Assembly (NCBI GenBank): GCA_902825845.1
Contig: CADECM010000022.1
Location: 160-64,159 of the forward strand
Reading direction: 5' to 3'
DNA: 64,000 nt
From: an uncultured beta proteobacterium
GTDB taxonomy: Bacteria > Pseudomonadota > Gammaproteobacteria > Burkholderiales > SG8-41
Part shown: positions 1 through 64,000 of the stretch, piece by piece
Layout of the letters: each line of letters starts with the position of its first letter
Numbering within the stretch: the stretch's first letter is position 1
The notes under the pieces: generated by a model
Database searches by the model: none
What the model saw: only the letters and a program-made list of their open reading frames with translations
Told to the model about the DNA's origin: nothing
Made by a program: the position numbers and the translations under genes

Positions 1-21
1 CACACTGCAGGAGTCTCTCAA

Positions 22-915
22 GTGAAAATCGGTTTCGCAGGCACCGGCCGCATGGGCGCCGCAATGGCAGAACGGCTACTGGCACATGGCCATGAAGTGG
101 TGGTATGGAACCGAACAGCGGCCAAGACGCGGCCACTGGCGGAAGCCGGCGCACAGATCGCTGCGACGCCTGCCGAGGTCTCCACGCGCAGCGAACTGAT
201 CATGACCATCTTGACCGATGCTGACGCCATACAAGCCACCTACAGCGGAGCGCGAGGCCTGCTTGAAGGCGCGGTGACAGGCAAATTGTTCGTTGAAATG
301 AGCACCGTACGGCCCGAAGTCGAGCGCCAGCTGGCGCAAGCGGTCAATGCAAAGGGTGCTTTCATGATTGATTGCCCGGTGGGGGGCACGGTCGGCCCCG
401 CACGCGACGGCAAACTGCTGGGGCTTGCCGGCGGCGATGCCCTGCACGTGGCCCGCGCCAGGCCGGTGCTCGACCAATTGTGCCGGCGTGTGGATCACTG
501 CGGCCCGATTGGCGCGGGCGCCAGCATGAAACTGGCGATTAATCTGCCGCTGTCGGTATACTGGCAGGCGCTGGGGGAGGCACTGGTACTGTGTCAGTCG
601 CTGGGACTCGATCCCGCAAAACTGATCGAGATTTTTTCCGAAACGTCCGGTGGACCGAATGTGTTGAAAACCCGGGGCCCCGCACTGATCGGTGCATTGA
701 GCGGTGTCGCGCCGCACCCCGTAACCTTCGACATCGATTCCATCCGCAAGGACTTGCGCACCATGCTGGAAGAAGGACAGGCGCTGGGGCGGGAATTGCC
801 CTTGTCGGCGCGCTCGCTCGAATGCTATGACAAAGCCTCCGGCAACGGACTCGGGCCCGCCGACGCGGTGATGATGACAGTAGCGTTCGCGCAGCGCAGC
901 GCCAAGCGGACGTAA
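22..915 (+). CDS. NAD(P)-dependent oxidoreductase, 3-hydroxyisobutyrate/6-phosphogluconate dehydrogenase-like family
   Basis: 297-aa ORF with N-terminal Rossmann motif KIGFAGTGRMG and a GTG start. The opposite-strand 280-aa ORF is judged a GC shadow. Confidence 0.8.
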   Translation: MKIGFAGTGRMGAAMAERLLAHGHEVVVWNRTAAKTRPLAEAGAQIAATPAEVSTRSELIMTILTDADAIQATYSGARGLLEGAVTGKLFVEMSTVRPEVERQLAQAVNAKGAFMIDCPVGGTVGPARDGKLLGLAGGDALHVARARPVLDQLCRRVDHCGPIGAGASMKLAINLPLSVYWQALGEALVLCQSLGLDPAKLIEIFSETSGGPNVLKTRGPALIGALSGVAPHPVTFDIDSIRKDLRTMLEEGQALGRELPLSARSLECYDKASGNGLGPADAVMMTVAFAQRSAKRT

Positions 916-939
916 CAAAAGCGATGGAGACGGGCTACG

Positions 940-1596
940 CTACCGCTTGTGCAAGGCATCCAGTAACGGGTCTTTGGTATCCAGAATGCCGGACACCGTG
1001 CACGCGTTCTTGCGCCCTCGCGTGATCGTCATGGAACCGTTGATTTCCCCAGGCATGCCGCAGAATCTGCCGCGTTGTACCTGTTCGAATTCAAACACGT
1101 AGGCATCGGACCGGGTACGGATCAAGAACCGCCCCTCAGGCGTATGCACGCGCGTCGCGCCGTCCCGTGTCAGCCGCCACTTGGTTCCAGGCGAGTTGCG
1201 CGCAAAATCGAAGGCGCAGGTACGCGGTTTCCATTTACTGTAATACGCAAAATTGGCGATTTGACCGCCGCGCGCCTCGAACGCCATGCGTGCGTGCAGA
1301 TCCTCTACACCATGCTTGCAGTCGATGCGCTCCAGCGCGCCCTTCCCCACTGCCACGGGTGCGGGTCTGTCGCCGGGCACATCGGCCATCGGATCGATTC
1401 TGGGCAACGCAGGCTCTTCAGCCACTGCCGGCGGTTCAGCCGGTGCCTCGGGCTCGGCAGCCGGTTCAGGACGCGGCGTTGCAATAATTCCACCCTCCTC
1501 TTTTGATACCAGCGGTGGCGGCGCGCACGCACCGACCAAAACCGCAACCAGCATCACCGAGAATAGCGTTTTAAACGGGATACGCTGCATGTGCAT
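940..1596 (-). CDS. putative lipoprotein, unknown function (paralog A)
   Basis: Signal peptide plus lipobox LVGAC, a Pro/Glu/Ala-rich linker, then a ~130-aa domain with 4 Cys. Clearly paralogous to the next gene (RIDPMAD..ERIDC..ARGGQ..FAYY.KW..RTC..FARN.PGTKWR..DGATRVHTP.GRF). Confidence 0.6.
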   Translation of the reverse strand: MHMQRIPFKTLFSVMLVAVLVGACAPPPLVSKEEGGIIATPRPEPAAEPEAPAEPPAVAEEPALPRIDPMADVPGDRPAPVAVGKGALERIDCKHGVEDLHARMAFEARGGQIANFAYYSKWKPRTCAFDFARNSPGTKWRLTRDGATRVHTPEGRFLIRTRSDAYVFEFEQVQRGRFCGMPGEINGSMTITRGRKNACTVSGILDTKDPLLDALHKR

Positions 1597-1663
1597 TTCC
1601 TTTCAAACGATAGTTCACCGCGTGCCGGCCGTGTCCCTGCCGATACCAAGCCCTGATCTTTCG

Positions 1664-2254
1664 TCATTCATTGCCGGTATTGGCAAACCCTGTCGTCGAA
1701 CACGCGCGATTCCTTGCGCCGCGGCCAATGGTCATGGTGCCGTTCATCCAGCCGCCGCTACTGCAAAAACTGCGTCGGGACACATCCTGAAACTCCAGCT
1801 CATAAGCATTGGCGACCGCGCGAATGACAAACCGCCCCTGCGGCGTATGCACGCGCGTGGCCCCATCCGGTGTCTGCCGCCACTTGGTACCCGGGGCATT
1901 GCGGGCAAATTCGAGCGAACAGGTGCGTAGCTGCCATTTGTTGTAGTAGGCGAAATAGGTAACCTGTCCGCCGCGCGCCTCGATGCCCAAACGATGCTTG
2001 TCGTCCGTTCCAGTCGAGCAATCGATCCGTTCGCCGGCGCCCTTGAGCGCCGGCAGCGGCACATCGCCGGCGATATCGGCCATGGGGTCAATCCGCTTCA
2101 CGGCCGGTTCCGCCCTGGCAACTTGCACGGCCTGAGGTGCGGGCTGCGCCACCGCAGGCTTTGGCGCCGGCGCCGGGCCACTCTGAGCACAGGCACCCAA
2201 CAACCCTGCACACAGTGCCAGTGCTGTGTAACGTAACTCCCCGGCTGCTCGCAT
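1664..2254 (-). CDS. putative lipoprotein, unknown function (paralog B)
   Basis: Lipobox LLGAC. Same conserved C-terminal domain and Cys pattern as 940..1596. Confidence 0.6.
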   Translation of the reverse strand: MRAAGELRYTALALCAGLLGACAQSGPAPAPKPAVAQPAPQAVQVARAEPAVKRIDPMADIAGDVPLPALKGAGERIDCSTGTDDKHRLGIEARGGQVTYFAYYNKWQLRTCSLEFARNAPGTKWRQTPDGATRVHTPQGRFVIRAVANAYELEFQDVSRRSFCSSGGWMNGTMTIGRGARNRACSTTGFANTGNE

Positions 2255-2474
2255 ATATTCTCCTCGTTATTGTATTGAACGCTGCCGTTGGCTCGCGACA
2301 GCCGCGTAAGACTGCCCGCGCAATCCACTGTGCCGGTCGGTGCGCCAAGCCGCTTCATCAACACGCCGGCATCCGCAACAATCACCCGGCGCTTTGCAGC
2401 CAACCCGCACCGCGGCCAGCAAACGCCCGAAACCGTAACCGCATCGCCATGCCTTGTCAAACGCGCGTGAAAAT

Positions 2475-3161
2475 TCAGCTGCAAAAATGCCGCTGCGCAA
2501 TCATCAAATCGTCGGGCCAAGTCACTTTCAGGTTGCCCGGACTGCCCAAAACCAGCAATGGCTTGAGTCCCAATTGCTCCACCGCGCCGGCCTCATCGGT
2601 TACCCGTGCCGGGTCGGCCCTGCGCAGCGCCTCCAGCAACAAGCGGTAGCGGAACATTTGCGGCGTCTGCGCCTGCCACAAGTGCTCGCGCGGCGTTGTC
2701 TCGACAACGCGTTGCGACGCGTCCGCGCGCTTGAGTGTGTCAGCCACGGGCAACGCGAGCAGGCCGCCAACATTGTCTGCCGCGAGTTCATTCACGAGCC
2801 GGTCGATCAGCGCGGACGTCAGGCAAGGGCGCGCTGCGTCATGCACCAGGATCCAGTCGTCGGGTTCCACCACTTCGAGCAGGGCGACCAGCCCATTCAA
2901 CACGCTGGCGGCACGAGAAGCACCACCGCAGTACAGCGGCTCCAGTTTGCCGTCGAAGGCGCTCCAGTCGTAGCGCCTGAACCAATCATCCTGCGGCGCC
3001 AGCACCACGAAAACCTGCCGCACGTTCGCATGGGCGGACAATACATCCACGGCATAATGCAGCAGTGGCTTTCCGCCAAGTGCTTGATATTGTTTTGGAA
3101 TCTCCCCGCCGAGGCGGCTGCCAGCGCCAGCGGCGGGAATCAGGGCGTAAAAATCGGGCAT
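2475..3161 (-). CDS. ispD: 2-C-methyl-D-erythritol 4-phosphate cytidylyltransferase
   Basis: N-terminal ALIPAAGAGSRLGGEIPKQY motif and IspD-like length (228 aa) from ATG 3161. The longer 301-aa ORF N-terminus has no IspD-like sequence. Confidence 0.85.
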   Translation of the reverse strand: MPDFYALIPAAGAGSRLGGEIPKQYQALGGKPLLHYAVDVLSAHANVRQVFVVLAPQDDWFRRYDWSAFDGKLEPLYCGGASRAASVLNGLVALLEVVEPDDWILVHDAARPCLTSALIDRLVNELAADNVGGLLALPVADTLKRADASQRVVETTPREHLWQAQTPQMFRYRLLLEALRRADPARVTDEAGAVEQLGLKPLLVLGSPGNLKVTWPDDLMIAQRHFCS

Positions 3162-3291
3162 CGCTGCATGCTTCACAAAATCTTGAGCCGACGGCCATTC
3201 TAACAGGCGTGTTCCCTCTATAATGGCATCCGTTGGCGCGCCGTGTGACGAACCTGCGCCACGGAAATCAACCTGAATGAAAGGATTTACC

Positions 3292-3756
3292 ATGGGCTTA
3301 CTCGACTCCATACTCGGTTCCGTGCTGGGTGGCGGGCAAAACCAGAATTCTGGACAGGCTGCGCTGATCAATGCCGTCATTCAGATGATTGCCAACAAGG
3401 GCGGCAGCGGTGCCATGGGCAACGCCATGAACAGCGGCGGTGGCGGTGGCTTGGGTGGTCTTGGCGGGCTGATCGGTGCATTGACACAGGGCGGCCTTGG
3501 CAATGTGGCAAGTTCCTGGGTCGGCACGGGCCAGAACCTGCCGATATCACCGGAGCAACTGCAAAATGCACTGGGTGGAGGCGGCGGCGGCCTGCTGGCA
3601 CAAATTGCGCAGCAGGCGGGCATGTCCCACGGCGACGCTGCTTCGGGCTTGTCGCAGGTTCTGCCCGGGCTGATCGACAAACTCACACCGGACGGCCAGT
3701 TGCCGCAGCAGGACACCCTCGAAAACCTGCTGGGTTCGCTCAACATCGGCAGATAG
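3292..3756 (+). CDS. YidB/DUF937 family protein
   Basis: MGLLDSILGSVLGG N-terminus, Gly-rich middle, C-terminal VLPGLIDKLTPDGQLP. AAGGA lies upstream of ATG 3292; an alternative ATG is at 3277. Confidence 0.7.
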   Translation: MGLLDSILGSVLGGGQNQNSGQAALINAVIQMIANKGGSGAMGNAMNSGGGGGLGGLGGLIGALTQGGLGNVASSWVGTGQNLPISPEQLQNALGGGGGGLLAQIAQQAGMSHGDAASGLSQVLPGLIDKLTPDGQLPQQDTLENLLGSLNIGR

Positions 3757-3767
3757 TTGCCACACGC

Positions 3768-4595
3768 ATGGCCAGCGTACGCCCGGCGGCAATTGCGGGG
3801 ATGTTTTACCCCGGGTCCGGCGCAGCGCTGGCACGCGATGTGGATGCCCTGCTGGCCGGCGCGCAATCTGACGCGGCGGCTGCGACACGGCGTGCCCCCA
3901 AGGCCATCATCGCACCGCACGCCGGATTCATTTATTCCGGGCCGATCGCAGCCCGCATCTACGCACTGATCGCACCGGCGCGCGCGTGCATCCGGCGCGT
4001 GGTATTGCTCGGACCGACACACCGCGTGGCGATACACGGCATGGCGTTGCCCGGCGTCGACGCATTTGCCACGCCACTGGGCACGGTGACTGTCGATACC
4101 GGCGCCGTCGATGCGCTAATGCAATTATCCTTTGTCGGTGTCAGCGCCGAGGCGCACCGGCTGGAACATGCGCTCGAAGTGCAGCTGCCGTTTCTGCAGA
4201 CAGTCATCGACGACTTCACACTGGTGCCGCTGGCGGTGGGACGCGCCAGCGCGCAGCAGGTGGCCGATGCCATCGACCTGCTGTGGGGCGGCGACGAAAC
4301 ATTGATTGTCGTCAGCTCCGATCTGTCGCATTACCTGCCCTATGCCGAGGCGCAGGCGACGGATCGCGCGACGGCACAGGCGATCATCGGCCTGCGTACC
4401 GATATCACCCACCATCAGGCCTGTGGCGCCACACCCGTATCGGGGCTGAACCTGCTCGCCCGGCGGCACGGCCTCACACCGCGGCTCATCGATCTGCGTA
4501 ACTCGGGCGATACCGCGGGCGACCCATCGCGCGTGGTGGGCTACGCCGCGATTGCCTACGACGCACCGGCGCCCGATGGCACCTCTGCACACTGA
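3768..4595 (+). CDS. AmmeMemoRadiSam system protein B (MEMO1-like)
   Basis: 275 aa with RPAAIAGMFYPG and APHAGFIYSG motifs typical of Memo-like proteins. First gene of a 3-gene cassette. Confidence 0.8.
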   Translation: MASVRPAAIAGMFYPGSGAALARDVDALLAGAQSDAAAATRRAPKAIIAPHAGFIYSGPIAARIYALIAPARACIRRVVLLGPTHRVAIHGMALPGVDAFATPLGTVTVDTGAVDALMQLSFVGVSAEAHRLEHALEVQLPFLQTVIDDFTLVPLAVGRASAQQVADAIDLLWGGDETLIVVSSDLSHYLPYAEAQATDRATAQAIIGLRTDITHHQACGATPVSGLNLLARRHGLTPRLIDLRNSGDTAGDPSRVVGYAAIAYDAPAPDGTSAH

Positions 4596-5145
4596 GGCCG
4601 CCGACACCCTGCTGCCGATCGCGCGCGCCGCGATTGGCGCGCAGCTGGGCAAGGCGCACCCTGCGGACGAAAGCGCCGCGTGGCTGCGCGAGCCTGGCGC
4701 CTCGTTCATTACGTTGAATCTCGATCACAAGCTGCGCGGCTGCATCGGCTCGCTGCGCGCACATCGCCCGCTGCTGGACGACATCAAAGCCAATGCGCTC
4801 GCCGCCGCATTCAAGGATCCGCGCTTCAAACCGCTCAGCGCCATCGAATACGACAGCATCGTCGTTGAAATTTCGCTGTTGTCGGATTTAACGCCGCTGA
4901 GCTTCAGCGACGAAGGCACCGCATTGGCGCAACTTCAGCCGCACGTGCATGGCGTGATCTTCGAATACGGCCACCACCGCAGCACCTATCTGCCGCAGGT
5001 GTGGGAAAGCTTTGCCGATCCCGCCATGTTCCTCGCCACGCTCAAGCAAAAAGCAGGGCTGCCGCCCAACTTCTGGGAGCCCGGGGTGAAGTTGCACACC
5101 TACACCGTCGCCAAGTTCAGCGAGTCGCCGCCGCAGCTAGGCTGA
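4576..5145 (+). CDS. AmmeMemoRadiSam system protein A (AMMECR1 domain)
   Basis: LRGCIGSL core motif of AMMECR1. ATG 4576 overlaps the upstream stop by 20 nt. Confidence 0.8.
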   Translation: MAPLHTEAADTLLPIARAAIGAQLGKAHPADESAAWLREPGASFITLNLDHKLRGCIGSLRAHRPLLDDIKANALAAAFKDPRFKPLSAIEYDSIVVEISLLSDLTPLSFSDEGTALAQLQPHVHGVIFEYGHHRSTYLPQVWESFADPAMFLATLKQKAGLPPNFWEPGVKLHTYTVAKFSESPPQLG

Positions 5146-5147
5146 CA

Positions 5148-6254
5148 ATGGACGCCTATCCCGCCCGCTGGTGGCATCTGCTCGACGACGGGCGCATGCA
5201 GTGTGACCTGTGCCCGCGCGATTGCAGGCTGCATGACGGCCAGCGCGGCGCGTGTTTTGTGCGCGAGCGCCACGGCAACCAGATGGTGCTCACCACCTAC
5301 GGCCGTTCCTCCGGCTTTTGCATCGATCCCATTGAAAAGAAACCGCTGAATCAGTTTTATCCCGGCTCCAGCATACTGTCGTTCGGCACCGCTGGCTGCA
5401 ACCTCGCCTGCAAGTTCTGCCAGAACTGGGACATCAGCAAATCGCGCGACATGGATCGCCTTGCCGATCGGGCCACGCCCGAAGCCATTGCGCAGGCGGC
5501 GGTCAGGGGCGGCTGCAAAAGCGTGGCCTTCACCTACAACGATCCGGTGATTTTTGCCGAATATGCGATGGACATCGCCGATGCCTGCCACGCGGTCGGT
5601 GTGCAAACCGTCGCTGTCACCGCGGGCTACATCCACGATGCGCCGCGGCGCGCGTTCTTCGCCAAAATGGACGCTGCCAATGTCGATCTCAAGGCGTTTA
5701 TCGATGCGTTCTATTTCAAGCAGTGCGCGGCGCATCTGCAGCCGGTGCTGGATACGCTGGTATATCTGAAGCACGAAACGAATGTGTGGCTTGAAATCAC
5801 AACGCTGCTGATTCCCGGCAAAAACGATTCCGACGAAGAACTCACCACACAGTGCCAATGGATCATGCGGCACCTCGGCCCCGACGTGCCGCTGCACTTC
5901 ACCGCATTTCATCCGGATTACAAAATGCGTGATATCCACGCCACGCCGCCGGCCACGCTCACGCGCGCGCGCGACATCGCGTTAAAGGCGGGCTTGCATT
6001 ACGTGTATACCGGCAACGTGCACGACGAGCACGGCGGCTCGACGTACTGTCCCGGCTGCCAACAGCCGCTGATCCTGCGCGATTGGTATCGCATCGACGA
6101 ATACCGCATCACCGCCGACGGCAACTGTCCCCATTGTGGCGCTGCGATCGCCGGACGGTATGCGGAAAAGTTCGACAAGCCGTTTGGTCCGCGGCGCGTC
6201 CCGCTTGGCATCGGCCGCCAATCACCTCCAGGGCATTTTAATAAATTTGTTTAA
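5148..6254 (+). CDS. AmmeMemoRadiSam system radical SAM enzyme
   Basis: CNLACKFCQNW radical-SAM cluster motif plus N-terminal Cys-rich CDLCPRDC..GAC. ATG 5148 starts 3 nt after the upstream stop. Confidence 0.85.
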   Translation: MDAYPARWWHLLDDGRMQCDLCPRDCRLHDGQRGACFVRERHGNQMVLTTYGRSSGFCIDPIEKKPLNQFYPGSSILSFGTAGCNLACKFCQNWDISKSRDMDRLADRATPEAIAQAAVRGGCKSVAFTYNDPVIFAEYAMDIADACHAVGVQTVAVTAGYIHDAPRRAFFAKMDAANVDLKAFIDAFYFKQCAAHLQPVLDTLVYLKHETNVWLEITTLLIPGKNDSDEELTTQCQWIMRHLGPDVPLHFTAFHPDYKMRDIHATPPATLTRARDIALKAGLHYVYTGNVHDEHGGSTYCPGCQQPLILRDWYRIDEYRITADGNCPHCGAAIAGRYAEKFDKPFGPRRVPLGIGRQSPPGHFNKFV

Positions 6255-6270
6255 AATCCATTACTTATAA
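6240..6270 (+). repeat. AT-rich boundary motif, copy a
   Basis: AATAAATTTGTTTAAAATCCATTACTTATAA. Contains the TAA stop of the rSAM gene, and the convergent gene's stop lies 2 nt beyond it. Confidence 0.65.
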
Positions 6271-6271
6271 T

Positions 6272-6934
6272 CTACTCTCCGCCACAACCGCTGCCGCCGT
6301 CCGAACCGCCGTCACTGCTAAAGCCGAGATCGCCAAAGCCGCCGCTGCCCCCAAATTCGGTGGCACAGGTAACGCTAAGCGTGTTAGCGTCCCCCGGTTT
6401 ATCGCGTAATGCATCGCAATCAGGCGCGTAGCGAAAACCGTTTTCGATGTTGAGCTTGCTGTCGAGCGCAAACAACAACGGCAGGCGCGAGGGCGTCAAT
6501 GGATGGATGGTTTCATCGCGGCACGCCAGCACCCAGGTGCGCCGCAGGCCCTGATTGGCGACGGATTGCGACCCCAGCACCACCGCCGGCGTGTGATGCA
6601 AAAACTTGCCGAACGCCTTTTTGCAGAATGCATCGTAGTGTTTGGTGAACAGTATAAATTCGTGCCACAGGTCATCGACGACCTTGGACGGCATCGACAC
6701 GAACTCGCCCTTGGCCATCAGGTTGCACAAGAAGAATTTGCGCAAGCCGCGCGCGACCAGTTGCTGTTGTTTCAGGGTGAGATCGGGATATTTGGCCGCA
6801 AGCCGCGCCAGCAAACCCTGTGGAAATGAATACGTGCGTATGAATTCCGTACGCCTCATGCGTTGCAGCGCCTGGTACAGGCCGCCCGCAATGATGAAAG
6901 CCATGAAGGCGACAAAAAACGCGACCATCGTCAT
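6272..6934 (-). CDS. hypothetical membrane protein with Gly/Ser/Asp-rich C-terminal tail
   Basis: N-terminal TM helix MTMVAFFVAFMAFIIAGG, a conserved-looking DDLWHEFILFTKHYDAFC..HHTP block, and the tail GGSGGFGDLGFSSDGGSDGGSGCGGE. GGGGGA lies upstream of ATG 6934. Confidence 0.55.
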   Translation of the reverse strand: MTMVAFFVAFMAFIIAGGLYQALQRMRRTEFIRTYSFPQGLLARLAAKYPDLTLKQQQLVARGLRKFFLCNLMAKGEFVSMPSKVVDDLWHEFILFTKHYDAFCKKAFGKFLHHTPAVVLGSQSVANQGLRRTWVLACRDETIHPLTPSRLPLLFALDSKLNIENGFRYAPDCDALRDKPGDANTLSVTCATEFGGSGGFGDLGFSSDGGSDGGSGCGGE

Positions 6935-6998
6935 TGTTATTCCCCCTGTCGGCGGCCCTTGACGCCAGCGCCCGCCGGTATAATAGAGCCTTTTTATC

Positions 6999-9900
6999 AT
7001 GCCGTTGTTAGCACCACCACGGCCCGGCGAACGCGCCCGGGCCGGCCCCTTTCACGGCTCCAGCGATGCGCTTGCCATCGCCGAGTTGGCGGGCTCGGTG
7101 CGTCCGCTGCTGGCTATCACCGCGGACGCTACCACCGCGCAGCGGCTGCAAGGCGAGATCGCGTTCTTCGCCCCCGCGCTCAAAACCTGCGTCTTTCCTG
7201 ACTGGGAAACGCTGCCCTACGACACGTTTTCCCCGCATCACGATCTGGTGTCGGAACGGCTGGCCACGCTCTATGAAATGATGCGCGGCGCCTTCGATGT
7301 GGCCATCGTGCCGGTGACCACCGCGCTGACGCGCCTGATGCCGGTCGAGTACCTCGCCGCCAACACGTTTTTCTTCAAGCAGGGCGGCAAGCTCGCGATC
7401 GACGCATTGCGGCACCAATGCACCATCGCCGGCTACACCCATGTGACGCAGGTGGTGGCGCCCGGCGAATACAGCATCCGCGGCGGTCTCATCGATATTT
7501 TCCCGATGGGCAGCGCCCTGCCCTACCGCATTGATCTGTTCGACGAGGACATTGATTCCATCCGCAGCTTTGATGTGGATTCGCAGCGCTCGATCTACAA
7601 GGTGAACGAAGTGCGCCTGTTGCCCGCGCGCGAATTTCCGATGAACGAGGCTGCGCAGACACTGTTCCGGCAGAATTTTCGTATCAAGTTCGAAGGCGAC
7701 CCGTCGAAAAGCCGCGTCTACAAGGACGTCTCCAAGGGCGTGCCCAGTGCCGGCATCGAATACTACCTGCCGCTGTTCTTTGAAAGCACCGCACGCTTTA
7801 CCGACTACCTGCCGGCCGGCACGGTGGTCTGCGCCGTGCATGGGCAAGCCGCTCTGCAGGCAGCCGTCGACGCGTTCTGGCAGGACACCCACAGCCGCTA
7901 CGCCACCCTGCGCGGCGACCGCGCCAATCCGGTGATGCCGCCGCACGATCTGTTTCTGGCGCCGGACGAATTCTTCGGTTCCATCAAACCCTTTCCGCGG
8001 CTTGAATTTGTGCCGGCCGTCGCCGCGCCGGCGGAAGCAACCGGAGTCGTGGCGGATGCGCCCACAGCAGTGCTGCCCGCGCTGGGCGTGGAGCGCCGCG
8101 CTGACAATCCGCTGCACCGGCTGCACCAGTTCCTGGCGAGCTACTCCGGCCGCGTATTACTGCTCGCCGACAGCCCGGGCCGGCGCGAAACCATGCAAAC
8201 GTTTCTCGCCGAATATGATTTGCGTCCCGCGGCCGCCGCCAGCTACGCGGAATTCACCGCATCGGCCGAGCGCGTCATGCTCGGTGTGGCACCGCTGCAG
8301 ACCGGCTTTACGCTGGCGGATCACAGCCTCGCCATCATTACCGAAAACGAGCTGTATGCCACGCAGGCACGCAACCGCAATACACGCGAGGGTCGCAAAA
8401 CCACCGCCGAGGGCATGCTGCGCGACCTGTCCGAGGTCAAGACCGGCGATCCGGTGGTACATGAGCAGCACGGCATCGGCCGGTATCTCGGCCTGCACAG
8501 CATGGATCTGGGCGACGGCCCCGGCGGTCAACTATGCGAGTTCCTGACGCTGGAATACGCGCGTGGCGACAAGCTCTACGTGCCGGTGTCCAGCCTGCAT
8601 CTGATCAGCCGCTACAGTGGCGCCTCGCCGGAACAGGCGCCGCTGCACAGCCTCGGCGGCGAACAGTGGGAAAAGGCGAAAAAGAAGGCCGCCGAACAGG
8701 CGCACGACACCGCGGCCGAACTGCTCAACCTGTACGCGCAGCGCGCAACGCGCAAGGGCCACGCCTTCGCGCTCAAGCATCACGATTACGAAGCCTTTCG
8801 CGAAGGCTTTCCGTTCGAGGAAACCCCCGATCAGGCAGCCGCCATCAAGGCCACGCTCGACGATCTCACCAGCGGCAAGCCGATGGATCGCCTGGTATGC
8901 GGCGACGTGGGATTCGGCAAGACCGAAGTGGCATTGCGCGCGGCGTTCGTTGCCGTTGCTGACGGCAAACAGGTGGCGGTGCTGGTGCCCACCACCCTGC
9001 TGGCTGAGCAGCATTTCACCAGTTTCAGCGACCGCTTTGCCGACTGGCCGGTGAAGATCGCCGAGCTGTCACGCTTTCGTACGGCCAAAGAACAGACCGA
9101 GGCGTTGGCCGGGCTTGCCGCGGGCAGCGTCGACATCGCCATCGGCACCCACAAACTGGTGCAGCGCGGCGTCAAATTCAAGAACCTTGGCCTCGTCATC
9201 ATCGACGAGGAGCATCGCTTTGGTGTGCGCCACAAGGAGCAGTTGAAGGCGCTGCGTGCCGAGGTCGACGTGCTGACGCTGACCGCCACGCCGATTCCGC
9301 GCACCCTGGCGCTGTCGATGGAGGGCATGCGCGATTTTTCGGTGATCGCCACCGCGCCGCAGCGGCGTCTGGCGATAAAAACCTTCGTCACACGCTACTC
9401 CAAGGCGCAGATCCGCGAGGCCGCGCTGCGCGAACTCAAACGCGGCGGGCAGATTTATTTTTTGCACAATGACATCGACACCATCCGCCACGTCGAGGAA
9501 ACATTGACGCAGCTGCTGCCCGAAGCGCGCATCCGCGTGGCGCACGGGCAGATGCGCGAGCGCGAGCTGGAACTGGCGATGCGCGATTTCCATCAGCAGC
9601 GTTTCAACATTCTGCTGTGCACCACCATCATCGAAACCGGCATCGACGTGCCCACCGCCAACACTATCATCATCAACCGCGCCGACCGTTTCGGGCTGGC
9701 GCAATTGCACCAATTACGCGGGCGCGTTGGACGCTCGCACCATCAGGCCTACGCCTATCTGTTGCTGCCGGACGAGGGCAACATCACCACGCAGGCGAAA
9801 AAGCGCCTCGAAGCCATTCAGATGATGGAAGAACTGGGCTCCGGCTTCTTCCTCGCCATGCACGACCTGGAAATCCGCGGCGCGGGTGAAGTGCTGGGCG

Positions 9901-10448
9901 AATCGCAAAGCGGCGAAATGCAGGAGGTGGGCTTTAACATGTACGCCGCCATGCTCGATACCGCGGTGCGCGCGCTGAAGCAGGGCAAGGAGCCCGATCT
10001 TGCCGCGCCGCTGGGCGTGACCACCGAAATCAACCTGCATGTGCCCGCGCTGCTGCCCGCCACCTACTGCAGCGATGTGCATGAACGGCTGGTGCTCTAC
10101 AAGCGCCTCGCCAATTGCGAGAACGATGACGAACTGGAACGCCTGACCGAAGAACTGATCGACCGCTTTGGCGAACTGCCGGGCGCAACCCGTGCCTTGC
10201 TTGAGTGCCACCGGCTGCGCCTGGCAGGCAAGCCGCTGGGCATCTCAAAAATCGATGCCAGCGATGCAGCGATACAATTGCACTTCATTCCCAAACCGCC
10301 GATTGATCCGATGAAAATCATCAAGCTCATTCAGACCCGGCGCAATTACAAACTGGCGGGACAGGATCGTTTGCGTATCGAAATTGGCACCGATGACGTC
10401 GCCGCCCGCGTCGGCGTGATCCGCGACGTGTTTCGCGCGCTATCCTGA
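6999..10448 (+). CDS. mfd: transcription-repair coupling factor
   Basis: 1149 aa with helicase motifs GDVGFGKTE, IIDEEHRFG and LTATPIPRT, plus Mfd-like length and architecture. Confidence 0.95.
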   Translation: MPLLAPPRPGERARAGPFHGSSDALAIAELAGSVRPLLAITADATTAQRLQGEIAFFAPALKTCVFPDWETLPYDTFSPHHDLVSERLATLYEMMRGAFDVAIVPVTTALTRLMPVEYLAANTFFFKQGGKLAIDALRHQCTIAGYTHVTQVVAPGEYSIRGGLIDIFPMGSALPYRIDLFDEDIDSIRSFDVDSQRSIYKVNEVRLLPAREFPMNEAAQTLFRQNFRIKFEGDPSKSRVYKDVSKGVPSAGIEYYLPLFFESTARFTDYLPAGTVVCAVHGQAALQAAVDAFWQDTHSRYATLRGDRANPVMPPHDLFLAPDEFFGSIKPFPRLEFVPAVAAPAEATGVVADAPTAVLPALGVERRADNPLHRLHQFLASYSGRVLLLADSPGRRETMQTFLAEYDLRPAAAASYAEFTASAERVMLGVAPLQTGFTLADHSLAIITENELYATQARNRNTREGRKTTAEGMLRDLSEVKTGDPVVHEQHGIGRYLGLHSMDLGDGPGGQLCEFLTLEYARGDKLYVPVSSLHLISRYSGASPEQAPLHSLGGEQWEKAKKKAAEQAHDTAAELLNLYAQRATRKGHAFALKHHDYEAFREGFPFEETPDQAAAIKATLDDLTSGKPMDRLVCGDVGFGKTEVALRAAFVAVADGKQVAVLVPTTLLAEQHFTSFSDRFADWPVKIAELSRFRTAKEQTEALAGLAAGSVDIAIGTHKLVQRGVKFKNLGLVIIDEEHRFGVRHKEQLKALRAEVDVLTLTATPIPRTLALSMEGMRDFSVIATAPQRRLAIKTFVTRYSKAQIREAALRELKRGGQIYFLHNDIDTIRHVEETLTQLLPEARIRVAHGQMRERELELAMRDFHQQRFNILLCTTIIETGIDVPTANTIIINRADRFGLAQLHQLRGRVGRSHHQAYAYLLLPDEGNITTQAKKRLEAIQMMEELGSGFFLAMHDLEIRGAGEVLGESQSGEMQEVGFNMYAAMLDTAVRALKQGKEPDLAAPLGVTTEINLHVPALLPATYCSDVHERLVLYKRLANCENDDELERLTEELIDRFGELPGATRALLECHRLRLAGKPLGISKIDASDAAIQLHFIPKPPIDPMKIIKLIQTRRNYKLAGQDRLRIEIGTDDVAARVGVIRDVFRALS

Positions 10449-10463
10449 GTCACCACAAAAATT

Positions 10464-10493
10464 AAAATACCATTTAAAAACAGATACTTATAG
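10464..10493 (+). repeat. AT-rich boundary motif, copy b
   Basis: AAAATACCATTTAAAAACAGATACTTATAG, 16 nt after the mfd stop. Confidence 0.7.
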
Positions 10494-10555
10494 ATATTCC
10501 GATGGAACCCAAGGCACGCAGACGCCACATCCCGCCGCCAGTGTCAGGATTCGAC

Positions 10556-10912
10556 ATGCTGGCCGAACAACGCATTCGCGAGGCGCAGGAACAGGGCGTG
10601 TTCGACAATCTGCCGGGTGCAGGGGCGCCGCTCAAGCTCGATGACGACGCTATGGTGCCGGAAGAACTGCGCGCCGCATATCGCATTCTCAAGAATTCCG
10701 GCTATGTGCCGCCGGAAGTGGCCGCGCTGCACGATCTGCGCGAAGTGGAGCAGATGCTGGAACACGCCGTCGACGATGAAGAACGCCGTGTGCTCGCCGG
10801 CAAATTCAGCGCGCTGATGGCGCGCGCCGGCGTCCTGCGCGGGCGCCACTTCGCCATCGACAACGACTACTTTCAGAAAGTCGCCGAAAAGCTGGGCAGC
10901 CGCCGGCGCTAG
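10556..10912 (+). CDS. DUF1992 (DnaJ-C28-like) domain protein
   Basis: MLAEQRIREAQEQGVFDNLPGAGAPL N-terminus typical of the family. AGGA lies upstream of ATG 10556. Confidence 0.7.
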   Translation: MLAEQRIREAQEQGVFDNLPGAGAPLKLDDDAMVPEELRAAYRILKNSGYVPPEVAALHDLREVEQMLEHAVDDEERRVLAGKFSALMARAGVLRGRHFAIDNDYFQKVAEKLGSRRR

Positions 10913-10920
10913 CCGCGCGC

Positions 10921-11586
10921 TCAGCCGTTGGCGGCCTTGCGCGGCTGCATAGACTGCAGCATTGCGTCCACCAGCGTTTCCGCCTCCTGCGCGCCGGACA
11001 CACCCACCGCGCGGTTGAAAATGAAAAACGGCACGCCGTTGATGCCCGCGTTGCGCGCCTCAATGTCGGAATTTGCCACCACATCGCGATCGGCATCGCT
11101 CGCCAGGTACGCCTTCGCGGCGGCTTCGTCCAGACCGGCCCGTTGGGCGATCGCGGCCAACGCGTCGATGTCGGTGAGGTTGACGCCTTCAGTGAAGTAG
11201 CCATTGAACAACACTTCCGCGACTTCGTCCTGCCGTCCGTGTTGGTCGGCATAGTGCAGCAGGCGATGGGCGTTCAGCGTGTTGGGCTGCACCGCGATCC
11301 TGTCGAAAGCGAATGGTATTCCCACGGTTTCACCGACCTTGCGCACGCGTTCGTAGGTATTGCCACGCGCGCCGAACTTGCGCGCGATGTATTCCGCGCG
11401 CGGAATGCCCTCGCCGGGCAGATCGGGATTCAACTGAAATGGCAGCCAGCGCACGGCCGGCTTGACATCGGGACGCTGCTCGCTGAGCAGCTTTAACGCG
11501 GCTTCAAGCCGGCGGCTCCCGATGAAGCACCAGGGTCAAACCACGTCGGAAACGATGTCGATCTGCAACTCGAATTGCTGGCTCAT
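10921..11586 (-). CDS. DsbA/FrnE-like thiol:disulfide oxidoreductase with an in-frame TGA at the first active-site position (U-P-W-C); candidate selenoprotein, or otherwise a nonsense pseudogene
   Basis: ATG 11586 has GAGG upstream and lies 12 nt after the acyl-CoA ligase stop. It reads MSQQFELQIDIVSDVV-TGA-PWCFIGSRRLEAALKLL...VRWLPFQLNP in frame with the ORF 10921..11454. The TGA is at 11536..11538. The family normally has VCPWC at this position. Confidence 0.6.
11497..11514 (-). promoter_or_regulatory. candidate SECIS-like hairpin downstream of the DsbA-like TGA
   Basis: mRNA CGC(C)GGC-UUGAA-GCCGCG, 22-39 nt after the UGA. GC-rich stem with one bulge; the loop contains U and G. Confidence 0.3.
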
Positions 11587-11597
11587 GGCGGCCTCGC

Positions 11598-13208
11598 TCA
11601 GGTTGTGAACAGGTTTTGATATTGTTCGCGTAGTGTAGCCTTGAGCATCTTCCCAGTCGAGGTTTTCGGGATCGCCTCAACGAACTTCACGGCGTCGGGC
11701 AGCCAGAATTTGGCAAACATAGGCGCCAGATGCGCGGTCAGTTCGTCAGCGGTGGCGCTGGCGCCGGATTTGAGCACTACCACGGCCACCGGCCGTTCGT
11801 CCCACTTGGGATGCGGCACCGCGATCACCGCCGCCTCCTGTACCGCAGGATGCGCCATCAGAGCGTTTTCAAGGTCGACCGAGCTGATCCACTCACCGCC
11901 TGATTTCACCAGATCTTTCACGCGGTCAGTGATTTTCATGTAGCCGTGCGCATCCATGATCGCGATATCCCCAGTGCGAAACCAGCCGTCGTCGGTCCAC
12001 TTGTCCTTTTCCGACGGCAGTTCGTGATAGCCCGCGGCCACCCACGGCCCGCGGATTTGCAACTCGCCCATCGACTTGCCGTCCCACGGCGCCTCGCCCG
12101 CTTCCGCCATGGTGCGCAATTCGACAAACGGCAGCGGCATGCCCTGTCTGGAACGCACGGCGTATTCGTCATCGGGCGTCGAAGACGCCACGTCACGCTT
12201 GATGAAGCCCACGGTACCCAGCGGTGAAGTCTCGGTCATGCCCCAGCCGTGAATCACCCGCATGCCGAATTTGTCGAGCGCGCGGATCATCGATTCCGGC
12301 GCCGCGGCGCCACCACACACCATGCGCAATCCCGGTTGCAGCTGCCAGCGCGAGGCTTCCTTTTCCAGCGCCTGCAGGATGCCCATCCAGATCGTCGGCA
12401 CACCGGCCGACATGGTGACCTGCTCCGACGCATATAAATCGAGCAGGTTGGCCGCGTCCAGGTGCGGTCCGGGAAAGACCAGTTTGGCGCCCACCATCAC
12501 CGCCGAGTACGGCAGCCCCCAGGCATTTACATGAAACATGGGCACCACCGGACACAGCGTGTCGCGATTGCTGAGCGCGAGGCAATCGGTGGTGGCCGTC
12601 ACCATCGAGTGCAGCACCGACGAACGATGACTGTAAACCACGCCCTTGGGCTTGCCAGTGGTGCCCGAGGTGTAGCACATCCCGGCTGCGTCGTTTTCAT
12701 CGAGCTGCGGGGGAGCGAATGCCGGCGCGTCCGACAGCAGTTTTTCGTAGTCGTCAAAACCTGCCGGTACCGGCTGTCCGGTCAACGGCACCACGATCAC
12801 GCGCTCGAAATGGGTCTGCGATCTGAATTTCTCGTAGAGCGGCAGCAGCACGTCGTCGACGATCAGGAAACGGTCCTGCGCGTGGTTGGCGATATAGGCG
12901 ATGTCATCGGGATGCAACCGCAAGTTCAGGGTATGCAGCACGCCGCCGGCACAGGGCGCGGCAAAATAGGTTTCCAGATGCGCGTAATGATTCCACATCA
13001 GGGTTGCCACGCGCTCGCCCTTTTGCAACCCCAATTTTTGCATCGCGCCGCCGAGCGCGCAGGTGCGGCGGTGAAATTCGCGATAGGTCTGGCGATGCAG
13101 CGATTTATCCGGCAGGCGCGTGACAATTTCCGATGCCGCAAACAGCTGCCCCGCGCGCCGTAACAAATGCGTCAGCGTCAGCGGAAAATTCATCATCGTG
13201 CTGTGCAT
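11598..13208 (-). CDS. AMP-dependent acyl-CoA synthetase (long-chain fatty acid-CoA ligase-like)
   Basis: 536 aa with AMP-binding signature YTSGTTGKPKGV and a later GWFRTGD motif. Confidence 0.9.
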   Translation of the reverse strand: MHSTMMNFPLTLTHLLRRAGQLFAASEIVTRLPDKSLHRQTYREFHRRTCALGGAMQKLGLQKGERVATLMWNHYAHLETYFAAPCAGGVLHTLNLRLHPDDIAYIANHAQDRFLIVDDVLLPLYEKFRSQTHFERVIVVPLTGQPVPAGFDDYEKLLSDAPAFAPPQLDENDAAGMCYTSGTTGKPKGVVYSHRSSVLHSMVTATTDCLALSNRDTLCPVVPMFHVNAWGLPYSAVMVGAKLVFPGPHLDAANLLDLYASEQVTMSAGVPTIWMGILQALEKEASRWQLQPGLRMVCGGAAAPESMIRALDKFGMRVIHGWGMTETSPLGTVGFIKRDVASSTPDDEYAVRSRQGMPLPFVELRTMAEAGEAPWDGKSMGELQIRGPWVAAGYHELPSEKDKWTDDGWFRTGDIAIMDAHGYMKITDRVKDLVKSGGEWISSVDLENALMAHPAVQEAAVIAVPHPKWDERPVAVVVLKSGASATADELTAHLAPMFAKFWLPDAVKFVEAIPKTSTGKMLKATLREQYQNLFTT

Positions 13209-13220
13209 GGCTCTTCCCCC

Positions 13221-13410
13221 CCTAGTGTCCTGAGTCAGAAATTCGTAGCTGAATTCTTTTGCCCGTTTGCCGATACTTTGTCGCGCTCCTCACCGGGTGC
13301 CCAACCCTGTCTCGTCGCGCTTCGCGTCTCGTCAAACAGGCAAAAGAATTCGGAGAGTCCATCTTTCTGCCCTAATAGTGTTCTACGAATTTCTGACTCA
13401 GGACACTAGG
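13221..13410. repeat. MITE-like / nested-palindrome intergenic element
   Basis: Perfect 28-bp terminal inverted repeats: CCTAGTGTCCTGAGTCAGAAATTCGTAG at 13221..13248 and its exact reverse complement at 13383..13410. An inner 19-bp inverted repeat lies at 13251..13269 and 13333..13351 with 1 mismatch. No ORF is inside. Confidence 0.6.
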
Positions 13411-13421
13411 ATGATCCGGGA

Positions 13422-15101
13422 TCAAGCGTCCCGCGCCAAAAGCGATGCGTCCTCGCTGCGCATGGGCGTCAGCCGGTTGACCCCGTGCGCTGCAAAGCGC
13501 CGCGCTGCTGCCACCGCGCGTGCATCCTGCTCGTGTTCCAGCGTCCATTGCGCGTGGCGCAGCAACAGCGCCAGTTCCATCGCCCGCCCCAGCGTCATCG
13601 CGAAGCGGCGCGCACCCGCTTCGACGGCTTCGGTGCTGTTTCGTGCGGCATCGGCCAGCCATTCCGCCGCCTGCTCCAGCACCCGTTCGACCTGTGCGGA
13701 ATAGCGCAGCAGCGCGGGTTCGCGCACGCCTTGCTGCAGAAAGCTCACTTCGCGCTGCAGCAGCGGCAGCCCGGCGGTGTCGTGCAGCGCGCGCAACAGG
13801 TCCAGCGCCAACACATTGGTAGTGCCTTCCCAGATCGGCAACACCTGCGCGTCGCGCAATAGCTGCGGCAAGCCGGTGTCTTCGACGTAGCCGGCGCCGC
13901 CAAAGCATTCCACCGCCTCCGACAGCACGGCGACCGCCTGTTTGGCGGTCACCAGCTTTGCCACGGGCGTCAACACGCGCAGCAATTCGAGCTGCTCAGC
14001 GCTCGCATTGCCTGCCTCATCGCGGCCCAGCAGTTCCGCCACGAAAAAAGCGAGATGAAAGGCGCCCTCGTATTCCGCCTGCATCCCGGCCAGCGTGTCG
14101 GCGTGCAGCGGCTTGTCGATCAGCTTCGCGCCGAATGCCATGCGCCTGCCCGCGTAGTCGCGCGCGAGCGCGATGCCGCGCCGCATCAGTGCCACCGCGT
14201 TGATCGCATTCCACACGCGCGTGACGTTGAGCATGGGCGCAATATGGCGCACGCCGTCGCTGGTGCCATACACCAATTGCGCCGGTGTGCCATCCAGTTC
14301 CAGCTCCGCCGTGGGCACCTTGCGGGTGCCCAGTTTGTCTTTAAGGCGATTGACGACAATGCGGTTGGGCATTCCGCCCGCATCGCGCGTTTCCACGTAA
14401 AACAGCGCCAGTCCCGCGCCGCCCGGCGCATTGCCCACGGGACGTGCCAGCGTCAGCGCCATGGGCGAGGCAATGGCCGAGGTAAACCACTTGCGCCCAT
14501 ACAGGCGCCAGGCGCCGGTTTCGTTGCGTGCCACGGTTTCAGACAGGCCCACGTCGGAACCGCCGCTGGCCTCGGTCATCCACTGGCCGCTGCTCCAGAA
14601 CGCGCTCGGATCGCGGCTCAGCAGATGCGGCACCGCGTGTTCGATCAAGGCCTTGTTCCCCGACACGCTCAAGGATTTCGCCGCCCCATCCGTCATCGCC
14701 AGCGGACAGGTGTAGATATCCGACGACGGCGCGAACAAGTACACCAGCGCAAACTGGTGCACGCGTGAAAACTCGCCGTGGCGCCTTTCGTGGGCAATGG
14801 CCACCAGCCCCTGTTGCGCGGCAATGCGTTCGGCCTCGCGCCACAACGGCGACACCTCGATACGGTCGATGCGATTGCCCCACGCATCCCACGGCACATG
14901 CCGTGGTTCACTGGCGCGGTCGGCGAGCTGCAGACGATAGAGTTCTCCGCCGGCAAGTTCGCCCATGCGCTGCAATGCCGGCTCGATGTCCATCAGCATG
15001 TCCGGCGGCAGCGTGCGTGACAAATAGCTACGCAACACACGATCAGCCGCATACTGATTGCTTAGTTGCGGCGGCACCTGCACGAAAGGTGCGTTAGGCA
15101 T
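13422..15101 (-). CDS. acyl-CoA dehydrogenase family protein (AidB-like)
   Basis: 559 aa with an acyl-CoA dehydrogenase middle and C-terminal domains (LPIWEGTTNVLALD). The length is typical of the AidB subgroup. Confidence 0.85.
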   Translation of the reverse strand: MPNAPFVQVPPQLSNQYAADRVLRSYLSRTLPPDMLMDIEPALQRMGELAGGELYRLQLADRASEPRHVPWDAWGNRIDRIEVSPLWREAERIAAQQGLVAIAHERRHGEFSRVHQFALVYLFAPSSDIYTCPLAMTDGAAKSLSVSGNKALIEHAVPHLLSRDPSAFWSSGQWMTEASGGSDVGLSETVARNETGAWRLYGRKWFTSAIASPMALTLARPVGNAPGGAGLALFYVETRDAGGMPNRIVVNRLKDKLGTRKVPTAELELDGTPAQLVYGTSDGVRHIAPMLNVTRVWNAINAVALMRRGIALARDYAGRRMAFGAKLIDKPLHADTLAGMQAEYEGAFHLAFFVAELLGRDEAGNASAEQLELLRVLTPVAKLVTAKQAVAVLSEAVECFGGAGYVEDTGLPQLLRDAQVLPIWEGTTNVLALDLLRALHDTAGLPLLQREVSFLQQGVREPALLRYSAQVERVLEQAAEWLADAARNSTEAVEAGARRFAMTLGRAMELALLLRHAQWTLEHEQDARAVAAARRFAAHGVNRLTPMRSEDASLLARDA

Positions 15102-15195
15102 GGCGGTTGCGTCTACAGAGTGCTTTGCTGCCCATTATCGACCAATGCCCGCTCGGGGCGCCACACGGCATTGCAATCCCCTGCAGCAGATAATT

Positions 15196-15222
15196 CTTAA
15201 GTATTTGTTTTTATTGTATTTT
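15196..15222 (-). repeat. AT-rich boundary motif, copy c
   Basis: The minus strand reads AAAATACAATAAAAACAAATACTTAAG. It overlaps the PrpD-like stop codon and lies ~95 nt upstream of the acyl-CoA dehydrogenase start. Confidence 0.7.
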
Positions 15223-16597
15223 ATTTACGAAGCGCCGTAACGGATACCGCACCGTCGAAGAACCCCGGTACCGATTTCAGAAATGCACTCAGTTGCGCCT
15301 CGTCCCATCCGCCAAACAGCGCATTGCGGCGGAACTTGTCCTCGATCTCGGCGCGCGTGAGCGGCTCCTGCGCGCCACCACGAATATGATTTTGCCGTTC
15401 CTCCACCACGCTGCCGTCTTTCAACGTCATGCGCACGTGGCCGGTGTAGGCCTTGGGATACGGATTGTTGGGGTCCACGACATAGCGCACCTTGGACGAC
15501 AGCGCAAGAATGCGCTCATCGCGCACGGTGTCCTCGGTAAATGCCGCAAGCCCCGCGCCGCCGGTCACAAACGCCACCGCGATATTGAACGGCGCGCTGA
15601 ACTTGGCCGCATAGTCGTTGGCCGGACGATGCTTGGACGGCAGCGGATCCCACAGCCGATGCACATAACCTTCGGCGGTTTCGCACAGGATGTCGGTCAC
15701 GTCTTCCGGCTTGATACCCTTTCTCGCAAGACGCAACGCGCAATCGACATAGGGCTGGTTCATGGTGCCGGTGGCATAGGGCTTGAAGGTAATGACATCG
15801 GTGTACCACTGTTTGCCGAAACCCTCGGTGAGCACGCCGTAATCGCCTTCCGCATTGCGCGCAAACGCATAGTAAAACCCATGCGTGCCCTCGAACACGG
15901 TGCGCGGCCCGAGAAACCCCTGCTGCCCGAAGCGCGCAGCCTGGATGCCGATCTTCGCCGCCCACCCCGCATGCAGGCGCTTGGTCCAAGCGCCCTCGGC
16001 CAGGTACTCGATGATGCCACCCGCCATGCTGCCAGCGATGCCCAGCGCATCCACGGTCTGCCTGCGATTCAGGCCCATGGTGACGCTCACTGCGAGCGTA
16101 GCCGCCATCGCGCCGAGAACGCCAGTCGGATGGAAGCCCGACTTGTGTATCGCCTTGGGGATCACCATCGACAGCCGGCACAGGGTTTCAATCCCCGCCA
16201 CCATGCCCTTGAACGCCGCCGTGCCATCGCAGCCAAAGCGCTCACACGCTGCCAGCACTGCGGGCATGATCACCGCGCTCGAGTGCACCGGACCACCCTC
16301 GAAGGTATCGTCAAAGTCTTCGCCGTGCGCCGCGCAACCGTTGATCATGGCCGCGGTTTCCGCTGCATAGGTCGCGCGATGTCCGATGGCGGTTGCCGCA
16401 CCGCCGCTGTCGACGCCCGCGACAACCGCCTTGATGTAGTCGGTATTGCGCGCCGCAACGCACAGGCCCACCACGTCGATCAGCAGTTCTTCGATGCGCG
16501 TGCGCACCGCCGCGGGAACGGCACTGACCTCCAGCGCCAGCGCCTGATCGGCGATGCGCTCTGCAACAGCCATCGTTTCATTCCGGGTCACAGTCAT
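15221..16597 (-). CDS. MmgE/PrpD family protein
   Basis: 458 aa from ATG 16597, 10 nt after the upstream stop. PrpD-like N-terminal regulatory and helical domain sequence. The 589-aa ORF extension overlaps the upstream gene and was rejected. Confidence 0.85.
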   Translation of the reverse strand: MTVTRNETMAVAERIADQALALEVSAVPAAVRTRIEELLIDVVGLCVAARNTDYIKAVVAGVDSGGAATAIGHRATYAAETAAMINGCAAHGEDFDDTFEGGPVHSSAVIMPAVLAACERFGCDGTAAFKGMVAGIETLCRLSMVIPKAIHKSGFHPTGVLGAMAATLAVSVTMGLNRRQTVDALGIAGSMAGGIIEYLAEGAWTKRLHAGWAAKIGIQAARFGQQGFLGPRTVFEGTHGFYYAFARNAEGDYGVLTEGFGKQWYTDVITFKPYATGTMNQPYVDCALRLARKGIKPEDVTDILCETAEGYVHRLWDPLPSKHRPANDYAAKFSAPFNIAVAFVTGGAGLAAFTEDTVRDERILALSSKVRYVVDPNNPYPKAYTGHVRMTLKDGSVVEERQNHIRGGAQEPLTRAEIEDKFRRNALFGGWDEAQLSAFLKSVPGFFDGAVSVTALRK

Positions 16598-16607
16598 GGC
16601 CTTACGG

Positions 16608-18380
16608 TTACCAGCCCAGCACGTAGGCCGGACGCCGCAAATCGGCGCCACCGTGCATGACACCGTTTTTGTGGTCATTGACAATGGTGCACACCGCGCC
16701 CGCGAGCCAGGTGAAATCCGGCCATTCGCGCACGTCGTGTCCGCGCGCCGCGAGATTGTCGTTAACCGACTTGTCGATGCGTGATTCAAGATACAGCCGA
16801 TCCGGAAAATACGCATGCGGTTCGAACGATCCCGGGTAACTGTAGGTCGAAAAGCGCGGCGCCTCGATCGCATCCTGCGCCGACATGCCGAACACGTTGA
16901 CGTTAAGGAACACCTGCAGCATCGCCTGCGTCGGCACATCGCCGCCCGGTGTGCCGAACGGCATGTACGCCTTGCCGTTCTTGAACGCAAGCGCGGGGTT
17001 GGGCGTCAGTCGCGGCCGTTTGCCCGGCGCCACCGAGGACGGATGCGAGGGATCGCTCCACGACTGCGTGCCGCGGCCCGAACACAGAATGCCCACACCG
17101 GGAACGATCGGCGTCTGATCCGAACCGTCGCTCGGCGTGCACGACATGGCATTGCCGTCCTTGTCGATCACGCAAAGGTACGAGGTATCGCCCGGACCCG
17201 GTTCGCCCGCGCCCTGTGCGGGCGACATGGCGCGGTTGTCAATTTCGGTCATGGTTTTCGGATCGCCGCCGCGCGGCATGCCGGCACAGGCGGCATCCAT
17301 GCGAATGCGCGTGCGCTGCCACGCCGCGTATTTTTCCGACATCAGGCCGGCCATCGGCACTTTGACAAACCGCGGATCGCCGAAATGATTGTGGCGGTCG
17401 GAGAACGAGAGTTTCAGCGCTTCGGTCAGCAGATGGATGTAATCGGGCGTGTTGTGTCCCAGCGCACGCAGATCGTAGCCTTTGAGAATATTCAGCGCCA
17501 TCGGCAGCGCTGGCCCCTGCGACCACGGGCCGCAGGCATGCAGTTCGATGCCTTCGAAGCGCGTTTTCACCGTGGGCTCGTGGCGCACGCCAAATTCGGC
17601 GAAATCCGCGAAGCGCATGAGGCCGCCCTGCTTTTCGATCCAGCGCGCCACCTCGCGCGCCACGTCGCCTTTGTAGAACGCATCGCGCGCAGCCTTGAGG
17701 CCGGCCTTGCGGCCCTTCTTGCGCGCCACCTTGCGTTCTTCGTCCGCCAGAAACTGCAGCGTGCGGCCCAGTTCGGATTGCACAAACACTTCGCCCACCT
17801 GCGGCACCCGGCCCCTCGGCAAAAATACCCGCGAGCTCGACGGCCAGCGTTCGTAGTCCTTGCGGTGGTTCGTAATGAATTGCGACAGCAGCCCGTAGAC
17901 CGGGAAGCCCTTGCTCGCAAAGCGGATCGCCGCGGAGGCCACCTCGCCAAAACTCATGGTGCCGTAATTCGCCAGCGCGGTGATCCACGCGTCGGGGGCA
18001 GCCGGTACCACGCAGCGTTCGACACCCGGTGGAATCTTGCCGCCGTGCCGCTTTTGGAAGTAGTCCGGTGTGATCAATTTCGGCCACACGCCGAGGCCAT
18101 CGATGCAGTGCACTTTTTTGTCCCTGGCGGTGTGAATGATCATCGGCGCGACGCCGCCGAAATTGACTTTGTCCGTCTGCACCACGCCGATGGTGATCCC
18201 CGCCGCCACGCCGGCGTCGATGGCGTTGCCGCCGGCCTCCAGAATTTCAAACGCGGCGTGGGCCGCCAGATAATGTCCGGCCGCGACGACATGGCGCGTG
18301 CCCATGATGGTGAGGCGCGGCGAGGATTGGGTCTGCTTGACTGCGGGTAACGCATTGGGTGGCAAATCGCGTGGATTCAT
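16608..18380 (-). CDS. gamma-glutamyltransferase family protein (paralog 1)
   Basis: 590 aa from ATG 18380. HVVAAGHYLAAHAAFEILEAGGNAIDAGVA N-terminus and an autoprocessing-type Thr context, GPGDTSYL. Confidence 0.85.
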   Translation of the reverse strand: MNPRDLPPNALPAVKQTQSSPRLTIMGTRHVVAAGHYLAAHAAFEILEAGGNAIDAGVAAGITIGVVQTDKVNFGGVAPMIIHTARDKKVHCIDGLGVWPKLITPDYFQKRHGGKIPPGVERCVVPAAPDAWITALANYGTMSFGEVASAAIRFASKGFPVYGLLSQFITNHRKDYERWPSSSRVFLPRGRVPQVGEVFVQSELGRTLQFLADEERKVARKKGRKAGLKAARDAFYKGDVAREVARWIEKQGGLMRFADFAEFGVRHEPTVKTRFEGIELHACGPWSQGPALPMALNILKGYDLRALGHNTPDYIHLLTEALKLSFSDRHNHFGDPRFVKVPMAGLMSEKYAAWQRTRIRMDAACAGMPRGGDPKTMTEIDNRAMSPAQGAGEPGPGDTSYLCVIDKDGNAMSCTPSDGSDQTPIVPGVGILCSGRGTQSWSDPSHPSSVAPGKRPRLTPNPALAFKNGKAYMPFGTPGGDVPTQAMLQVFLNVNVFGMSAQDAIEAPRFSTYSYPGSFEPHAYFPDRLYLESRIDKSVNDNLAARGHDVREWPDFTWLAGAVCTIVNDHKNGVMHGGADLRRPAYVLGW

Positions 18381-18559
18381 GGCGGCTCTCCAGACATTGC
18401 AAAATTTTTGCGGGGCTCCGGGATTCCCGCCCCCTTTCGATTTTAGTCTCAATTGCGCTTGCGCGGCAGGCACCCAACGCCTGCTGCGATCCCTGAATCG
18501 ACGCCCAGACGCCAGCCCCTGTAAAATCCGCGTTTCCTGCAGAAAAAGCGAGAACCGCC

Positions 18560-20155
18560 ATGGACATGTTCGACTTTCAGTTTCCCTATCCGTCACAGCG
18601 TATGCCCGTGCTTGCGCGCAACTGTGTCGCGACCTCGCAACCGCTGGCGGCGCAGGCCGGCCTGCGCATGATGCTGAAAGGCGGCAACGCGGTGGACGCC
18701 ATCCTTGCCTCGGCCATCTCGCTGACCGTACTGGAACCCACCAGCAATGGCATCGGCAGCGACGCGTTCTGCATCATGTGGGACGGCAAACAGCTGAAGG
18801 GTCTGAACGCCTCGGGCCGCTCGCCGGCCGCGTGGACGCCCGACCGGTTCAAGGGCAAAAGTGCGATGCCGGCGCGTGGCTGGGATTCGGTGACGGTGCC
18901 CGGCGCGGTATCGGCATGGGTCGAGATGTCGGCAAAATATGGAAAGCTACCCTTCGCCGACCTGTTCGAACCCGCCATCAAGTACGCGAGCGATGGTTAC
19001 ATGGTTTCGCCAACGATTTCCCGCCTGTGGGCCGGTGGCGTCGCCGAGTTGAGCGCACAGCCGGGCTTTGCCGAGGCATTCATGCCGCATGGCCGCGCGG
19101 TGCAGGCCGGCGAAACCTTCGTGGCCAAGGCGCACGCGGCAACGCTTCAGCGCATTGCCGAGACCAAAGGCGAGGCTTTTTATCGCGGCGATCTCGCTGA
19201 AAAAATCGCGGCTTTCGCCAAACAACACGGCGCTGCGCTGACGCTCGAGGACCTGGCAACGCACACCCTCGACTGGGTGGAGCCTGTCGGCATCGATTAT
19301 CGTGGCTACACGCTGCACGAGATTCCGCCCAACGGCCAGGGCATCGCGGCGCTGATCGCGCTGGGCATCCTCGAAAACTTCGATGTCGCCGCGCTGCCGA
19401 TCGATTCCCCCGACTGCATGCACCTGAAAATCGAGGCGATGAAACTCGCGTTTGCAGACATCAACGAATACGTGTCGGACATATCCACCATGCGCGTGAC
19501 GCCGGCGCAGATGCTCGACAAGGCCTATCTGAAGGAGCGCGCCAAACTGATCGACATGAAAAAGGCCGGCACGCCGTCCTTCGGCACGCCCAGCAGGGGC
19601 GGCACGGTGTATCTCACCGCTGCCGACGAGTCGGGCATGATGGTGTCGTACATTCAGTCCAACTACTCCGGTTTCGGATCGGGCGTGGTGGTGCCCGGCA
19701 CCGGCATCAGCCTGCAGAATCGGGGCTATGGCTTCAGCCTGAAACCCGGCCATGCCAACGTCGTCGCGCCGAAGAAGCGCCCGTTTCACACCATCATTCC
19801 CGGCTTCCTGACCAAAGCCGGCCAGCCGCTGATGAGTTTCGGCGTGATGGGCGGCTCAATGCAGGCGCAGGGCCATATGCAGGTGGTTTCGCGCATGGTC
19901 GATTACCACCAGAACCCGCAGGCAGCCAGCGACGCACCGCGCTGGCGCATCGACAGCGGGGTCACGGTCGGCATCGAGCACGGCGTGCCCGCCGCGACCA
20001 TTGCCGCGCTGCAGGCGCGCGGCCATGACATGCCGCAGGCGGATCGCTGGAGCACGGACTTCGGCCGCGCGCAATTGATTTACAAGATGGAAAACGATGG
20101 CGGCTACTTCGCCGCTTCGGAACGGCGGGCCGATGGCCAGGCGGTAGGTTACTAA
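18560..20155 (+). CDS. gamma-glutamyltransferase family protein (paralog 2)
   Basis: 531 aa with the GGNAVDAILA motif and the nucleophile context GGTVYLTAAD. Divergent from paralog 1. Confidence 0.85.
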   Translation: MDMFDFQFPYPSQRMPVLARNCVATSQPLAAQAGLRMMLKGGNAVDAILASAISLTVLEPTSNGIGSDAFCIMWDGKQLKGLNASGRSPAAWTPDRFKGKSAMPARGWDSVTVPGAVSAWVEMSAKYGKLPFADLFEPAIKYASDGYMVSPTISRLWAGGVAELSAQPGFAEAFMPHGRAVQAGETFVAKAHAATLQRIAETKGEAFYRGDLAEKIAAFAKQHGAALTLEDLATHTLDWVEPVGIDYRGYTLHEIPPNGQGIAALIALGILENFDVAALPIDSPDCMHLKIEAMKLAFADINEYVSDISTMRVTPAQMLDKAYLKERAKLIDMKKAGTPSFGTPSRGGTVYLTAADESGMMVSYIQSNYSGFGSGVVVPGTGISLQNRGYGFSLKPGHANVVAPKKRPFHTIIPGFLTKAGQPLMSFGVMGGSMQAQGHMQVVSRMVDYHQNPQAASDAPRWRIDSGVTVGIEHGVPAATIAALQARGHDMPQADRWSTDFGRAQLIYKMENDGGYFAASERRADGQAVGY

Positions 20156-20184
20156 AAATAGTTGTTTAAAAACAAATACTTACA
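20155..20184 (+). repeat. AT-rich boundary motif, copy d
   Basis: AAAATAGTTGTTTAAAAACAAATACTTACA. Overlaps the stop codons of both convergent genes (20153..20155 and 20180..20182). Confidence 0.7.
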
Positions 20185-20908
20185 TTCTAAGCGTTGAAGC
20201 GTTGTCTTCCTCCAGCAGCGCTTGTAATGTCCTGGACTTGAATTCGCGGTGATACAACACCGCGATCACCCACGCCGTTGCCACCACCATCAGCACCGGA
20301 TGCAGGAACCAGCCCATCGCCGCCACGGCGAAATAGTACGAGCGCAAGCCGTGATTGAAATTCGACATCGCGTAAGACGTGATGCGGGCGATGCGATTGA
20401 TTTGTGCGGCGAATTGCTCCGGGTTTTCCTTGGGCATCTTCGGGCCGGCCGCCACCAGAATGCCTGCGAAATTGACCTGCCGTATCGACCAGGAAAACTT
20501 AAAGAACGCGTGCACGAAAATCAGCACCAGCAGCAGCATCTTCAGTTCCAGCAGCCGCGATGAGGCCTTGACCGTAAACGGCAGTCCCGACACCAGATCC
20601 TGCGCCTGCTGCACATAGCCCATTGACGCCAGCAACGCACCGAGAATCAGCATGGTGGTGGAGGCAAAAAACTGCGAACTGCGCGTAATGTTGCGCATCA
20701 CGTTGACATCGACCATGCGGTTGTCGCGCCCGATCATCTGCACCATCCACTCGCGGCGAAAGTGGTCCATTCTCGTATGCAGGCTGGGCACCCGCCTGCC
20801 GTGCCAATCCGCGAATACCACGTAGCCGACCCAGCCCGCCGCGAATAGCAACACGGCGGCAAGGTCGGACCAGGTGAGACTGAGTTCAGTAAATATTCTG
20901 CCGAGCAT
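20180..20908 (-). CDS. DUF599 family membrane protein
   Basis: Multi-TM protein whose N-terminus WSDLAAVLLFAAGWVGY and overall pattern resemble DUF599. Start ATG 20908; an alternative is 20929. Confidence 0.6.
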   Translation of the reverse strand: MLGRIFTELSLTWSDLAAVLLFAAGWVGYVVFADWHGRRVPSLHTRMDHFRREWMVQMIGRDNRMVDVNVMRNITRSSQFFASTTMLILGALLASMGYVQQAQDLVSGLPFTVKASSRLLELKMLLLVLIFVHAFFKFSWSIRQVNFAGILVAAGPKMPKENPEQFAAQINRIARITSYAMSNFNHGLRSYYFAVAAMGWFLHPVLMVVATAWVIAVLYHREFKSRTLQALLEEDNASTLRM

Positions 20909-21024
20909 GATGCCGCGATTGTAAAGCAATCATCCGCGCGCCGGTCCGGGCGTTTACATTACAATCCTGCTCCACAATACTCGAACCGCCGACAAACGCT
21001 GCCTTTACCCGGCAAGGAATCGCC

Positions 21025-21705
21025 ATGACGTCGCCCAACACCGGCATGCTGCTGGCCATGCTGGAACTGCAGGACAGCATGAACCGCAAGATCGACAACG
21101 ACTGGTTGTCAAAGCGCCACGCCTATCTGCGCGCGGTGCTGGTCGAAGCCACCGAAGCACTGGAGCACTACGGCTGGAAGTGGTGGAAAAAGCAAACGCC
21201 CGACATGGCGCAATTGCGCATTGAAATGATCGACATCTGGCATTTTGTGCTGTCGGAGTACCTGTTGCGTGCGGGCGGCAACAAGAACGCTGCGCTACAA
21301 GCAATGCTAAGCGACTGGCATGCCGGCGCCACCGTTGACTTGGATGGCACGCACTACGAACTGGATACACTCGACATGCGCCGGCAACTTGAACTGCTGG
21401 CCGCGCTGGCAGCGGTACGGCGGCTGTGCCTGCCACTGGTGGCGCGGCTGTTTGCCGCCAGCGATTTGCCGCCGGCCGCGCTGTTTCGCGACTACGTATC
21501 GAAAAACGTGCTCAACCACTTTCGGCAGGATCGCGGCTACAAAAGCGGCACCTACAAAAAATTCTGGGATGGTGCCGAGGACAACGTGCACATGGCACAA
21601 CTGCTGGAATCCATCACCGTGCCTGATGAACACCTGCCCGACGCTTTGTATCATGCACTGGCGGCACGCTACGATCAATTGTCGGCGGCGGGCAGGCTGG
21701 GCTGA
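21025..21705 (+). CDS. dimeric (all-alpha) dUTPase-like NTP pyrophosphohydrolase
   Basis: MLELQDSMNRKI..LRAVLVEATEALEHYGWKWWKK..IEMIDIWHFVLS pattern resembles the dUTPase_2 family. Confidence 0.55.
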   Translation: MTSPNTGMLLAMLELQDSMNRKIDNDWLSKRHAYLRAVLVEATEALEHYGWKWWKKQTPDMAQLRIEMIDIWHFVLSEYLLRAGGNKNAALQAMLSDWHAGATVDLDGTHYELDTLDMRRQLELLAALAAVRRLCLPLVARLFAASDLPPAALFRDYVSKNVLNHFRQDRGYKSGTYKKFWDGAEDNVHMAQLLESITVPDEHLPDALYHALAARYDQLSAAGRLG

Positions 21706-21755
21706 ATTCCGCGAGGCGAACACCGGCTCGCGCGAGGGCGCGGCCCACGCAACCG

Positions 21756-22733
21756 CTACTGATCCAGCTTGATGTTGGCGGCCTTGATCGCGTGGGCATA
21801 TCGCGCCGTCTCAGCCTTGATCCTGGCGGCGAATTGCGCCGGATTCGAAACGTAAGGTTCGGCCCCCACCGTGGCCAGCCTTTCCCTGACATCCGGCATC
21901 ACCAGAATCCTGCCGATCTCATCCGACATTTTGCCGATGAGCGGCTTCGCGACGCCGGCGGGGAACACCACGCCCTGCCAGTAGTTCACGTCGAAATTCG
22001 GCAGGCCGCCCTCGCCAAAGGTCGGCAGCTGTGGCAAGGCCGCCAGGCGCGACTCCCCCGTAATGGCCATGGCCTTGAGCTTGCCGCTCTTCACATGACC
22101 AATCAGGTTGATCGGAACGTTCAGATGCGCCTGCACCTGACCACCGAGCAGATCCACCAGCGCCGGACCGCCACCTTTGTACGGCACGTGCTGCAGCTTG
22201 ATGCCCGCCAGGATGCTCAATACTTCCATCGCGACATGGCCCTGACCACCGCTGCCGGACGAGGCGTAGTTGAGTTTCCCGGGACGGGACTTCGCATACG
22301 CAATCCACTCCTGCAGGTTGCCCACCGGTATCGAGGAATGCAAGACCAGCATGAACGGAATGCGCGTCAGGGAGGCTACCGGCGCGAAATCGCGCAGCGT
22401 GTCATATGGCAGCCTGGGGTACAGATTCGGCAGAATCGCCAGCGTGCTGTCCACGAATAACATGGTGTAGCCATCCGGCGTGGCACGGGCGCCAATTTCA
22501 GTTCCGATAATGGTATTGCCGCCGCCACGATTATCCACCAGCACCTGCTGGCCCCAGCCATCGGTCAGCTTCTGACCGATGATGCGTGCCACCACCGTGG
22601 TACCGCCGCCTGGCGGGTATGGCGTAATGAATCGAATTGGCTTGGCAGGATAGGATGGCTGGGCGGCGGCACCGGTGACAGCCAACATCACGCCTGCAGC
22701 CAGCACGCTCGTCCATGCGATTGAGCACCTCAT
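21756..22733 (-). CDS. Bug family tripartite tricarboxylate transporter substrate-binding protein (TctC-like)
   Basis: Signal peptide followed by the YPAKPIRFITPYPPGGGTT motif. Start ATG 22733. Confidence 0.85.
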   Translation of the reverse strand: MRCSIAWTSVLAAGVMLAVTGAAAQPSYPAKPIRFITPYPPGGGTTVVARIIGQKLTDGWGQQVLVDNRGGGNTIIGTEIGARATPDGYTMLFVDSTLAILPNLYPRLPYDTLRDFAPVASLTRIPFMLVLHSSIPVGNLQEWIAYAKSRPGKLNYASSGSGGQGHVAMEVLSILAGIKLQHVPYKGGGPALVDLLGGQVQAHLNVPINLIGHVKSGKLKAMAITGESRLAALPQLPTFGEGGLPNFDVNYWQGVVFPAGVAKPLIGKMSDEIGRILVMPDVRERLATVGAEPYVSNPAQFAARIKAETARYAHAIKAANIKLDQ

Positions 22734-22918
22734 TGCCTGACCTCCCGGACTTCGGGTTGAACATTCGGTCGCACTACTGGTGCAAGCCCGCGCGACATTC
22801 CGCAGGATGTGCGACAGGTTACACAAAATGCACCGACCACGGCTAATGCTATCGGTGTGGCTGCTATCGACAACACGGGGTTATGCACACGGACTGCGCC
22901 AGTCGCGCTTTCGCCGCG

Positions 22919-22953
22919 CCGAAAACACAGCGGCCACCCGCAGGTGGCCGCTG
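22919..22953 (-). terminator. candidate intrinsic terminator after the UGSC gene
   Basis: 11-bp perfect stem CAGCGGCCACC / GGTGGCCGCTG with a 4-nt loop, followed on the minus strand by TGTTTTC. Confidence 0.5.
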
Positions 22954-22970
22954 GCCGGCGCACACCACAA

Positions 22971-23507
22971 CTAGCCCTTCTGCCCTTCCAGCAGCAACTT
23001 AGCCACTTCCGGCGCAATGGCCGCCGCGCGCTCGTCGAGTTGCTTGTCCGTCAGATTCGCAATCGGATGCGGCATTTCGAGGAAACGGAAGCCCTCCAGT
23101 CCCCAGGTGCGTGCCATGGCATTGCCGGTGGCGCGGAACACGTGGGTGATGATCGAGGCCGAGGGAATCCCTTGCTGTTCAAACACGATGCTGTCGAGCA
23201 CACTGCCCGAGCTGCATGACCCTCAGTCGCCGACGCCGGCAACAATGACGTCGACGTTGCCTTTGTATTCCTCGATGATCTCGGCATGCGGCGCCGAACC
23301 CGAACTCTTCTTGCGGCGGATCACGCGCGACTTGGTGCCGTGTTCCTTTTCCAGTATGTCGGCAATACGCATCAGCAACTGGTCAGAGTTGTGCTTGGTG
23401 TTGTCGATCAGACCGACCCGCAGGCCGTTGAGAGACTTGGGACGTGGCGCGTAATTGATGCGCCGCCCCGCTATCTCGGTGGTGGGATCCAGAATTTGCA
23501 CGGTCAT
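22971..23507 (-). CDS. UGSC-type (GrdB/PrdB-like) candidate selenoprotein with an in-frame TGA
   Basis: ATG 23507 has AGGAG upstream. ORFs 23223..23576 and 22971..23201 are in the same frame and are joined by the TGA at 23223..23225. Read-through gives ...VDVIVAGVGD-U-GSCSSGSVLDSIVFEQQGIPSASI...EMPHPI. Confidence 0.7.
23194..23210 (-). promoter_or_regulatory. candidate SECIS-like hairpin downstream of the UGSC TGA
   Basis: mRNA UCGGGCA-GUG-UGCUCGA, 13-29 nt after the UGA. The loop contains G and U. Confidence 0.3.
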
Positions 23508-23595
23508 ATGATGTGCTCCTTTCGATGAAAACAAACAAAAAAACCTTTGCCACAGATTAACGCAGATCAAAACCAAAGGGGTTTGCGACTCACGC

Positions 23596-24627
23596 CTACT
23601 TGATCTCCCGCGTCACGCTTTGCGAGCCGTTTTTGCCGCCCCAGCCCGGGATAAAACACGATTGCACGCCGGCAATGCCGCCCGCCGCGATCACCAGGAA
23701 ATCCTGCGGGGTTTCCACCAATGTCACCATGTTCTTTTCGTCATCCGCGGTCACCTCGCCCGGGGCGACGTGAATGCGCTTCAATTCCGCCAGCGACGTC
23801 CTGGAATGCTCGAAACAGAAATTCTGCACCTGCTCGCGCGTCCAGCCGGCTTTCTTGATGGTCAACTGATGCTCGCCCGGAAACACCATAGCATACTGCG
23901 GCTTGCGATTGCTGCCCGCGGATATACGCATGCTCGCGCACATGGTTTCCAGTATGCCGTCAGGCGTGGCGCTCAACTGGTTGGAAATCTGGTGCGGGGC
24001 CAGTGCCGCGAACACGGTCACCGCGTTCTGCTCCCTGCTGAAGCCGCGCGTGGTATGGAACGGCGGCCACGGACTGCTGTCCGTCTCGTTCTCGGCGATG
24101 CAGTAGGAATACTTGCCGCCGTGTCCCATGCTGCTGCGATCCAGTTCGCCGGGCAGCGTACCAATCACATTGCGCATTACCAGCCGCACTGCGCGGCCGA
24201 TGGTGGCGTTCGCGCGCCAGCCGGGGCCGAACAGGTTGTCGCCGGAATTCATGTCGAGCTTTTTGGCAATGGGGCCGTTTACCAGCATGAATACCGCCGA
24301 TCCGCCGGTGCTGGTGGCCGGGCCATGGTAACCATACTTGGGGTCCGCCAGCGCTTCGATCGCGGCGGCCACCACCGGCATGTATTCGGGCTTGCAGCCG
24401 GCCATCACAGCGTTGATCGCCACTTTTTCCGCGGTCACTTTCACCTGGCGGTTTTCGATAAACGCCAGCTGGTGCTGCGGATCGAGTTTGGCCGCCGTCA
24501 GCATCGCTTCGACTTTTTCCGCGGTCGGCGGTATCACCGGCAGACCGTCGGTCCATCCGTTCGCGTAGCAAAGTTCCAGCGCATCCCCCACATCCTTCGC
24601 GTCATGCCGCCGTGCTTTCAGTTCCAT
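23596..24627 (-). CDS. conserved-looking hypothetical protein (343 aa), family not recognised
   Basis: AGGAAAG lies upstream of the ATG. Sequence blocks GWTDGLPVIPPT and AINAVMAGCKPEYMPVV. Sits immediately upstream of the UGSC gene. Confidence 0.65.
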   Translation of the reverse strand: MELKARRHDAKDVGDALELCYANGWTDGLPVIPPTAEKVEAMLTAAKLDPQHQLAFIENRQVKVTAEKVAINAVMAGCKPEYMPVVAAAIEALADPKYGYHGPATSTGGSAVFMLVNGPIAKKLDMNSGDNLFGPGWRANATIGRAVRLVMRNVIGTLPGELDRSSMGHGGKYSYCIAENETDSSPWPPFHTTRGFSREQNAVTVFAALAPHQISNQLSATPDGILETMCASMRISAGSNRKPQYAMVFPGEHQLTIKKAGWTREQVQNFCFEHSRTSLAELKRIHVAPGEVTADDEKNMVTLVETPQDFLVIAAGGIAGVQSCFIPGWGGKNGSQSVTREIK

Positions 24628-24679
24628 GTTGGACTTTCCTGATGGTGATATTTATTAACAGCCTCTCGCGATTTCAGCG

Positions 24680-25765
24680 TCAAGTCAAGACGTATTTCGC
24701 GTCACAACGCGCGCAGATGTCGCGAATGTGCCGATCCAGCTTTTCCGGTATCGGGATGCCATTCTTGAGCCGGCTTTCGCGCTCGGCGGCCTCCGGATCG
24801 CCCGCCACCAGCACCGGGCGCTCGGGGTCCAATGGCGGCGTGGCATGCAAAATGTCGATCACCTCGTCCAGATCGTTCTCAAACTCCCCTTCTCCGCGAA
24901 AGGCCCTGGGATCGATGGCCAGAAAAAAATGCCCGATGTTGTCCGGATCCTTGTCGCCCTGCGATTTTTCGCGAATGGGTGAAAAACTGCCGCCGTTCAG
25001 GGTACCGCCGAGAATATGCGCCATCATCGCCAGGCCATAGCCTTTGTAGCTCGCCATCGATTCCATGCCGCCCACCGGCGTGATGCCGCCCGCCTTGTTG
25101 CCCTCGCGCATCATCGCCAGGGCCTTGCCCGCATCGGTAACCGTCCTGCCCTCGCCGTCAATCACCCAGCCTTCGGGCAATTTCTTGTTGTTCAGGTCGT
25201 AGACCTTGACCTTGTTGGCGGCGGAGGTGGTGGTCGCCATATCGAGCGTGAACGGCCGGTTGCGTTTTGCCGGCGCGCTGAAGGCGATGGGATTGGTGCC
25301 CAGCACGGGAATTTTGCCGCGCGTGGGCACCATGGTAATCCCGCGCGTGGCGCTGGTCACCATGCCGATTACGCCGCGCCTGGACGCGATGCGCGCGTAG
25401 ACGCCAGTGGCGCCGAAGTGATGCGAGTTGCGCACGCCCACGCCGGCAACACCAATTTTCAGCGCCTTGTCCACCGCGAGGTTCATGGCGAACACCGACA
25501 CCGGATGGCCCAGACCAGCCTGTCCGTCGACCAGCGCCATCGCCGGCGTATCTCGAACAATGGTGGGCTTGGCATGCAGGTTGAGCTTGCCCTCGAGTTT
25601 GCGCGCCTCGTACGTCATCAGCATCGAAATGCCATGCGAATCCACGCCCAGCAAATCGGTTTCCACCATCGCATCGGCGGTGATGGCGACCAGATCGTCC
25701 GCCATACCCCAGGCACGAAGGATGTTGACGATTTGCTGGCGCACGCGGTCGTGAGTGATGTTCAT
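24680..25765 (-). CDS. Ldh_2 family (malate/L-lactate/sulfolactate dehydrogenase-type) oxidoreductase
   Basis: 361 aa with MVETDLLGVDSHGISML and RNSHHFGATG motifs. Confidence 0.85.
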   Translation of the reverse strand: MNITHDRVRQQIVNILRAWGMADDLVAITADAMVETDLLGVDSHGISMLMTYEARKLEGKLNLHAKPTIVRDTPAMALVDGQAGLGHPVSVFAMNLAVDKALKIGVAGVGVRNSHHFGATGVYARIASRRGVIGMVTSATRGITMVPTRGKIPVLGTNPIAFSAPAKRNRPFTLDMATTTSAANKVKVYDLNNKKLPEGWVIDGEGRTVTDAGKALAMMREGNKAGGITPVGGMESMASYKGYGLAMMAHILGGTLNGGSFSPIREKSQGDKDPDNIGHFFLAIDPRAFRGEGEFENDLDEVIDILHATPPLDPERPVLVAGDPEAAERESRLKNGIPIPEKLDRHIRDICARCDAKYVLT

Positions 25766-25872
25766 GAAGGCTCCGTTCTGTGATGGTCAAACAACCGGCA
25801 AACGTATTCGGAACAGAAAAAGCACCCGGCGCAGCTTGCATCCGCAGGCGCCCGCCCGGATCAACACGGCAC

Positions 25873-26634
25873 TTATATCATGGTCGCGCCGCCGTTCACA
25901 TCCATCGTCACGCCGGTCACGTAGGAGGCCTCGGGACTCGCCAGAAACACCACCGCCGCCGCGATTTCTTCCGGCCTGGCGAGGCGGCCCACCGGCGTGG
26001 ATTTTTCGATGTGCGCAATACGCTCCGGCGTGCGTATGCCAAGGGTGCGCGGCGTCAGCACATTGGCCGGCGCGACCGCATTCACGGTGATGCCGTATTT
26101 ACCCAGATCGAGCGCCGCCTGCCGCGTCAGCGCCAGCACGCCGCCCTTTGCCGCGGTGTAGTGCGGCGGATTGGGATTGACCCCGCTGCGTGCCGCCATG
26201 CTGGAGAGGGTGACAAAGCGGCCGTAGCTTGCGCCCATCATCAGCGGCGCGGCGGCCTTCAGCAGGTAGAACATCGAACGCAGATTCGAATTGACCACCG
26301 TATCCCACGCTTCCACCGGACAGTCGATCAGATTCACGTACTGGGGAAAGCCGCCGGCGCTGTGCACTACGATGTCGAGTCGTCCCGCGCGCGCGTGCGC
26401 GTCCTGCACCGATTTCTGCGTCGCTTCCCAGCTCAGCAAATCCGTGACGCACGGCCAGGCCTCGCCGCCTTCGGCAACGATCGAATCAGCAACGCGCCGC
26501 GCGCCCGCGGCATTGATGTCCATCACGCCAACACGGGCGCCACGGCGCGCCAGTTCGCGCGCGGTGGCTTCCCCGATGCCGGTTGCCGCTCCGCTCACCA
26601 ATGCAAATTGCCCGGCAAAACCACTGGTAGTCAT
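25873..26634 (-). CDS. SDR family oxidoreductase
   Basis: VSGAATGIGEA cofactor motif and the YxxxK context SAYGVSKAG-type (YTAAKGG). Start ATG 26634. Confidence 0.85.
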   Translation of the reverse strand: MTTSGFAGQFALVSGAATGIGEATARELARRGARVGVMDINAAGARRVADSIVAEGGEAWPCVTDLLSWEATQKSVQDAHARAGRLDIVVHSAGGFPQYVNLIDCPVEAWDTVVNSNLRSMFYLLKAAAPLMMGASYGRFVTLSSMAARSGVNPNPPHYTAAKGGVLALTRQAALDLGKYGITVNAVAPANVLTPRTLGIRTPERIAHIEKSTPVGRLARPEEIAAAVVFLASPEASYVTGVTMDVNGGATMI

Positions 26635-26711
26635 CGATCTTCCCCTCGCGATTATTGGTTTCAAATCAATCGCTGCAGCAGCGGTGAACCCCGCCACAAC
26701 ATCGCGGCGCG

Positions 26712-27701
26712 CTACTTGGCCTCAAGCTTCGCGTCACGCACCACCTTCGTCCAGCGTGCAATTTCGGATTGCACATGCGCCATGAATCCCTCGGGCGTGG
26801 CGGTGTCGACATCGACAGCCTGTTCTTCCAGGCTTTTCCACAGTGGGCTGCCGTCGGCCAGCAGCTTGTTCATGTCGGCATTGATTTTGGTGATGACAGG
26901 CTGCGGCACCTTTGCCTGCGTGCACAGGCCGTACCAGCCCGTGACATCAAAACCGTTTACGCCCTGCTCCTGAAACGTCGGCACCGCCGGCAAGCGAGAG
27001 TTTCGTTTCGCCGACGTCACGCCCAGACCGCGCAGGCGACCGGATTTGACCGCGGACAGCGGTCCACCCGCAAGATTGCCGACCGACGATTCGATGTGCC
27101 CCGCCATCACGTCAGCCAGCGCCAGCGCCGCTCCCTTGTACGGCACATGCACGATTTTGATGCCGGTGATATTCATCATCAGTTCGACCGACATATGCGG
27201 CGATCCACCCACCCCGGAAGAACCAAAGTTGACCTGACCGGGGTGTGCCTTGGCATAAGCAATGTATTCGCGCAGGGACTTCGCCGGCATGGACGGATGC
27301 ACCATGAAAATATTGGGCACGCCGCCGATCTTCGCGGCAAACGCAAAGTCCCGGATGGGATCGTATTTCAGGCGTTTGCCAAAGCGCGCGGGCGTGACAC
27401 TGTGCGACCCGATATTGCACAACACCAGCGTATAACCGTCAGGCGGCGCGGCCGCCGTGATCTCCGTGGCAATATTGCCTGCCGCGCCGGGCCGGTTTTC
27501 CACCAGTACCTGCGTGCTCCACGCTTTGGTCAACGCCGATGCCACCAGGCGCGCGGTGGTGTCGACGCCGCCCCCCGGGGCGTAACCGACCAAAATGCGC
27601 ACGGGCTTCGACGGATAATTTTGCGCGGTGGCGGGTGGCACGAAACAGGACGTCGCTGCCAACAACGGCAGGGCAATGGCACGCGATCTGAAATACATCA
27701 T
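26712..27701 (-). CDS. Bug family tripartite tricarboxylate transporter substrate-binding protein (TctC-like)
   Basis: Signal peptide followed by the YPSKPVRILVGYAPGGGVD motif. GAGGAG lies upstream of the ATG. Confidence 0.85.
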   Translation of the reverse strand: MMYFRSRAIALPLLAATSCFVPPATAQNYPSKPVRILVGYAPGGGVDTTARLVASALTKAWSTQVLVENRPGAAGNIATEITAAAPPDGYTLVLCNIGSHSVTPARFGKRLKYDPIRDFAFAAKIGGVPNIFMVHPSMPAKSLREYIAYAKAHPGQVNFGSSGVGGSPHMSVELMMNITGIKIVHVPYKGAALALADVMAGHIESSVGNLAGGPLSAVKSGRLRGLGVTSAKRNSRLPAVPTFQEQGVNGFDVTGWYGLCTQAKVPQPVITKINADMNKLLADGSPLWKSLEEQAVDVDTATPEGFMAHVQSEIARWTKVVRDAKLEAK

Positions 27702-27790
27702 GGTCTCCTCGGGTCATGGCGCGCGACACGCCTTGTTTTGAAAAATCCGGCGGCGGCCTGACCCTGATTGTATCGTCATCGCTCATCGCC

Positions 27791-28075
27791 TATTTCTACT
27801 GGCTGGACACCGACGCCAGGCTGGAAGCCGCGCAACTCGTCAACGATGGCATCGCGAACATGGCCGGCGCGTTTCCGGAGCGCCCGATGGGCATGGGCAC
27901 AATGCCGATGTAGCATCCCGATGCCGCGGTGGCGGAACTGGAACGCATCGTCAAACAACACGGGGCGAAGCCCACCCCATCGCGATAATCTCCAAAGTAG
28001 AGGGCTTGAGCGCTCGTGAGCGGGAACAGATTTTCAGCGGCTCGGCGTTGCGCCTGATGGCGCGAAAATTTATAA
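27791..28075 (+). pseudogene. amidohydrolase (ACMSD-like) gene remnant
   Basis: Fragments LVNDGIANMAGAFPERPMGMGTMPM-TAG-HPDAAVAELERIVKQHG. In another frame, a C-terminal-like EGLSAREREQIFSGSALRLMARKF. About 285 nt remain of a gene that is normally ~1 kb, and the N-terminal metal-binding region is absent. Confidence 0.5.
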
Positions 28076-28099
28076 GATATTGTTTTTAAACAATTTTTT
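28072..28099 (-). repeat. AT-rich boundary motif, copy e
   Basis: The minus strand reads AAAAAATTGTTTAAAAACAATATCTTAT. Lies between the amidohydrolase remnant and the tagF stop. Confidence 0.65.
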
Positions 28100-28133
28100 A
28101 AAATACCATTGATGCGGCCAGCGGGCTGCGCGC

Positions 28134-28859
28134 TTATACCGGATCGCGTTGCGGCGCGGCGCGCAGCAGCGCGCTGTAGTACGCCGGCTGCGGCAGTCCG
28201 CTGAAGGACGCCAACTGGATCGGTCCTGACGCATCCGCTTCGCGCCACCACAGCGTCTTGCCATGGGCCATTGACTCCCATCCGTGCACAGCGGCCATGT
28301 GTATGAGACGCTGCATGTCGAGCCCGGCCGGGATTGCCATTTCAAAGTTGCCGGACGGCGCCTGCCACCAGGCCGCCAGCGCGGCGACTGGCGCATCGTG
28401 CGCCGCGGCAGCCGCCGCCGGAAACGGCATGGAGGCCAGATGTTCCTCGAATCGCTGCAGACTGAAATCAACACTCAAGGTTGCCAGCGCGGTTTCTTCC
28501 AGGTCACCGTACCAGTCGCGCGCGCTCAGGAACGCACTGACAGCTCCCGCGCAAACCGGCATCGCGACGGCTATCGTCAGCGGAAAATGTCGTCCCACCT
28601 TGTCAACACTGGGCATCATGACGCCGCCCCACAAGGTGTCGCCGATCACACCGGGCATCAACACAAATCGCCATACGGGACTATTCATGTAGATATCGAG
28701 CCATTTCTGACCCAGCAGGTCGCGGCTAGCCGTCATCGCCTGTTGCAGCCAGCCGTCCCAGATGGATATAAACGGCTGGCTCAGGCGGCGCGAGGCAAAG
28801 TCGCCGAGCGACGGTATCTTGCCGTACCAGCCCGGTACCCGCTCCGCGTCCGCCGCCAT
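28134..28859 (-). CDS. tagF: type VI secretion system-associated protein TagF (DUF2094)
   Basis: VPGWYGKIPSLGDFASRRL N-terminus. The ATG overlaps the tssM stop (ATGA). Confidence 0.8.
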   Translation of the reverse strand: MAADAERVPGWYGKIPSLGDFASRRLSQPFISIWDGWLQQAMTASRDLLGQKWLDIYMNSPVWRFVLMPGVIGDTLWGGVMMPSVDKVGRHFPLTIAVAMPVCAGAVSAFLSARDWYGDLEETALATLSVDFSLQRFEEHLASMPFPAAAAAAHDAPVAALAAWWQAPSGNFEMAIPAGLDMQRLIHMAAVHGWESMAHGKTLWWREADASGPIQLASFSGLPQPAYYSALLRAAPQRDPV

Positions 28860-31800
28860 CAGAGTCCGCCCGGACAGCGAAACTGTTCCAGGTCCTGCAG
28901 GCGGAACGGATTGCGCACGCTGCTCGCGGTCACCTCGAACTGCGCCTGCCGCCCGTCGATCACGAAGGTGGCCAGGAACTTCTCCGCCTGCGGCGTCGCT
29001 TCGATCTTGACCTGATCGAACATGCGGAACAACGCCCACGGCCCTTCGAACGGGCCAAAGCCGCGCGTGGCCGGCGGTGTCAGCTGTACGCGCACCTGGG
29101 TACTGCCGCGCGGGCCCGGCCACTGCACCGCCTGCGGCACCTGCGGACCGTGGCTGTATTTGACGATCTGGCCGTCCACATCGAGGATGAATTGCGAGAT
29201 CGCGACATCCATCGACAGCGGTTTGAAATCGAGCCGCAGGCTGGGCGTCGCGCCGCCGCGAAAGAACACCTCGCGGATGGTCTGGGCGCGCTGGAACTGC
29301 AGCAACGTGCCGCCGTCACCGCCCATGCTGGCGTCGCCCACCTGGCGGAAGCGCCAGGGTTGCGCGGCGGTGTCCACCAGTGAGGCAAGATTCTTCTGGA
29401 AAAAACCGTCCATCAGCCGTCCGGAACCGAACAACTGCGCAAAATCTTCCTGCGTCACATTGCTCGCGCTGCCTTTGGCGAACGGATAGCGCCCGCCGAT
29501 CGCCTTGCTGCAGAAGCCGTAAATTTCAGCCTGCACCGCCTTGGATAAATTGTATTTCATGCCTGAAAGCGCCTGATTCTGTCCCGCCAATGCGAGCGTG
29601 CTCAACAAGGATTTGACGGGCTCGGGCAGGCGCCCGGCCTCCGCCTTGGCCTTGATCGGCAAATCGGTGGGCGGCGGCGGATTGCCGCCCTTTACCGCCA
29701 GTTCGGTGGCCGTGAGCTGGGCATAGAGTTCGCCGATCAGCGACAGCGTTCCGTCGATGGGCGCGGGTTGTCCCTGGCCCGCGCCTCGCACATACTCGCG
29801 CAACGCAGTAAAGCGGTCATCGACGATCAGTTCGGGCCGCGACAGCGTATCGGCCGCGGGCGCCGCGGCGCGCTGTGAGCCGCCCATCAGGCGTCCCATC
29901 GTTTCCTTGGTCTTGGCGATCACGTCTTCCGCTTTGCGCACCACGTCCTTGTCTGCATCCGCCACGCTCACCAGCGTCACCTCCTTGACGATGGCCTGCA
30001 GCAGCCGGCGCAACGGCGAATCGGGCGCGGCCAGCACGCGCGTCTGCTGGATCGTCTGCGACAAACCGCCGCCGTGCTGCAACCGTACGTCTTCGACAAA
30101 CGCGCTCCAGGTATTCGCGTAATCCGTCAGATACAGACGCTTGACCTCGTTGAGCAGCGCTTCGCGGGTCTTGAGATCGCCGGGATTGATGCGTTCCGCC
30201 TTGGGCAAATCCAGCACCCAGCCCTCCTCGCTGGCGAGCTGATTGGTGACCACCAGCGAGTCCTTCAGGAAACTGCCGTGGTATGCCTGATAACTGAACA
30301 GACCGGGCACCCCCGAGTTCAGCGGCTTGCCGCTGGCGCGCGCGAACACCAATGCCGCCGATGGCCCGGCCGCCGTGGCCAGCTTGAACTCCGGCTGTCC
30401 CTTGCCGATGCCCAGGCGCTTCAGGCGGCTGTAGACGCGTTCCGCCAGCGGCATGCGTGCCAGTGCGGCGCGCGCTTCAGCCAGCAGACTGGCGTCGGCG
30501 GGCACCGGCGAGGCAACGGCGCCCTGGCGGAACAATTCGGCGAGGTGTTCGCGCAAGGCCACGCGCTGCTCGCTGGTGACACTCTGCGGCAGATTGCGTT
30601 CCCAGTCGGATTCGATATACCCCTGCAATGCGCCGGCATCGAAGTGTTCGACATCGTGCAGCATGATGTAGGCCTTGAGCGTTTCGTAGAGAAACTCGAC
30701 GCTCTGATCACCGCGATTGCGCAACTGGGATTCGATGCGCCGCGAAAGACTCGGCAGGAACGCACTCTGCAGCACCCTGCGGTAGGCACTGTTGGCAGCA
30801 CCCTCCAGCTTGTCACTTTGCGACAACCCCAAGCCCATCAACAGGCCGTCGCGATTGGCGTCGGTGGACGGCAGATCGCGGATCGATTGCAGCAGCGGCA
30901 GCAGCCTCACCACGTCGCTTTCGCCGGCCGGATTGAGCGCTGCCACCTGTTTGGCCAGCGGCGGCACCTTCGCCTGCACCGCGGCGACGTGCGCCTTGTT
31001 GCGCGTGTAACTGATGGTCCAGGCGGCCACGCTGCCGAGGGTGACCGCCGTGGCCAATCCCAGTCCCGTCCACTGCAGCAAGGTTCGGCGGCGCTCCCAG
31101 CGCAGGTTGGCGCCCGCCAGCCCGGCCTCGTTGAAAATCACCGAATCCAGCAATCGCGTCAGGAAATAGCTGCGGCCGCTGGGTTGCTGCGGCGCGAGCA
31201 TGCGTGCCTCCAGGCGCAGCGCGCGGCCGAGACTGCCGATGACGCGGTCGATCGCGCTGCCTTCCTGGGTCCCACTGGTGAAGTAAACGCCGCGCAGCAT
31301 CGGCTGTTCCACAAAGCGCGACGGCGCAAACACCTTGCCCACGAAGTCGTCCAGAATGCCCTTGAGACTGCTGAATTGCTGCGGAAAGGCGTAAATCAGC
31401 GCGCGCAGATTGGGGGTGCGCTCATCCTGCAACAGGTCGATGACGCGATCATTGAGGCGCTGTTCCAGCGCATCGAATTCGGACCTGAACGCGGGTGCCG
31501 CCGGCCCCGCCTCGGCCGCCTGAAACGCGAACGTGGTGCCCCAAACCTGCGCGCGCTCTTCCGCGCCGAGCTTCTGGAAGAACTCCACGAACCCCGCCAG
31601 CAAATCCATCTTCGTCACCAGCACGTAGATCGGGAAGCGGATGCCCAGCTGTTCATGCAACTCTTCCAGGCGCTGGCGCAGGATGCTGGCGTGGTGTTCG
31701 CGCTCCGCGGCCGATTGCTGCAGCAGATCGCTGACACTGATCGTCAACAGCGCGCCGTTGATGGGGCGCCGCGGGCGGAATTTCCGCAGCAGGGAAAGAA

Positions 31801-32446
31801 AGCCGCTCCACGCCGCGCGATCGACCTCGACATTCGCTTCATGCGTGGTGTAACGGCCCGCGGTATCGATCAGTACCGCCTGATCGGTGAACCACCAGTC
31901 GCAATTGCGCGTGCCGCCGACGCCGCGGATCGCCTCCTGCCCGAAGCGCTCGGCCAGCGGAAACTTGAGGCCGGAATGAATCAGCGCGGTGGTCTTGCCC
32001 GAACCCGGCGCGCCGATGAAGATATACCAGGGCAACTGATAGACATAGCGCCTGGACAAGCGCGCGGCGAGGCCGGGTGCCTTGTCGCTGCCGCCCAGCC
32101 GCGCCTTGCTCAGAATCTTCATCGCGTCTTCAAAACGATTGCCCAGCGTGGCAATCTCGTCCGCGCCGGGCGCGTCCTGCGCCGGCCTGGCGGGCGCTTG
32201 TTTCAACAGCGTTTCGAACAGCCGCGCATTGTTCAGTTTCGCCCGCAGCGCACGCCAGGCGATTCGGCCCAGGAACAAGCCCCACACCACGGCAATGGCT
32301 ATCCAGCGCGCCGTGGCGGACTCCAACGGCCGGTACTCGCCAAGCGCAAGCAGCGGCCCGCCGTACCAGATGACCAGACTGATCAGCAGCAGGCCCAGTG
32401 CCGTCATCGTCCAGCGATTGAAGATCCAGCCCAGAAGCTTTTTCAT
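28859..32446 (-). CDS. tssM: type VI secretion system membrane subunit TssM (IcmF)
   Basis: ~1195 aa with N-terminal TM helices, Walker A GAPGSGKTT and an IcmF-like C-terminal region. Confidence 0.9.
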   Translation of the reverse strand: MKKLLGWIFNRWTMTALGLLLISLVIWYGGPLLALGEYRPLESATARWIAIAVVWGLFLGRIAWRALRAKLNNARLFETLLKQAPARPAQDAPGADEIATLGNRFEDAMKILSKARLGGSDKAPGLAARLSRRYVYQLPWYIFIGAPGSGKTTALIHSGLKFPLAERFGQEAIRGVGGTRNCDWWFTDQAVLIDTAGRYTTHEANVEVDRAAWSGFLSLLRKFRPRRPINGALLTISVSDLLQQSAAEREHHASILRQRLEELHEQLGIRFPIYVLVTKMDLLAGFVEFFQKLGAEERAQVWGTTFAFQAAEAGPAAPAFRSEFDALEQRLNDRVIDLLQDERTPNLRALIYAFPQQFSSLKGILDDFVGKVFAPSRFVEQPMLRGVYFTSGTQEGSAIDRVIGSLGRALRLEARMLAPQQPSGRSYFLTRLLDSVIFNEAGLAGANLRWERRRTLLQWTGLGLATAVTLGSVAAWTISYTRNKAHVAAVQAKVPPLAKQVAALNPAGESDVVRLLPLLQSIRDLPSTDANRDGLLMGLGLSQSDKLEGAANSAYRRVLQSAFLPSLSRRIESQLRNRGDQSVEFLYETLKAYIMLHDVEHFDAGALQGYIESDWERNLPQSVTSEQRVALREHLAELFRQGAVASPVPADASLLAEARAALARMPLAERVYSRLKRLGIGKGQPEFKLATAAGPSAALVFARASGKPLNSGVPGLFSYQAYHGSFLKDSLVVTNQLASEEGWVLDLPKAERINPGDLKTREALLNEVKRLYLTDYANTWSAFVEDVRLQHGGGLSQTIQQTRVLAAPDSPLRRLLQAIVKEVTLVSVADADKDVVRKAEDVIAKTKETMGRLMGGSQRAAAPAADTLSRPELIVDDRFTALREYVRGAGQGQPAPIDGTLSLIGELYAQLTATELAVKGGNPPPPTDLPIKAKAEAGRLPEPVKSLLSTLALAGQNQALSGMKYNLSKAVQAEIYGFCSKAIGGRYPFAKGSASNVTQEDFAQLFGSGRLMDGFFQKNLASLVDTAAQPWRFRQVGDASMGGDGGTLLQFQRAQTIREVFFRGGATPSLRLDFKPLSMDVAISQFILDVDGQIVKYSHGPQVPQAVQWPGPRGSTQVRVQLTPPATRGFGPFEGPWALFRMFDQVKIEATPQAEKFLATFVIDGRQAQFEVTASSVRNPFRLQDLEQFRCPGGL

Positions 32447-32526
32447 GCGCGACTCCGGCCGCAAAACCGCCCGCGGCGCGCGCGCAGCGTCCGGCAGCGG
32501 CATTCCCGCGTCAAGGCGCGCATCGC

Positions 32527-33837
32527 TCAGGTCCCCTTGCTGGCGGCAAACAGCGTGATCTCGATGCGCCGGTTGCGCGAACGGCCGTCCGCGCCGGCGT
32601 TATCGGCGATGGGCTCGGCATCGGCGCGTCCTTCGGCGGACAGACGCTCCGCGGGCACCACCTGCGCAATCAGACGCAGCACCATGCGCGCGCGTTCCTC
32701 CGACAAATGCCAGTTCGACGGGAAGCGTGCGGTGCGTATCGGCTGGTTGTCGGTATGGCCGATCACCTGAACCTTGCCGGGGACGCCCTTCAATGCGTCC
32801 GCAATGCGCTGGATCAGTGGCAGATAGCGCGCGGAAATGGTGGTGCTGCCAGGCTCGAAAAGACCGTCGCCACGAATCGTAACCACGCTCATGGTGCGTT
32901 CGTCGCGCACGGCCACCAGTCCTTCGGCGATCTCCGGCGCGAGGAAAGTGGCCAGACGCGGCGGCACCGGTAGCGGCGCGGCCGCGGCAGGCGCCGGTGC
33001 CGGCGCGGTGACACGAAGGGCCTGAATCCGCGCATACGTCTGATCCGACAGATCGCCCAGCTTGTAGCGGTAGACAAAGTACACGCTCAGCATGATCGCC
33101 GTCGCAAGCGTTCCGGCAATCCACAGCGGCAGCGCATCGAGAATTTTGGAACGCGCCGCGACCACGCCTTTCCAGCGCGGAGACAGGTCGCGCTCATAGT
33201 CGCCGGCGGCCTTGTGCAATATCTGCGCAAGGCGCTCGCGCAGCACTTCCAGCTGCGAGCGCCCATTGTCAATCACCCGGTAGCGGCCCTCAAAGCCGAA
33301 GGCGAGGCACACATACATGAGTTCCAGCAGCGAACGGTTCGCCGCGGGATTTTCCGCCAGCTTGGACAGCAGCTGAAAAAACTTCTCGCCGCCCCAGGTC
33401 TCATTGTGAAACAGCACCAGCAGGCTGTTGCGTGCCCACATGCCCGATCCGCCCCACGGCGTGGAGGCAGCCGTCTCGTCCACCACCGTGCACAGCACAT
33501 AGCGGGCAGCAATGATGTTTTCCGCGGAAACGCCGGCCTCGCGCGCGCGCATTTCGAAGCGCTTGATTGCTTCCACCAGATAATCGCGCAGGGCCGCGGC
33601 ATCCGGATGATTGAGCGTGGTGCGCAACTGCGGAATAACATCGAGCAGTGGGTTGGCCGCGGCCACCAGCGGATTCATGCCGGCAACCACCGGGGGATCG
33701 GCCACCTGCGCCGGCGCACCAGTATCCGCGGCCGCGCGGGCCGCGCCTTGCCCGGGGATACTGCGCCCGCCCGGCGTGGGCATGATCACCGTCCGTCCGG
33801 CTTCCGGCATCGCAAAGGGATCGTCGTTGTTGCTCAT
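32527..33837 (-). CDS. tssL: TssL/DotU with a C-terminal OmpA/MotB peptidoglycan-binding domain
   Basis: DotU-like N-terminal domain, a TM helix, and a C-terminal OmpA-like region (HTDNQPI..NWHLSEERA..NRRIEI). Confidence 0.9.
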   Translation of the reverse strand: MSNNDDPFAMPEAGRTVIMPTPGGRSIPGQGAARAAADTGAPAQVADPPVVAGMNPLVAAANPLLDVIPQLRTTLNHPDAAALRDYLVEAIKRFEMRAREAGVSAENIIAARYVLCTVVDETAASTPWGGSGMWARNSLLVLFHNETWGGEKFFQLLSKLAENPAANRSLLELMYVCLAFGFEGRYRVIDNGRSQLEVLRERLAQILHKAAGDYERDLSPRWKGVVAARSKILDALPLWIAGTLATAIMLSVYFVYRYKLGDLSDQTYARIQALRVTAPAPAPAAAAPLPVPPRLATFLAPEIAEGLVAVRDERTMSVVTIRGDGLFEPGSTTISARYLPLIQRIADALKGVPGKVQVIGHTDNQPIRTARFPSNWHLSEERARMVLRLIAQVVPAERLSAEGRADAEPIADNAGADGRSRNRRIEITLFAASKGT

Positions 33838-33848
33838 GGCGCGGCCGC

Positions 33849-35189
33849 CTAACCCCGTATGGCCCAGAATTCGATTTCAAGTCCCGGAAATTCACCGGCA
33901 ATATGCATCGCCAGACCGCCGGTGCGTTCCAGCTGCTTCCACAAATCACCGCCGCGCTCCATTTCGAAGTAATTGAAGCCGGCATGGTAGGGAATCTGCC
34001 GCGGCGCCACCGGCAGCGAGTGCAGTGGTATGCCCGGCAGCTGCAGATTGACCAGATCGCGGATGCGCTCTGCCGGCCCGATCTTGACCTGTGCCGGAAA
34101 GCGCGTGCGCAGGGCGTCGGCGGGCAACTGCGCATTGACGGCAAATACGAAGCTCGCGCTCTTGAGCAGTTCCAGATCCGCGATGGTGGCCACGCGCACG
34201 CCGTACTGGCGATCCAGCAACTCGATGGCGATGGCGCTCTGCTCGAGCACCATGCTCAATGCACGCCGGATTTCGGCAATCAGCGGCGTGAAGCAGGCGC
34301 GCAGATCGTCGTGATGATACGGCGGGAGCCGCGCCGGGCGCCGTGTGCCGGTGCTGAACGTCGCAAAATCGCCGGCCACCGACAGGCATAACGCAAACAG
34401 GCGTTCCGGATGCAACAATGTCACCATGCCCAGATGCGCGAACAGCGGCTCATAGCGGTTGATGGTCTGCAGCATCAGAAAATCGGCGATTTCCGCGACG
34501 CCGCCGCGCCCGGGCTGGGACAGCCGCGACGCCAGCGCGTCTCCGCGCTGATGCAACAGCCCGTGCAGATCGCGCACATGCCGCGCCAGCAACGGCTGCG
34601 CGCCGGCATGCAGCGTCGGCGGAATGTAGGTATTGTCGAGCACGACCTGGTTGTCGGCGCGGCGCTCCAGCACGCGCACCACGCCGAGCGTGCAGTAGGC
34701 GTCGGTCACCTCGCTCTCGCGAAACAAACGCAGGCGCAAGCCGCCCAGTTCAACCAGGGCGCTGGCATCCGACGTCGAATGGGTATCGGGCACATCGGCA
34801 TCGACCACCGCAAACCGCGCCAGCGTGTCCGGATCGCCGGCGGCAGTGGTCGATTCGATGCTGCCGGCACGCCGTACCGGCAGTGCCAGTACAATCAGCT
34901 CGTCCCTGACTTCGGCGCCGATTTCAAGGGGTTCGGGCGCCGCATCCTCCTCCGGGAAATGAAATACGGTGCCGTCCGGCAACACGCCTCGCGCCGCCGC
35001 GATCTGCACCTTGCCCAGCGCCAGCGCATCGGCGTCGAGTTCCAGCTGCAGATAACCCCAGCCGTAGGGCGCGATCGCACCTGCGCGGTGTTCGATGATG
35101 CGTTCGAGGTAGCGGTCATGCTGCTGGAAATGCTGGGGCTGCAAAAACATGCCCTCTGACCAGATGACGCGATTACGATGCATTGACAT
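33849..35189 (-). CDS. tssK: type VI secretion system baseplate subunit TssK
   Basis: 446 aa with the VIWSEGMFLQPQHFQQHDRY N-terminus typical of TssK. Confidence 0.9.
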   Translation of the reverse strand: MSMHRNRVIWSEGMFLQPQHFQQHDRYLERIIEHRAGAIAPYGWGYLQLELDADALALGKVQIAAARGVLPDGTVFHFPEEDAAPEPLEIGAEVRDELIVLALPVRRAGSIESTTAAGDPDTLARFAVVDADVPDTHSTSDASALVELGGLRLRLFRESEVTDAYCTLGVVRVLERRADNQVVLDNTYIPPTLHAGAQPLLARHVRDLHGLLHQRGDALASRLSQPGRGGVAEIADFLMLQTINRYEPLFAHLGMVTLLHPERLFALCLSVAGDFATFSTGTRRPARLPPYHHDDLRACFTPLIAEIRRALSMVLEQSAIAIELLDRQYGVRVATIADLELLKSASFVFAVNAQLPADALRTRFPAQVKIGPAERIRDLVNLQLPGIPLHSLPVAPRQIPYHAGFNYFEMERGGDLWKQLERTGGLAMHIAGEFPGLEIEFWAIRG

Positions 35190-35259
35190 TCATCCGTCGG
35201 CGGTTGCGGGCGCGAGGGGAAGACCGGGCCTGTGATGGAAAGACACGTGTCATCAGCCG

Positions 35260-35733
35260 TTAGCGGTTAAGGACCGTCACGCTGCTGCGCTCGATCACCA
35301 CCTGCAGGTTATTGGATTGGTGGGGAACAAAGGTCGCTACGCGGCGCCACTCGGAACGCTCGAGGTCGCGGAAAGCGGCAAACAGGCCCAGATAGACGAC
35401 CTCGGGCGGCAGCTGTTTATCCAGCGTCCTGGATTCATTCGGCAGCAACTGGAATTCCTCCTTGAATACGAGGTCGCCGCCGAGTGTTTCCTTGTCCTTC
35501 TCGTAAAGCGCGAAAAAATCGGCGGTATCGTACGCGGCGCGGGATTTCAGTCCGTACATGCGCACCGTCACCGGCGACGGACGGCCACGCGCATCCGGGT
35601 TGACGTTCGCCTGCGCATTAAACACGACCTTGACCAGGGTCGGCTTGGGTGGCGGCGGCGGCTTCGCGCATCCCGCCGCCACGGCCAGCGCCGGCAAGGC
35701 AAACAACAGCCGGCGGCGCAACAAAAAGCTCAT
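35260..35733 (-). CDS. tssJ: type VI secretion system lipoprotein TssJ
   Basis: 157 aa with lipobox AAGC and TssJ-like sequence NVNPDARGRPSPVTVRMYGLK. Confidence 0.8.
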   Translation of the reverse strand: MSFLLRRRLLFALPALAVAAGCAKPPPPPKPTLVKVVFNAQANVNPDARGRPSPVTVRMYGLKSRAAYDTADFFALYEKDKETLGGDLVFKEEFQLLPNESRTLDKQLPPEVVYLGLFAAFRDLERSEWRRVATFVPHQSNNLQVVIERSSVTVLNR

Positions 35734-35854
35734 TGAATTCTCCTGATACGGACGCCGAACGTGTCGGCCTGACGCGCCGCCCCGCGACGTTTTTTCCCGC
35801 GATATCACGGCAGGGATGCAGTATAGAGTATCTGTACGCCGCGCGCGGGCCCGT

Positions 35855-37510
35855 TCACGGCGCGCCGCCGCCGTCGCGCGAGAGCTTGGCAATCTGCGCC
35901 TCATAGGCGCGCACGAACTCGCGCCCGAACATCTCGTGAAAATTGTCCTCCGCTTCCCGCGACACATCGCCGTAGAGCGCGGAAAACAAATCCCACATCC
36001 TTGCCTTGCGGCTGCCCGGCAGCAGCGTATCCAGCACGCTCTTGTCCTTCAGGCGTTGCTCCAGATGATCCGGATTGAAGCGTTGCAGAATGCCCGTCAG
36101 CGCCGCGCGCATGCCGGCCATGAACGCGAACTGGTTCGAGCGCAAATCGTTGCACGCGTCCCGCACCGCCTCCAGCGGCTGCATATAGCCGCGCTGCGGC
36201 GACAGCAGATGCATCAGCGCGGCCTCGACGTTGGGCGAGAATTTGAGCGGATTGTTCTCCTGCGCCACGATCATGGTGACGTCCGCGCGCATCTCGCGCT
36301 TGAGCATGGCGCGCGCCAACAGCAGATCAAGCATGGCCTGCACGGTCTCGCGCAACACCTGCCCCAGCAGATTCATGGTCTGCGGCGTCAGGCCCGCCGG
36401 AAAACTGAAATTGGCGATGCCCGCACCTTCAAGAAACGCTTTCGCCAGCGCATCCGCGCCGGGCCTGGCGACGGCAACGCGCTGGGTTGACGCCAATGCG
36501 GCGTCGTCATCGGGAATGCCGGCGGGCGGTTCAGCCGCGGCCAGGGCCGGGGCCGCGGCTGGGGCGCCCGCCACGGCTGGGACAACCGCCGCGGCTGTTG
36601 CCACCAACGCGGCGGGCGCCACGGGCGCCGCGGGCTTGGCAGGTTCCGGATCCGGGATCGCCCGTGGCGGCACATACGATGCGGACCATTCGGGCGCATC
36701 GTTGCGCTGGGTCGGCGCCGCCGCGGCAGCCGGCGCGGCCATGAACGCGTCGAGCGGATCCAGGCTGGGGCCACCTTTGAACGGGCCCGCGTCCGCGGGC
36801 GCGGCCAGCGCTACGCCTGCGCCCAGCGGATCGCCGACTGTCGCCGGGCCCAGACCAAACAACACATCCAGACTCTGGCTTTGGGGCGACACGCCAAAGC
36901 CGGGCGTGCCCGGCACTGGCGGTGTGTAAGGCGACGGCGTGGAAGGCTTAGCCGGATGGGCAAATGGATCGAAGTCGGCTGGTATCCCGCCTTGTGGGCG
37001 ATTGTCGGGCATGGCGAACGGATCCGCCGCAGGAGCGGCCGACGGATACAGCGGTGCATTGCCGGCCGGCGCAGCCCTCGGTATCAGATCGGCGAAGGGG
37101 TCCGCACTCGAGGCAGTCCCGAACATGGCCATTGGGTCGCCTGGCGCGCTGCCGCCCGCACGTGTATTTGCCGCCGCGGCATCGGGCGCGACCACCAATT
37201 GCACAATGGCGCGCAGCTGGTATTCGCCGATGGTGAGTTCGTCGCCGTGCGCGAGGCCCGCTTCGCTCCCCTTGCCCAGTGCACGGCCGTTGACCATCAC
37301 CGGGGTGCTGGAACCATGATCCTCGATCACGTAGTGCCCGGCGTGAAGCTTGATCCTCGCGTGCGTGCGCGATATGAAACGCTCCGCGTCCGGCAGCACC
37401 AGGGTATTGGCGTCCGCGCGCCCTATGGTCCCGCCCTGCGCGCCAAATTCCGCCGCAAGGACACGCGGCGGTACCGCGCCCTTATAGTGAATCACCTCAA
37501 GCTTGAGCAT
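35855..37510 (-). CDS. tagH: type VI secretion system-associated FHA-domain protein TagH
   Basis: N-terminal FHA domain (GRADANTLVLPD..ISRTHARI), a long Ala/Pro-rich linker, and a conserved TagH-type C-terminal domain. AAGAGGA lies upstream of ATG 37510. Confidence 0.85.
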   Translation of the reverse strand: MLKLEVIHYKGAVPPRVLAAEFGAQGGTIGRADANTLVLPDAERFISRTHARIKLHAGHYVIEDHGSSTPVMVNGRALGKGSEAGLAHGDELTIGEYQLRAIVQLVVAPDAAAANTRAGGSAPGDPMAMFGTASSADPFADLIPRAAPAGNAPLYPSAAPAADPFAMPDNRPQGGIPADFDPFAHPAKPSTPSPYTPPVPGTPGFGVSPQSQSLDVLFGLGPATVGDPLGAGVALAAPADAGPFKGGPSLDPLDAFMAAPAAAAAPTQRNDAPEWSASYVPPRAIPDPEPAKPAAPVAPAALVATAAAVVPAVAGAPAAAPALAAAEPPAGIPDDDAALASTQRVAVARPGADALAKAFLEGAGIANFSFPAGLTPQTMNLLGQVLRETVQAMLDLLLARAMLKREMRADVTMIVAQENNPLKFSPNVEAALMHLLSPQRGYMQPLEAVRDACNDLRSNQFAFMAGMRAALTGILQRFNPDHLEQRLKDKSVLDTLLPGSRKARMWDLFSALYGDVSREAEDNFHEMFGREFVRAYEAQIAKLSRDGGGAP

Positions 37511-37664
37511 CCGGATCCTCTTTCCTACCGCCAGCCAAATTACGTCCCCAAAACAATCACTTGCAGCCCGCAGCCATTTTATACCTTGCGCAGCAGCTGC
37601 CACACCAGGCACTGCGACGCGGAGCGCGGCGCCGTCAAATATGCAACCCGATACGACATGAATA

Positions 37665-37694
37665 TCATAGCTTATTGATTTTAAATTATATTTT
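37665..37694 (-). repeat. AT-rich boundary motif, copy f
   Basis: The minus strand reads AAAATATAATTTAAAATCAATAAGCTATGA, ~155 nt upstream of the tagH start. Confidence 0.65.
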
Positions 37695-37933
37695 ATAAGA
37701 GTACGTTACGGCGGCGGCGTTGCGATGGTAGACCTGCGCGCCGGGCAGCACACCTCAAGTTGCTGCCTGCGCCCGCCGATAGATTGATTATGAAGGAAGG
37801 TGTTGCCAACCGTGGCAGCCTGCGGCGGTTAGCGGCACACGCGAGACACCGTCGCCGGCCGGGAAACGCCGGATTCACGGGCAATCAGGCGCAAGCGCGT
37901 CAAAACAGGAATCGCTGTAACAATCAAATCGTT

Positions 37934-38239
37934 ATGTCAAACCTCGGCGATATCGGCAAGGACACGCTGCGCGGAATCGCCGGCATGTACGCGGCGGCGA
38001 CGCGCGAGAAGCGGCGCGTGCTGGATGAAATGAGCGCCGTCAGCGGCCTCTTGCCGCTGCTGATGAAGCCGCGCAATCATCAACGATGGACGCGCGCCGA
38101 GAAAGTACTGCTGCGCCGGCACATGAAACGGGTGTCGCGCCTGAGCCCGTACCTGGTATTGCTGGCCATGCCCGGCGGATTGCTCGCGCTGCCGGCCGTG
38201 GCGTGGTGGCTGGACCGCCGCCGCGCGGGCTCGCGTTAA
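37934..38239 (+). CDS. hypothetical small protein with a C-terminal TM segment
   Basis: 101-aa ORF from ATG 37934 with hydrophobic SPYLVLLAMPGGLLALPAVAWW. No clear Shine-Dalgarno sequence. Confidence 0.35.
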   Translation: MSNLGDIGKDTLRGIAGMYAAATREKRRVLDEMSAVSGLLPLLMKPRNHQRWTRAEKVLLRRHMKRVSRLSPYLVLLAMPGGLLALPAVAWWLDRRRAGSR

Positions 38240-38413
38240 CCCCCACGCGATCCCATCCGCGCCGGCGGCGTCGCGTCATAAACGCCCCGGCTTGCGGCGC
38301 GCATCTGCGGGTATCGCGATGAGCTGTGCATTTTCTGCGCTGTTCGACGCCTCACCGTGCACCGCGTGGCGCTATAGTGCACGCTCGATTATCTCTCCAG
38401 TTCGAGCCCCTCC

Positions 38414-38755
38414 ATGCCCTATGTAATCCGCGACAGCAGCGGCAGAATCCTGCAGGTGATTGAAGCCAGCGTATCCGGCGCCAACGAAAACCTGCCGGCC
38501 GATTGCCCGGAGCTTCAGGATTACCATGCCGGCCGCGAGCTGGGCCCCAATACCCTGCGCATGCAACTGGTGGAAAGCGATCAGGGCATGGCACGGCTGG
38601 TCGAGGATCTGATCGACATACTGATTGCCAAGCACCTTATCCAGTTCACTGATCTGCCGCACGCGGCCGGCGCCAAGTACCTGCGGCGCCAGGGCAAACG
38701 TGAAAAGCTGGAGGCGATCAACAATCTCGTCGAGGACAGTGGCGGACTGTTCTGA
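38414..38755 (+). CDS. hypothetical protein
   Basis: 113-aa ORF with non-shadow-like composition. No clear Shine-Dalgarno sequence. Confidence 0.4.
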   Translation: MPYVIRDSSGRILQVIEASVSGANENLPADCPELQDYHAGRELGPNTLRMQLVESDQGMARLVEDLIDILIAKHLIQFTDLPHAAGAKYLRRQGKREKLEAINNLVEDSGGLF

Positions 38756-38966
38756 GCGCCGCTGCTGGACGCCTTCACCGCTACACCGCGGGCCAATAGC
38801 GGCGGCGAAAACCCGCGCACGGCCATCCGTAGTGCGCGCGCCGCCCCAAAATAGGTGTATTTCCTACACCAGGCCGGGCATAACGTTTCTTTCGCGCGCG
38901 CCGTTGTGAAATTAGAGTGGGAACTGTCCTGAACAGACGGATTTCACGCAACCCAACGGAGGCTTT

Positions 38967-39170
38967 ATGGAACAGATCGAATTCCCGCAATACAGTTTCG
39001 CCCAGTTAATCGAGCCGGCTGTCGTACAGGCGGCGGCTGAACGCGCCGCACAGTGGAATCTGCCGCGCCGCATTTGCCGCCCGCTTGACCGCCGCATGGT
39101 GGTGCCGGTCAGCGCCGATGTGGCAGCCTACGACGCCACCATCGAAGCGTCGCCGATCGATGAGGAATAA
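38967..39170 (+). CDS. hypothetical small protein
   Basis: 67-aa ORF with GGAGG 7 nt upstream of the ATG. Confidence 0.45.
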   Translation: MEQIEFPQYSFAQLIEPAVVQAAAERAAQWNLPRRICRPLDRRMVVPVSADVAAYDATIEASPIDEE

Positions 39171-39298
39171 GCGCCGGACGTAACCTTGCCGCGGCAGTGC
39201 AACGCCATTGCCGCGGCGCGCAGTGCTGGCACGCGTGCAGCACCGCCGCACACCCGCCTGACATTGCCGAGCAAGCACCGCACCCGGTAGTGGAATCT

Positions 39299-39328
39299 AT
39301 ATAAGTTATTGTTTTTATTGAATATTTT
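39299..39328 (-). repeat. AT-rich boundary motif, copy g
   Basis: The minus strand reads AAAATATTCAATAAAAACAATAACTTATAT, 12 nt from the GGDEF gene stop. Confidence 0.7.
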
Positions 39329-39339
39329 TATTTCAACCC

Positions 39340-40440
39340 TCAATGCCGTACGATGGTCTGCCGGGTTCCCGTGTCGCCCATGCGGGAAGCCGACGCGTAC
39401 CTGCCGCTGGCACTGTTCACCGCATCGACTGTCACCCGGTTGCGTCCGCCCGATTTTGAGGCGTACAGCGCCTTGTCGGCGCGTGCCAGATAACTTTCAA
39501 TGCTATCGCTGGCGCGATAGTCGGTAAGGCCCAGCGATATGGTGATCTTGCCCACTTCGCCGGTCGTCGCGGTACTGATGCGGCCCTTGGCAATGGTGGC
39601 GCGAATGTGCTCGGCGAGTTTTTCCGCGCCTTCGATCGGCGTATCCGGCAAAAACACCACAAACTCCTCGCCGCCGATGCGCGCGGCCGTGTCCTGTCCC
39701 TTGATCATCTTGCGCAGAATTTGCGCCACGCTGCGGATCACCTTGTCGCCAAACAAATGGCCATAGTCGTCATTGCATTTCTTGAAATGATCGATGTCCA
39801 CCACGATCAGGCATGAATCGCCGAGCCCACCGGCATTGGCGGCCTGAATGGTCTCGATGGTCTTCATGAAACCGCGGCGATTGGCGATACCGGTCAGCGG
39901 ATCCGTCAACGCCTCGCCCTTGGCGCGTATCAGTTCGGCACGCAGCTTTTCAACCTCGCGGCTGCTGAATTGCAGCTGCAATTCCAGCTCACTGGTGCGC
40001 GCACACATCTGCTCGGTCTTCTCCAGCATGGATTGCACGGCGGTTCTGAGATGTTCCGGATCAATGCCGGGCTTGAGTTGCTCGCCGAAGCCGCCCAGGG
40101 ATTTGCTGTAGTCCGAAGCATGCCTGCCGGTGTCACTGGCGGTACGCGACAAATCCGCCAGCATGCGTTCCAGTTCAGCGCGCAATTGCAGCGCCACCGC
40201 ATCGTCGCGTTTGGCAATATGCTGTTCATGCAACTGGGATACCATGTGGTCATCCAGTGGCGTGCCCGACGCCAGAAACTTGTCCACATCGGTCTTGAGG
40301 GCGGGATTCATGCCCGCGGCGTATTCATACCAGACGGCATAGCTGACCGGATGAAATCCTGCAGCCTGCTTTGCCAGCAGCGGCAATATCATGCGCAGCA
40401 GTTCGCCGCTGGCTTCGCGTGTTTCGGAGTAGCGTTGCAT
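39340..40440 (-). CDS. diguanylate cyclase (GGDEF domain) with a coiled N-terminal sensor region
   Basis: The GGEEF active site lies in a C-terminal GGDEF domain, with an RxxD-type context upstream. Confidence 0.85.
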   Translation of the reverse strand: MQRYSETREASGELLRMILPLLAKQAAGFHPVSYAVWYEYAAGMNPALKTDVDKFLASGTPLDDHMVSQLHEQHIAKRDDAVALQLRAELERMLADLSRTASDTGRHASDYSKSLGGFGEQLKPGIDPEHLRTAVQSMLEKTEQMCARTSELELQLQFSSREVEKLRAELIRAKGEALTDPLTGIANRRGFMKTIETIQAANAGGLGDSCLIVVDIDHFKKCNDDYGHLFGDKVIRSVAQILRKMIKGQDTAARIGGEEFVVFLPDTPIEGAEKLAEHIRATIAKGRISTATTGEVGKITISLGLTDYRASDSIESYLARADKALYASKSGGRNRVTVDAVNSASGRYASASRMGDTGTRQTIVRH

Positions 40441-40651
40441 AGGGGTTAGTCCTTCACGAACAGCATCGATTGGCGTATTTTCATGGGGTATCCATGCATG
40501 TTCCGGGGCGCGCGGCGGCGCCTTGCCGGCACGCCGGCATCCCTGGTTTCACGTGCAAATATATCCGCGCCGGCGAGCTGCCATGGCATGGAGGAAAGGC
40601 TAAAAACCGAGTCATATCGGCGTTTGCCCGGGAATAATACTTTCAGCAACA

Positions 40652-42547
40652 TCATGCCGCCCGCGCGGATGGCGCGCACGGCCGCAGTCGCCCGGCCAGT
40701 TGATCCGGCGGCATGGGGCGGCCCAACAGATAGCCTTGCGCCTCGTCGCAGCCGATGTTGCGCAGGAAAGCGAGTTGTGATTCCGTTTCCACGCCCTCCG
40801 CCACCACGTTCAACCCGAGACTGTGGGCCATGGCAACCAGTGCCTTGGTGATGGTTGCGTCGTCCGCATCGTCCGGCAAATCCTTGACAAACGAACGGTC
40901 GATTTTGAGGGTCTGCGCCGGAAAGCGCTTCAGGTAGGCGAGTGACGAGTAGCCCGTACCGAAGTCGTCAATTGCAATGTGCACGCCCATTTGGTGCAAC
41001 TGCATCAGCGTCTGCAACGTGCGTTCCGGATTGGCCATCAGCAGGCTCTCGGTGATTTCGAGCTCCAGCGCGCTGGCGTCCAGTTGTGTCGCGGCCAGTG
41101 CCTGCACCACGTCGTCAACCAGGCCGTCGACATTGAACTGGCGCACCGACAGGTTGACGGCACAGCGCGGCGGCGTCAGACCGTCGCGGCGCCAGGCCTG
41201 AGCCTGCCGGCACGCCTCGCGGATCACCCATTGGCCGATGGGCGCGATGAGACCGCTGTCTTCCGCCAGCGTAATGAACTCGCCGGGACCGACCAGGCCA
41301 CGCGCCGGATGCTGCCAGCGGATGAGCGCTTCGACGGCAACCATCTCTCCGCTCACAATGTTGATCTTGGGCTGGTACACCAGCCGGAACTCCTCGCGCT
41401 CGATGGCCAGCCGCAGATCGGCCTCCAGCGCGAACTGCTGCTCGGCGCGGGCGGCGAGTTCCGCCGTGTAAAACTGATAGTTGTTCTTGCCCTTGCTCTT
41501 GGCCAGGTACATCGCCGCATCCGCGTGCTTCAGCATGCTCGCGGCGTCGTCGCAATCGTCCGGAAAGACGCTGATGCCGATGCTGCCGCTCACCTGAAAG
41601 CTGCAGTTCTCGATGCACAGGGGCTCATGGATTGCCCGCAGCGCGCGGCCCGCTATGTTCGCCAGCATCACCGCGTCGACACAGTTCTCCAGCAGCACCA
41701 CAAATTCGTCGCCGCCCAGCCGCGCCACCATATCGGTCTTGCGCAAGAGGTGCGTCAGCCGCGAGGCAACCACCTTGAGCAGCGTGTCGCCGGCCGCATG
41801 ACCCAGACTGTCGTTGATATTCTTGAAGCGATCCAGGTCGATGAAGAAAACCGCGAATGGCGAACCGGAGCGGCGCGAGCGCTCCAGCGCGCGCCCGACT
41901 TCACTGATAAAGGAACGGCGGTTGGGCAAGCCCGTCAGGCCGTCATAGCTTGCCAGATGCGCCACGCGCTCCTCGGCCAGGCGCGTCTCGGTGACGTCGC
42001 TGCCGACGCCGCGATAACCCTTGAATTCGCCGAAGTCGACTATGGGTTCGCCGCTGATGCGCATGTAATGGCGGTTGCGGTTGCTGTCCGTGTAGCCGAA
42101 CGTGAAGTCGCGAAAGGGTTTGCGCGCGCTGACGCAGTCATGGTAAGCGCACAATGCATCGTGTTCCGCGTGATAGGCCTCGCCTTCCATACAGCGCGTG
42201 CCCAGCAGCACGAACGGGTCGAATCCGGCATTTTCCGAATGCCGCTCGGAAAAATAGGTGAAGCGGCAATCGGCATTCTGCTCCCACACCCAGTCGGAGG
42301 ACAGCGACACCAGGCTTTTCAGCCGCCCCTGCGCAATACGCAATTCGCGGTTCAGTTCGTTCATCTCGTTGGACGACACCTCCTGCGAACGTTCCAGCAG
42401 GTAGCGGTCTTCCTCGGCTTCGGTGTAGGCGCGGCTGACTTTTTCCAGCAACCGCGGCCACGTGTCGGGCGCGGGCGGCGGGCCGCCCGCATCCAGACCC
42501 AGACGCTTCAATTGGCGCTTGAGCAGCGCGTTCAGGGAACCCGCCAT
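40652..42547 (-). CDS. PAS-GGDEF-EAL c-di-GMP turnover protein
   Basis: 631 aa with a PAS-like region, GGDEF (GGDEF motif present) and an EAL domain (EALIRW, DDFGTGYSSL). Confidence 0.9.
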   Translation of the reverse strand: MAGSLNALLKRQLKRLGLDAGGPPPAPDTWPRLLEKVSRAYTEAEEDRYLLERSQEVSSNEMNELNRELRIAQGRLKSLVSLSSDWVWEQNADCRFTYFSERHSENAGFDPFVLLGTRCMEGEAYHAEHDALCAYHDCVSARKPFRDFTFGYTDSNRNRHYMRISGEPIVDFGEFKGYRGVGSDVTETRLAEERVAHLASYDGLTGLPNRRSFISEVGRALERSRRSGSPFAVFFIDLDRFKNINDSLGHAAGDTLLKVVASRLTHLLRKTDMVARLGGDEFVVLLENCVDAVMLANIAGRALRAIHEPLCIENCSFQVSGSIGISVFPDDCDDAASMLKHADAAMYLAKSKGKNNYQFYTAELAARAEQQFALEADLRLAIEREEFRLVYQPKINIVSGEMVAVEALIRWQHPARGLVGPGEFITLAEDSGLIAPIGQWVIREACRQAQAWRRDGLTPPRCAVNLSVRQFNVDGLVDDVVQALAATQLDASALELEITESLLMANPERTLQTLMQLHQMGVHIAIDDFGTGYSSLAYLKRFPAQTLKIDRSFVKDLPDDADDATITKALVAMAHSLGLNVVAEGVETESQLAFLRNIGCDEAQGYLLGRPMPPDQLAGRLRPCAPSARAA

Positions 42548-42551
42548 GATT

Positions 42552-43694
42552 TCAGACTTCCGTGATGACCGTGACCGTCATGGTCTGATTGTGCAGATCG
42601 CTGGCGCCACCCTGAATCGTGGGCGAGATTTCGCCATAGGAATAAAAGCCGACGTGTTGCGCGCCGGCGGGCGCGCCATCGAGTATGGTCTCCACCTCTT
42701 CCTCGGTGCGCTCCCCCAGCACCAGTCTGCGCCCCACGCAACTGACCGAAATCACCAGCGCGCCGCCGCTGCCGGCGAGGTCGCGCGTGGCGCTCGCAAT
42801 GGCGTGACCGGCACTGCCGATGAGGCTGTCGTCCTTGGCGCGCATCAGCCGCGCAATGGCGCCCTGCGGCATGTCGCCGGCAAAGGTCATGGACTTCTGC
42901 GCTTCGTCGATGCCGAGTATGGTGCGCACCACCGGCGTCGTGTCGCCGGCATGGCGGCGAATGGCAAGCGGAAACAGCAGCGCATTGCCGGGCAGGCCCG
43001 CGGCCAGTTCGCCCAGATAGGTTTTGTACAGATCCAGCGCCGGCTTGCCATCCAGTTCATGCAAAATATTGCCCTCCGAGCGCGTAATGCGCCGCTCCGG
43101 ACCGAAATCCGACCAGCCATGGTCGCAGCCATGGCCGACGCGAAGGCGATCGCCGTAAAAGCCCACGGCGCAGATGTGATTGCGTTTCGCGGCCGCGCCG
43201 TCGAGCACCCAGGTGCTGGCGAAATTGCTGCCGTCGCCCGCGAGTCCGCCGAATATGGACACGTTCGCCGGCAACCCGCTGGACAGGCCCTCCACCAGCG
43301 CCGTGCCATTGACACAGGTGCCATCCGACAGCACCAGCACTGCGGCCAGATCATCGGCCTTCAGTTGCGCCGCCAGGTCCCGGCCAGCCTGCAGCGACCC
43401 ATTGGCATCGGCGATCGCGGTCAGCGCACGCCGCAGGCGCGTGTGGCTGAACTGCGTAATTGCCACGCTGACCGAGTCGTCATTGACGCAGTCACCGGCG
43501 ATTTCGCCGGAGGTCGAACAGCCGGCAATGATGGAACGGGGAAACGCAGCCGCCAGCGATGCAAAGGGGGCCGGCGCCGTTTCGAACGATTTCGCGCCAA
43601 ACGCCAGCACCAGGGTTTGCGGACCATCCAGTTCGCCCGGTGGCGGGACGGTCCAGCCTTCGTTCATTTGGAAGCTTGCCGATTGGGTGTGCAT
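42552..43694 (-). CDS. FIST N/C domain sensor protein
   Basis: 380 aa from ATG 43694 with FIST-like blocks (AGCSTSGEIAG, FYSYGEISP). Its stop is 4 nt before the PAS-GGDEF-EAL start. Confidence 0.8.
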   Translation of the reverse strand: MHTQSASFQMNEGWTVPPPGELDGPQTLVLAFGAKSFETAPAPFASLAAAFPRSIIAGCSTSGEIAGDCVNDDSVSVAITQFSHTRLRRALTAIADANGSLQAGRDLAAQLKADDLAAVLVLSDGTCVNGTALVEGLSSGLPANVSIFGGLAGDGSNFASTWVLDGAAAKRNHICAVGFYGDRLRVGHGCDHGWSDFGPERRITRSEGNILHELDGKPALDLYKTYLGELAAGLPGNALLFPLAIRRHAGDTTPVVRTILGIDEAQKSMTFAGDMPQGAIARLMRAKDDSLIGSAGHAIASATRDLAGSGGALVISVSCVGRRLVLGERTEEEVETILDGAPAGAQHVGFYSYGEISPTIQGGASDLHNQTMTVTVITEV

Positions 43695-43770
43695 TGTTTT
43701 TTTCCTTGCTCTGTTTACGCTATCCGGATGGGATTCCGGCATGAATGGCCGCGCTGGCACGGCATCACGT

Positions 43771-44631
43771 TTAGAAAATGCCCGACGATTCCATGGTTTC
43801 CGTCATCACGGCTTCAAGCGCCTCCATGGACGTGTTCAGGTCCGCCATGGCGAAAACGCAGCCATTGCTCCAATCCGGACTCTCGGTCCCGGTGGTCTGC
43901 TTGACGTAGATCCATTCCGCCACCAGCGCCAGTGCAATCCGTTTTGCATGCGCGGGATTAATCTTCTCCCGGCCCTGCAACAGGGTCGTATAGTCGTGAT
44001 GCCAGAGGATGGGTTCGTAAATTTCCTCCGGCAGCAGCCAGATCCTGGCAAGATTGGCGCCGACCAGCGCGTGATTCATGTTGTGCAGTTTGTTTTCGAG
44101 CGCGATGACGTTGCCGCCCGCGGGTGACGCCTCGCCGGGCAGTACCGGGTGATAGTCCTCATAGCTGTCCATCATCGCCAGCATGCCGCAGTCGCGGAAC
44201 AACGCGAAGGTGTAGGTCTCGTCGCGATCAAAGCCGCCGAGCCGGCCCGCCAGGAACGCGCTGATCTGCGCGATGGTGGCGGACGATTCCCAGTATTGCT
44301 CCATGCGCTCCGAACTGCCGTTGGCGAACGCATCGCGCAGCAGCACCCGGGTTGCGAGCCGTCTGACCTCGCGCAGTCCCAGCAGGATAATGGCCTGTTG
44401 CACCGACGTCGCCTTGGTGCGCAAGCCGTAAAAAGCCGAATTGACCGTTTGCAGCATGGCCGCGGAGAGGCTGGCGTCTTCGCTGATCAAGCCGCTGATC
44501 CGCGTGAAGTCCGGCTCGTCGCCGCGCATTTCCTTCATCAGCTTGGTCAATATGGCAGGACAGGGCGGAATACAGATTCCCGACAGCACCTGTTCGGCGT
44601 CTTTATCCGTGAAACTTGTGTTTTGATCCAT
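43771..44631 (-). CDS. HDOD domain protein
   Basis: CPAILTKLMKEM..ISGLISEDASLSAAMLQTVNSAFYGL..SVQQAIILLG is typical of HDOD. Confidence 0.8.
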   Translation of the reverse strand: MDQNTSFTDKDAEQVLSGICIPPCPAILTKLMKEMRGDEPDFTRISGLISEDASLSAAMLQTVNSAFYGLRTKATSVQQAIILLGLREVRRLATRVLLRDAFANGSSERMEQYWESSATIAQISAFLAGRLGGFDRDETYTFALFRDCGMLAMMDSYEDYHPVLPGEASPAGGNVIALENKLHNMNHALVGANLARIWLLPEEIYEPILWHHDYTTLLQGREKINPAHAKRIALALVAEWIYVKQTTGTESPDWSNGCVFAMADLNTSMEALEAVMTETMESSGIF

Positions 44632-44891
44632 GTATTCCCACCCCATTGATTGGTGCGCGCAAAATCCCGACACGGCGCCTGTCACAGACACCATCGGCAA
44701 AGTGATATGAATCTTAACGGCCGGGCGCAACGGCCAATCCGGCGAACAGGGCCTGGGTATGCATGCATTTCACGTCTTTGCCCCGGCACGCGCAACCACC
44801 CCTGCCGCAGGGTTGGCCACCCTGTGACAGGCGCGGCACGGCAGCGATAACCACGCAAGAGAATACCGCTGCACATTCCGGCCGCGGGACA

Positions 44892-46106
44892 TCAGTGCCG
44901 GGTCACCTCGAGGAAATGCATGGGGTCCACGCCCCATTGTTCGGGGGACTCGTCGGCGACGATGCGATAGTCGGGCTCGCGCGCCAGGTCGATTTCGACC
45001 GGGGCAATAGGGCCGCGCGCTGTGCTGCAGTAGAAGGCCCGCACCGCCGGCTTGAGCAGCACCGATGTATTTTGTTCCGTTACCACGGCGAGCCAGCCGT
45101 TGCTCAGCCGCACCAGCGTGCCGGTGGGATAAATGCCAATACAGCGGATAAACTGGCGCAGCAGCGTTTCATCAAAATGGCCGTTGCACCACTCCAGCAT
45201 TTTGCGCAGGGCCTCGGTGGGCGCGATGCCCTTGTGATAGGGCCGGTCCGAGGTGATGGCATCATAAACGTCGACGATCGCCGCCATGCGCGCGAGTTGC
45301 GAAATGCGATCGGCGGGCAGTTTTTCAGGATAGCCCTTGCCGTCCATTCGCTCATGGTGATGCAGCGTGATATCAAGCGGTGCGGCGCCCACATTGCTGG
45401 ATTTGAGCAGAATCGCATGCCCTTCGGCGGGGTGACGCTTGATCAGCAGAAACTCTCCTTCACTGAGCTTTCCTGCCTTGTTCAGGATCGCATCCGGCAC
45501 CAGTGTCTTGCCCACGTCGTGCACAAAGCCGCCGATGCCCGCCTGGCGCAGCGCCTCCCCGCTGAGTCCCAGCGCGCGGCCGAACGTCACCATCAGCGTG
45601 CCCACGCTCACGCAGTGCATGAAGGTATAGTCATCCTTGTTTTTCAGCCGCAGCATGGCGAGCAGCGCGCCGCTGTTGCGCACCACCGACTGGGTGATGT
45701 CATCCACCAGCCCGGCCACGTTCTCCACCTGCACCGCCTTGCCGAGGCGCCCGTCGCGCATCACGTCACGCACCACCGTGCCCGCGCGCTGATAGAGGAT
45801 GCGTGCGTTCCGTATCTCTTCGCTCACGGTAATGCGCATGGGGGGCGGCGATTCGTTCGCCACATCGCGCATGCGCGCATCCACTTCTGCGCGCACGTCG
45901 GCGGCGGTCGGCGCGTCGTGCACGTCATCGCCCTTGTCAGTATCGATGTAAACCGCCTGCAGGCCGGCCGCCATCAGTTCGGCGACCTGATCCTCCGACT
46001 TGAGCTTGAAGCGGTTCAGGGTGAATGGGTGGTCAGCCCAAGCCACGCCGAGGTCGTGCACGTACATGCCGGGCGCCAGCCGTTCTACCGATATTTTCTT
46101 TAGCAT
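44892..46106 (-). CDS. HD-GYP domain c-di-GMP phosphodiesterase (DUF3391-type N-terminus)
   Basis: HD..HDVGK and HHERMDGKGYP motifs. Confidence 0.85.
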   Translation of the reverse strand: MLKKISVERLAPGMYVHDLGVAWADHPFTLNRFKLKSEDQVAELMAAGLQAVYIDTDKGDDVHDAPTAADVRAEVDARMRDVANESPPPMRITVSEEIRNARILYQRAGTVVRDVMRDGRLGKAVQVENVAGLVDDITQSVVRNSGALLAMLRLKNKDDYTFMHCVSVGTLMVTFGRALGLSGEALRQAGIGGFVHDVGKTLVPDAILNKAGKLSEGEFLLIKRHPAEGHAILLKSSNVGAAPLDITLHHHERMDGKGYPEKLPADRISQLARMAAIVDVYDAITSDRPYHKGIAPTEALRKMLEWCNGHFDETLLRQFIRCIGIYPTGTLVRLSNGWLAVVTEQNTSVLLKPAVRAFYCSTARGPIAPVEIDLAREPDYRIVADESPEQWGVDPMHFLEVTRH

Positions 46107-46158
46107 AAGCGCTATATCGGCATTTCGAGCGCCATCTTGAGGCGTAGCGGATCAACAA

Positions 46159-46186
46159 AAAATACAATAAAAACATATACTTATGA
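46159..46186 (+). repeat. AT-rich boundary motif, copy h
   Basis: AAAATACAATAAAAACATATACTTATGA. Lies between the HD-GYP start and the SDR stop. Confidence 0.7.
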
Positions 46187-46225
46187 CTTTGGCCCCAGAA
46201 GACGCCGAGAGCGGCGCCACACGCG

Positions 46226-46984
46226 CTAGTACGATGTCAATCCGCCGTCGAGTGCCAGCGTCTGCCCGGTTACATAGGCGGCCGCCGGGCTTGCAAGGTA
46301 CGCAACCAGGGCCGCGACCTCGTCCATGTCGCACAGCCGGGCCAGCGGCACGCGCGCGATCATGTCGGAAAAACCCTTGGGGTCCGCGCCAAAAAACGCC
46401 ACCCGCGATGGTGTCGCGACCGTGCCCGGCGCCACCGCATTGACGCGTATGCGGTGGGCGGCCCACTCGATGGCCAGCATGCGCGTCATATGCGAAATGC
46501 CCGCCTTCGAAACGCCGTACGCCGAACGCTGCGCGAATCCGACCAGGCCGTGAGTGGAACTGAGGTTGACGATACAACCCGCGCGCTGCTGCGCGATCAG
46601 GTGACGCCCCATCTGCTGGCACATGAAAAACGTGCCGGTGAGGTTGACGTCGATGATTGCCTGCCATTCCTCGCGCGTAGTGTCCACCGCCGGCGAGCGC
46701 GTGGTGATGCCGGCATTGTTCACCAGCAGATCCAGTTCGCCAAACGCGCCGGCCACCGCGGCCATGGCCTGCTCGATACTGGCCTGCGCGCGCAAATCGA
46801 GGTCCACGCCAACCGCGCGTGCGCCGGCAGCTTCGAGATCTTTGGCGGTTGCCCCGAGCTTTCCCGCGTCCGTGCCGGAGATCGCCACATCGTAGCCATC
46901 CGTCGCCAATCGCCGGGCAAGCGCAGCGCCCAAGCCCTGCGTGGCGCCGGTCACGAAGGCGGTGGGTCTTCTTGCAGCCGTCAT
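46226..46984 (-). CDS. SDR family oxidoreductase
   Basis: VTGATQGLGAA cofactor motif and a YGVSKAG catalytic context. GGAGGAG lies upstream of ATG 46984. Confidence 0.85.
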   Translation of the reverse strand: MTAARRPTAFVTGATQGLGAALARRLATDGYDVAISGTDAGKLGATAKDLEAAGARAVGVDLDLRAQASIEQAMAAVAGAFGELDLLVNNAGITTRSPAVDTTREEWQAIIDVNLTGTFFMCQQMGRHLIAQQRAGCIVNLSSTHGLVGFAQRSAYGVSKAGISHMTRMLAIEWAAHRIRVNAVAPGTVATPSRVAFFGADPKGFSDMIARVPLARLCDMDEVAALVAYLASPAAAYVTGQTLALDGGLTSY

Positions 46985-47060
46985 GCACTCCTCCACGATT
47001 GCGGCAGGCACACGCGGCGATGCGCGTCACCCGCCATTCGCTGAACCCGGGCCGGCGGCC

Positions 47061-48050
47061 TCAGTACCCCTTGCGCCGGTCCACCACGCCCAGCAGCGGC
47101 TGGTCCTGCGCGAATCGACGCACGTTCTCACACCAGAAATCCACCACCGCATCACTGAGCTTCACTGACTCGGTGGCGATATGTGGCGTGATGATGGTGT
47201 TGGGCAGATCCCACAACGGGCTCTCTCCGGGAACAGGGTCCGCTGCCGTGACGTCCAGACCGGCCCCGGCAATGCCGCCCGCGCGCAGTACGGCAATCAG
47301 CGCGTCCTCATCGATCAACGCGCCGCGCGAGACATTGATCAACAACGCGCTGGATTTCATCGCCGCCAGCGCCGCGCCGTCGATGATGCGTCGCGTCTCG
47401 GCTGTGTGCGGAAGGCACAGCACCACAAAATCGGCCTCGGGCAGCACCTGCAGCAGTTCACTTCTGTCGAAACAACGGTCGACATGCGCAAGTCCGCGCC
47501 GCGTCCGGGACATGCCCAGCACAGTCATCCCGAACCCGGTTTTGCACACGCGCGCAAGATTCCCACCCGCGCTGCCGACACCCAGAATCGCAACGGTTTG
47601 ACCGTGCAGCGGCAGCCAGTCCTGCCCTTCGCGCCGCCACACGTGCTGTTGCTGATTCCTGAGATAAACCGGCAGATTGCGCGACAGGGCCAGCATCAGC
47701 AACACCGCGTGTTCGGCCATCAGTGGTCCCGGCGGGCCCTTGATGCAGGTGATCGTCACATGATCCGCGGCGAACAACTCTGCCGGCACGGCCTGATCCA
47801 CGCCCGCCGTGGTGGTCTGCACCCAGCGCAGCCGCCCGCCCGGCTTCAGCACATCGCCGGAAAACTTCAGATAGGGCCGGCTCCCGATCACGGCATCTGC
47901 CAGCGGCGCCTGCTTTGCAAACACCGCGGCATCGTGAACGATGCGCACCTGCACGCGGGGATGTGCCTGATGGAGCCTTTGAAACGCCGGTCCGCCCAGA
48001 CGGTAATTTTCCGGAACGCCCACCAGCAGCAGCAATGCATCTGACGCCAT
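47061..48050 (-). CDS. D-isomer-specific 2-hydroxyacid dehydrogenase family protein
   Basis: NAD-binding ILGVGSAGGNLA, and later NVSRGALIDE and TPHIA motifs. Start ATG 48050. Confidence 0.85.
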   Translation of the reverse strand: MASDALLLLVGVPENYRLGGPAFQRLHQAHPRVQVRIVHDAAVFAKQAPLADAVIGSRPYLKFSGDVLKPGGRLRWVQTTTAGVDQAVPAELFAADHVTITCIKGPPGPLMAEHAVLLMLALSRNLPVYLRNQQQHVWRREGQDWLPLHGQTVAILGVGSAGGNLARVCKTGFGMTVLGMSRTRRGLAHVDRCFDRSELLQVLPEADFVVLCLPHTAETRRIIDGAALAAMKSSALLINVSRGALIDEDALIAVLRAGGIAGAGLDVTAADPVPGESPLWDLPNTIITPHIATESVKLSDAVVDFWCENVRRFAQDQPLLGVVDRRKGY

Positions 48051-48343
48051 CACATCCCCCTCACACAAACCCGGCCGGTGCTGGCCGCCATCGGCCATAC
48101 AAGTTCCGCGTTTAAACGCCCTGCGTACGACTGTATGCGCCCGTCCGGCATCGGTCAATAGCGCACGCCGCGCCATGCGGCACGCCGCATGGCGTTGTGC
48201 GTTGCGCTTTGCCAAGGACATTGCGTGTCCAACCGCGAAATCAAAATGCTCAGCAACCGCGCGCGGAATATCGCCGATGTGTCGATCGAGATCGCTGTGG
48301 CGTGCCGCGAGGATAGCAACAACGCGTTCCGGGCCTACACGCG

Positions 48344-50845
48344 TTATTGGAGCCCACCCTGGCTCGCCGCAGTGCGAGCGCGAAACTGCCTGAAGACCTC
48401 GAACACGATTACACCGCTCACGCCGGCGACAAAAGCCATCAGAAGATCGGAGCCGGCGAGCGCATCAAAGCGGAACAGTTGGGAAACAGGCTCGACATAC
48501 AAAGCCGACGCCAGCGCCGTCAAGGTGCCCAGCAGGATCCACCCCAGCGCGGGCGTGGGATTCGCGAGGGCGAACGCAAGGGACTTTTCACCGGAACGGT
48601 TCATCAGGATCAGCCCCACGTTGCCAAACACGATGGCTGCAAACGCCAGCGCACGTGCTTCGCCGTCGCTGGCGCCGTGCGCGAGTGACCACGCGTACGC
48701 GGCACAAACCGCAATCAGCACCGCAATGCCGGCCAGCAGACTCTCGCCCACCGTGCGCACGTCGAACATCGGCTTGGCGGGATCGCGCGGCGGCTGCCGC
48801 ATCGACCTTTCGTCGGCGGCTTCCGCCTCAAACACGATGGCACAGGCCGGATCGATGATGAACTCCAGAAACACCACATGCACCGGAAACAGCACCAGCG
48901 GCCAGCCGAATGCCAGCGGCAGAAACGCCATCCCCACCGTCGGCACATGCACCGAGATGATGTAGCGCATGGCATTGCGGATATTGCGGTAGATGCGGCG
49001 TCCCAGACGCACCGTGTCGACAATGGAACCAAAGTCATCGTTGATCAGTACCAGCGAGGCGGCCTCGCGCGCCACATCGGTGCCGCGGCGACCCATGGCC
49101 ACACCAATATGCGCCGCCTTGAGCGCCGGCGCGTCGTTTACGCCGTCACCGGTCATGGCCACCACTTCGCCCGCCGCCCGGTAAGCCTGCACCAGACGCA
49201 GTTTTTGCCGGGGTGTAATGCGCGCGTAAATGTGCACGCGCGCGACCGCCCGTGCCAACGCCGCGTCGTCCATGGCCTCGATATCAGCCCCGCTGAGCGC
49301 GCCGTTTTCACAGCGAATGCCTGCCTGCTGCGCGATCGCCAGCGCGGTGCCGGGATGGTCGCCGGTGATCATGACCACCTGTATGCCCGCGCGCCGGCAC
49401 TCGGCCACCGCTGCCGGCACTGCCGCGCGCAGCGGATCGGCCAGTGCGACGAAACCGAGCCAGCGGAAGGGATATTGCGCGGGATCGGACAGCCAATTGG
49501 CGTCGTTCCACGCCGCGGCGGCCACGGCCAACAAGCGCAGGCCGCGCTGCGACGCCTGAGCAGCCTGTTCCGTTGCCGCGTCGCGCGAACCGGCATCGAG
49601 CCCGCACAAGGGCAGCACGGTTTCCGGCGCGCCCTTGATCGCAACGCGGCCGGCGCCCAACGGCGAACGCCAGCCATGACAGATCGCGAGAAAACCCGCC
49701 TGCAGTGGATAATCCGCCGCCAGCCGCCACTCGCGGCGGATGGCGGCGGCCGACCGCGCAACGCCCTCACCCGCCTGCAAGATCGCGCGCTCCATCGGGT
49801 CAAACGGGTCGATCTCGCAGGCCAGCGCCGCGGCATCAAGCAGCGCGGCCGACTGTGCATCGGGCGGGTGCCACAACCCGTTATCAAACACCTCGGCCAC
49901 GCGCATGCGGTTTTCCGTCAGCGTGCCGGTCTTGTCCACGCATAGCACCGTGGTGGCGCCCAGCATCTCCACCGCCGGAATGCGCCGCGTCAGCACCCCC
50001 TGACGCCCGATGCGCCACGCACCCAGCGCGAGGAACACGGTGAGCACCAGCGGAAATTCCTCGGGCAGAATCGCCATCGCGAGCGTGAGACCGGCCAGAA
50101 TCCCCGCCAGCCAGTCGTTTCTCAGCAGGGCATACGAGACGGCCAGCACCAGGCACAACGCAACGGCGACTGTCGCCACAATGCGCACCACACGGCCGGT
50201 TTCCGCCTGCAAGGCGGTGTTGCCGGTCTCGATGCCGGCCAGCGATACGCCGATGCGGCCCATCTCGGTGTGGCGACCGGTGGCGAATACCTCGGCCCGC
50301 CCGCGCCCTTTCACCACCAGCGTGCCGGAAAACACGCGACCCTCGCGCGCGTCCGGCGCCGACGGCAGCACCTGCTTCTCCACCGGCAGCGACTCACCGG
50401 TGAGCAGGGACTCATCGACGAACAAGTCGTGCGCGGCCAGCAGTCGCGCATCCGCCGGCACCCGGTCGCCTTCCGACAGGATCAGCAGATCGCCGCGCAC
50501 GGTTTGCGCGCCCGCGATACGCTGCTCGACGCCGTCGCGCACGACTTGCGCGCGCGGGCTGGACAGATCGCGCAGCGCTTCCAGCGCGCGTTCGGTCTTG
50601 CGCTCCTGATAGATAGTAAGGCTCATCACCACCACCACCGAGGCCGCCAGCACCAGCGCCTCGCGCACATCACCCAGCAACAGGTAAACGGCGGCACCGC
50701 CAACCAGCAGCAGAAACATCGGTTCCCGCAGCACTTCAAGCGCAATGGCCGGCGTATTGCGGGGCCGTGCTGCCGGCAGCGTATTCGGCCCGTCCCGCGC
50801 AAAGCGCCGTTGGGCATCGGCGCTGGAAAGTCCCGGCGTGCTCAA
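48344..50845 (-). CDS. cation-transporting P-type ATPase (HAD-IC, Ca/Mg-type architecture)
   Basis: 833 aa with CVDKTGTLTEN, MITGDH and MTGDGVNDAPAL motifs. Its TTG start overlaps the upstream stop (TTGA). Confidence 0.9.
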   Translation of the reverse strand: MSTPGLSSADAQRRFARDGPNTLPAARPRNTPAIALEVLREPMFLLLVGGAAVYLLLGDVREALVLAASVVVVMSLTIYQERKTERALEALRDLSSPRAQVVRDGVEQRIAGAQTVRGDLLILSEGDRVPADARLLAAHDLFVDESLLTGESLPVEKQVLPSAPDAREGRVFSGTLVVKGRGRAEVFATGRHTEMGRIGVSLAGIETGNTALQAETGRVVRIVATVAVALCLVLAVSYALLRNDWLAGILAGLTLAMAILPEEFPLVLTVFLALGAWRIGRQGVLTRRIPAVEMLGATTVLCVDKTGTLTENRMRVAEVFDNGLWHPPDAQSAALLDAAALACEIDPFDPMERAILQAGEGVARSAAAIRREWRLAADYPLQAGFLAICHGWRSPLGAGRVAIKGAPETVLPLCGLDAGSRDAATEQAAQASQRGLRLLAVAAAAWNDANWLSDPAQYPFRWLGFVALADPLRAAVPAAVAECRRAGIQVVMITGDHPGTALAIAQQAGIRCENGALSGADIEAMDDAALARAVARVHIYARITPRQKLRLVQAYRAAGEVVAMTGDGVNDAPALKAAHIGVAMGRRGTDVAREAASLVLINDDFGSIVDTVRLGRRIYRNIRNAMRYIISVHVPTVGMAFLPLAFGWPLVLFPVHVVFLEFIIDPACAIVFEAEAADERSMRQPPRDPAKPMFDVRTVGESLLAGIAVLIAVCAAYAWSLAHGASDGEARALAFAAIVFGNVGLILMNRSGEKSLAFALANPTPALGWILLGTLTALASALYVEPVSQLFRFDALAGSDLLMAFVAGVSGVIVFEVFRQFRARTAASQGGLQ

Positions 50846-53550
50846 TTGGCGCGAGCCTCGCCCGGGAGCGCCTCCCGCTGCGCCGCCAGCGACAGACTCA
50901 TTTGCGTGACGCCGGCATCGCTGTCATAGCTGAACTGGAATCCCAGTTCCCGCGCCAGCGCCAGCATGCGATCGTTGCCGCGCAGTGCCGTACCGTTAAG
51001 TGTCTCAAGGCCGCGCGCGTCACAGTAGCGAATAATCTTGCGCATCAGCAGCGAACCCAAACCGCGGCCCTTGATATCCGAACGCACGAGAATGGCAAAT
51101 TCGGCCTGGGTATTGTCGGGATCGGCGATCGCCCGCACGACGCCCCAGGTTTCCGCCGTGGCCTTGCCGTCGTCGACGCCGGCGATGAACGCCATCTCAC
51201 GGTCGTAGTCGATCTGGGTAAAGCGCGCAATCTGGCTATGCGTTGCAATGCGCACGGTGTGAAAAAACCGCAGCCGCAGATCCTCCGCATCCACCCGCTG
51301 CAGAAATTGCGCGTGTTGCGGCTCGTCTTCGGGACGGATGGGCCGCAGCACGAGCTCCCGCCCCATCAGCGTCACGCGCTCTTCCAGTTCACTGGGATAG
51401 GGCCGAATCGCCAGGCGTTGCGTGCCGGGCTGCCGCGATCGGGCCACGCGAATGCGCGCATCGAGCGCAATCGCGCCCTGATCGTCGATCAGCAACGGGT
51501 TGATGTCGATCTCGGCAATATCGGCAACGTCCACCATCAGCTGCGATACCTGCACCAGCGTCAAATGCAACGCCGCCAGATTCGCCGGCGGCCGGTCGCG
51601 ATACCCGGCCAGCAGTCGCGCCACACGCGTGTGCGACACCATTTCCGCGGCCAGCGCCATATTCAGCGGCGGCAGCGCCACCGCGCGATCCGCCACCACT
51701 TCCACCGCCACCCCGCCCTGCCCGAACAGGATCACCGGACCGAATACCGCATCGACGGCAGCGCCAACAATCACTTCATGCGCCTTGGGTTTCACCACCA
51801 TTTGCTGCACCGTGTAGCCCGCCAGTTGCGCCTGCGGCGCACGTACGCGCACCCGTTGCGCCATCGCCGCCGCCTCACGCAGCACGTCGTCGGCACTCGC
51901 CAGATTCAGCGTTACGCCGCCCACGTCCGATTTGTGTGTGATCTGCGGCGACAGAATCTTCAGCGCCACCGGAAAACCCATGTCGGCGGCAACCTGCGCA
52001 GCCTCATCCGCACTGCCTGCGCTGTGCGTGCGCACCTGCGCTACGCCATAGGCGCCGAGCACGCGCCTGGCTTGCGTTTCGCTCAGCCACTCGCGGCCCG
52101 CCAGCAATGCCGCATTTACAGCCTCGCGCGCTGCCGCCGTATCCGGCGCAAAATCGCCGGGAACGGACGCCGGTGTCTGCATCAGCACCTGCTGATTGCG
52201 TTGATACGCCACCCGTCGCATGAAGGCGCTGATCGCCTGTTCCGGCGTGTCGTAACAGGGTATGCCGGCCGACTCGAAAGTGCGTCGCGCCTCGGCCACC
52301 GCGTCGGCGCCCAGCCAGCATGCGAACACACGCCTGCCCTTGGCGAGCGGCGCGCAGGCACGGGCCACCTCCGCCGACGACACAATGGCCGTCGGCACAT
52401 GGATGAACAAAATTGCGTCGTGATCGCCATCCTCGAGCAACGCCCGCAGCGCATCGACATGGCGCGAGACGCCGGCGTCGCCGATCATATCCACCGGGTT
52501 GCCGTGCGACCAGGTGGCGGGCAGTACCGCATCGAGACGCTGCCGGGTGGACGCGGCCAGCGTCGCCAGCTGCCCGCCGTGCAGCGACAGCGCGTCCGCG
52601 GCCATCACACCCGGGCCGCCGCCGTTGGTCATGATGATCAGGCGGTTGCCACTGACCGGCTGCGCGCGCGCCAGTGTTTCCACCGTGTCGAACAGGTCCT
52701 GAATGGTGTCCACGCGCAGCATGCCCGCGCGGCGCAGCGCCGCGTCGTAAACATCGTCCGCGCCCGCGAGGGCGCCGGTATGAGACGCCGCGGCCCGCGC
52801 ACCTTCGGGAGCGCGTCCTGCCTTCACCACCAGCACCGGCTTGTTGCGGGCCGCGGCGCGCGCCGCCGACATGAATTTGCGCGCGGCGGTTATCGATTCG
52901 ATATAGAGCAGAATCGCCTGCGTTGAGCTGTCGCTGGCGAGGTAGTCGAGCACGTCGCCGAAATCCGCGTCCGCCGCGTCGCCCAGCGAAATGAAGTGCG
53001 AAAAGCCGATCCCGCGCGACTTGGCCCAGTCAAGCACGGCCGTGGTCAAGCCGCCGGATTGCGACACAAACGCAAGATTTCCCGGCAGCGCCGACGTGTG
53101 TGCAAAGCTGGCATTGATGCCGAGGCCGGGCACCAGCAGCCCCACGCAGTTGGGCCCCAGAATACGCAGCAGATAGGGCCGCGCGGCGGCGCACATCGCC
53201 CGATCAATGGGAATGCCCAGCGCATCGCGCACCCGCGCCAGCCCGCCGGTGATGACCACGGCGGCACGGGTGCCGCGCCGGCCGAGCGCATCGATGATGG
53301 ACGGTATCGTTGCCGGCGGCGTGGCGATCACCGCGAGGTCGGGCGTTTGCGGCAGCTGCGTCACGTCCGCGTAGGCGCGCTGGCCCGCCACCATCAGGTG
53401 CCCGGGATTGACCGCATGGATCGGGCCGCCGAAGCCGCCGGCCATCACGTTGCGCATCACGGTGGCACCCACGCTGCCGGCGCGATCGGATGCCCCGATC
53501 ACCGCAATCGATCGCGGGCGAAACAAATATTGAAGGTTTCGTACACTCAT
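50842..53550 (-). CDS. bifunctional ADP-forming acetyl-CoA synthetase-like / GNAT acetyltransferase (Pat-like protein acetyltransferase)
   Basis: 902 aa with N-terminal CoA-binding and succinyl-CoA-synthetase-like domains, ATP-grasp, and a C-terminal GNAT (RGRGLGSLLM). Confidence 0.9.
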   Translation of the reverse strand: MSVRNLQYLFRPRSIAVIGASDRAGSVGATVMRNVMAGGFGGPIHAVNPGHLMVAGQRAYADVTQLPQTPDLAVIATPPATIPSIIDALGRRGTRAAVVITGGLARVRDALGIPIDRAMCAAARPYLLRILGPNCVGLLVPGLGINASFAHTSALPGNLAFVSQSGGLTTAVLDWAKSRGIGFSHFISLGDAADADFGDVLDYLASDSSTQAILLYIESITAARKFMSAARAAARNKPVLVVKAGRAPEGARAAASHTGALAGADDVYDAALRRAGMLRVDTIQDLFDTVETLARAQPVSGNRLIIMTNGGGPGVMAADALSLHGGQLATLAASTRQRLDAVLPATWSHGNPVDMIGDAGVSRHVDALRALLEDGDHDAILFIHVPTAIVSSAEVARACAPLAKGRRVFACWLGADAVAEARRTFESAGIPCYDTPEQAISAFMRRVAYQRNQQVLMQTPASVPGDFAPDTAAAREAVNAALLAGREWLSETQARRVLGAYGVAQVRTHSAGSADEAAQVAADMGFPVALKILSPQITHKSDVGGVTLNLASADDVLREAAAMAQRVRVRAPQAQLAGYTVQQMVVKPKAHEVIVGAAVDAVFGPVILFGQGGVAVEVVADRAVALPPLNMALAAEMVSHTRVARLLAGYRDRPPANLAALHLTLVQVSQLMVDVADIAEIDINPLLIDDQGAIALDARIRVARSRQPGTQRLAIRPYPSELEERVTLMGRELVLRPIRPEDEPQHAQFLQRVDAEDLRLRFFHTVRIATHSQIARFTQIDYDREMAFIAGVDDGKATAETWGVVRAIADPDNTQAEFAILVRSDIKGRGLGSLLMRKIIRYCDARGLETLNGTALRGNDRMLALARELGFQFSYDSDAGVTQMSLSLAAQREALPGEARAN

Positions 53551-53574
53551 GGCTCGCCTTGGTTAACCCTCATC

Positions 53575-54189
53575 TTACAGCGGCGGGTACGGCAGTGACT
53601 CGGCCGCGCGCAACGCGGATTTCATTTTCCGCGGCGCCATCATCATGATGCGCTGGTAGAGCCGCGTGAACGCGAGGCGCTGATTGCGGCCGAACAGCGG
53701 ATCGTCGTTGGCCGCGAACGCCGCCGCGATCCGCGCCCAGTCGTCGCCGGTGAGCACCGTCTGCGCGTGTTGCATCAGCGCCTCTTCGCACGCCATGTGT
53801 TCGCGCATATCGGCGGCGTAACCGTCGACCGCCGCGCGAAAGTGCTCCAAGCCATCCGGCGCCCCGCCCTGATAGTGCACCAGCGCGCGATGCAGATGCG
53901 ACAGCGTAAGCGCGCTGCGTCCATGGTCGGCCTGCAATCGGTCCAGCACGGCGGCCGATTCGGCGCTGCGCAGGTGCATGGCCTTGAACAAATGCTCTTC
54001 TTCCCTGGGATGGTGACAGCGCTCGGGAAAACAATCGATGTAGTAAAGCGCCGCGGCGAACAGGCCGAAGTCCGCCACCGCATGATTGGCCGCGACCTTG
54101 TTCAGCAACGCCTGCAGCGTGTGCAGAACCATGCCCAGCGAACGGTGTTCCTGGTGGATGGTGTCTATCGCATGCTCACTTGCGTTCAT
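53575..54189 (-). CDS. hemerythrin HHE cation-binding domain protein
   Basis: 204 aa from ATG 54189 with His/Glu ligand patterns (IHQEHRSL, HHPREEEHLF, MREHMACEE). Sits 25 nt upstream of the Pat-like gene. Confidence 0.75.
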   Translation of the reverse strand: MNASEHAIDTIHQEHRSLGMVLHTLQALLNKVAANHAVADFGLFAAALYYIDCFPERCHHPREEEHLFKAMHLRSAESAAVLDRLQADHGRSALTLSHLHRALVHYQGGAPDGLEHFRAAVDGYAADMREHMACEEALMQHAQTVLTGDDWARIAAAFAANDDPLFGRNQRLAFTRLYQRIMMMAPRKMKSALRAAESLPYPPL

Positions 54190-54289
54190 GAATGCCCTCC
54201 TGATGACCCACGGGGCGCAACGCCCCCGCCCACTATCCATGGCGGAGCGGTTTTTGCGATTGATGCAGATCAATCAGGCATTCCGATAA

Positions 54290-54318
54290 AAAATATCAAT
54301 AAAAACAAATAGTTAAAT
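54290..54318 (+). repeat. AT-rich boundary motif, copy i
   Basis: AAAATATCAATAAAAACAAATAGTTAAAT, in the divergent region between the hemerythrin gene and the FNT gene. Confidence 0.7.
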
Positions 54319-54369
54319 TACATCACCTTATGCTCGACCGCGCGCCGGCGTGTGCCCCGCGGCAATCAT

Positions 54370-54383
54370 TTGATCTGCCTCAA
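54370..54383. promoter_or_regulatory. FNR/Anr-type box candidate
   Basis: TTGAT-CTGC-CTCAA, one mismatch to TTGAT-N4-ATCAA. Lies ~125 nt upstream of the FNT start in a divergent intergenic region. Confidence 0.4.
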
Positions 54384-54508
54384 GCGACCGCGTGCCCTTC
54401 GGTGATGTGATACGGCCATGCACAAACCATCCGCCGCCCGCTGCAAAACACAAGCAACGCCGGTTCAGCGCCGCCCCTGTACAAGCGCCATGCATTGCGC
54501 GCCGCGGC

Positions 54509-55333
54509 ATGACTGAACTCTTTGGTTCCGACGCGTTTTCGCCCAAGGAAGTTGCCGAGCGCGTGCAAAATGTCGGCGTCGCCAAGGCGCAGCTGCCGTT
54601 ACTGTCAATGTTCATGCTGGGCGTACTCGCCGGCGGCTTCATCGGGCTGGGTGCGCTCTACTATGTATTGGTCGTCAGCGATCACACGCTCGGCTTCGCC
54701 GCGGCACGCGTCGTCGGCGGCGTGTGTTTCTCGCTGGGCCTGCTGTTGGTCGTGGTCGCGGGCGCGGAATTGTTTACCGGCAACAACCTGCTGGTCATGG
54801 CGTGGGCCGACGGCAAATTGTCGACCTGGGCGGTGCTGCGCAATTGGGCAGTGGTCTGTGCCGCCAACTTCGTCGGCGCCGCTGGTCTCGCCGGCCTGGT
54901 GTTTTTGTCGGGGCACACCGGCATGAACGGCGGCGCCATCGCCCAGTCCTATCTCGACATCGCGCTGGCCAAAACCACCATGCCCCTGTGGACGGCTTTT
55001 TTTCGCGGCGTCATGTGCAATGTACTGGTGTGCATGGCGGTATGGATGGCTTTCGCCGGGCGCAGCGTGGTCGACAAATTCATCGCCATCGTGTTTCCCA
55101 TCTCGGCTTTCGTCGCGGCCGGATTTGAGCACTCCATCGCCAATATGTACTTGATCCCGCTCGCCATGATGCTCAAGGCGTCCGGCGCCGCATTGCCGGC
55201 CGCCTACGACGCCATCACTTTTGCCGGCATGCTGCGCAACCTGGTGCCGGTGATCGCCGGCAACATCATCGGCGGCAGCGTGCTGGTGGCGCTGGTGTAT
55301 CACATCATCTACCGCAGGCCGGGAGCGGAATAG
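54509..55333 (+). CDS. formate/nitrite transporter (FNT) family protein
   Basis: 274 aa from ATG 54509 with six TM segments and FNT-like blocks (ELFTGNNL, FEHSIANMY). Confidence 0.85.
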   Translation: MTELFGSDAFSPKEVAERVQNVGVAKAQLPLLSMFMLGVLAGGFIGLGALYYVLVVSDHTLGFAAARVVGGVCFSLGLLLVVVAGAELFTGNNLLVMAWADGKLSTWAVLRNWAVVCAANFVGAAGLAGLVFLSGHTGMNGGAIAQSYLDIALAKTTMPLWTAFFRGVMCNVLVCMAVWMAFAGRSVVDKFIAIVFPISAFVAAGFEHSIANMYLIPLAMMLKASGAALPAAYDAITFAGMLRNLVPVIAGNIIGGSVLVALVYHIIYRRPGAE

Positions 55334-55465
55334 ACCCTGAATCACACCCCATCGATCCAAAGAAAATTCAAACGATACGCACACGGGCGGCGGCGTTGTG
55401 CCGTGCGCGGGCCTGCTATATATTGAGGCGGTCCGCGCAGCCTTGAGCCATTCGATCCTGAACTT

Positions 55466-55495
55466 AAATTATCGTTTAAAATCAAATACTTATGG
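55466..55495 (+). repeat. AT-rich boundary motif, copy j
   Basis: AAATTATCGTTTAAAATCAAATACTTATGG. The ATG of the downstream hydrolase gene is inside the motif. AATCAAATACTTA fits WATCAANNNNTTR. Confidence 0.7.
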
Positions 55496-56673
55496 AAAAC
55501 GCACCGACGCACAGCGACGATCACTATTTCATGTATTTCCCCGGCAACTACCGCTGGTCGGCGGGGTTTCTCAGCATGTTGAGTTGCTCCACATGGGGCG
55601 GCGCCGACATCGGCGAAGTGGATCGCATCGGACAGATCCTCAAAGCCGCGCCCAAACAAACCGACGAAGCGTGGTTCGATGCCTGCGTCAAGGTGGCGCA
55701 GGAGACCCACGCGCATGCTGCGCGCTACGAAAAATCAGGCCACCGCGTGTCGGCAGCGCCGTTTTATCTGCGCGCCTGCAAGTACTACCAGATGGCCGAG
55801 CGTTTTCGCACACCCAAGGATGCGCGCGCGCTGGAAATTTATCAAAAAAGCATCGACTGCTTTCACGCGTTCACGCGCATGAGCGACGTCAGGATCGATA
55901 TCGTCGAAGTGCCGTTCGTCGACGGCAGCCTGCCCGGCTATTTCGTGCACGCGCAGAACAGCAATGCCGAACGCAAACCCGCGGTGGTGTTTTTTGACGG
56001 GCTCGACGTCACCAAGGAACTGCTCTACATGCGCGGCGTGCCCGACCTCATCAAGCGCGGCATTTCGGTGCTGATCATGGACGGCCCCGGCACCGGTGAA
56101 GCGATCCGCTTTCGCAAACACTATCTGCGCCACGACTACGAAGTCGCCGGCAGCGCCTGCGTGGACTGGCTGGAACAGCGCGCCGACGTCAATCCAAAAC
56201 GCATCGGCATCGTCGCCAACAGTCTCGGCGGGTATTACGCGCCGCGCTGCGCCTCGATGGAGCCGCGCTTTGCCGCGTGCGTGGCGTGGGGCGCGATCTG
56301 GGACTACTACGCGACGTGGAAGCGCCGCATCGACGCCGCGTTCAACGCGGCGATGTCGGTGCCCGGCCACCATATCATGTGGATCCTCGGCGTGGATACG
56401 CTTGATGCGGCGCTACAAAAGCTCGAACCGTTCCGCCTCGACGGCGTGGTGCAAAAGATGCGCTGTCCGTTCCTCGTCGCGCACGGCGCCGAAGACGAAC
56501 AGGTGCCGCTCGCCGATGCGCAGGCGCTCTACAACGCGTGCGGCGCCAGCGACAAAACCCTGCGCGTGTTCACGCCCGAGGAAGGCGGCGCGCAACACTG
56601 CATGCGCGACTACGCGGTGCTCGGCGTGGCGGAAATGTGGAACTGGTTTGAGGATAAACTGGTGCGCAACTGA
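55492..56673 (+). CDS. alpha/beta hydrolase fold protein
   Basis: 393 aa with the nucleophile elbow context VANSLGGYYA and later AHGAEDEQVP. Confidence 0.75.
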   Translation: MENAPTHSDDHYFMYFPGNYRWSAGFLSMLSCSTWGGADIGEVDRIGQILKAAPKQTDEAWFDACVKVAQETHAHAARYEKSGHRVSAAPFYLRACKYYQMAERFRTPKDARALEIYQKSIDCFHAFTRMSDVRIDIVEVPFVDGSLPGYFVHAQNSNAERKPAVVFFDGLDVTKELLYMRGVPDLIKRGISVLIMDGPGTGEAIRFRKHYLRHDYEVAGSACVDWLEQRADVNPKRIGIVANSLGGYYAPRCASMEPRFAACVAWGAIWDYYATWKRRIDAAFNAAMSVPGHHIMWILGVDTLDAALQKLEPFRLDGVVQKMRCPFLVAHGAEDEQVPLADAQALYNACGASDKTLRVFTPEEGGAQHCMRDYAVLGVAEMWNWFEDKLVRN

Positions 56674-56881
56674 TCCGCTGCGCGGACCCTTGCGGCCGGT
56701 GATGCCGGTGACATTACCTGTGCCGTCGTGCCGGCAGATGCGGCGCCTGTTCCTGGCGTCGACCTTTCGGGTGAGGCGGTTACGAAGGTCGTAGCCATTG
56801 TGCCTGGCGCTGTTGCCTGGAACGCGGGATCGCCCCCCGCCATCACGTATACACCGTCGCGCCACGCCTGGTGCGCGGCAT

Positions 56882-56911
56882 AAAATATCATTTAAAAACA
56901 GATAGTTATAA
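56882..56911 (+). repeat. AT-rich boundary motif, copy k
   Basis: AAAATATCATTTAAAAACAGATAGTTATAA, 6 nt from the stop of the 56917..57669 gene. Confidence 0.7.
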
Positions 56912-56916
56912 CGAAC

Positions 56917-57669
56917 TCACTGGGCTGTGTGCGCCGCTCCGGGCAGCACCAGACAGAGCAACCCCGCGTGTCGTGTCGACGCCGCGGGGTGCGTGGCCTG
57001 AATCAGGCTGAAGGCGCCAACGCCCGCCAGCACCACGACGGCGAACACGCGCGCCGCAGGCGACGCGATGGCGTTGCGCAATCGATCGAAGAACACCGCG
57101 ATCAACAGCACGTTGGGCAGCGTCCCCAAACCGAATGCCAGCATCACCAGCCCGCCTTCCAACACATTGCCCGTCGCCAGCGCGGTCAGCAGCATGGCGT
57201 ACACCATGCCGCACGGCAACCAGCCCCAGGCCAGGCCCAGCCCGTACGCGCGCCGCGCGTTATTGGCGGGCAAGAACCGGCGCGACCATGGCTGGACATG
57301 CCGCCACAGCGTCGCCCCCGCCGCCTCCAAACCCCGTTCCACGGGCTTGCAACCGGCGATGATCAGCGCGAACAAACACAGACTGACGCCCGCCGCGGCC
57401 ATCGCCAACTGCTGCACCACCGCGCCGCCACGCAAGGCGAGGCCGGCCTGACCCAGCGCGCCGGCAAGCATGCCGCCCGCCACGTAGCTCGAGATGCGCC
57501 CGCCGTTGTAGCCCAGCGCAAGGCGCCAGCGCGTTGGCGCCGCGCGCGCGCCGCAACGCGGTCCGCAGGCGGCGCCGATGATGCCGCCGCACATCGCCGC
57601 GCAGTGCACGCCGTTGAGCAGTCCGGCGGTAAACGCCGTCAGCACGATGATTTCGAGCCAGCCGATCAC
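56917..57669 (-). CDS. TauE/SafE- or DsbD_2-like membrane protein associated with cbb3 assembly genes
   Basis: 250-aa polytopic protein with an N-terminal GVHCAAMCGG motif and a second WLPCGMVY motif. GTG start. Confidence 0.65.
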   Translation of the reverse strand: MIGWLEIIVLTAFTAGLLNGVHCAAMCGGIIGAACGPRCGARAAPTRWRLALGYNGGRISSYVAGGMLAGALGQAGLALRGGAVVQQLAMAAAGVSLCLFALIIAGCKPVERGLEAAGATLWRHVQPWSRRFLPANNARRAYGLGLAWGWLPCGMVYAMLLTALATGNVLEGGLVMLAFGLGTLPNVLLIAVFFDRLRNAIASPAARVFAVVVLAGVGAFSLIQATHPAASTRHAGLLCLVLPGAAHTAQ

Positions 57670-57717
57670 CGGCTTGCCTGCAACCGTTGCGGCCCGTTGC
57701 CGCGGCGCGCCGTCGAT

Positions 57718-57957
57718 CTACCCATCAGCCGCTCCCGCGGTGTTGGCGCCCTGCTGCAGCCAGCAGGTCAGCGCGCTCGACAATGCACCCAGTGCCCAGA
57801 ACAGAAAAAAACCGATGGTATATATCGCGTTGCGGCTCAGCTCGAGCGGCTGACCGAATAAATTCAGATCCGACGGATCCAGCATGCTGAAAAAAATCCC
57901 TTCCGCCATGCCGCCCACCAGAAACGACGGCCACAGTATCCACATCGCGCGCTTCAT
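57718..57957 (-). CDS. small membrane protein, unknown function
   Basis: 79 aa with two hydrophobic segments and GGAGGG upstream of the ATG. Lies between the fixH-like and TauE-like genes. Confidence 0.5.
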   Translation of the reverse strand: MKRAMWILWPSFLVGGMAEGIFFSMLDPSDLNLFGQPLELSRNAIYTIGFFLFWALGALSSALTCWLQQGANTAGAADG

Positions 57958-57972
57958 CCCGATGCCCTCCGC

Positions 57973-58473
57973 CTATTGACCGGACGCGGTGAGATCAGTT
58001 GCCCCGGCGCCCGGCACCCGCAAGGTTCCGCTCAGCCGCCAGGTACGCTCGCGATCTTCAAGCACCACGTGCCAGCGGCCGGCGGCAAGCGGCGGCAATG
58101 CCGCCGCGAACTCGCCGTTCACGGCGGTCAACGGCAGTGCAAGGTCGAGTCCGGGCCGCGTCGGATGAACCACGCGCAACATCAGGTGCCCGGCGGCCGG
58201 TTCGCGATTCATGCGCACGCTCACGCGCCGCGCGTTCGCGTCAACCGTCACACGTGCGCGGTAGGCCAGTGTGCCGGCTGCCGCGTCGCGCGACAACACC
58301 TTGTTCACCGCCAACCCCTGCTTGTAGTAGTCATCCGCCACCAGGCCATCGTTGCTGGCCAGCGCCAGCCATATCGTCACCGCGCCGGCGACGATCACCG
58401 CCGCCGGCCCCGCCATCAACAGCCAGGGCCAGGGTTCGCCATACCAGGGTTTTACCGATGCATAGAGGGTCAT
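57973..58473 (-). CDS. ccoH: FixH/CcoH family protein
   Basis: 166 aa with the PWPWLLMAGPAAVIVAG..DDYYKQG N-terminus typical of FixH. Confidence 0.8.
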   Translation of the reverse strand: MTLYASVKPWYGEPWPWLLMAGPAAVIVAGAVTIWLALASNDGLVADDYYKQGLAVNKVLSRDAAAGTLAYRARVTVDANARRVSVRMNREPAAGHLMLRVVHPTRPGLDLALPLTAVNGEFAAALPPLAAGRWHVVLEDRERTWRLSGTLRVPGAGATDLTASGQ

Positions 58474-58483
58474 GGCGCTCCGC

Positions 58484-59938
58484 CTATCTCATGAAAAAAC
58501 GCGATTTTTCGTCCACACGCAGACCGGCATCATCGAGGTCAGCGACGTGAAAACGTATGTCGTACGATCCGCGTTTGACGTCGGCGGGATTGGCCCGCAC
58601 CGTTACCGTCACCATGCGGGTCGTCGCGCCGGCCACGGCCACCGGCTGCGCGGCGATCACCTGCAGGCCCGGCGCGCCGCTCGCGCCTATGGTGAGCCGG
58701 CGCGCGTGTTCGCTGGTATTCATGATCTGCAGGCGGTAGACGTTTTCGATCATGCCGTCACGCGTCTCGCGCGCGAGCGCGGCGCGGTCGCGGATCACGT
58801 CGACCTTGAGCGGCGTGCGCAGATACAGCGCGCCGAGCAGTGCCGCCACAATCCCCAGCAACAATGCGCCATAAATCAGCGTGCGCAGGCGCAGCACGCG
58901 CCGCCACATGTAGCGCGCATCCTGCTTTGCGGCAACGGCGTTCTGCGTCGAATAGCGAATCAGCCCGCGCCCATAGCCCATCTTGTCCATCACCTGATTG
59001 CAGCCATCGATGCAGGCGGCGCAGCCGATGCATTCGTACTGCAGCCCCTTGCGGATGTCGATGCCGGTTGGGCAGACCTGCACGCAAATGCCGCAATCGA
59101 CGCAATCGCCGACGCCCAGCCGTGCGCGATCGGCGGAGCGGCTGCGCGCGCCGCGCGGCTCGCCGCGCTGCGCGTCGTAGGTAATGGTCAGCGTGTCGCG
59201 GTCGAACATCGCGCTCTGGAACCGCGCATACGGGCACATGTACTTGCACACCTGTTCGCGCATCCAGCCGGCGTTGCCGTAGGTCGCGAAACTGTAGAAC
59301 AGTATCCAGAACGTCTCCCACGGCCCCAGTGACCACGCCGCCACTTCGGACGCCAGCACGCGTATGGGCGTGAAATAGCCGACAAAGGTGAACCCCGTCC
59401 ACAGCGCGATGGCGATCCACAGCCCGTGCTTGAGCGTCTTGCGTCCGAACCACGCAGCGCCCGCCGGGCCGCGGTCGAGCCGCATGCGCTGCAGGCGGTC
59501 GCCCTCGACCTTGTGCTCGATCCACATGAAAATCTCGGTGTACACCGTCTGCGGACAGGCATAGCCGCAGAATAGCCGCCCCGCCACCGCGGTGAACAGG
59601 AACAGCGACAGCGCCGATATCACCAGCAGGCCGGTGAGAAAAATGAAATCCTGCGGCCACAGCACCAGCCCGAAGATGTAGAACTTGCGCGCGGCCAGAT
59701 CGAACAACACCGCCGGCCGCGCGTTCCATGTGAGCCATGGCAAACCATAGAAAATCAGCTGCGTGGCCAGCACCAGCACCAGGCGCCAGCGCGCGAACCA
59801 GCCGTGCACCGCGCGCGGGTAAATCTTCTGCCGCACTTCATACAGCGAAGTCTCGGTCTCGCCGCCGGCGTCCACCGCGGTGCCCGCCGGTTTTCGCGCC
59901 CGCGCCGCCGCGCTGCCCGCCTTAACGCGGCAATCCAT
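58484..59938 (-). CDS. ccoG: cytochrome c oxidase accessory protein CcoG/FixG
   Basis: 484 aa with ferredoxin-type clusters CPYARFQSAM and CVDCGICVQVCP..CIGCAACIDGC. Confidence 0.9.
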   Translation of the reverse strand: MDCRVKAGSAAARARKPAGTAVDAGGETETSLYEVRQKIYPRAVHGWFARWRLVLVLATQLIFYGLPWLTWNARPAVLFDLAARKFYIFGLVLWPQDFIFLTGLLVISALSLFLFTAVAGRLFCGYACPQTVYTEIFMWIEHKVEGDRLQRMRLDRGPAGAAWFGRKTLKHGLWIAIALWTGFTFVGYFTPIRVLASEVAAWSLGPWETFWILFYSFATYGNAGWMREQVCKYMCPYARFQSAMFDRDTLTITYDAQRGEPRGARSRSADRARLGVGDCVDCGICVQVCPTGIDIRKGLQYECIGCAACIDGCNQVMDKMGYGRGLIRYSTQNAVAAKQDARYMWRRVLRLRTLIYGALLLGIVAALLGALYLRTPLKVDVIRDRAALARETRDGMIENVYRLQIMNTSEHARRLTIGASGAPGLQVIAAQPVAVAGATTRMVTVTVRANPADVKRGSYDIRFHVADLDDAGLRVDEKSRFFMR

Positions 59939-60815
59939 AGACGTAGGCGGTCAGCAGATGAATCTTGCCTTCGTCCAGGAAACCCTTGTGCGCGGGCATC
60001 ATGCCGCCGCGGCCCCTCGTGATGCTCTCGATAATCGACGCGTCGGAGGCGCCGTGCAGCCAGATATCATCGGTCAGATTGGGCGCGCCGATTTGTGGAT
60101 TGCCGGTGCCCTTGGCGCCATGGCAGGCCGCGCAGATGGTGTCGAATTTCTGCTTGCCGCGAAACGCGCGCAGCCCGTCATGGGCTCTGCCGCCCAGACT
60201 GAACACATAGTGCATCACATCACGCACATCGTCTTCGCTGCCCACCGAGGGCCCCATGGGCGGCATCAGGCCATTGCGTCCGCCGGCAATGCTGGCCCGT
60301 ATCGCTTCCGGCTCGCCCCCATACAGCCAGTCGCCATCGCGCAGACTCGGAAATCCGCGCGACCCGCCGGCGTCCGAGCCATGGCATTGCGCGCAGTAAT
60401 TCAGAAACAGGCGCTGCCCCATTTCCCGTGCCCGCGGATCGGCCGCCACCGTCTTGATGTCCTGCTTGAGATACTTGTCGATCAGGGGACCGTACTGGGT
60501 GGCCGCGCTCGCCTGCTCGGCCTGGTACTGCCCGTCGGAACCCCAGGACAGGTAACCCGCGTAGCGGCCCAGCCCCGGGTAGAGCGCCAGATACGCGAGG
60601 CTGAATACGATGGTGATCACAAACAGCCACAGCCACCAGCGCGGCAACGGATGGTTTCCCTCCTCGATATCCTCGTCCCATACGTGTCCCGTGGTTCCGG
60701 CATCCCCGGCACCGCGGCTCGACAAACCGAGCAGCAGCACCGCGCACGCCGCGATGCTGATCAGCGTGATCACCGCGATATAAAGGCTCCATGCATCATG
60801 GGTGAAATCGCTCAT
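59922..60815 (-). CDS. ccoP: cbb3-type cytochrome c oxidase subunit III (diheme)
   Basis: Two heme c sites, CAQCHG and CAACHG, plus an N-terminal TM helix. Confidence 0.9.
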   Translation of the reverse strand: MSDFTHDAWSLYIAVITLISIAACAVLLLGLSSRGAGDAGTTGHVWDEDIEEGNHPLPRWWLWLFVITIVFSLAYLALYPGLGRYAGYLSWGSDGQYQAEQASAATQYGPLIDKYLKQDIKTVAADPRAREMGQRLFLNYCAQCHGSDAGGSRGFPSLRDGDWLYGGEPEAIRASIAGGRNGLMPPMGPSVGSEDDVRDVMHYVFSLGGRAHDGLRAFRGKQKFDTICAACHGAKGTGNPQIGAPNLTDDIWLHGASDASIIESITRGRGGMMPAHKGFLDEGKIHLLTAYVYGLPR

Positions 60816-60982
60816 CGTACTCCCCCGCGGATTATCACGTCTTCTTCCTGATCATCGACCGCCAGCCGCGCGGCGGCATCGAAATCATCGCGCCGACGCG
60901 AACTCCATGCCCACAGCACGATGCCCACGAACGCCACAAAAAGCACTGCCGTCATGACCGACCTGAACCATCCCATATCCAT
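60812..60982 (-). CDS. ccoQ: cbb3-type cytochrome oxidase subunit CcoQ (small ORF absent from the 60-aa track)
   Basis: 56-aa ORF MDMGWFRSVMTAVLFVAFVGIVLWAWSSRRRDDFDAAARL... with GAGGTGA upstream. It starts 8 nt after the ccoO stop, and its stop overlaps the ccoP ATG (ATGA). Confidence 0.65.
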   Translation of the reverse strand: MDMGWFRSVMTAVLFVAFVGIVLWAWSSRRRDDFDAAARLAVDDQEEDVIIRGGVR

Positions 60983-60989
60983 CTTCGTA

Positions 60990-61610
60990 TCACCTCACGT
61001 TGCGCAGCAGCACGCCCAACCCCTGCAGGTAGGCGATCACCGCATCCATTTCACTCTTGCCCTTCGCGCTTTCGCCGGCCCCCGCGATATCCGCGTCGGT
61101 ATAGGGCACGCCCACGGCGCGCAGCGCGCGCATCTTCGCCGGCAGTACCGCCGCGTCCACCGCGACGTTCTGAAGCCAGGCATAAGCCGGCATGTTCGAT
61201 TCGGGCACCAGATCGCGCGGATTGATCAGATGCAGGCGGTGCCACTCGTCCGAGTAGCGCAACCCCACGCGCGCCAGATCGGGACCGGTGCGCTTCGACC
61301 CCCACAGGAACGGGTGGTCGTAAACGAACTCGCCCGCCACCGAGTAGTGGCCGTAGCGCTCGGTTTCGGCGCGAAACGGGCGGATCATCTGCGAGTGACA
61401 ATTGCCGCAGCCCTCGCGCACGTAGATATCGCGGCCCGCCAGCTGCAGCGCGGTATACGGCTTGAGCCCGGCCACCGGCTGCGTGGTCGATTTCTGAAAA
61501 TACAGCGGCACGATCTCCACCAGGCCGCCGACGCTGATGGTCAGTATGACCAGCACCATCAGCAAGCCGATGTTACGCTCGATAACTTGGTGTCCGGATG
61601 CAAAATTCAT
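60990..61610 (-). CDS. ccoO: cbb3-type cytochrome c oxidase subunit II (monoheme)
   Basis: 206 aa with heme site CGNCHSQ. Confidence 0.9.
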
Positions 61611-61643
61611 GATGGTCCTGTTCCTCGTGTTACCCGTTGAGCG

Positions 61644-63068
61644 TTAAGCGTGCGCCAGGCGCACGGCCGGTATCGGCGCCACGAAGGGACGCTGTCCGGC
61701 GACGGTTTTCCATACGTTCCACGCCATGATCAGCATGCCGCTGAAATACAGCAGGCCGCCCACCAGCCGGATTGCGTAATACGGATAGGTGGCCTTCACC
61801 GATTCGACGAAACTGTACGTGAGAGTGCCGTCGTCATTGACCGCGCGCCACATCAGGCCCTGCATCACGCCGGCGATCCACATCGATGCGATGTAGAGCA
61901 CGATGCCGATGGTGGCCACCCAGAAATGCACGTTGATCAGGTTCACGCTGTGCATCGTGGCACGGCCATAGAGGCGGGGAATCAGATAGTAGAGGCTGCC
62001 GATCGACACCAGCCCCACCCACCCCAGCGCGCCGGAATGCACATGCCCCACGGTCCAGTCGGTGTAGTGCGACAGCGCGTTGACGGTCTTGATCGCCATC
62101 ATCGGCCCTTCGAAGGTGGACATGCCGTAAAACGACAGCGATACCACCAGGAATTTCAGTATCGGATCGTCGCGCAGTTTGTGCCACGCGCCCGACAGCG
62201 TCATGATGCCGTTGATCATGCCGCCCCACGAGGGTGCAAGCAGGATCAGCGAAAATACCATGCCGAGGGATTGCGCCCAGTCGGGCAGCGCGGTGTAGTG
62301 CAGGTGGTGCGGACCCGCCCACATGTAGGTGAAGATGAGCGCCCAGAAATGCACCACCGACAGGCGATAGGAATAGATGGGGCGTTCCGCCTGCTTGGGA
62401 ATGAAGTAATACATCATGCCCAAGAAACCCGCGGTCAGGAAAAACCCCACCGCGTTGTGGCCGTACCACCACTGCACCATGGCATCCTGCACGCCGGCGT
62501 AGGCCGAATAGGATTTCCAAAAGGTCACCGGCACCGCCGCGCTGTTGACCAGATGCAGTACCGCGACAGTCAGAATAAAGGCGCCGAAAAACCAGTTCGC
62601 GACATAAATGTGCGGCGTCTTGCGTTTGGCGATGGTGCCGAAGAACACCACCGCATACGATACCCACACCAGCGTAATCAGGATATCAATCGGCCATTCG
62701 AGCTCGGCATATTCCTTGGCGGTACTGATACCCAGCGGCAGCGTGACCGCCGCCATCACGATCACCGCCTGCCAGCCCCAGAACGTGAACGACGCCAGCG
62801 CCGGCGCGAACAAGCGGGCATGGCAGGTGCGCTGCACCACATAGTACGACGTGGTGAACAGCGCCGAGCCGCCAAACGCGAAGATCACTGCATTGGTGTG
62901 AAGCGGCCGCAATCGCCCGTACGAGAGCCACGGCGTGACATTCAATTCCGGCCAGATCAGTTGCGCCGCGATCAGCACGCCCACCAGCATGCCGACGATG
63001 CCCCACACCACCGTCATCAGCGCAAACTGCCGCACTACCGTGTAATTGTAGGTTTCTCGCAAATCCAT
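61644..63068 (-). CDS. ccoN: cbb3-type cytochrome c oxidase subunit I
   Basis: 474 aa from ATG 63068. Polytopic, with His-ligand blocks typical of CcoN ([17 protein letters not shown]..). Confidence 0.95.
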
Positions 63069-63096
63069 GTACTCCCCTTTCGTTCTGCGTTGAATA

Positions 63097-63303
63097 TTAC
63101 GGGCGCAACACACGCGACACTTGACCTGGATCAACCGCAGGGGCGATGGGCAACCCGTCCGCCTCATCGCTGTCCATCAGGATGCGCTGCGCAGGGCCGT
63201 CAAAATCATCGAACTGCCCGCCTCGCAACGCCCACCAGAATGCAATGCCCAGCGGAATCACCAGCATCACCGACAGTGGAATCAGCAGATAGAGAATGTC
63301 CAT
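63097..63303 (-). CDS. ccoS: cbb3 oxidase maturation protein CcoS/FixS
   Basis: [42 protein letters not shown] is typical of CcoS. The ATG lies 3 nt after the ccoI stop. Confidence 0.8.
63121..63134. promoter_or_regulatory. FNR/Anr-type box candidate upstream of ccoN
   Basis: TTGAC-CTGG-ATCAA, one mismatch to the consensus. It is centred ~59 nt upstream of the ccoN ATG, inside the 3' end of ccoS. Confidence 0.55.
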
Positions 63304-63305
63304 GG

Positions 63306-64000
63306 TCAAGCCGCCGCCGGCCACGGCCGGTCTTTTTCCGCGACACGCGTCAGGCGCAGCGCGTTGGCCACCACCAGCAGGGAGGATATCGACATGCCGA
63401 CGGCAGCCGCGAGCGGCGTTACCTGGCCGCTCACCGCCAGCGGCACCGCCACCACGTTGTAGGCAAACGCCCACGCCAGATTCTGGTGGATCACCCGCAT
63501 TGTGCGGCGCGCCGTAAGCACCGCCGTCTGCAACGGCTGCAGGTTTCCCGAATACAGCACGATATCGGCAACCGTCTGCGCCAGTGCGGCGCCCGAACCC
63601 AGCGCAATCGACACCTGCGCCTGTCCCAGTACCGGCGAATCGTTGACGCCATCGCCGACCATCGCCACCACTGCGCCTTGCGTCTGCAGTCCGCGCACAT
63701 ATTCCAGCTTGGCGGTCGGCGTCGCCTCCCCGCGTGCCTCGCCGATGCCGAGTTGTTCAGCCACGCGCCGTACGTGGGCCTTGCGGTCGCCGGACAGCAG
63801 ACACACCGCGGCACCGTCCGCGGCGAGTGCGGGTACCACCCGCCGCGCGTCGCTGCGCAAGGGATCATCCAGCGTAATCACCGCAATCCAGCCGCGTTCG
63901 TCGCCCAGCGCGACACGCACGGCGTCACCGACTCCAGCCGTTGCACCGCCCGCCAGGGGTCGGCCATGCAACTGCGCCACAAACGCCAGCGCGCCGATGC
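63306..64000 (-). CDS. ccoI: heavy-metal (copper) translocating P-type ATPase CcoI/FixI, C-terminal part (5' end outside the window)
   Basis: VAMVGDGVNDSPVLGQAQVSIALG hinge motif and C-terminal TM helices. The ORF runs off the window edge. Confidence 0.85.
   Translation of the reverse strand, partial: IGALAFVAQLHGRPLAGGATAGVGDAVRVALGDERGWIAVITLDDPLRSDARRVVPALAADGAAVCLLSGDRKAHVRRVAEQLGIGEARGEATPTAKLEYVRGLQTQGAVVAMVGDGVNDSPVLGQAQVSIALGSGAALAQTVADIVLYSGNLQPLQTAVLTARRTMRVIHQNLAWAFAYNVVAVPLAVSGQVTPLAAAVGMSISSLLVVANALRLTRVAEKDRPWPAAA

Follow-up and report, generated by a model that had tools for sequence, protein, structure and literature searches.

A lineage-restricted AT-rich repeat at gene boundaries of uncultured Burkholderiales resembles IHF sites in sequence and geometry

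What keeps a short AT-rich sequence at one gene boundary after another on a GC-rich chromosome? The question is raised by a 64-kb stretch of DNA from an uncultured member of the Burkholderiales (64,000 nucleotides; the window), in which an initial annotation had described eleven copies of such a motif, on both strands and spanning positions 6240–56911.

The repeat and its eleven copies

The repeat is real. A PWM built from the aligned copies recovers exactly 11 sites in the window (scores 47–53), seven on the plus strand and four on the minus strand, in full agreement with the original count and span. The remaining matches scoring ≥18 are shifted or reverse-strand readings of the same 11 sites, and none exceeds 38. 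The degenerate pattern first proposed, with up to three mismatches allowed, is matched 8 times compared to 0.00 expected from 100 dinucleotide shuffles, and a 15-nt core is matched 10 times compared to 0.12 expected, both far above chance. A separate repeat search regains the family as D2 (plus-strand copies) and D3 (minus-strand copies), and the window contains 12 AT islands (30 nt, GC ≤27%), of which 11 are copies of the motif. The motif is directional and ∼35 nt long, with a refined consensus (positions 1–35) of ttw AAAAWA wtS WW TAAAA W CAR ATAS TTA YR ww and a conservation of more than 40 bits. Neither conservation nor symmetry was detected past ∼37 nt, where the motif ends abruptly and the flanks have background composition. 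The copies are listed below, with the coordinates of the 35-nt PWM windows.

M1, 6237..6271, plus strand, TTTAATAAATTTGTTTAAAATCCATTACTTATAAT, PWM score 48.5: takes up a 17-nt convergent spacer between the stops of a radical-SAM gene (6254) and a minus-strand ORF (6272) (Pfam).
M2, 10460..10494, plus strand, AATTAAAATACCATTTAAAAACAGATACTTATAGA, 49.2, an exact match to the pattern first proposed: begins 12 nt past the stop of mfd (10448), leaving 7 nt before the ATG (10502) of a DJC28_CD-domain gene, with no Shine-Dalgarno sequence between motif and ATG.
M3, 15194..15228, minus strand, GTAAATAAAATACAATAAAAACAAATACTTAAGAA, 52.0: overlies the stop of a PrpD/MmgE gene (gene end 15221), 93 nt upstream of the start of an AidB-like acyl-CoA dehydrogenase gene (15101).
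M4, 20152..20186, plus strand, CTAAAAATAGTTGTTTAAAAACAAATACTTACATT, 47.6: constitutes an entire 24-nt convergent spacer and provides both stops, those of a gamma-glutamyltranspeptidase gene (20155) and a DUF599 gene (20180).
M5, 28069..28103, minus strand, TTTTAAAAAATTGTTTAAAAACAATATCTTATAAA, 50.3: 31 nt past the stop of tagF (gene end 28134), which closes a T6SS cluster; a TctC gene (start 27701) lies downstream.
M6, 37664..37698, minus strand, TTATAAAATATAATTTAAAATCAATAAGCTATGAT, 49.1 and 38.3 in two scans: lies where a T6SS FHA gene and a plus-strand ORF diverge; this copy is the weakest and carries CTA instead of TTA.
M7, 39298..39332, minus strand, AATAAAAATATTCAATAAAAACAATAACTTATATA, 52.7: 8 nt past the stop of a GGDEF gene (gene end 39340) that is convergent with a small plus-strand ORF.
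M8, 46153..46187, plus strand, CAACAAAAAATACAATAAAAACATATACTTATGAC, 47.2: flanked by two minus-strand genes, at the HD-GYP start (46106) and the SDR stop (46226), and opposite in orientation to both.
M9, 54285..54319, plus strand, GATAAAAAATATCAATAAAAACAAATAGTTAAATT, 48.9 and 56.3 in two scans: in the spacer from which a hemerythrin-domain gene and a formate/nitrite transporter gene diverge.
M10, 55462..55496, plus strand, ACTTAAATTATCGTTTAAAATCAAATACTTATGGA, 47.7: its core AATCAAATACTTA is a perfect WATCAANNNNTTR, and motif positions 31–33 double as the ATG of a hydrolase gene (55492).
M11, 56878..56912, plus strand, GCATAAAATATCATTTAAAAACAGATAGTTATAAC, 50.1, an exact match to the pattern first proposed: a convergent DsbD_2 gene stops 5 nt away (gene end 56917), and the hydrolase stop lies 205 nt before the motif.

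By gene calls, all 11 copies are intergenic or lie over stop or start codons and none falls in the body of a CDS, as first described. No hairpin was found within the motif (mean MFE of the 35-mer −0.48 kcal/mol) or beside the copies (flank MFEs of −10.8 and −8.8, compared to −10.9 kcal/mol for controls). Since it lacks the imperfect palindrome or stable stem-loop of a REP element, and any hairpin that could terminate transcription, the motif belongs to neither class, and the initial annotation was right to set both aside.

Match to IHF sites

The 13-nt consensus of IHF is WATCARNNNNTTR (PMC2709558). Motif positions 19–31 agree with it at 8.09 of 9 expected matches, a value that was reached by 1 of 20,000 column permutations of the motif and by none when an A/T tract at the distance seen in H′ was also demanded. 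At the level of sequence, this bears out the early suggestion that the core is IHF-like and preceded by an A tract. When conservation is measured in a less biased set (53 copies), it peaks at the positions specified in WATCARNNNNTTR, with frequencies of 1.00 for A19 and A20, 0.98 for C22 and A23, 0.90 for R24, 0.96 for T29, 1.00 for T30 and 0.98 for A31. At W21, where the E. coli consensus has T, 74% of the copies carry A and 26% carry T. Positions 5–10 are A/T in 99% of cells, and this tract lies 8 nt ahead of W19. The H′ site of lambda attP, taken from the sequence record, reads AAAAAA-N8-TATCAA-N4-TTG, which is the geometry of the motif, position for position. The CA/TG steps at positions 12–14 and 22–23 are 9–10 bp apart; in the IHF-DNA complex of Rice et al. 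(1996), the two proline-induced kinks reportedly have this spacing as well.

When the MAG-derived PWM was run over the lambda genome (96,948 positions), its second-ranked match was 72–100, between R3 and R2 of cosB, where IHF site I1 has been placed (PMC4669245). The core of I1, AATAAAAACATTAAGTTATG, is identical to M8 at 17 of 20 positions, including the A at position 21. Ranks 1 and 3 are upstream of pL and rank 8 adjoins the attP core. Four of the top ten matches fall in known IHF regions, compared to a mean of 1.9 for column-permuted PWMs (P=0.055), a comparison that is confounded by AT-richness, as three of the ten most AT-rich lambda 29-mers also lie in such regions. In E. coli, ChIP-seq yielded 1042 (IhfA) and 1022 (IhfB) binding regions, ∼1 per 4.5 kb, and less than 10% of IHF motif occurrences are upstream of operons (PMC3333857). 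The genomic behaviour of our motif, with 11 copies in 64 kb and depletion from divergent spacers, agrees with that of these mapped sites. No sigma-54 promoter with an upstream copy was found; thus, the classical IHF context could not serve as a test.

The motif shares with lambda H′ and cosB I1 an asymmetric, hairpin-free layout of ∼30–35 bp, as well as the consensus positions and the spacing between A tract and core. However, the lambda sites are single functional sites inside recombination or packaging machinery, whereas the motif is one stereotyped sequence that recurs every ∼5–6 kb in many genomes. It is far more conserved than usual IHF sites, also at positions that IHF is not known to read (T16, A17–18, A25-T26-A27 and S28, the last hardly ever A/T). 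This conservation, which includes Y32 and R33, favors another dedicated DNA-binding protein as the reader of the motif, either a novel nucleoid-associated or boundary protein or a topoisomerase-recruiting factor, as do the restriction of the motif to one clade of ∼35 MAG species, compared to the presence of IHF throughout the Proteobacteria, and its placement where genes end or converge, sites at which positive supercoils build up. We nevertheless consider such a protein fairly unlikely, since the proposal names no specific candidate, the fit to the IHF consensus and H′ geometry is improbable by chance (1 in 20,000), and a known IHF site, lambda cos I1, is so nearly identical to the core. As IHF occurs in most GC-rich proteobacteria without such a stereotyped repeat, recognition by IHF would not by itself account for what is specific to this lineage.

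Lineage range, conservation in place and position relative to genes

In a scan of species-representative genomes, the motif was nearly restricted to ∼35 uncultured Burkholderiales/Betaproteobacteria MAGs. It occurs there repeatedly and at conserved places, and is thus not confined to the window. Motif strings are absent from the papers in the literature searched, in keeping with the first impression that this is not a described repeat family. Several MAGs of the clade are labelled 'Bordetella parapertussis', a label that looks wrong.

Orthologous spacers retain their copies while the surrounding DNA diverges, with a core identity of 0.81, whereas the flanks reach 0.70 and 0.58 and unrelated sequence 0.49. 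Orthologous copies persist, differing by point changes, where the genes are only 73–80% identical. At positions 12–15, TCAA and TGTT exchange freely at one and the same site, giving rise to apparent 'subtypes'. M10 has orthologous copies in loci L001 and L123–L126, and in distant orthologues the NNNN segment drifts while CAA...TTA is retained (AAAATCAAGTAGTTA in L124, AAAAACAAGGACTTA in L001). One gain or loss, L024:3836 compared to L099, is without clean boundaries. The copies appear to arise and decay through point mutation under selection, and not through transposition.

The motif takes no account of gene orientation and is under-represented in spacers that hold only promoters. It is co-oriented with genes in 51 cases and anti-oriented in 53 (p=0.92), and its density is highest in convergent spacers and low in divergent ones (convergent > tandem > divergent), the latter holding 11 copies compared to 31.6 expected by length (chi-square p=8e-5). 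Convergent spacers hold 25 copies, including the 17- and 24-nt spacers made wholly of motif (M1 and M4), which leave no room for a promoter. Many copies directly follow or overlap stop codons, with convergent and tandem spacers enriched, as judged from gene calls and not mapped transcription units. Just 5 of 157 copies (≤3%) are inside called genes, four of them beside doubtful start codons. With no orientation bias, with divergent spacers depleted, and without hairpins, TIRs or target duplications, the motif is not a promoter, terminator, REP element or MITE. A search of positions 5000–24999 likewise gave no terminator-like match at the copies. A dif/XerCD-type site (28 bp, two 11-bp partially palindromic arms, one per replicon or flanking modules on plasmids) was rejected, as most copies lack dyad symmetry and 11 occur in 64 kb of chromosome.

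Lineage-specific over-representation, equal in both orientations, is also what characterizes DNA uptake signals, such as the DUS of Neisseria and the USS of the Pasteurellaceae, which could have been built up here via biased uptake of self DNA and recombination. The sequence is conserved across species with copies gained and lost through point mutation and not indels, its length of ∼30 nt with A/T tracts is that of the extended USS, and the 3′ ends of genes are a common place for known uptake sequences too. However, USS and DUS are frequent in coding DNA, whereas the motif has few intragenic copies, most of which look like start-codon miscalls; its density of ∼1 per 5–6 kb or lower compares to ∼1 per kb for USS and DUS; clade loci showed no inverted pairs of the kind that act as terminators; in sequence the motif is unrelated to the known DUS and USS; and an uptake role gives no reason for the close fit to IHF geometry. 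We regard uptake as distinctly unlikely, and as slightly less likely again an uptake or self-recognition signal of this uncultured Burkholderiales family in which the IHF-like bendability reflects the mechanics of threading DNA through the uptake pore and not IHF binding. If that were true, no uptake sequence would have been known before outside the Neisseriaceae and Pasteurellaceae, nor an AT-rich one from a GC-rich genome, where coding constraints would hold it to spacers.

The initial annotation also raised a mobile process, of which the copies would be scars or targets; they could likewise be remnants or non-autonomous copies of a mobile element. Many near-identical intergenic copies fit this idea, and the order convergent > tandem > divergent is that reported for REP elements and MITEs; Pseudomonas REPs and Neisseria Correia elements resemble the motif in high copy number, extragenic and lineage-specific occurrence, convergent enrichment and depletion from promoter regions. 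The hydrolase gene flanked by M10 and M11 is found in at least four different contexts among relatives, and homology between the window and L001 begins within M10. Yet the abrupt end of conservation, the absence of dyad symmetry, hairpins, terminal inverted repeats and target-site duplications, the persistence in place of orthologous copies that differ by substitutions and exchange 'subtypes' at one site, and the chance-level matches in annotated plasmids and phages all disfavor mobility, which we judge to be very improbable. A transcription or RNA signal (a promoter, for example with a sigma-S-like −10 ATACTTA, a factor-dependent terminator or an A/U-rich translation enhancer) is scarcely credible, despite the likeness of ATACTTA to an extended −10 element, the start codons that adjoin the motif without Shine-Dalgarno sequences (M2, M10 and L001) and the copies directly past stop codons, given the lack of preferred orientation, the convergent and all-motif spacers, the absence of flanking hairpins and of a sigma-70 consensus match at any copy, the unrelated RNAs that the two orientations would produce, and the failure of any Rfam family to attain its gathering score in the window.

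A putative architectural site

On balance, and with confidence a little better than even, we read the motif as a lineage-wide family of strong putative sites for IHF or a very close IHF/HU-family paralogue. Positions 19–31 (A-A-W-C-A-R-NNNN-T-T-A) would form the asymmetric recognition element, the A/T tract at 5–10 would be the upstream dA+dT element clamped by the protein body, and the CA/TG steps at 12–14 and 22–23 would mark the two proline-induced kinks. We infer from this correspondence that IHF may bind the copies, bending the DNA sharply by ∼160 degrees or more. Spaced at ∼5–6 kb and mostly at transcription-unit ends, bound copies could serve as architectural or topological punctuation of the chromosome, acting at the DNA level regardless of orientation and possibly as insulators. 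The motif probably aids chromosome folding or partition, and not the starting or stopping of genes. The specific proposal of a segregation signal found no support; strand bias relative to replication is weak.

Among known repeats, the family would correspond to the IHF-binding RIB/BIME-1 elements of E. coli, minus their hairpins. RIB/RIP is an IHF site in the L linker of BIME-1 (Boccard & Prentki 1993, cited in PMC3333891). Both are repeated extragenic IHF-type sites, and the motif, too, prefers spacers with a gene 3′ end. In contrast, the RIB site lies between two inverted REP palindromes, which are absent here. The motif is therefore not a BIME, and no link to REP-associated transposases is expected.

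The motif provides a signature by which contigs of this uncultured lineage can be binned and classified, and gene callers should heed it because it supplies stop codons and adjoins start codons. If the copies are IHF sites, the lineage would offer a clean natural system in which nearly every AT island of a GC-rich chromosome is one stereotyped strong NAP site, placed at the edge of a transcription unit. The old question of whether repeated extragenic NAP sites of the RIB/BIME type act as topological or domain boundaries would become testable, and the case would also show that selection on a protein site can by itself sustain such repeat families, with neither the REP hairpins nor the RAYT transposases of enterobacteria.

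The repeat and its anatomy

The repeat in this window is real. The pattern proposed in the initial annotation matches eight times, compared with 0.00 matches expected from shuffled sequence, and the same check on a 15-nt core gives 10 matches against 0.12 expected. A position weight matrix (PWM) built from the aligned copies sets 11 sites (scores 47–53; M1 to M11 in order of position) apart from all else, in agreement with the count made originally by eye. As reported, copies lie on both strands, with seven reading forward on the plus strand and four on the minus strand. The family was also recovered by an independent repeat finder (as D2 and D3), and 11 of the 12 AT islands of the window are motif copies. 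The sole island without the motif, at 23519–23549 (CTTTCGATGAAAACAAACAAAAAAACCTTTG), lies between two minus-strand genes.

The conserved length is ∼34–37 nt, and the flanks outside it have background composition. The claimed lack of a hairpin holds as well, with a mean minimum free energy of −0.5 kcal/mol and flanks that fold no better than control sequence, and an Rfam search of the window returned no family at its gathering score. Approximately two-thirds of the copies from the clade (the uncultured Burkholderiales/Betaproteobacteria MAGs carrying the motif) were ascertained with a fixed search pattern; the profile was recomputed on 53 copies not chosen by that pattern, namely the window's 11 and secondary copies.

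Motif profile in the 53 copies not chosen by the search pattern (PWM numbering)
Positions 5–10: A/T only, mostly A
Position 13: C or G, 81%
Positions 14–15: A/T
Positions 16–20: T16 (0.96), A17–A20 (0.85–1.00)
Positions 21–24: W21 (A 0.74, T 0.26), C22 (0.98), A23 (0.98), R24 (0.90)
Positions 25–28: A25 (0.77), T26 (0.79), A27 (0.91), S28 (0.97)
Positions 29–31: T29 (0.96), T30 (1.00), A31 (0.98)
Positions 32–33: Y32, R33
Positions 34–39: AT-rich tail

Distribution and evolution of the copies

A scan of the species-representative genome collection with the pattern AAAATAN{3,6}TAAAAACANATASTTA gave matches at no fewer than 118 loci. About 107 of the matches listed come from ∼35 distinct uncultured MAG assemblies with a Burkholderiales or Betaproteobacteria label; a few of these loci instead bear the name "Bordetella parapertussis", "uncultured Bordetella" or Nitrosomonadales, and the motif-bearing MAG loci among the matches listed have a GC content of 56–68%. 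The other ∼10 matches listed are single matches in AT-rich genomes, which we read as chance. Based on this distribution, the motif is a hallmark of one lineage. BLAST against annotated plasmids and phages gave chance-level matches only, and the motif strings are absent from the literature searched. The motif-carrying MAGs titled "Bordetella parapertussis" or "uncultured Bordetella" (loci L011, L019, L033, L038, L050, L056, L064, L070, L088, L098 and L101) derive from environmental samples, apparently lake, at 57–62% GC, and look like misclassified members of this uncultured Burkholderiales lineage.

Among contigs fetched via a homologous protein, L001 has motif copies and L123 and L124 have weaker ones; L004 (15.5 kb, from a relative at 84% protein identity) has degenerate versions only. 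The PWM gives a score of at least 30 to just 76 of the 240 AT islands of the clade loci that were not ascertained with the search pattern. A related but distinct string is found in other AT islands of the clade (L024 5884–5928, L031 2101–2147 and L017 4078–4128; reverse strand ...TTATAAATCAATAMCATG / AAAATCAATATGTTACG), which may represent a degenerate or variant subfamily, retaining ATCAA but with another ending.

The motif is kept in all nine pairs of orthologous spacers compared, whose flanking genes are 73–80% identical; five of these pairs have one member not chosen by the search pattern. Identity is 0.81 in the core, 0.70 and 0.58 in the two 40-nt flanks and 0.49 for unrelated sequence, and positions 16–23 and 29–31 are unchanged in every pair except L073/L084 (A vs T at position 17). 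The subtypes TCAA and TGTT at positions 12–15, both of which contain a CA/TG step, interchange at the same orthologous site and thus represent free positions rather than mobile-element lineages. At the site of M10 (55462, plus strand), substitutions have eroded the copy of a 94%-identical relative (L125/L126: A20G, T30C and loss of the A tract), and more distant orthologues retain CAA...TTA with four varying spacer bases (AAAATCAAGTAGTTA in L124, AAAAACAAGGACTTA in L001). Gain or loss of a copy was seen once (L024:3836 compared to L099), without clean boundaries, and no sign of transposition was found at the orthologous sites compared. These pairwise comparisons indicate turnover by point mutation, with some constraint holding the copies. 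A MITE was rejected, as the copies are conserved in place and lack terminal inverted repeats and target duplications.

The α/β-hydrolase gene between M10 and M11 (55492–56673) occurs in at least four gene neighbourhoods in relatives at 80–95% identity (L001, L004 and L123–L126). Homology between the window and L001 starts inside M10 (55472), and rearrangements may have their breakpoints at copies of the motif.

Genomic context

The window has a GC content of 62–66%, with a negative GC skew along its whole length. Gene calls and Pfam matches identify ordinary proteobacterial chromosomal genes, including the following.

Window genes
mfd
two γ-glutamyltranspeptidase genes, paralogues arranged head to head, 16608–20155
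type VI secretion system (T6SS) cluster, 28134–37612, minus strand: tagF, tssM (icmF), tssL (dotU-OmpA), tssK, tssJ and fha
c-di-GMP gene block, 39340–46106: GGDEF, PAS-GGDEF-EAL, and HD-GYP with DUF3391
P-type ATPase gene
TctC (Bug-family) receptor gene

The closest homologues of one window protein are metagenomic sequences, together with MAG proteins that carry a Betaproteobacteria or Burkholderiales label, and an exact-match protein index has no entry for the window's Mfd or DJC28_CD-domain protein. Two other repeats were noted in the window. A 221-nt direct repeat (71% identity; 1060–1280 and 1763–1983) lies inside two neighbouring minus-strand ORFs, which are probably tandem paralogues. 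A ∼190-nt element (13221–13410), in the spacer between an AMP-binding-enzyme gene and an AidB-like gene, is bounded by 28-nt terminal inverted repeats without a mismatch (CCTAGTGTCCTGAGTCAGAAATTCGTAG) and contains a further inverted pair (GAATTCTTTTGCC / GGCAAAAGAATTC). It resembles a MITE or a long structured RNA, and none of the 128 fetched loci contains it.

A home-made codon-usage caller, for which stops are exact and starts approximate, was applied to the window and to 106 clade loci (831 kb), and 157 copies with a PWM score of at least 36 were placed in context.

Placement of 157 motif copies relative to called genes
Tandem spacers, co-oriented: 51 copies; both tandem classes together, 524 spacers and 2.1 copies per kb of spacer
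Tandem spacers, anti-oriented: 53 copies; spacers and density pooled with the co-oriented class
Convergent spacers: 25 copies; 93 spacers; 2.7 copies per kb of spacer
Divergent spacers: 11 copies; 95 spacers; 0.65 copies per kb of spacer
Inside a called gene: 5 copies, 4 of which adjoin doubtful start codons
At a locus edge: 12 copies

The orientation of the motif relative to the genes is random (51 vs 53, p = 0.92). Its spread over spacer types is not the one predicted from spacer length (chi-square p = 8e-5), mainly due to its depletion from divergent spacers (11 observed vs 31.6 expected). Copies often overlap and supply stop codons, and M1 (6237, plus strand) and M4 (20152, plus strand) are themselves entire convergent spacers of 17 and 24 nt, respectively. 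Spacers with the motif are longer than those without it, by a median of 27 nt (convergent) and 41.5 nt (tandem). In long tandem spacers, the motif lies close to one gene or the other, a bimodal placement that is probably due in part to the approximate start-codon calls. Within the window, copies flank predicted transcription units or divergent pairs of them. M5 (28069) and M6 (37664) stand exactly on either side of the T6SS cluster, which has no copy inside, and M7 (39298) and M8 (46153) enclose the c-di-GMP block. Three small ORFs without a Pfam match (37760–39170) lie between M6 and M7.

In this context, neither a directional promoter or terminator nor a role at the RNA level is tenable. A promoter had been considered since some copies end at ATG and ATACTTA resembles a sigma-S −10 element; however, there is no orientation bias, copies fill 17–24-nt convergent spacers, and none matches the sigma-70 consensus. 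Promoters of phage or archaeal type were dropped given the chromosomal gene content, and a terminator or REP element given the lack of hairpins.

With strands assigned by GC skew, the A-rich motif strand in the clade loci and window is more often the lagging one (82 vs 53 of 135 copies, p = 0.016). This preference is weak and may reflect ordinary strand-compositional skew, as leading strands carry more T than A. Some genes start at or a few bases from the 3′ end of the motif (window 10494–10504 and 55488–55494; L001 9999–10003; ACTTATG, ACTTACAATG and ACTTATAGATATTCCGATG); no Shine-Dalgarno (SD) sequence is visible at these starts, and translation of these genes may therefore begin on an A/U-rich leader independently of an SD.

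Relation to IHF sites and possible function

Positions 19–31 of the motif read A-A-W-C-A-R-NNNN-T-T-A, matching the IHF consensus WATCARNNNNTTR as quoted in PMC2709558. Seven of the ten most conserved positions fall among the nine specified by IHF. The expected match of the profile to the consensus is 8.09 of 9, a value equalled by one of 20,000 composition-preserving column permutations, and by none of 20,000 when the permutation must also place an A/T tract correctly. Phage lambda attP, which reads AAAAAA, GCATTGCT (8 nt), TATCAA, TTTG and TTG in the sequence record, corresponds to the motif position for position in the A tract (5–10), C22 A23 A24 and T29 T30 R31.

The lambda genome was also scanned with a PWM of the unascertained copies, scored against lambda base composition (96,948 positions). 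Rank 8 adjoins the attP core, at what we take to be the H2 site of IHF, and the H′ site of attP is at rank 28. Rank 2 is at 72–100 (minus strand) in cosB, directly right of R3 (which includes bp 56–59); the IHF site I1 is located between R3 and R2 (PMC4669245, PMC4856287). Its core, AATAAAAACATTAAGTTATG, is identical to M8 at 17 of 20 positions, including the A at position 21. The hits upstream of pL, a promoter stimulated by IHF (Giladi et al. 1998, cited in PMC3708714), take ranks 1 and 3. Four of the top ten hits are in known IHF regions, compared to a mean of 1.9 for column-permuted PWMs (P = 0.055); these regions belong to the most AT-rich stretches of the lambda genome, and three of the ten most AT-rich 29-mers also fall in them. 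Given this control, the scan lends weak support, and the argument for IHF rests primarily on the consensus and geometry test and the identity with I1, which uphold the IHF-like site favored in the initial annotation.

In E. coli, ChIP-seq mapped IhfA to 1042 regions and IhfB to 1022, and <10% of the motif occurrences lay upstream of operons (PMC3333857); the density and placement of the present motif fit such sites as well. A sigma-54 context was of little use: the 831 kb yielded only four candidate promoters, and no motif copy lay near any of them. The palindromes, terminal inverted repeats and target duplications that define RIB/BIME-1 (E. coli repeats holding an IHF site), REP elements and MITEs were tested for and are absent. 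With RIBs the family shares the idea of an IHF site repeated outside genes, which in RIBs lies near the 3′ ends of transcription units (Boccard & Prentki 1993, cited in PMC3333891).

Two other readings retain room: a different, dedicated DNA-binding protein and a DNA uptake signal. The sequence is more stereotyped than IHF needs (T16–A18, A25–A27 and S28), and other GC-rich Burkholderiales are not known to keep an equivalent. Uptake sequences share over-representation and orientation neutrality with the motif; however, they occur in coding DNA, from which the motif is almost absent. The motif would work like an IHF site and passes the sequence tests for one. We lean towards IHF, or a close paralogue, as the binding partner.

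The data show a conserved DNA-level element, independent of orientation, that matches an IHF site in sequence and geometry and mostly lies at gene ends. IHF or a close paralogue would bind each copy and bend the DNA sharply; such bends, every few kilobases, would organize the chromosome, and the array may restrict how far transcription-driven supercoiling spreads from one unit to the next, a role proposed for E. coli BIMEs (PMC3333891, PMC6907758). We rate the motif as a stand-alone, hairpin-less, lineage-wide family of predicted IHF-type sites, which appears to be undescribed, is widespread in this uncultured clade and makes the question of boundary elements testable.

Follow-up and report, generated by a model that had tools for sequence, protein, structure and literature searches.

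A conserved in-frame TGA at the catalytic cysteine of a FrnE/DsbA-like gene of Burkholderiales probably encodes selenocysteine and is tracked by a distal RNA hairpin

On the minus strand of the window, by which we mean the whole 64-kb stretch of DNA analysed here, a DsbA/FrnE-like gene carries a TGA codon at the position of its first active-site cysteine, which raises the question of whether this codon is read as selenocysteine (Sec) and, if so, which RNA structure would direct its recoding. The first-pass annotation had reported a 177-aa ORF with a GTG start as the sole entry of the ORF list here, and this ORF is indeed listed alone at 10921..11454. It had also extended the gene upstream in the same frame to an ATG preceded by GAGG; both motifs are present in the sequence (11586..11584 and 11595..11592), and translation from ATG 11586 yields the frame MSQQFELQIDIVSDVV-TGA-PWCFIGSRRLEAAL. 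The placement of the TGA at the first Cys of a CPWC motif is borne out by a homolog alignment, in which this column holds either Cys or TGA and UPWC stands against CPWC in 99 Cys homologs. The resulting gene model and its upstream neighbor are as follows:

10921..11586, minus strand: full coding region of the DsbA/FrnE-like selenoprotein (221 residues, U17 among them), based on its translation, the Pfam DSBA and FrnE matches and orthologs at a conserved locus
11595..11592, minus strand: GAGG, Shine-Dalgarno-like, 5 nt before the ATG at 11586..11584
11538..11536 (11536..11538), minus strand: in-frame TGA, U17 of U-P-W-C, TGA in 59 genes and TGC or TGT in 99
10923..10921, minus strand: terminal stop TGA of the gene
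11598..13208, minus strand: acyl-CoA ligase gene, directly upstream, Pfam AMP-binding

When Cys is substituted for U, the product matches PF01323 (Pfam DSBA) over residues 8-209 with E=1.9e-40 and FrnE of D. radiodurans (5CNW) with E=1.3e-37, U17 falling on the first Cys of CPWC in the latter. NCBIfam has no dedicated model for this gene; its sole match there scores 24.8 bits, the cutoff being 190. The protein possesses no signal peptide, and its active site follows directly after beta-1. Very probably, it is a cytoplasmic FrnE/DsbA-like thiol-disulfide oxidoreductase whose attacking residue is Sec (U17), inserted via SelB/tRNA-Sec at UGA 11538..11536. The acyl-CoA ligase gene ends with a stop at 11600..11598, leaving 11 nt to ATG 11586; it is the neighbor in at least 16 TGA loci (67-85% identity), and an orthologous acyl-CoA ligase neighbor is found in none of the Cys loci. 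It is a probable operon partner of the DsbA/FrnE-like gene. Homology and synteny suggest a function in disulfide reduction or isomerisation, perhaps in connection with the acyl-CoA ligase and dehydrogenase genes that run in the same direction. A cbb3 oxidase is also encoded in the window.

The codon was compared across two samples of related sequences, nearly all of them MAGs or metagenome contigs. A genome sample of 79 genes comprised 31 TGA genes (30 species-representative loci and the window) and 48 Cys genes, and 79 genes from metagenome loci comprised 28 TGA and 51 Cys genes, giving 59 TGA genes versus 99 Cys genes in total. At the exact codon, TGA occurs in 31/79 and 28/79 genes, respectively, and all others carry TGC or TGT. 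The 31 TGA genes that were placed in a tree form one deep clade with a conserved locus. TGC on the same flanks in sister genomes had been named as the sign of a recent nonsense mutation; the opposite is seen, since TGA is present in all of the closest relatives, and Cys forms are confined to genes outside the clade. The TGA is kept in 59 independent assemblies with protein identities down to ~53%, and every one of the ~78 closest database homologs is an N-terminally truncated call.

The surroundings of the codon evolve as coding sequence. In the eight codons before the TGA, variation is almost solely confined to third positions, ATG and GGAG-like motifs lie 12-21 codons before it in 30 TGA genes, the P-W-C-F-I-G-K-R stretch after it varies only synonymously, and pN/pS amounts to 0.43. 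Judged from this pattern, codons on both sides of the TGA are under purifying selection at the protein level, and the comparison of sequences demonstrates that this in-frame TGA belongs to a translated gene and is both conserved and selected. TGA is moreover the commonest ordinary stop in the window, where it ends 20 of the 38 predicted genes, and hence it is not a reassigned codon. The gene, which gene callers truncate, is very probably a genuine Sec-encoding member of an already known selenoprotein family; the earlier claim that a UxxC thioredoxin-fold gene is decoded with Sec here, rather than broken by a nonsense mutation, was supported by every comparative test run.

Several RNA elements are candidates for the recoding signal. 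The consensus for bacterial SECIS elements (PMC13188914, Fig. 2) describes a loop of 3-9 nt, an upper stem of 4-16 bp, an MFE of -7.5 kcal/mol or lower, a distance of 16-37 nt from the UGA to the apical loop and a G in loop position 1 or 2 that is usually followed by G or U. Two hairpins close to the UGA are relevant in this respect:

11497..11514, minus strand: proximal hairpin CGC(C)GGCU-UGA-AGCCGCG, part of H2, apical loop 29 nt after the UGA
11475..11491, minus strand: H3 hairpin GCUGCUC-AGC-GAGCAGC, -10.1 kcal/mol, subgroup-specific

The first-pass annotation had drawn attention to a bulged hairpin, CGC(C)GGC-UUGAA-GCCGCG, 22-39 nt after the TGA. As a structure it exists, at 11514..11497, with a 7-bp stem, one bulged C, a UGA triloop and G in loop position 2; its MFE of -7.3 kcal/mol falls just short of the threshold of -7.5 and is marginal, and the hairpin is missing in most orthologs. 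H2 is formable in 53/59 TGA genes (29/31 and 24/28) versus 72/99 Cys genes (37/48 and 35/51). Given this energy and these counts, the proximal hairpin is probably not the element that separates TGA from Cys genes. H3 is formable in 14/31 and 2/28 TGA genes versus 1/48 and 0/51 Cys genes (genome sample and metagenomes, respectively), and subgroups that lack it place their inner hairpin differently.

A permissive scan that allows bulges recovers the SECIS of E. coli fdhF; at 16-37 nt, 55/59 TGA genes and 94/99 Cys genes have a stem-loop that complies with the rules. Among TGA genes, the best loops in this canonical window sit at different places and have different sequences, and no loop containing a G is conserved. 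Relative to synonymous shuffles, an excess of structure in the 72 nt that follow the codon is seen in TGA genes only (z -1.17 vs -0.19, p=5e-5). Rfam returned no match at gathering thresholds in the window, and a permissive search of 11380..11620 gave chance matches only. A strict consensus scan allowing one irregularity (6/59 TGA vs 39/99 Cys) was discarded as it missed the E. coli fdhF SECIS. The GGUGC/GCGCC helix proposed by RNAalifold in the first 57 nt is made of the conserved W-C-F and K-R codons and lies too near the UGA to exist during decoding. Over the 60 nt that follow the codon, the whole-region MFE gave no separation (-21.0 kcal/mol for TGA vs -21.7 kcal/mol for Cys genes).

Judged by the comparison of TGA and Cys genes, the RNA features that track the TGA are instead two elements reaching further downstream:

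11444..11462, minus strand: H4 hairpin AGCCGGC-CGUGC-GCUGGCU, 7 bp, loop CGUGC, -10.6 kcal/mol
11517..11524, minus strand: 5' strand of the H1 core, CAUCGGGA, starting 11 nt after the UGA and paired with 11473..11466 in the 99-nt MFE fold
11466..11473, minus strand: 3' strand of the H1 core, UCCCGAUG, the Pro-Asp codons CCC GAU

H4 lies ~73-75 nt after the UGA and is formable in 58/59 TGA genes versus 3/99 Cys genes; the Cys sister gene L067 has an H4-like hairpin as well. Its loop reads C-G-U-G-C in 58/59 TGA genes (CGUGA in the remaining gene, L045), its stem shows compensatory changes from G-C to A-U, and RNAalifold predicts it de novo on independent sequences. The GUG of the loop is the "GTG start" of the 177-aa ORF (GTG 11454) and the codon of Val-31. 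H4 agrees with the consensus of PMC13188914 in loop (5 nt, G at position 2), stem (7 bp) and energy (-10.6 kcal/mol) and departs from its spacing rule of 16-37 nt, as its apical loop is separated from the UGA by 80 nt in the window and by 83 nt in the majority of orthologs. Since all TGA genes go back to a single event, the association of H4 with TGA counts phylogenetically as one observation.

The core of H1 is formable in 59/59 TGA genes versus 41/99 Cys genes, and L045 carries a compensatory change in this helix. Among the Asp codons of its 3' strand, 51 of 52-53 are GAT in TGA genes, compared with 20 GAT to 18 GAC in Cys genes, and among the Pro codons 51/53 are CCC in TGA genes versus 44/76 in Cys genes. 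Synonymous sites are frozen in both H1 and H4, for the 3' strand of H1 in TGA genes only. Pairing reaches only 27-55% in slid-partner controls. RNAalifold does not recover H1. The window sequence also allows an alternative helix, CCGGCUUGA/UCAAGCCGG, in competition with H1 and H4, whose pair probability is ~0.2-0.26.

We regard H4 as the best candidate for the stem-loop bound by SelB, and the reading that we favor, at close to even chances, is a split arrangement in which H4 is brought near the UGA by the long-range helix H1. H1 (CAUCGG/CCGAUG, from 11 nt after the UGA) would loop out a structured insert of 59-71 nt and would thereby bring H4 to the mRNA entrance of the ribosome, where SelB would bind it (7 bp, loop C-GUG-C, 11462..11444) 73 nt past the UGA. 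If true, the arrangement would amount to a "bridged" SECIS in bacteria, one that breaks the rule of 16-37 nt, and to a concrete case of the "distinct classes of bacterial SECIS" whose existence reviews expect without describing them.

The strongest competitor, which we consider rather unlikely, also takes the gene to be a selenoprotein gene and assigns the SECIS function to a stem-loop of the ordinary kind, 16-37 nt from the UGA, either the proximal hairpin/H2 or another inner hairpin, so that H4 and H1 would be auxiliary (e.g. for efficiency) or serve another purpose. Every characterised bacterial SECIS sits immediately downstream of the UGA, the loop of the proximal hairpin is suitably placed and has its G in position 2, rule-compliant stem-loops are found in nearly all TGA genes, and inner hairpins covary between subgroups, H3 having six pairs changed on both sides. 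The same compliance, however, is seen in 94/99 Cys genes and H2 in 72/99, so that nothing in the canonical window is specific to TGA genes. Moreover, conserved G-containing loops are lacking, the best loops shift from gene to gene, and the proximal hairpin is both below par in energy and absent from most orthologs. An ordinary SECIS would also not explain why H4 is invariant and why synonymous sites are frozen, and on balance we retain the split arrangement of H4 and H1 as the favored reading.

A second gene of the window bears on the identity of the inserted residue. The first-pass annotation had noted another TGA-at-Cys gene ~12 kb away, and this UGSC gene could be verified at a distance of 11.7 kb as a member of a recognised (seleno)protein family, matching NCBIfam NF041046 with 140.6 bits (cutoff 125). 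Its features are:

22971..23507, minus strand: UGSC family (seleno)protein gene, with the TGA at 23225..23223 as U of UGSC
23194..23210, minus strand: SECIS-like hairpin UCGGGCA-GUG-UGCUCGA, starting 12 nt after the UGA, loop G at +20

UGSC orthologs are split at the same TGA, which recurs in eight ortholog loci, and the hairpin is unchanged in nine UGSC genes while flanking codons vary synonymously. With 7 bp, a GUG-centred loop and a UGA-loop spacing of 19 nt, it is canonically placed and conforms to the consensus rules. H4 resembles this GUG-loop hairpin; the UGSC gene can also fold into another long hairpin, whose loop is CGAC, and this weakens the argument for H4 from a shared GUG loop. 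A scan for further candidates with TGA and a GUG hairpin returned only the UGSC gene and two off-frame artefacts inside T6SS genes.

We infer that Sec is the residue inserted at UGA 11538..11536, where a bacterial SelB/tRNA-Sec system would act, the ability of the genome to decode Sec being assumed. Genes for selA, selB, selC and selD are found neither in the 64-kb window nor in 1.1 Mb of related-locus flanks, Pfam scans of ~50 window ORFs gave no SelA, SelB or SelD, the window contains no tRNA genes at all, and 1.1 Mb of related loci contain no tRNA-Sec. Strong downstream RNA structure can stimulate readthrough of stop codons. Both the absence of selA, selB, selC and selD from the window and the strong structure downstream of the UGA would suit a readthrough event without Sec, in which a near-cognate or suppressor tRNA inserts Cys or Trp with the help of that structure and a full-length protein arises that is no selenoprotein. 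We consider this highly improbable, as the TGA stands at the catalytic Cys in a family for which Sec forms are documented, and as the window also contains the UGSC gene, which belongs to an NCBIfam (seleno)protein family and has a SECIS-like hairpin at the canonical place. A single mutation to TGC would give Cys, yet 59 genes keep TGA.

That the TGA reflects a nonsense mutation, a pseudogene or an assembly error, with any product starting at the internal GTG 11454 and lacking the active site, accords with the 177-aa GTG ORF that gene callers give and has a negligible probability, because the TGA recurs in 59 genes of independent assemblies down to ~53% identity and in a clade, purifying selection acts on both of its sides, TGA is an ordinary stop in this window, the UGSC gene lies nearby, the GTG (Val-31, in the H4 loop) has no Shine-Dalgarno sequence, and beta-1, the UPWC motif and the beginning of helix alpha-1 would be missing from the truncated product. 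Reinitiation at GTG 11454 was considered separately and is ruled out by the missing ribosome-binding site and the coding constraint between TGA and GTG.

In public records, a whole Burkholderiales/Betaproteobacteria clade is truncated in this manner (at least 59 genes in two samples, ~78 protein clusters), its entries at NCBI being named "DsbA family oxidoreductase" with the active site missing. Since NCBIfam has no (seleno)protein model for it, a curated model would mend many records at once. With the DsbA-like and UGSC genes, a betaproteobacterium that respires, as the cbb3 oxidase of the window indicates, would have two selenoproteins other than FdhA, which points to a wider use of selenium outside anaerobes. 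If H4 and H1 were the recoding signal, the main positional rule of bacterial SECIS predictors would be relaxed and the SECIS would be movable away from the codons adjoining Sec, which would be relevant to selenoprotein discovery and to engineering Sec without altering adjacent residues. The 59 natural variants constitute a ready mutational series for testing H4 and H1.

The DsbA-like selenoprotein family ("form 1", PF01323/COG2761, UxxC) was published in 2005 by Zhang, Fomenko and Gladyshev (PMC1088965) and also appears in PMC1794560, PMC5029168, PMC9312934 and PMC13188914. The window gene shares with this family the Pfam domain, the UxxC motif with Sec for the first Cys, the widespread Cys homologs and the prediction from Sec/Cys pairs. 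The published members cited derive from marine metagenome reads and mostly from anaerobes (Anaeromyxobacter, Desulfovibrio, Desulfotomaculum), whereas the window gene falls within a large clade made up of Burkholderiales/Betaproteobacteria MAGs and differs by a conserved hairpin that lies beyond the canonical SECIS window. Sec decoding is a common trait among Betaproteobacteria, for which FdhA was the sole selenoprotein family in 2006. FrnE of D. radiodurans (PDB 5CNW and others), a cytoplasmic DsbA-like oxidoreductase of 260 aa, matches product residues 6-212 with its residues 11-218 and aligns its CPWC with UPWC; the product has Sec for the first Cys, ends 9 residues past the match (221 aa) and is devoid of the ~40-residue C-terminal tail of FrnE. 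Compared to the SECIS of E. coli fdhF, which has the loop GGUC and a UGA-loop spacing of 18 nt, H4 has G-U at loop positions 2-3 and a spacing of 80 nt, and as this lies beyond 16-37 nt, proximity to the UGA would need the long-range helix H1. The closest parallel within the same window and lineages is the UGSC gene, which likewise combines a TGA-at-Cys codon with an invariant 7-bp GUG-loop hairpin but belongs to an unrelated protein family and holds this hairpin at the canonical distance.

In the mechanical ORF list, the DsbA/FrnE-like gene is represented only by a 177-aa remnant starting at a GTG (10921..11454), as the first-pass annotation had stated. The upstream ATG at 11586 and the GAGG preceding it, which that annotation had proposed as the true start, were confirmed, and the second gene with a TGA at a Cys codon was found as described:

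11586..10921, minus strand: DsbA/FrnE-like frame of 222 codons, from ATG (11586..11584) to stop TGA (10923..10921), from the sequence
11595..11592, minus strand: GAGG before this ATG, immediately past the stop codon of the upstream gene
11538..11536, minus strand: in-frame TGA, codon 17 of the frame, from the translation
22971..23507, minus strand: UGSC family (seleno)protein gene with its TGA at 23225..23223 (NCBIfam NF041046)
23210..23194, minus strand: UGSC hairpin of 7 bp with a GUG loop, formed by invariant codons

The peptide around codon 17 reads IDIVSDVV-U-PWCFIGSRRLEAAL. With U read as C, the product matches the DSBA family PF01323 (E=1.9e-40) and its nearest solved structure is FrnE of Deinococcus radiodurans (5CNW, E=1.3e-37), in whose alignment the first Cys of CPWC lies opposite U17, bearing out the placement of the TGA at the nucleophilic Cys. 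The hairpin proposed downstream of the TGA likewise exists (11514..11497), and the initial sequence observation is confirmed in all details.

We searched 5.8 billion proteins for homologs of the product. The approximately 78 closest ones (65–89% identity) are all called at 173–199 aa and lack their N-terminus; full-length calls (217–224 aa) are confined to homologs of at most 64% identity. When read from the fetched DNA of the homolog loci, the Cys/Sec column holds TGA in 31 and TGC or TGT in 48 genes of the genome sample (species-representative loci and the window gene), and TGA in 28 and TGC or TGT in 51 loci of an independent metagenome sample. A neighbour-joining tree unites the 31 TGA genes in one deep clade and leaves the Cys forms outside. 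At least 16 TGA loci have in common an acyl-CoA ligase directly upstream (67–85% identity), which was found as an orthologous neighbour in none of the Cys loci, and several also retain an AidB-like acyl-CoA dehydrogenase and a DnaJC28-like gene. Since these neighbours are shared, the TGA genes are orthologs at a conserved locus. Across 30 genes, variation in the eight codons upstream of the TGA (I-D/E-I-V-S-D-V-V) is almost confined to third positions, and 12–21 codons before the TGA all of them carry an ATG with a GGAG-like motif; P-W-C-F-I-G-K-R after the TGA varies only synonymously, and a crude estimate of pN/pS for the clade is 0.43. Conservation at an orthologous locus and coding constraint on both sides exclude a recent nonsense mutation, a pseudogene or an assembly error. 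A separate downstream start at the internal GTG is excluded as well, because this GTG has no ribosome-binding site. Ordinary genes of the window end in TGA more often than in any other stop codon (20 of 38 predicted genes), hence the genetic code is not reassigned.

DsbA-like proteins with a UxxC motif (COG2761, PF01323) entered the literature as a family of bacterial selenoproteins with the Sargasso Sea study (PMC1088965) and were counted in 41 organisms in 2016 (PMC5029168); a 2026 review (PMC13188914) includes them under the name 'DsbA-like protein form 1'. Sec decoding is a common trait among Betaproteobacteria (PMC1794560); neither the window nor the flanks of related loci contain selA, selB, selC or selD. 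The UGA of the gene is conserved and translated and occupies the catalytic position in a selenoprotein family already known, and we infer that it is decoded by SelB with Sec-tRNA-Sec. The preference of the first-pass annotation for Sec decoding over nonsense mutation is supported by the TGA conservation, the coding constraint, the known UxxC family and the neighbouring UGSC family (seleno)protein gene.

TGA and Cys genes do not differ in the plain folding energy of the 60 nt that follow the codon. Both sets have a high GC content and code for one and the same conserved peptide, which is why we shuffled synonymous codons within genes. In TGA genes, the 72 nt following the TGA exceed their shuffles in stability (mean z -1.17, p=3e-6), whereas Cys genes show no such excess over this stretch (mean z -0.19; Mann-Whitney p=5e-5 between both sets), and in windows further into the gene the effect is small or absent. 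Folding 99 nt per TGA gene yielded a common layout, with columns numbered from the T of the TGA.

Helices downstream of the UGA and genes able to form them with at most one mismatch (TGA genome; Cys genome; TGA metagenome; Cys metagenome)
H1, core columns 15–20 with 68–73, long-range helix CAUCGG/CCGAUG: 31/31; 21/48; 28/28; 20/51
H2, columns 23–27 with 40–44, inner hairpin of the window's subgroup, includes the hairpin first proposed: 29/31; 37/48; 24/28; 35/51
H3, columns 48–54 with 58–64, inner hairpin of the window's subgroup: 14/31; 1/48; 2/28; 0/51
H4, columns 80–86 with 92–98, hairpin with loop CGUGC: 30/31; 2/48; 28/28; 1/51

Outside this subgroup, one differently placed inner hairpin replaces H2 and H3. 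In the 31-sequence alignment 80.5% of cells pair, compared to 27–49% with partners slid, and 11 pairs change on both sides, which was reached in 0 of 500 shuffles. The metagenome genes had no role in deriving the structure, and RNAalifold predicted H4 de novo on 28 of their sequences. H2 has no specificity for TGA genes. Synonymous sites in H1 and H4 codons are fixed only among TGA genes.

Codons used in TGA genes and Cys genes
Asp-23: GAT in 51 of 52–53 TGA genes; GAT 20 and GAC 18 in Cys genes
Pro-22: CCC in 51/53 TGA genes; 44/76 Cys genes
Ala-30: GCC in 55/55 TGA genes; Ala not common here in Cys genes
Val-31: GTG in 59/59 TGA genes; 43/76 Val codons of Cys genes
Arg-32: CGC in 57/58 TGA genes; CGC 31 in Cys genes, mostly another residue

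Compensatory changes convert G85-C93 of H4 to A-U in two genes (L017, L045), G81-C97 of H4 to A-U in three, with both sides synonymous in L001 and L002, and C18-G70 of H1 to U-A in L045. A structure of about 95 nt after the UGA is under selection in TGA genes only.

In the consensus bacterial SECIS, an apical loop of 3–9 nt sits on an upper stem of 4–16 bp, one of the first two loop nucleotides is a G that mostly has G or U after it, the UGA-to-loop spacing is 16–37 nt and the MFE is at most -7.5 kcal/mol; a subset of known genes falls outside this model (PMC13188914). H4 (7 bp, loop C-G-U-G-C, -10.6 kcal/mol) complies in all but its spacing (window, 80 nt; most orthologs, 83 nt). The hairpin first proposed as SECIS fits in spacing (29 nt) and in the G at loop position 2, but it reaches only -7.3 kcal/mol and is not conserved; it is probably not the key recoding element. 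A strict scan of the canonical window was dropped as it missed the E. coli fdhF positive control. A permissive scan recovers the latter (GGUC loop, spacing 18, -13.8 kcal/mol) and finds a compliant stem-loop in 55/59 TGA and 94/99 Cys genes, so that the consensus model does not discriminate in this GC-rich family, although some of these stem-loops may be a canonical SECIS; no loop was common to the TGA genes.

The UGSC gene (140.6 bits against the NF041046 cutoff of 125) is a useful comparison because the same SelB must read both. The TGA splits its nearest homologs as well, and UCG GGC AGU GUG CUC GAC is invariant in nine UGSC genes while flanking codons vary synonymously. The hairpin begins 12 nt after the UGA with its loop G at +20, a textbook geometry, and H4 equals it in size and shares its loop core. 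A longer hairpin with a CGAC loop (spacing 26) is a mutually exclusive alternative. Directly upstream lies a 343-aa ORF without Pfam match (23596..24627, minus strand), whose homolog (67–76% identity) also lies ahead of the UGSC gene with TGA in 7 of the 8 loci fetched (L161–L167); its product may work together with the UGSC selenoprotein.

The favoured reading, to which we give about an even chance, is that H4 would be the SelB site. The H1 core starts at column 15, 11 nt after the UGA, which is also where the minimal fdhF SECIS begins. If H1 forms, roughly 11 nt, one helix crossing, 6 nt and 7 nt would separate the UGA from the H4 loop, a path comparable to the canonical spacing range. Several observations count against this model. 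H1 was not recovered by RNAalifold, and in the window sequence and L003 a helix of CCGGCUUGA (11512..11503) with UCAAGCCGG (11466..11457, minus strand) competes with H1 and H4, this fold being slightly favoured in a 95-nt fragment; L001 and L002 lack the complementarity. Moreover, the association of H4 with TGA has a single evolutionary origin, and L067, the Cys sister of the TGA clade, has an H4-like hairpin (GCCAGUG-GUGC-GCUGGCU region) about 80 nt downstream of its Cys codon (around 6049), which could be a relic of a recent Sec-to-Cys reversion or a pre-existing pre-adaptation enabling the Cys-to-Sec switch. Two further Cys genes, L032 and L110, also score at least 6/7 for H4, probably by chance. 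It is less probable, though a possibility we retain tentatively, that an ordinary proximal stem-loop does the recoding with H4 and H1 as auxiliaries.

Elsewhere, the window holds a type VI secretion cluster (28859..37612, minus strand; TssM/IcmF, TssL/DotU-OmpA, TssK/VasE and an FHA-domain protein) and a c-di-GMP/signalling run (39340..46106, minus strand; GGDEF, GGDEF-EAL, FIST, HDOD and HD-GYP-like with DUF3391 and HD_5). A pair of gamma-glutamyl transpeptidase genes is arranged head to head (16608..18596, minus strand; 18560..20155, plus strand); the longest ORFs of the two share 37 nt at their 5' ends, and at least one of the genes probably has its true start further in. The first of them is also overlapped by a PrpD/MmgE-family ORF (15221..16990). 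A FocA-like formate/nitrite transporter (54392..55333, plus strand) and a cbb3-type cytochrome oxidase cluster (58484..63167, minus strand; CcoN, CcoP, CcoG/FixG-like) indicate a respiratory, microaerobic lifestyle of the selenoprotein-bearing organism.

NCBI records of clade members (P0073, P0078, P0095, P0108, P0114, P0119) read 'DsbA family oxidoreductase' of 192–200 aa, start past the TGA and are hence truncated, a systematic mis-annotation; no NCBIfam (seleno)protein model was found for the DsbA-like family (best match 24.8 bits against a cutoff of 190). The tight conserved linkage hints at a possible role tied to an acyl-CoA ligase/AidB-like acyl-CoA dehydrogenase pathway. Since the product has no signal peptide and its beta-1 runs directly into UPWC, as in FrnE, its sequence points to a thiol-disulfide oxidoreductase of the cytoplasm that has Sec as its nucleophile. 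We conclude that this is a real selenoprotein gene, Sec insertion itself being deduced, and an added member of the known DsbA-like family, in which the distant clade-invariant hairpin and its bridging helix may be a new part.

Follow-up and report, generated by a model that had tools for sequence, protein, structure and literature searches.

The window, the 64,000-nt stretch of DNA analysed here, carries on its minus strand a co-directional run of five genes, separated by gaps of 14–107 nt and closed by one strong terminator. First in the run is a TctC/Bug periplasmic solute-binding protein of 329 aa (26712–27701; PF03401, E = 3.7e-59), followed by an SDR (25873–26697; adh_short_C2, E = 4e-63) that probably begins at the ATG at 26634. 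The third gene encodes a 361-aa Ldh_2-family 2-hydroxy/2-oxo (or imino) acid dehydrogenase (24680–25765; PF02615, E = 6e-105), which scores under every equivalog cut-off in NCBIfam. The promoter-distal end is formed by the ORF for a 343-aa protein (23596–24627), containing GWTDGLPVIPPT and AINAVMAGCKPEYMPVV, and by the gene for a 178-aa UGSC-family selenoprotein (22971–23507). An intrinsic terminator (22928–22953; an 11-bp stem with 9 GC pairs, then a T run) follows the UGSC gene. A second TctC/Bug gene (21756–22733; PF03401, E = 7.5e-68) lies downstream of this terminator, so that it probably belongs to another transcription unit. It is missing in the nearest syntenic relatives, and in loci L002 and L005 UGSC is followed directly by a dUTPase_2 gene. 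Genes for the cbb3 oxidase subunits CcoN, CcoO and CcoP are located at 59.9–63.2 kb. The original prediction agrees position for position with this gene order, terminator and second Bug gene included, and had rightly described an organism with cbb3 oxidase and periplasmic carboxylate-binding (TctC/Bug) proteins.

The UGSC product matches PF24696 across an in-frame TGA (E = 5e-56) and scores 140.6 bits against NF041046, above the curated cut-off of 125 bits. This family (Pfam PF24696, NCBIfam NF041046) is the "UGSC-containing protein" described by Zhang and Gladyshev in 2008 (PMC2398784), and the window gene has the marks of a full member: a score above the cut-off, the U-G-S-C motif and the in-frame TGA with a SECIS-like hairpin. 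The TGA is codon 95 (23223–23225, minus strand) and is read as selenocysteine within the motif GVGD-TGA-GSC. The hairpin (23194–23210, minus strand; stem UCGGGC/GCUCGA) is situated 13–16 nt 3' of it. Across 64 distinct homologues the six core pairs are 100% paired and the G and U of the apical loop are invariant. Compensatory changes are present (at one pair, UA 42, GU 15, AU 5, CG 1, UG 1). The covariation score of 0.170 compares with 0.053 for shuffles and was reached by 0/500 of them. TGA also occupies the selenocysteine position, across phyla, in 67/69 UGSC genes adjoining 343-family genes, with TGC in one or two. These sequence patterns, with the covarying SECIS-like hairpin behind the TGA, mark it as a true selenocysteine codon, and the candidate selenoprotein of the original prediction is borne out.

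The selenocysteine sits in a U-x-x-C motif, with a β-strand before it and the next helix just after. The UGSC domain modeled in a fused homologue matches flavodoxin-like three-layer α/β/α folds, and the window protein probably shares this fold, in contrast to the thioredoxin-like fold expected in the 2008 paper (PMC2398784). UGSC is a common aquatic selenoprotein. Reviews up to 2026 assign it no function, and the UGSC literature gives neither a function nor a partner.

Our gene-neighborhood census identifies such a partner. In 65/80 species-level loci from about ten phyla, UGSC lies beside a 343-family gene on the same strand, usually with a gap of 0–250 nt and in five loci in the reverse gene order. 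Because the adjacency recurs in so many independent loci, the arrangement is beyond chance. From the UGSC side, using cysteine-type UGSC proteins, a 343-family gene was found in 4/4 loci, with overlapping stop and start codons in three. UGSC was not found within the fetched flank at twelve full-length 343 loci; full-length 343 genes without an adjoining UGSC keep all catalytic-looking residues. In some organisms the two are a single fused polypeptide, with 343 first in P0123, P0125, P0194 and P0227, each of which ends at the selenocysteine position, and UGSC first in P0150, P0282 and others. On DNA, the UGSC-first fusion of locus L093 reads as one 539-codon ORF in which TGA occurs in frame just once. 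The AF2 model of P0150 has a pTM of 0.91, so its two domains pack in a defined way. The second motif cysteine is absent from fused forms (U/C-G-A-S). In Sporomusa and Vibrio, fusions with M-G-T-S where others have U/C-G-S-C retain both C78 and C176, so a redox-active UGSC residue is not indispensable for the 343 domain to work. A UGSC fusion with an unnamed domain, "Unknown_1", given as an image only, was already noted in 2008 (PMC2398784). Together, adjacency in both orders, overlapping codons and fusions in both orders strongly support the 343-aa protein as a near-constant partner of the UGSC selenoprotein, as had been proposed from the window alone.

The recurrent extra partner of the pair is the thioredoxin system. 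Thioredoxin reductase, with or without thioredoxin, is encoded in or beside the 343–UGSC unit in five annotated loci. The order is trxB-trxA-343-UGSC in Arthrobacter, 343-UGSC-trxB in Roseovarius and trxB-TctC-SDR-343-UGSC in Variovorax, and in Pseudonocardia and Paraburkholderia a thioredoxin-reductase-like gene with a CATC motif adjoins the pair. In one case, P0223, a 343 domain and a CAVC-bearing thioredoxin reductase domain are fused in one protein. Among the 80 loci, mostly of the selenocysteine type, only three have thioredoxin reductase close to the pair, and the 64,000-nt window encodes no thioredoxin system. Small CxxC modules also accompany UGSC. The Arthrobacter protein carries a fused NifU-like CxxC domain, and a small CxxC protein (CEDC; no Pfam match), which by eye only reads as NifU-like, is encoded directly 3' of UGSC in Janthinobacterium and Paraburkholderia. 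Near the Paracoccus pair lie genes for DsrE, TusA and a cysteine desulfurase.

The 343-aa protein lies outside every curated family, in line with the earlier failure to place it. It has zero matches in Pfam-A even at E = 10, in NCBIfam and in PDB sequence searches. Its own family is very large; at 50% identity it comprises 5158 clusters. Conservation is highest at D27, C78, N140, R145 and E179, followed by C176, K172, H191 and H253. C78 is conserved in 96% of the family, including members whose UGSC-like domain has no Cys/Sec, and valine takes the place of C176 in about 10%. The AF2 model of the protein is confident (pLDDT 87.6, pTM 0.90). In the PDB, class I fumarate hydratases come closest to its fold (Foldseek probability 0.8–0.87, E 2e-4 to 1e-3), among them 7xky_A, the alpha subunit of a two-subunit archaeal enzyme.

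These matches raise the alternative that the pair is a two-subunit iron-sulfur hydro-lyase, akin to class I fumarate hydratase, tartrate dehydratase or aconitase X. A [4Fe-4S] cluster at the interface of the subunits would then be ligated by C78, C176 and the UGSC selenocysteine or cysteine, and water would be added to or removed from an organic acid with zero net redox change. The two-subunit class I fumarate hydratases (PDB 7xky, 5l2r) show the same architecture of a large and a small (about 180 aa) subunit, in fused and split forms. NifU-like domains are cluster carriers, and the Arthrobacter fusion and the two CEDC loci agree with a cluster enzyme, as do the UGSC-domain variants without Cys/Sec that keep C78 and C176 and adjoin aconitase X genes. 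However, TM-scores to the class I fumarate hydratases are only 0.25–0.31, with rmsd of 14–17 Å, and no PDB structure matched the model above TM 0.31. The 343-aa protein has no detectable sequence similarity to these enzymes, which take three cysteine ligands from one chain, whereas only two cysteines, C78 and C176, are conserved in the 343 family and the second is the one replaced by valine in some members. We know of no precedent for a selenocysteine ligand to an Fe-S cluster, and the U-x-x-C motif is of the redox type. If the pair were a hydro-lyase, the operon genes for thioredoxin reductase and thioredoxin and the thioredoxin reductase fusion would also be left unexplained. We consider this alternative quite improbable.

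Another parallel is found in the Stickland reductases, in which a selenoprotein is paired with a second subunit: PrdB with PrdA in D-proline reductase, and GrdB with GrdE in protein B of glycine/sarcosine/betaine reductase. These enzymes are reduced via thioredoxin reductase and thioredoxin. Over the selenocysteine segment, UGSC aligns with PrdB-like selenoproteins at a probability of 76.8% (hhalign, P 2e-5), selenocysteine on selenocysteine; the best shuffled control reached P 0.06. The common motif is U-x-x-C, 11 residues, E-x-x-G-I-P-[ST] and then [HYF]-P-[LI]-[GA]. The Pfam GRDB model gave no match to UGSC. We regard the description of UGSC as "GrdB/PrdB-type" as moderately supported by the sequence comparison. 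The 343–UGSC pair resembles the Stickland systems in joining a U-x-x-C selenoprotein to a larger subunit, with a substrate-binding role proposed for the 343-aa protein, and in the thioredoxin reductase and thioredoxin genes present in its operon in some organisms. It differs in several respects. The PrdB/GrdB-like proteins used for comparison, GOS reads with roughly 100–170 residues before the selenocysteine, are much longer than UGSC, which does not have the region of the Pfam GRDB model. The 343-aa protein shows no similarity to PrdA or GrdE (no Pfam match), and its family aligned with PrdB-like proteins only at P 0.48 (hhalign). Equivalents of GrdA, GrdC and GrdD are absent, and the carriers are aerobes, as the cbb3 oxidase in the window illustrates, and haloarchaea.

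We propose that the 343-aa protein and UGSC are two subunits of one thioredoxin-driven reductase, a reading to which we give roughly even odds (about 0.5). UGSC would be the redox subunit. The 343-aa protein, with its nearly invariant C78, common C176 and conserved D27, N140, R145 and E179, would be the substrate-binding, catalytic subunit. In such a cycle, the selenolate may attack a substrate or intermediate held on the 343-aa subunit, giving a selenenyl-sulfide whose sulfur comes from C98 of UGSC or from a partner cysteine. NAD(P)H would then re-reduce it via thioredoxin reductase, with or without thioredoxin or the NifU-like CxxC domain. Glycine and proline reductases of clostridia follow this logic, which here would operate in aerobes. 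The putative path from NADPH through a CxxC thioredoxin reductase and a small redox protein to an enzyme cysteine also recalls the low-molecular-weight thiol reductase relays, where thioredoxin reductase and thioredoxin feed peroxiredoxin, methionine sulfoxide reductase or arsenate reductase. Unlike in those relays, the acceptor would be the 343-aa protein, which has no solved relative, and neither it nor UGSC belongs to their families by sequence or fold.

The conservation of C78 where the UGSC-like domain has no Cys/Sec, and of all catalytic-looking residues where no UGSC gene adjoins, would also fit a different division of labor. The 343-aa protein could be a non-redox enzyme that depends on a cysteine, for example an isomerase, racemase or hydrolase, with UGSC as its dedicated protector and not a co-catalyst, keeping the catalytic cysteine reduced or removing an adduct or persulfide in oxic cells. 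Most carriers are aerobes and selenocysteine is resistant to irreversible over-oxidation; the genes near the Paracoccus pair are likewise compatible with protection. However, the two genes occur at a 1:1 ratio, are translationally coupled and have fused repeatedly and independently in either order, a pattern typical of obligate subunits and not of a repair factor. The retention of selenocysteine in nearly all paired genes and the homology of this segment to the PrdB/GrdB loop with the catalytic selenocysteine both point to a demanding catalytic role. We regard a protector role as unlikely.

For the two-subunit reductase, the position of the pair at the end of the TctC-SDR-Ldh_2-343-UGSC run suggests that the substrate in this organism is probably a small organic acid imported by the Bug protein. 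The original prediction went further and suggested that Bug, SDR, Ldh_2 and the pair could form one uptake and reduction pathway. As a conserved pathway, the run would import a cyclic imino or 2-oxo acid, which the selenocysteine enzyme, as a proline-reductase analogue acting on the Ldh_2 product, would reduce or reductively open. The tight, co-directional spacing before a single terminator is consistent with this, as are the Variovorax order and enzymes of like chemistry beside the pair elsewhere: an ornithine cyclodeaminase/mu-crystallin protein at L091, aconitase X with DUF126 in Sporomusa and Vibrio, and Ldh_2 at L033. The census argues against it. Ldh_2 is near the pair in 1/80 loci, TctC within 6 kb in only 6/80 and ornithine-cyclodeaminase-type genes in 0/80. 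An SDR is near in 23/80, but these SDRs are 27–35% identical to the window SDR even where the 343-aa protein is about 80% identical, and by this measure they are not orthologous to it. At L002 and L005, where the 343-aa protein is 80% identical, Ldh_2 and TctC are missing upstream and the SDR is a different one (30% identity). Because of these counts and the non-orthologous SDRs, the imino-acid pathway is only a local speculation, and as a conserved pathway it seems to us very doubtful. The upstream TctC/Bug, SDR and Ldh_2 genes are local context and not conserved parts of the module. The genomic context of the pair is highly variable, and its commonest neighbors elsewhere are NHL-repeat proteins, luciferase-like monooxygenases, CoA-transferases and GMC oxidoreductases.

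The gene for the 343-aa protein (23596–24627, without family match) and the UGSC-family gene (22971–23507; PF24696, NF041046) lie on the minus strand, 88 nt apart. Scanning one genome per species revealed at least 597 loci with 343 homologues, and among the best 80 of these the UGSC gene adjoins the 343 gene on the same strand in 65. Most of the 65 have the order 343–UGSC, with a gap of 0–250 nt or, in some, a stop/start overlap; across the same 80, the order is reversed at five loci and one gene is inserted at three. Three of the 15 loci lacking an adjacent UGSC are cut by contig ends, and at 12 full-length 343 loci, where none of the conserved residues is lost, the fetched flank contains no UGSC. 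Approached from cysteine-type UGSC genes (Janthinobacterium, Pseudonocardia, Paraburkholderia and a metagenome contig), a 343 gene is adjacent in four of four loci, three of them overlapping by a few bases. Fusions occur in two orders. Proteins of ~460 aa (P0123, P0125, P0194, P0227) run from the 343 domain into UGSC and stop exactly at Sec, thus covering its first half, and those of 533–560 aa (P0150, P0282 and others) start with a complete UGSC domain of cysteine type and continue into the 343 domain. Many ~420-aa 343 homologues start just past the selenocysteine position, and the DNA of locus L093 contains a single frame of 539 codons in which UGSC precedes 343 and one TGA is in frame. AlphaFold2 modelled fusion P0150 with a pTM of 0.91, and the two domains are therefore placed confidently relative to each other. 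In L002 and L005, the loci whose 343-aa protein is 78–83% identical to that of the window, the pair is kept with other genes upstream.

Because adjacency from both sides, fusions in two orders, domain packing and retention of the pair alone agree, there is strong support for the 343-aa protein as the proposed partner of the selenocysteine subunit, and the gene linkage that this proposal implied is conserved. These data show that UGSC is almost never alone, a near-obligate partnership with the 343 family that is new here. A passage of the 2008 survey that named UGSC describes its fusion with an 'Unknown_1' domain in a few aquatic organisms (PMC2398784); this domain is probably the 343 family. 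On Halalkalicoccus jeotgali plasmid 2 (L101, 5953–8652), two 343 paralogues surround one UGSC gene in the order 343–UGSC–343, and UGSC in haloarchaea is of the cysteine form.

The suspected selenoprotein gene of the window is a real one, and an ordinary member of an already known family. Its product scores 189.9 bits against PF24696 (cut-off 25) over residues 4–173, on either side of the TGA, and 140.6 bits against the NF041046 equivalog model (cut-off 125). The in-frame TGA at 23225–23223 is codon 95, within the motif GVGD-U-GSC. In the UGSC genes beside 343 homologues of other genomes, the Sec codon is TGA in 67 of 69 and TGC in one or two. A SECIS-type hairpin (23210–23194, minus strand) begins 13 nt past the TGA, within the coding sequence. 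All six core pairs form in every one (100%) of 64 distinct sequences, which span many phyla; one pair varies between U-A (42), G-U (15), A-U (5), C-G (1) and U-G (1), another between C-G (60) and G-C (4), and a G and a U in the loop are invariant. Covariation reached 0.170, versus 0.053 for shuffled partners (0 of 500 reaching 0.170) and at most 0.081 for slid partners. Folding of the post-TGA region as a single sequence was not significant (z = −0.29), and the hairpin is clear only from the comparison of homologues. In the protein (alignment A4), the RNA constraint couples Gly with Leu and Cys with His, the alternatives being SSGSVL and SSCSVH. At the SECIS stem the codon pair GGC/CUC (Gly...Leu) alternates as a unit with UGC/CAC (Cys...His), and the apparent amino-acid covariation at 23194–23210 thus results from RNA base pairing within coding sequence.

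No Rfam model reached threshold anywhere in the window; the tRNA and Rfam scans were empty, and selenocysteine machinery is not encoded within these 64,000 nt. On plasmid pFER4 of Paracoccus ferrooxidans (L100, 5396–12143), selB is 3 kb away from a selenocysteine-type UGSC–343 pair. Directly upstream of this selB, a gene for a 454-aa 'hypothetical protein' may be selA, and DsrE, TusA and cysteine desulfurase genes are nearby; the selenocysteine machinery appears to travel with the UGSC–343 module on this megaplasmid. By abundance, UGSC ranked within the top three to five selenoprotein families of Global Ocean Sampling (GOS) data, and it was the commonest in non-marine samples (PMC2398784). Reviews up to 2026 still list its function as unknown.

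The 343-aa protein had been described as unplaceable, which database searches confirmed: it matches nothing in Pfam-A up to E = 10, in NCBIfam, or among PDB sequences searched with the single sequence or an 83-sequence profile. A HMMER search of 1.84 billion cluster representatives retrieved 5158 clusters (50% identity) at E up to 1e-3, and 1238 at E up to 1e-30. Listed loci come from Burkholderiales, Methylomirabilota/Rokubacteria, Dehalococcoidia, Ktedonobacteria, Poribacteria, Binatia, Acidobacteriota, SAR324, Actinomycetota and Alphaproteobacteria, and the family also occurs in Rhodobacterales and haloarchaea. The gene is carried on plasmids of cultured bacteria (Arthrobacter, Variovorax, Roseovarius, Paracoccus, Vibrio, Sporomusa) and haloarchaea (Natrinema, Halalkalicoccus), where its annotation is always 'hypothetical protein'. 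Among the matches listed, the closest relatives of the window protein are from uncultured Burkholderiales. Metagenome-assembled genomes with the pair at loci L010, L024, L080, L046 and L083 are titled 'Bordetella parapertussis' or 'uncultured Enterobacteriaceae', labels that are probably wrong since gene content and neighbours resemble environmental Burkholderiales and others. On these results, the 343-aa protein merits a family model of its own, and annotation should name the two proteins jointly.

The window protein carries all four family motifs, GWTDGLPxxPPT, NAVMAGC, FGPGWRANATIGR and GKYxxCxAE. Across ~250 members, D27 (in GWTDGLP), C78 (in NAVMAGC; 96%), N140 and R145 (both in the third motif) and E179 are 96–100% conserved. 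Conservation is next highest at C176 (88%, the rest mostly Val), K172, D163, H191 and H253. Judged from the alignment, this pattern suggests an enzyme active site in which a cysteine is catalytic and positively charged residues contact the substrate. A relocated cysteine (C176V with H212C) was considered and rejected; V176 co-occurs with H, R or C at position 212. A variant without profile positions 282–316 is found in Poribacteria (L031, L036, L047, L050, L056); its flank contains no UGSC gene, and none of its conserved active-site residues is lost. Alignment of the family against itself with hhalign revealed no internal repeat. Tandem duplications of the 343 domain, ~710 aa in length, occur in P0121, P0126–P0128, P0130 and P0153, and L062 holds three consecutive 343-family reading frames. 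Several genomes have two or more pairs (L013, L014, L053; OX638345.1 and CBDBMT010000003.1 with two loci each), which together with the tandem proteins fits a family diversified over many substrates.

The AlphaFold2 model of the 343-aa protein, built from 83 sequences, is confident, with a pLDDT of 87.6 and a pTM of 0.90. Its best Foldseek matches in the PDB, at E = 2e-4 and probability 0.87, are class I iron-sulfur fumarate hydratases, which raises the question of whether the pair is an iron-sulfur hydro-lyase. This we consider improbable: the superpositions are weak (TM 0.25–0.31, rmsd 14–17 Å) and give no clear fold match, and the family conserves only two cysteines, whereas three are expected for a class I fumarate hydratase cluster. 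Cyanuric acid hydrolase/barbiturase was another weak match, and a search of viral structures returned nothing; we assign the protein to no known fold.

For UGSC, the fold comparison used the model of a fused homologue in place of the window protein, and the top 50 PDB matches were inspected. The UGSC domain resembles three-layer folds of the flavodoxin type (flavodoxin, lumazine synthase, PTS IIB, NQO1), and its redox motif follows a β-strand, a few residues before the next helix. The thioredoxin fold expected in 2008 found no support, as no thioredoxin appeared among these 50 matches.

The original prediction had classed UGSC with the GrdB/PrdB-type selenoproteins, and this is moderately supported for the segment around selenocysteine. 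We compared UGSC with 17 GOS sequences labelled 'proline reductase' in the supplementary data of PMC2398784, two of three tested passing Pfam GRDB. With hhalign, the UGSC alignment matched these PrdB-like selenoproteins with a probability of 76.8% (P = 2.1e-5, 68 columns); the best of 20 column shuffles gave P = 0.06 and the reversed alignment P = 0.18. Over this ~70-residue segment Sec falls on Sec and the second cysteine on the second cysteine, and both groups share U-x-x-C, the same distance from there to E-x-x-G-I-P-[ST], and then a [HYF]-P-[LI]-G turn. This segment homology with PrdB/GrdB is new here. The classification did not hold at the level of the Pfam model, since UGSC has no match to GRDB (PF07355) up to E = 10. 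The GRDB model (347 positions) ends just short of the selenocysteine, as located by one PrdB-like match reaching the model end, and its seed sequences probably broke off at the TGA. Because the model stops before that residue, the link escapes an ordinary Pfam scan. Unlike PrdB/GrdB, UGSC is without the N-terminal GRDB region, and its 343-aa partner is unrelated to the self-cleaving pyruvoyl proprotein of PrdA/GrdE type, having no Pfam match of any kind. For these two reasons membership in the Stickland family is not established, and a Stickland-type character of the pair is moderately supported.

The pair is also recurrently linked to the thioredoxin system, a connection that is new here. Arthrobacter sp. 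ERGS1:01 has the order trxB–trxA–343–UGSC, with trxA overlapping the 343 gene; Roseovarius sp. THAF8 has 343–UGSC–trxB, and Variovorax sp. SRS16 has trxB–TctC–SDR–343–UGSC, near the layout of the window. In Pseudonocardia and Paraburkholderia a thioredoxin-reductase-like gene with a CATC redox motif adjoins the pair, and in homologue P0223 the 343 domain is fused to a thioredoxin reductase domain with CAVC. The Arthrobacter UGSC has a NifU-like domain fused on. Directly after UGSC, Janthinobacterium and Paraburkholderia encode a small CxxC (CEDC) protein that matches nothing in Pfam and, by eye, looks NifU-like. Because the UGSC fold, thioredoxin system, CxxC carrier and PrdB/GrdB similarity link together, we favour the pair as a two-component thiol/selenol reductase fed by NAD(P)H via thioredoxin reductase, an electron route resembling that of the clostridial glycine and proline reductases. 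Cysteine-type pairs with their own thioredoxin system in cultured Arthrobacter, Roseovarius and Variovorax make the function testable, and such pairs can be expressed in E. coli without selenocysteine insertion machinery.

Thioredoxin reductase is near the pair in only three of the 80 best loci, mostly of selenocysteine type, among at least 597, and is not encoded in the window. The fused forms read U/C-G-A-S, the second motif cysteine being lost. Divergent UGSC–343 fusions occur in Sporomusa termitida (L097, 6281–8005) and Vibrio europaeus (L098, 6371–8056), both adjoining aconitase X and DUF126 genes; these read M-G-T-S, with no redox residue, and keep C78 and C176. The rare trxB, the lost second cysteine, the M-G-T-S fusions and the 12 loci without UGSC leave room for the hydro-lyase and for a second alternative, in which 343 would be a non-redox cysteine enzyme and UGSC a protective selenoprotein. 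We regard the latter as unlikely, if slightly less so than the hydro-lyase.

Within the favoured reductase reading, a more specific and tentative proposal, to which we assign a probability of roughly one in four, would make the pair a relative of the Stickland reductases that is compatible with oxygen and broadly distributed among aerobic bacteria and haloarchaea. A small carboxylated substrate would be bound by the 343-aa protein, for whose fold there is no solved relative, possibly via a self-generated electrophilic group or C78, and the UGSC selenocysteine would reductively cleave a C–N, C–O or C–S bond of that substrate with electrons from thioredoxin. If this is true, a function would be assigned both to a selenoprotein that ranks among the most abundant in fresh and sea water and to a protein family with over 5000 sequence clusters. 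If the Stickland-type link holds, selenium-dependent reductive bond cleavage would extend beyond anaerobic fermenters. Consistent with the original description of the organism, the window encodes a cbb3 oxidase (CcoN (COX1), CcoO (FixO) and CcoP (FixP); 59922–63167, minus strand), and the organism therefore respires oxygen; a 484-aa ORF (58484–59938) lies downstream of these genes.

The gene order predicted around the pair was correct. All six genes between 27701 and 21756 are co-directional on the minus strand: a TctC/Bug solute-binding protein (26712–27701, PF03401), a short-chain dehydrogenase (SDR; 25873–26697, likely start 26634), an Ldh_2-family dehydrogenase (24680–25765; PF02615, E = 6e-105, under all NCBIfam equivalog cut-offs), the 343 and UGSC genes and, past a terminator, a second TctC gene (21756–22733, PF03401). 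The first five are spaced by 14–107 nt. The terminator (22953–22928, minus strand), directly past the UGSC stop, consists of an 11-bp stem, 9 of whose pairs are GC, and a T run. The remaining terminator-like matches have stems of 5 bp, fall within coding regions and are as numerous as in shuffles. Because the sole strong terminator follows the UGSC gene, the second TctC gene is probably transcribed separately. Of the tripartite TctABC transporter, the profile search covered the two TctC genes, and no long membrane ORF lies within 21.7–27.7 kb. Upstream, the run abuts the end of a type VI secretion cluster (28134–35189, minus strand) with TagF (28134–28835), TssM/IcmF (28859–32503, 1214 aa) and, upstream of TssM, two large ORFs (32527–33837 and 33849–35189) that are likely TssL and TssK.

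The idea that Bug, SDR, Ldh_2 and the pair form a conserved pathway is not supported, as the neighbourhood is highly variable. Seed-protein searches of six-frame translations within 6 kb of the pair, in the best 80 of at least 597 loci, found an SDR in 23, an NHL-repeat protein in 18, a luciferase-like monooxygenase in 14, a family III CoA-transferase in 9, a GMC oxidoreductase in 7, TctC in 6 and Ldh_2 in 1. Neighbouring SDRs are 27–35% identical to that of the window, and 30% even in L002 and L005. An SDR as conserved third subunit was rejected, since these proteins are not orthologous, and together with the variable neighbourhood this indicates that the Bug–SDR–Ldh_2 run is a local acquisition. 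Imino-acid enzymes adjoin the pair in a few loci (Ldh_2 in the window and L033, ornithine cyclodeaminase/mu-crystallin in L091), and aconitase X, counted here among them, lies beside it in two plasmids; the imino-acid idea stays alive as a lead, not as a conserved feature.

Downstream of the pair, dUTPase_2 and gamma-glutamyltranspeptidase genes (18560–21705) are syntenic with L005 (11785–14059), a relative at 83% identity; in the window, the second TctC gene and a DUF599 gene are inserted between the pair and these genes. A MmgE/PrpD-family gene (15335–16453, minus strand) lies 7 kb from the operon, and MmgE/PrpD genes also adjoin the pair in L091 and L092.
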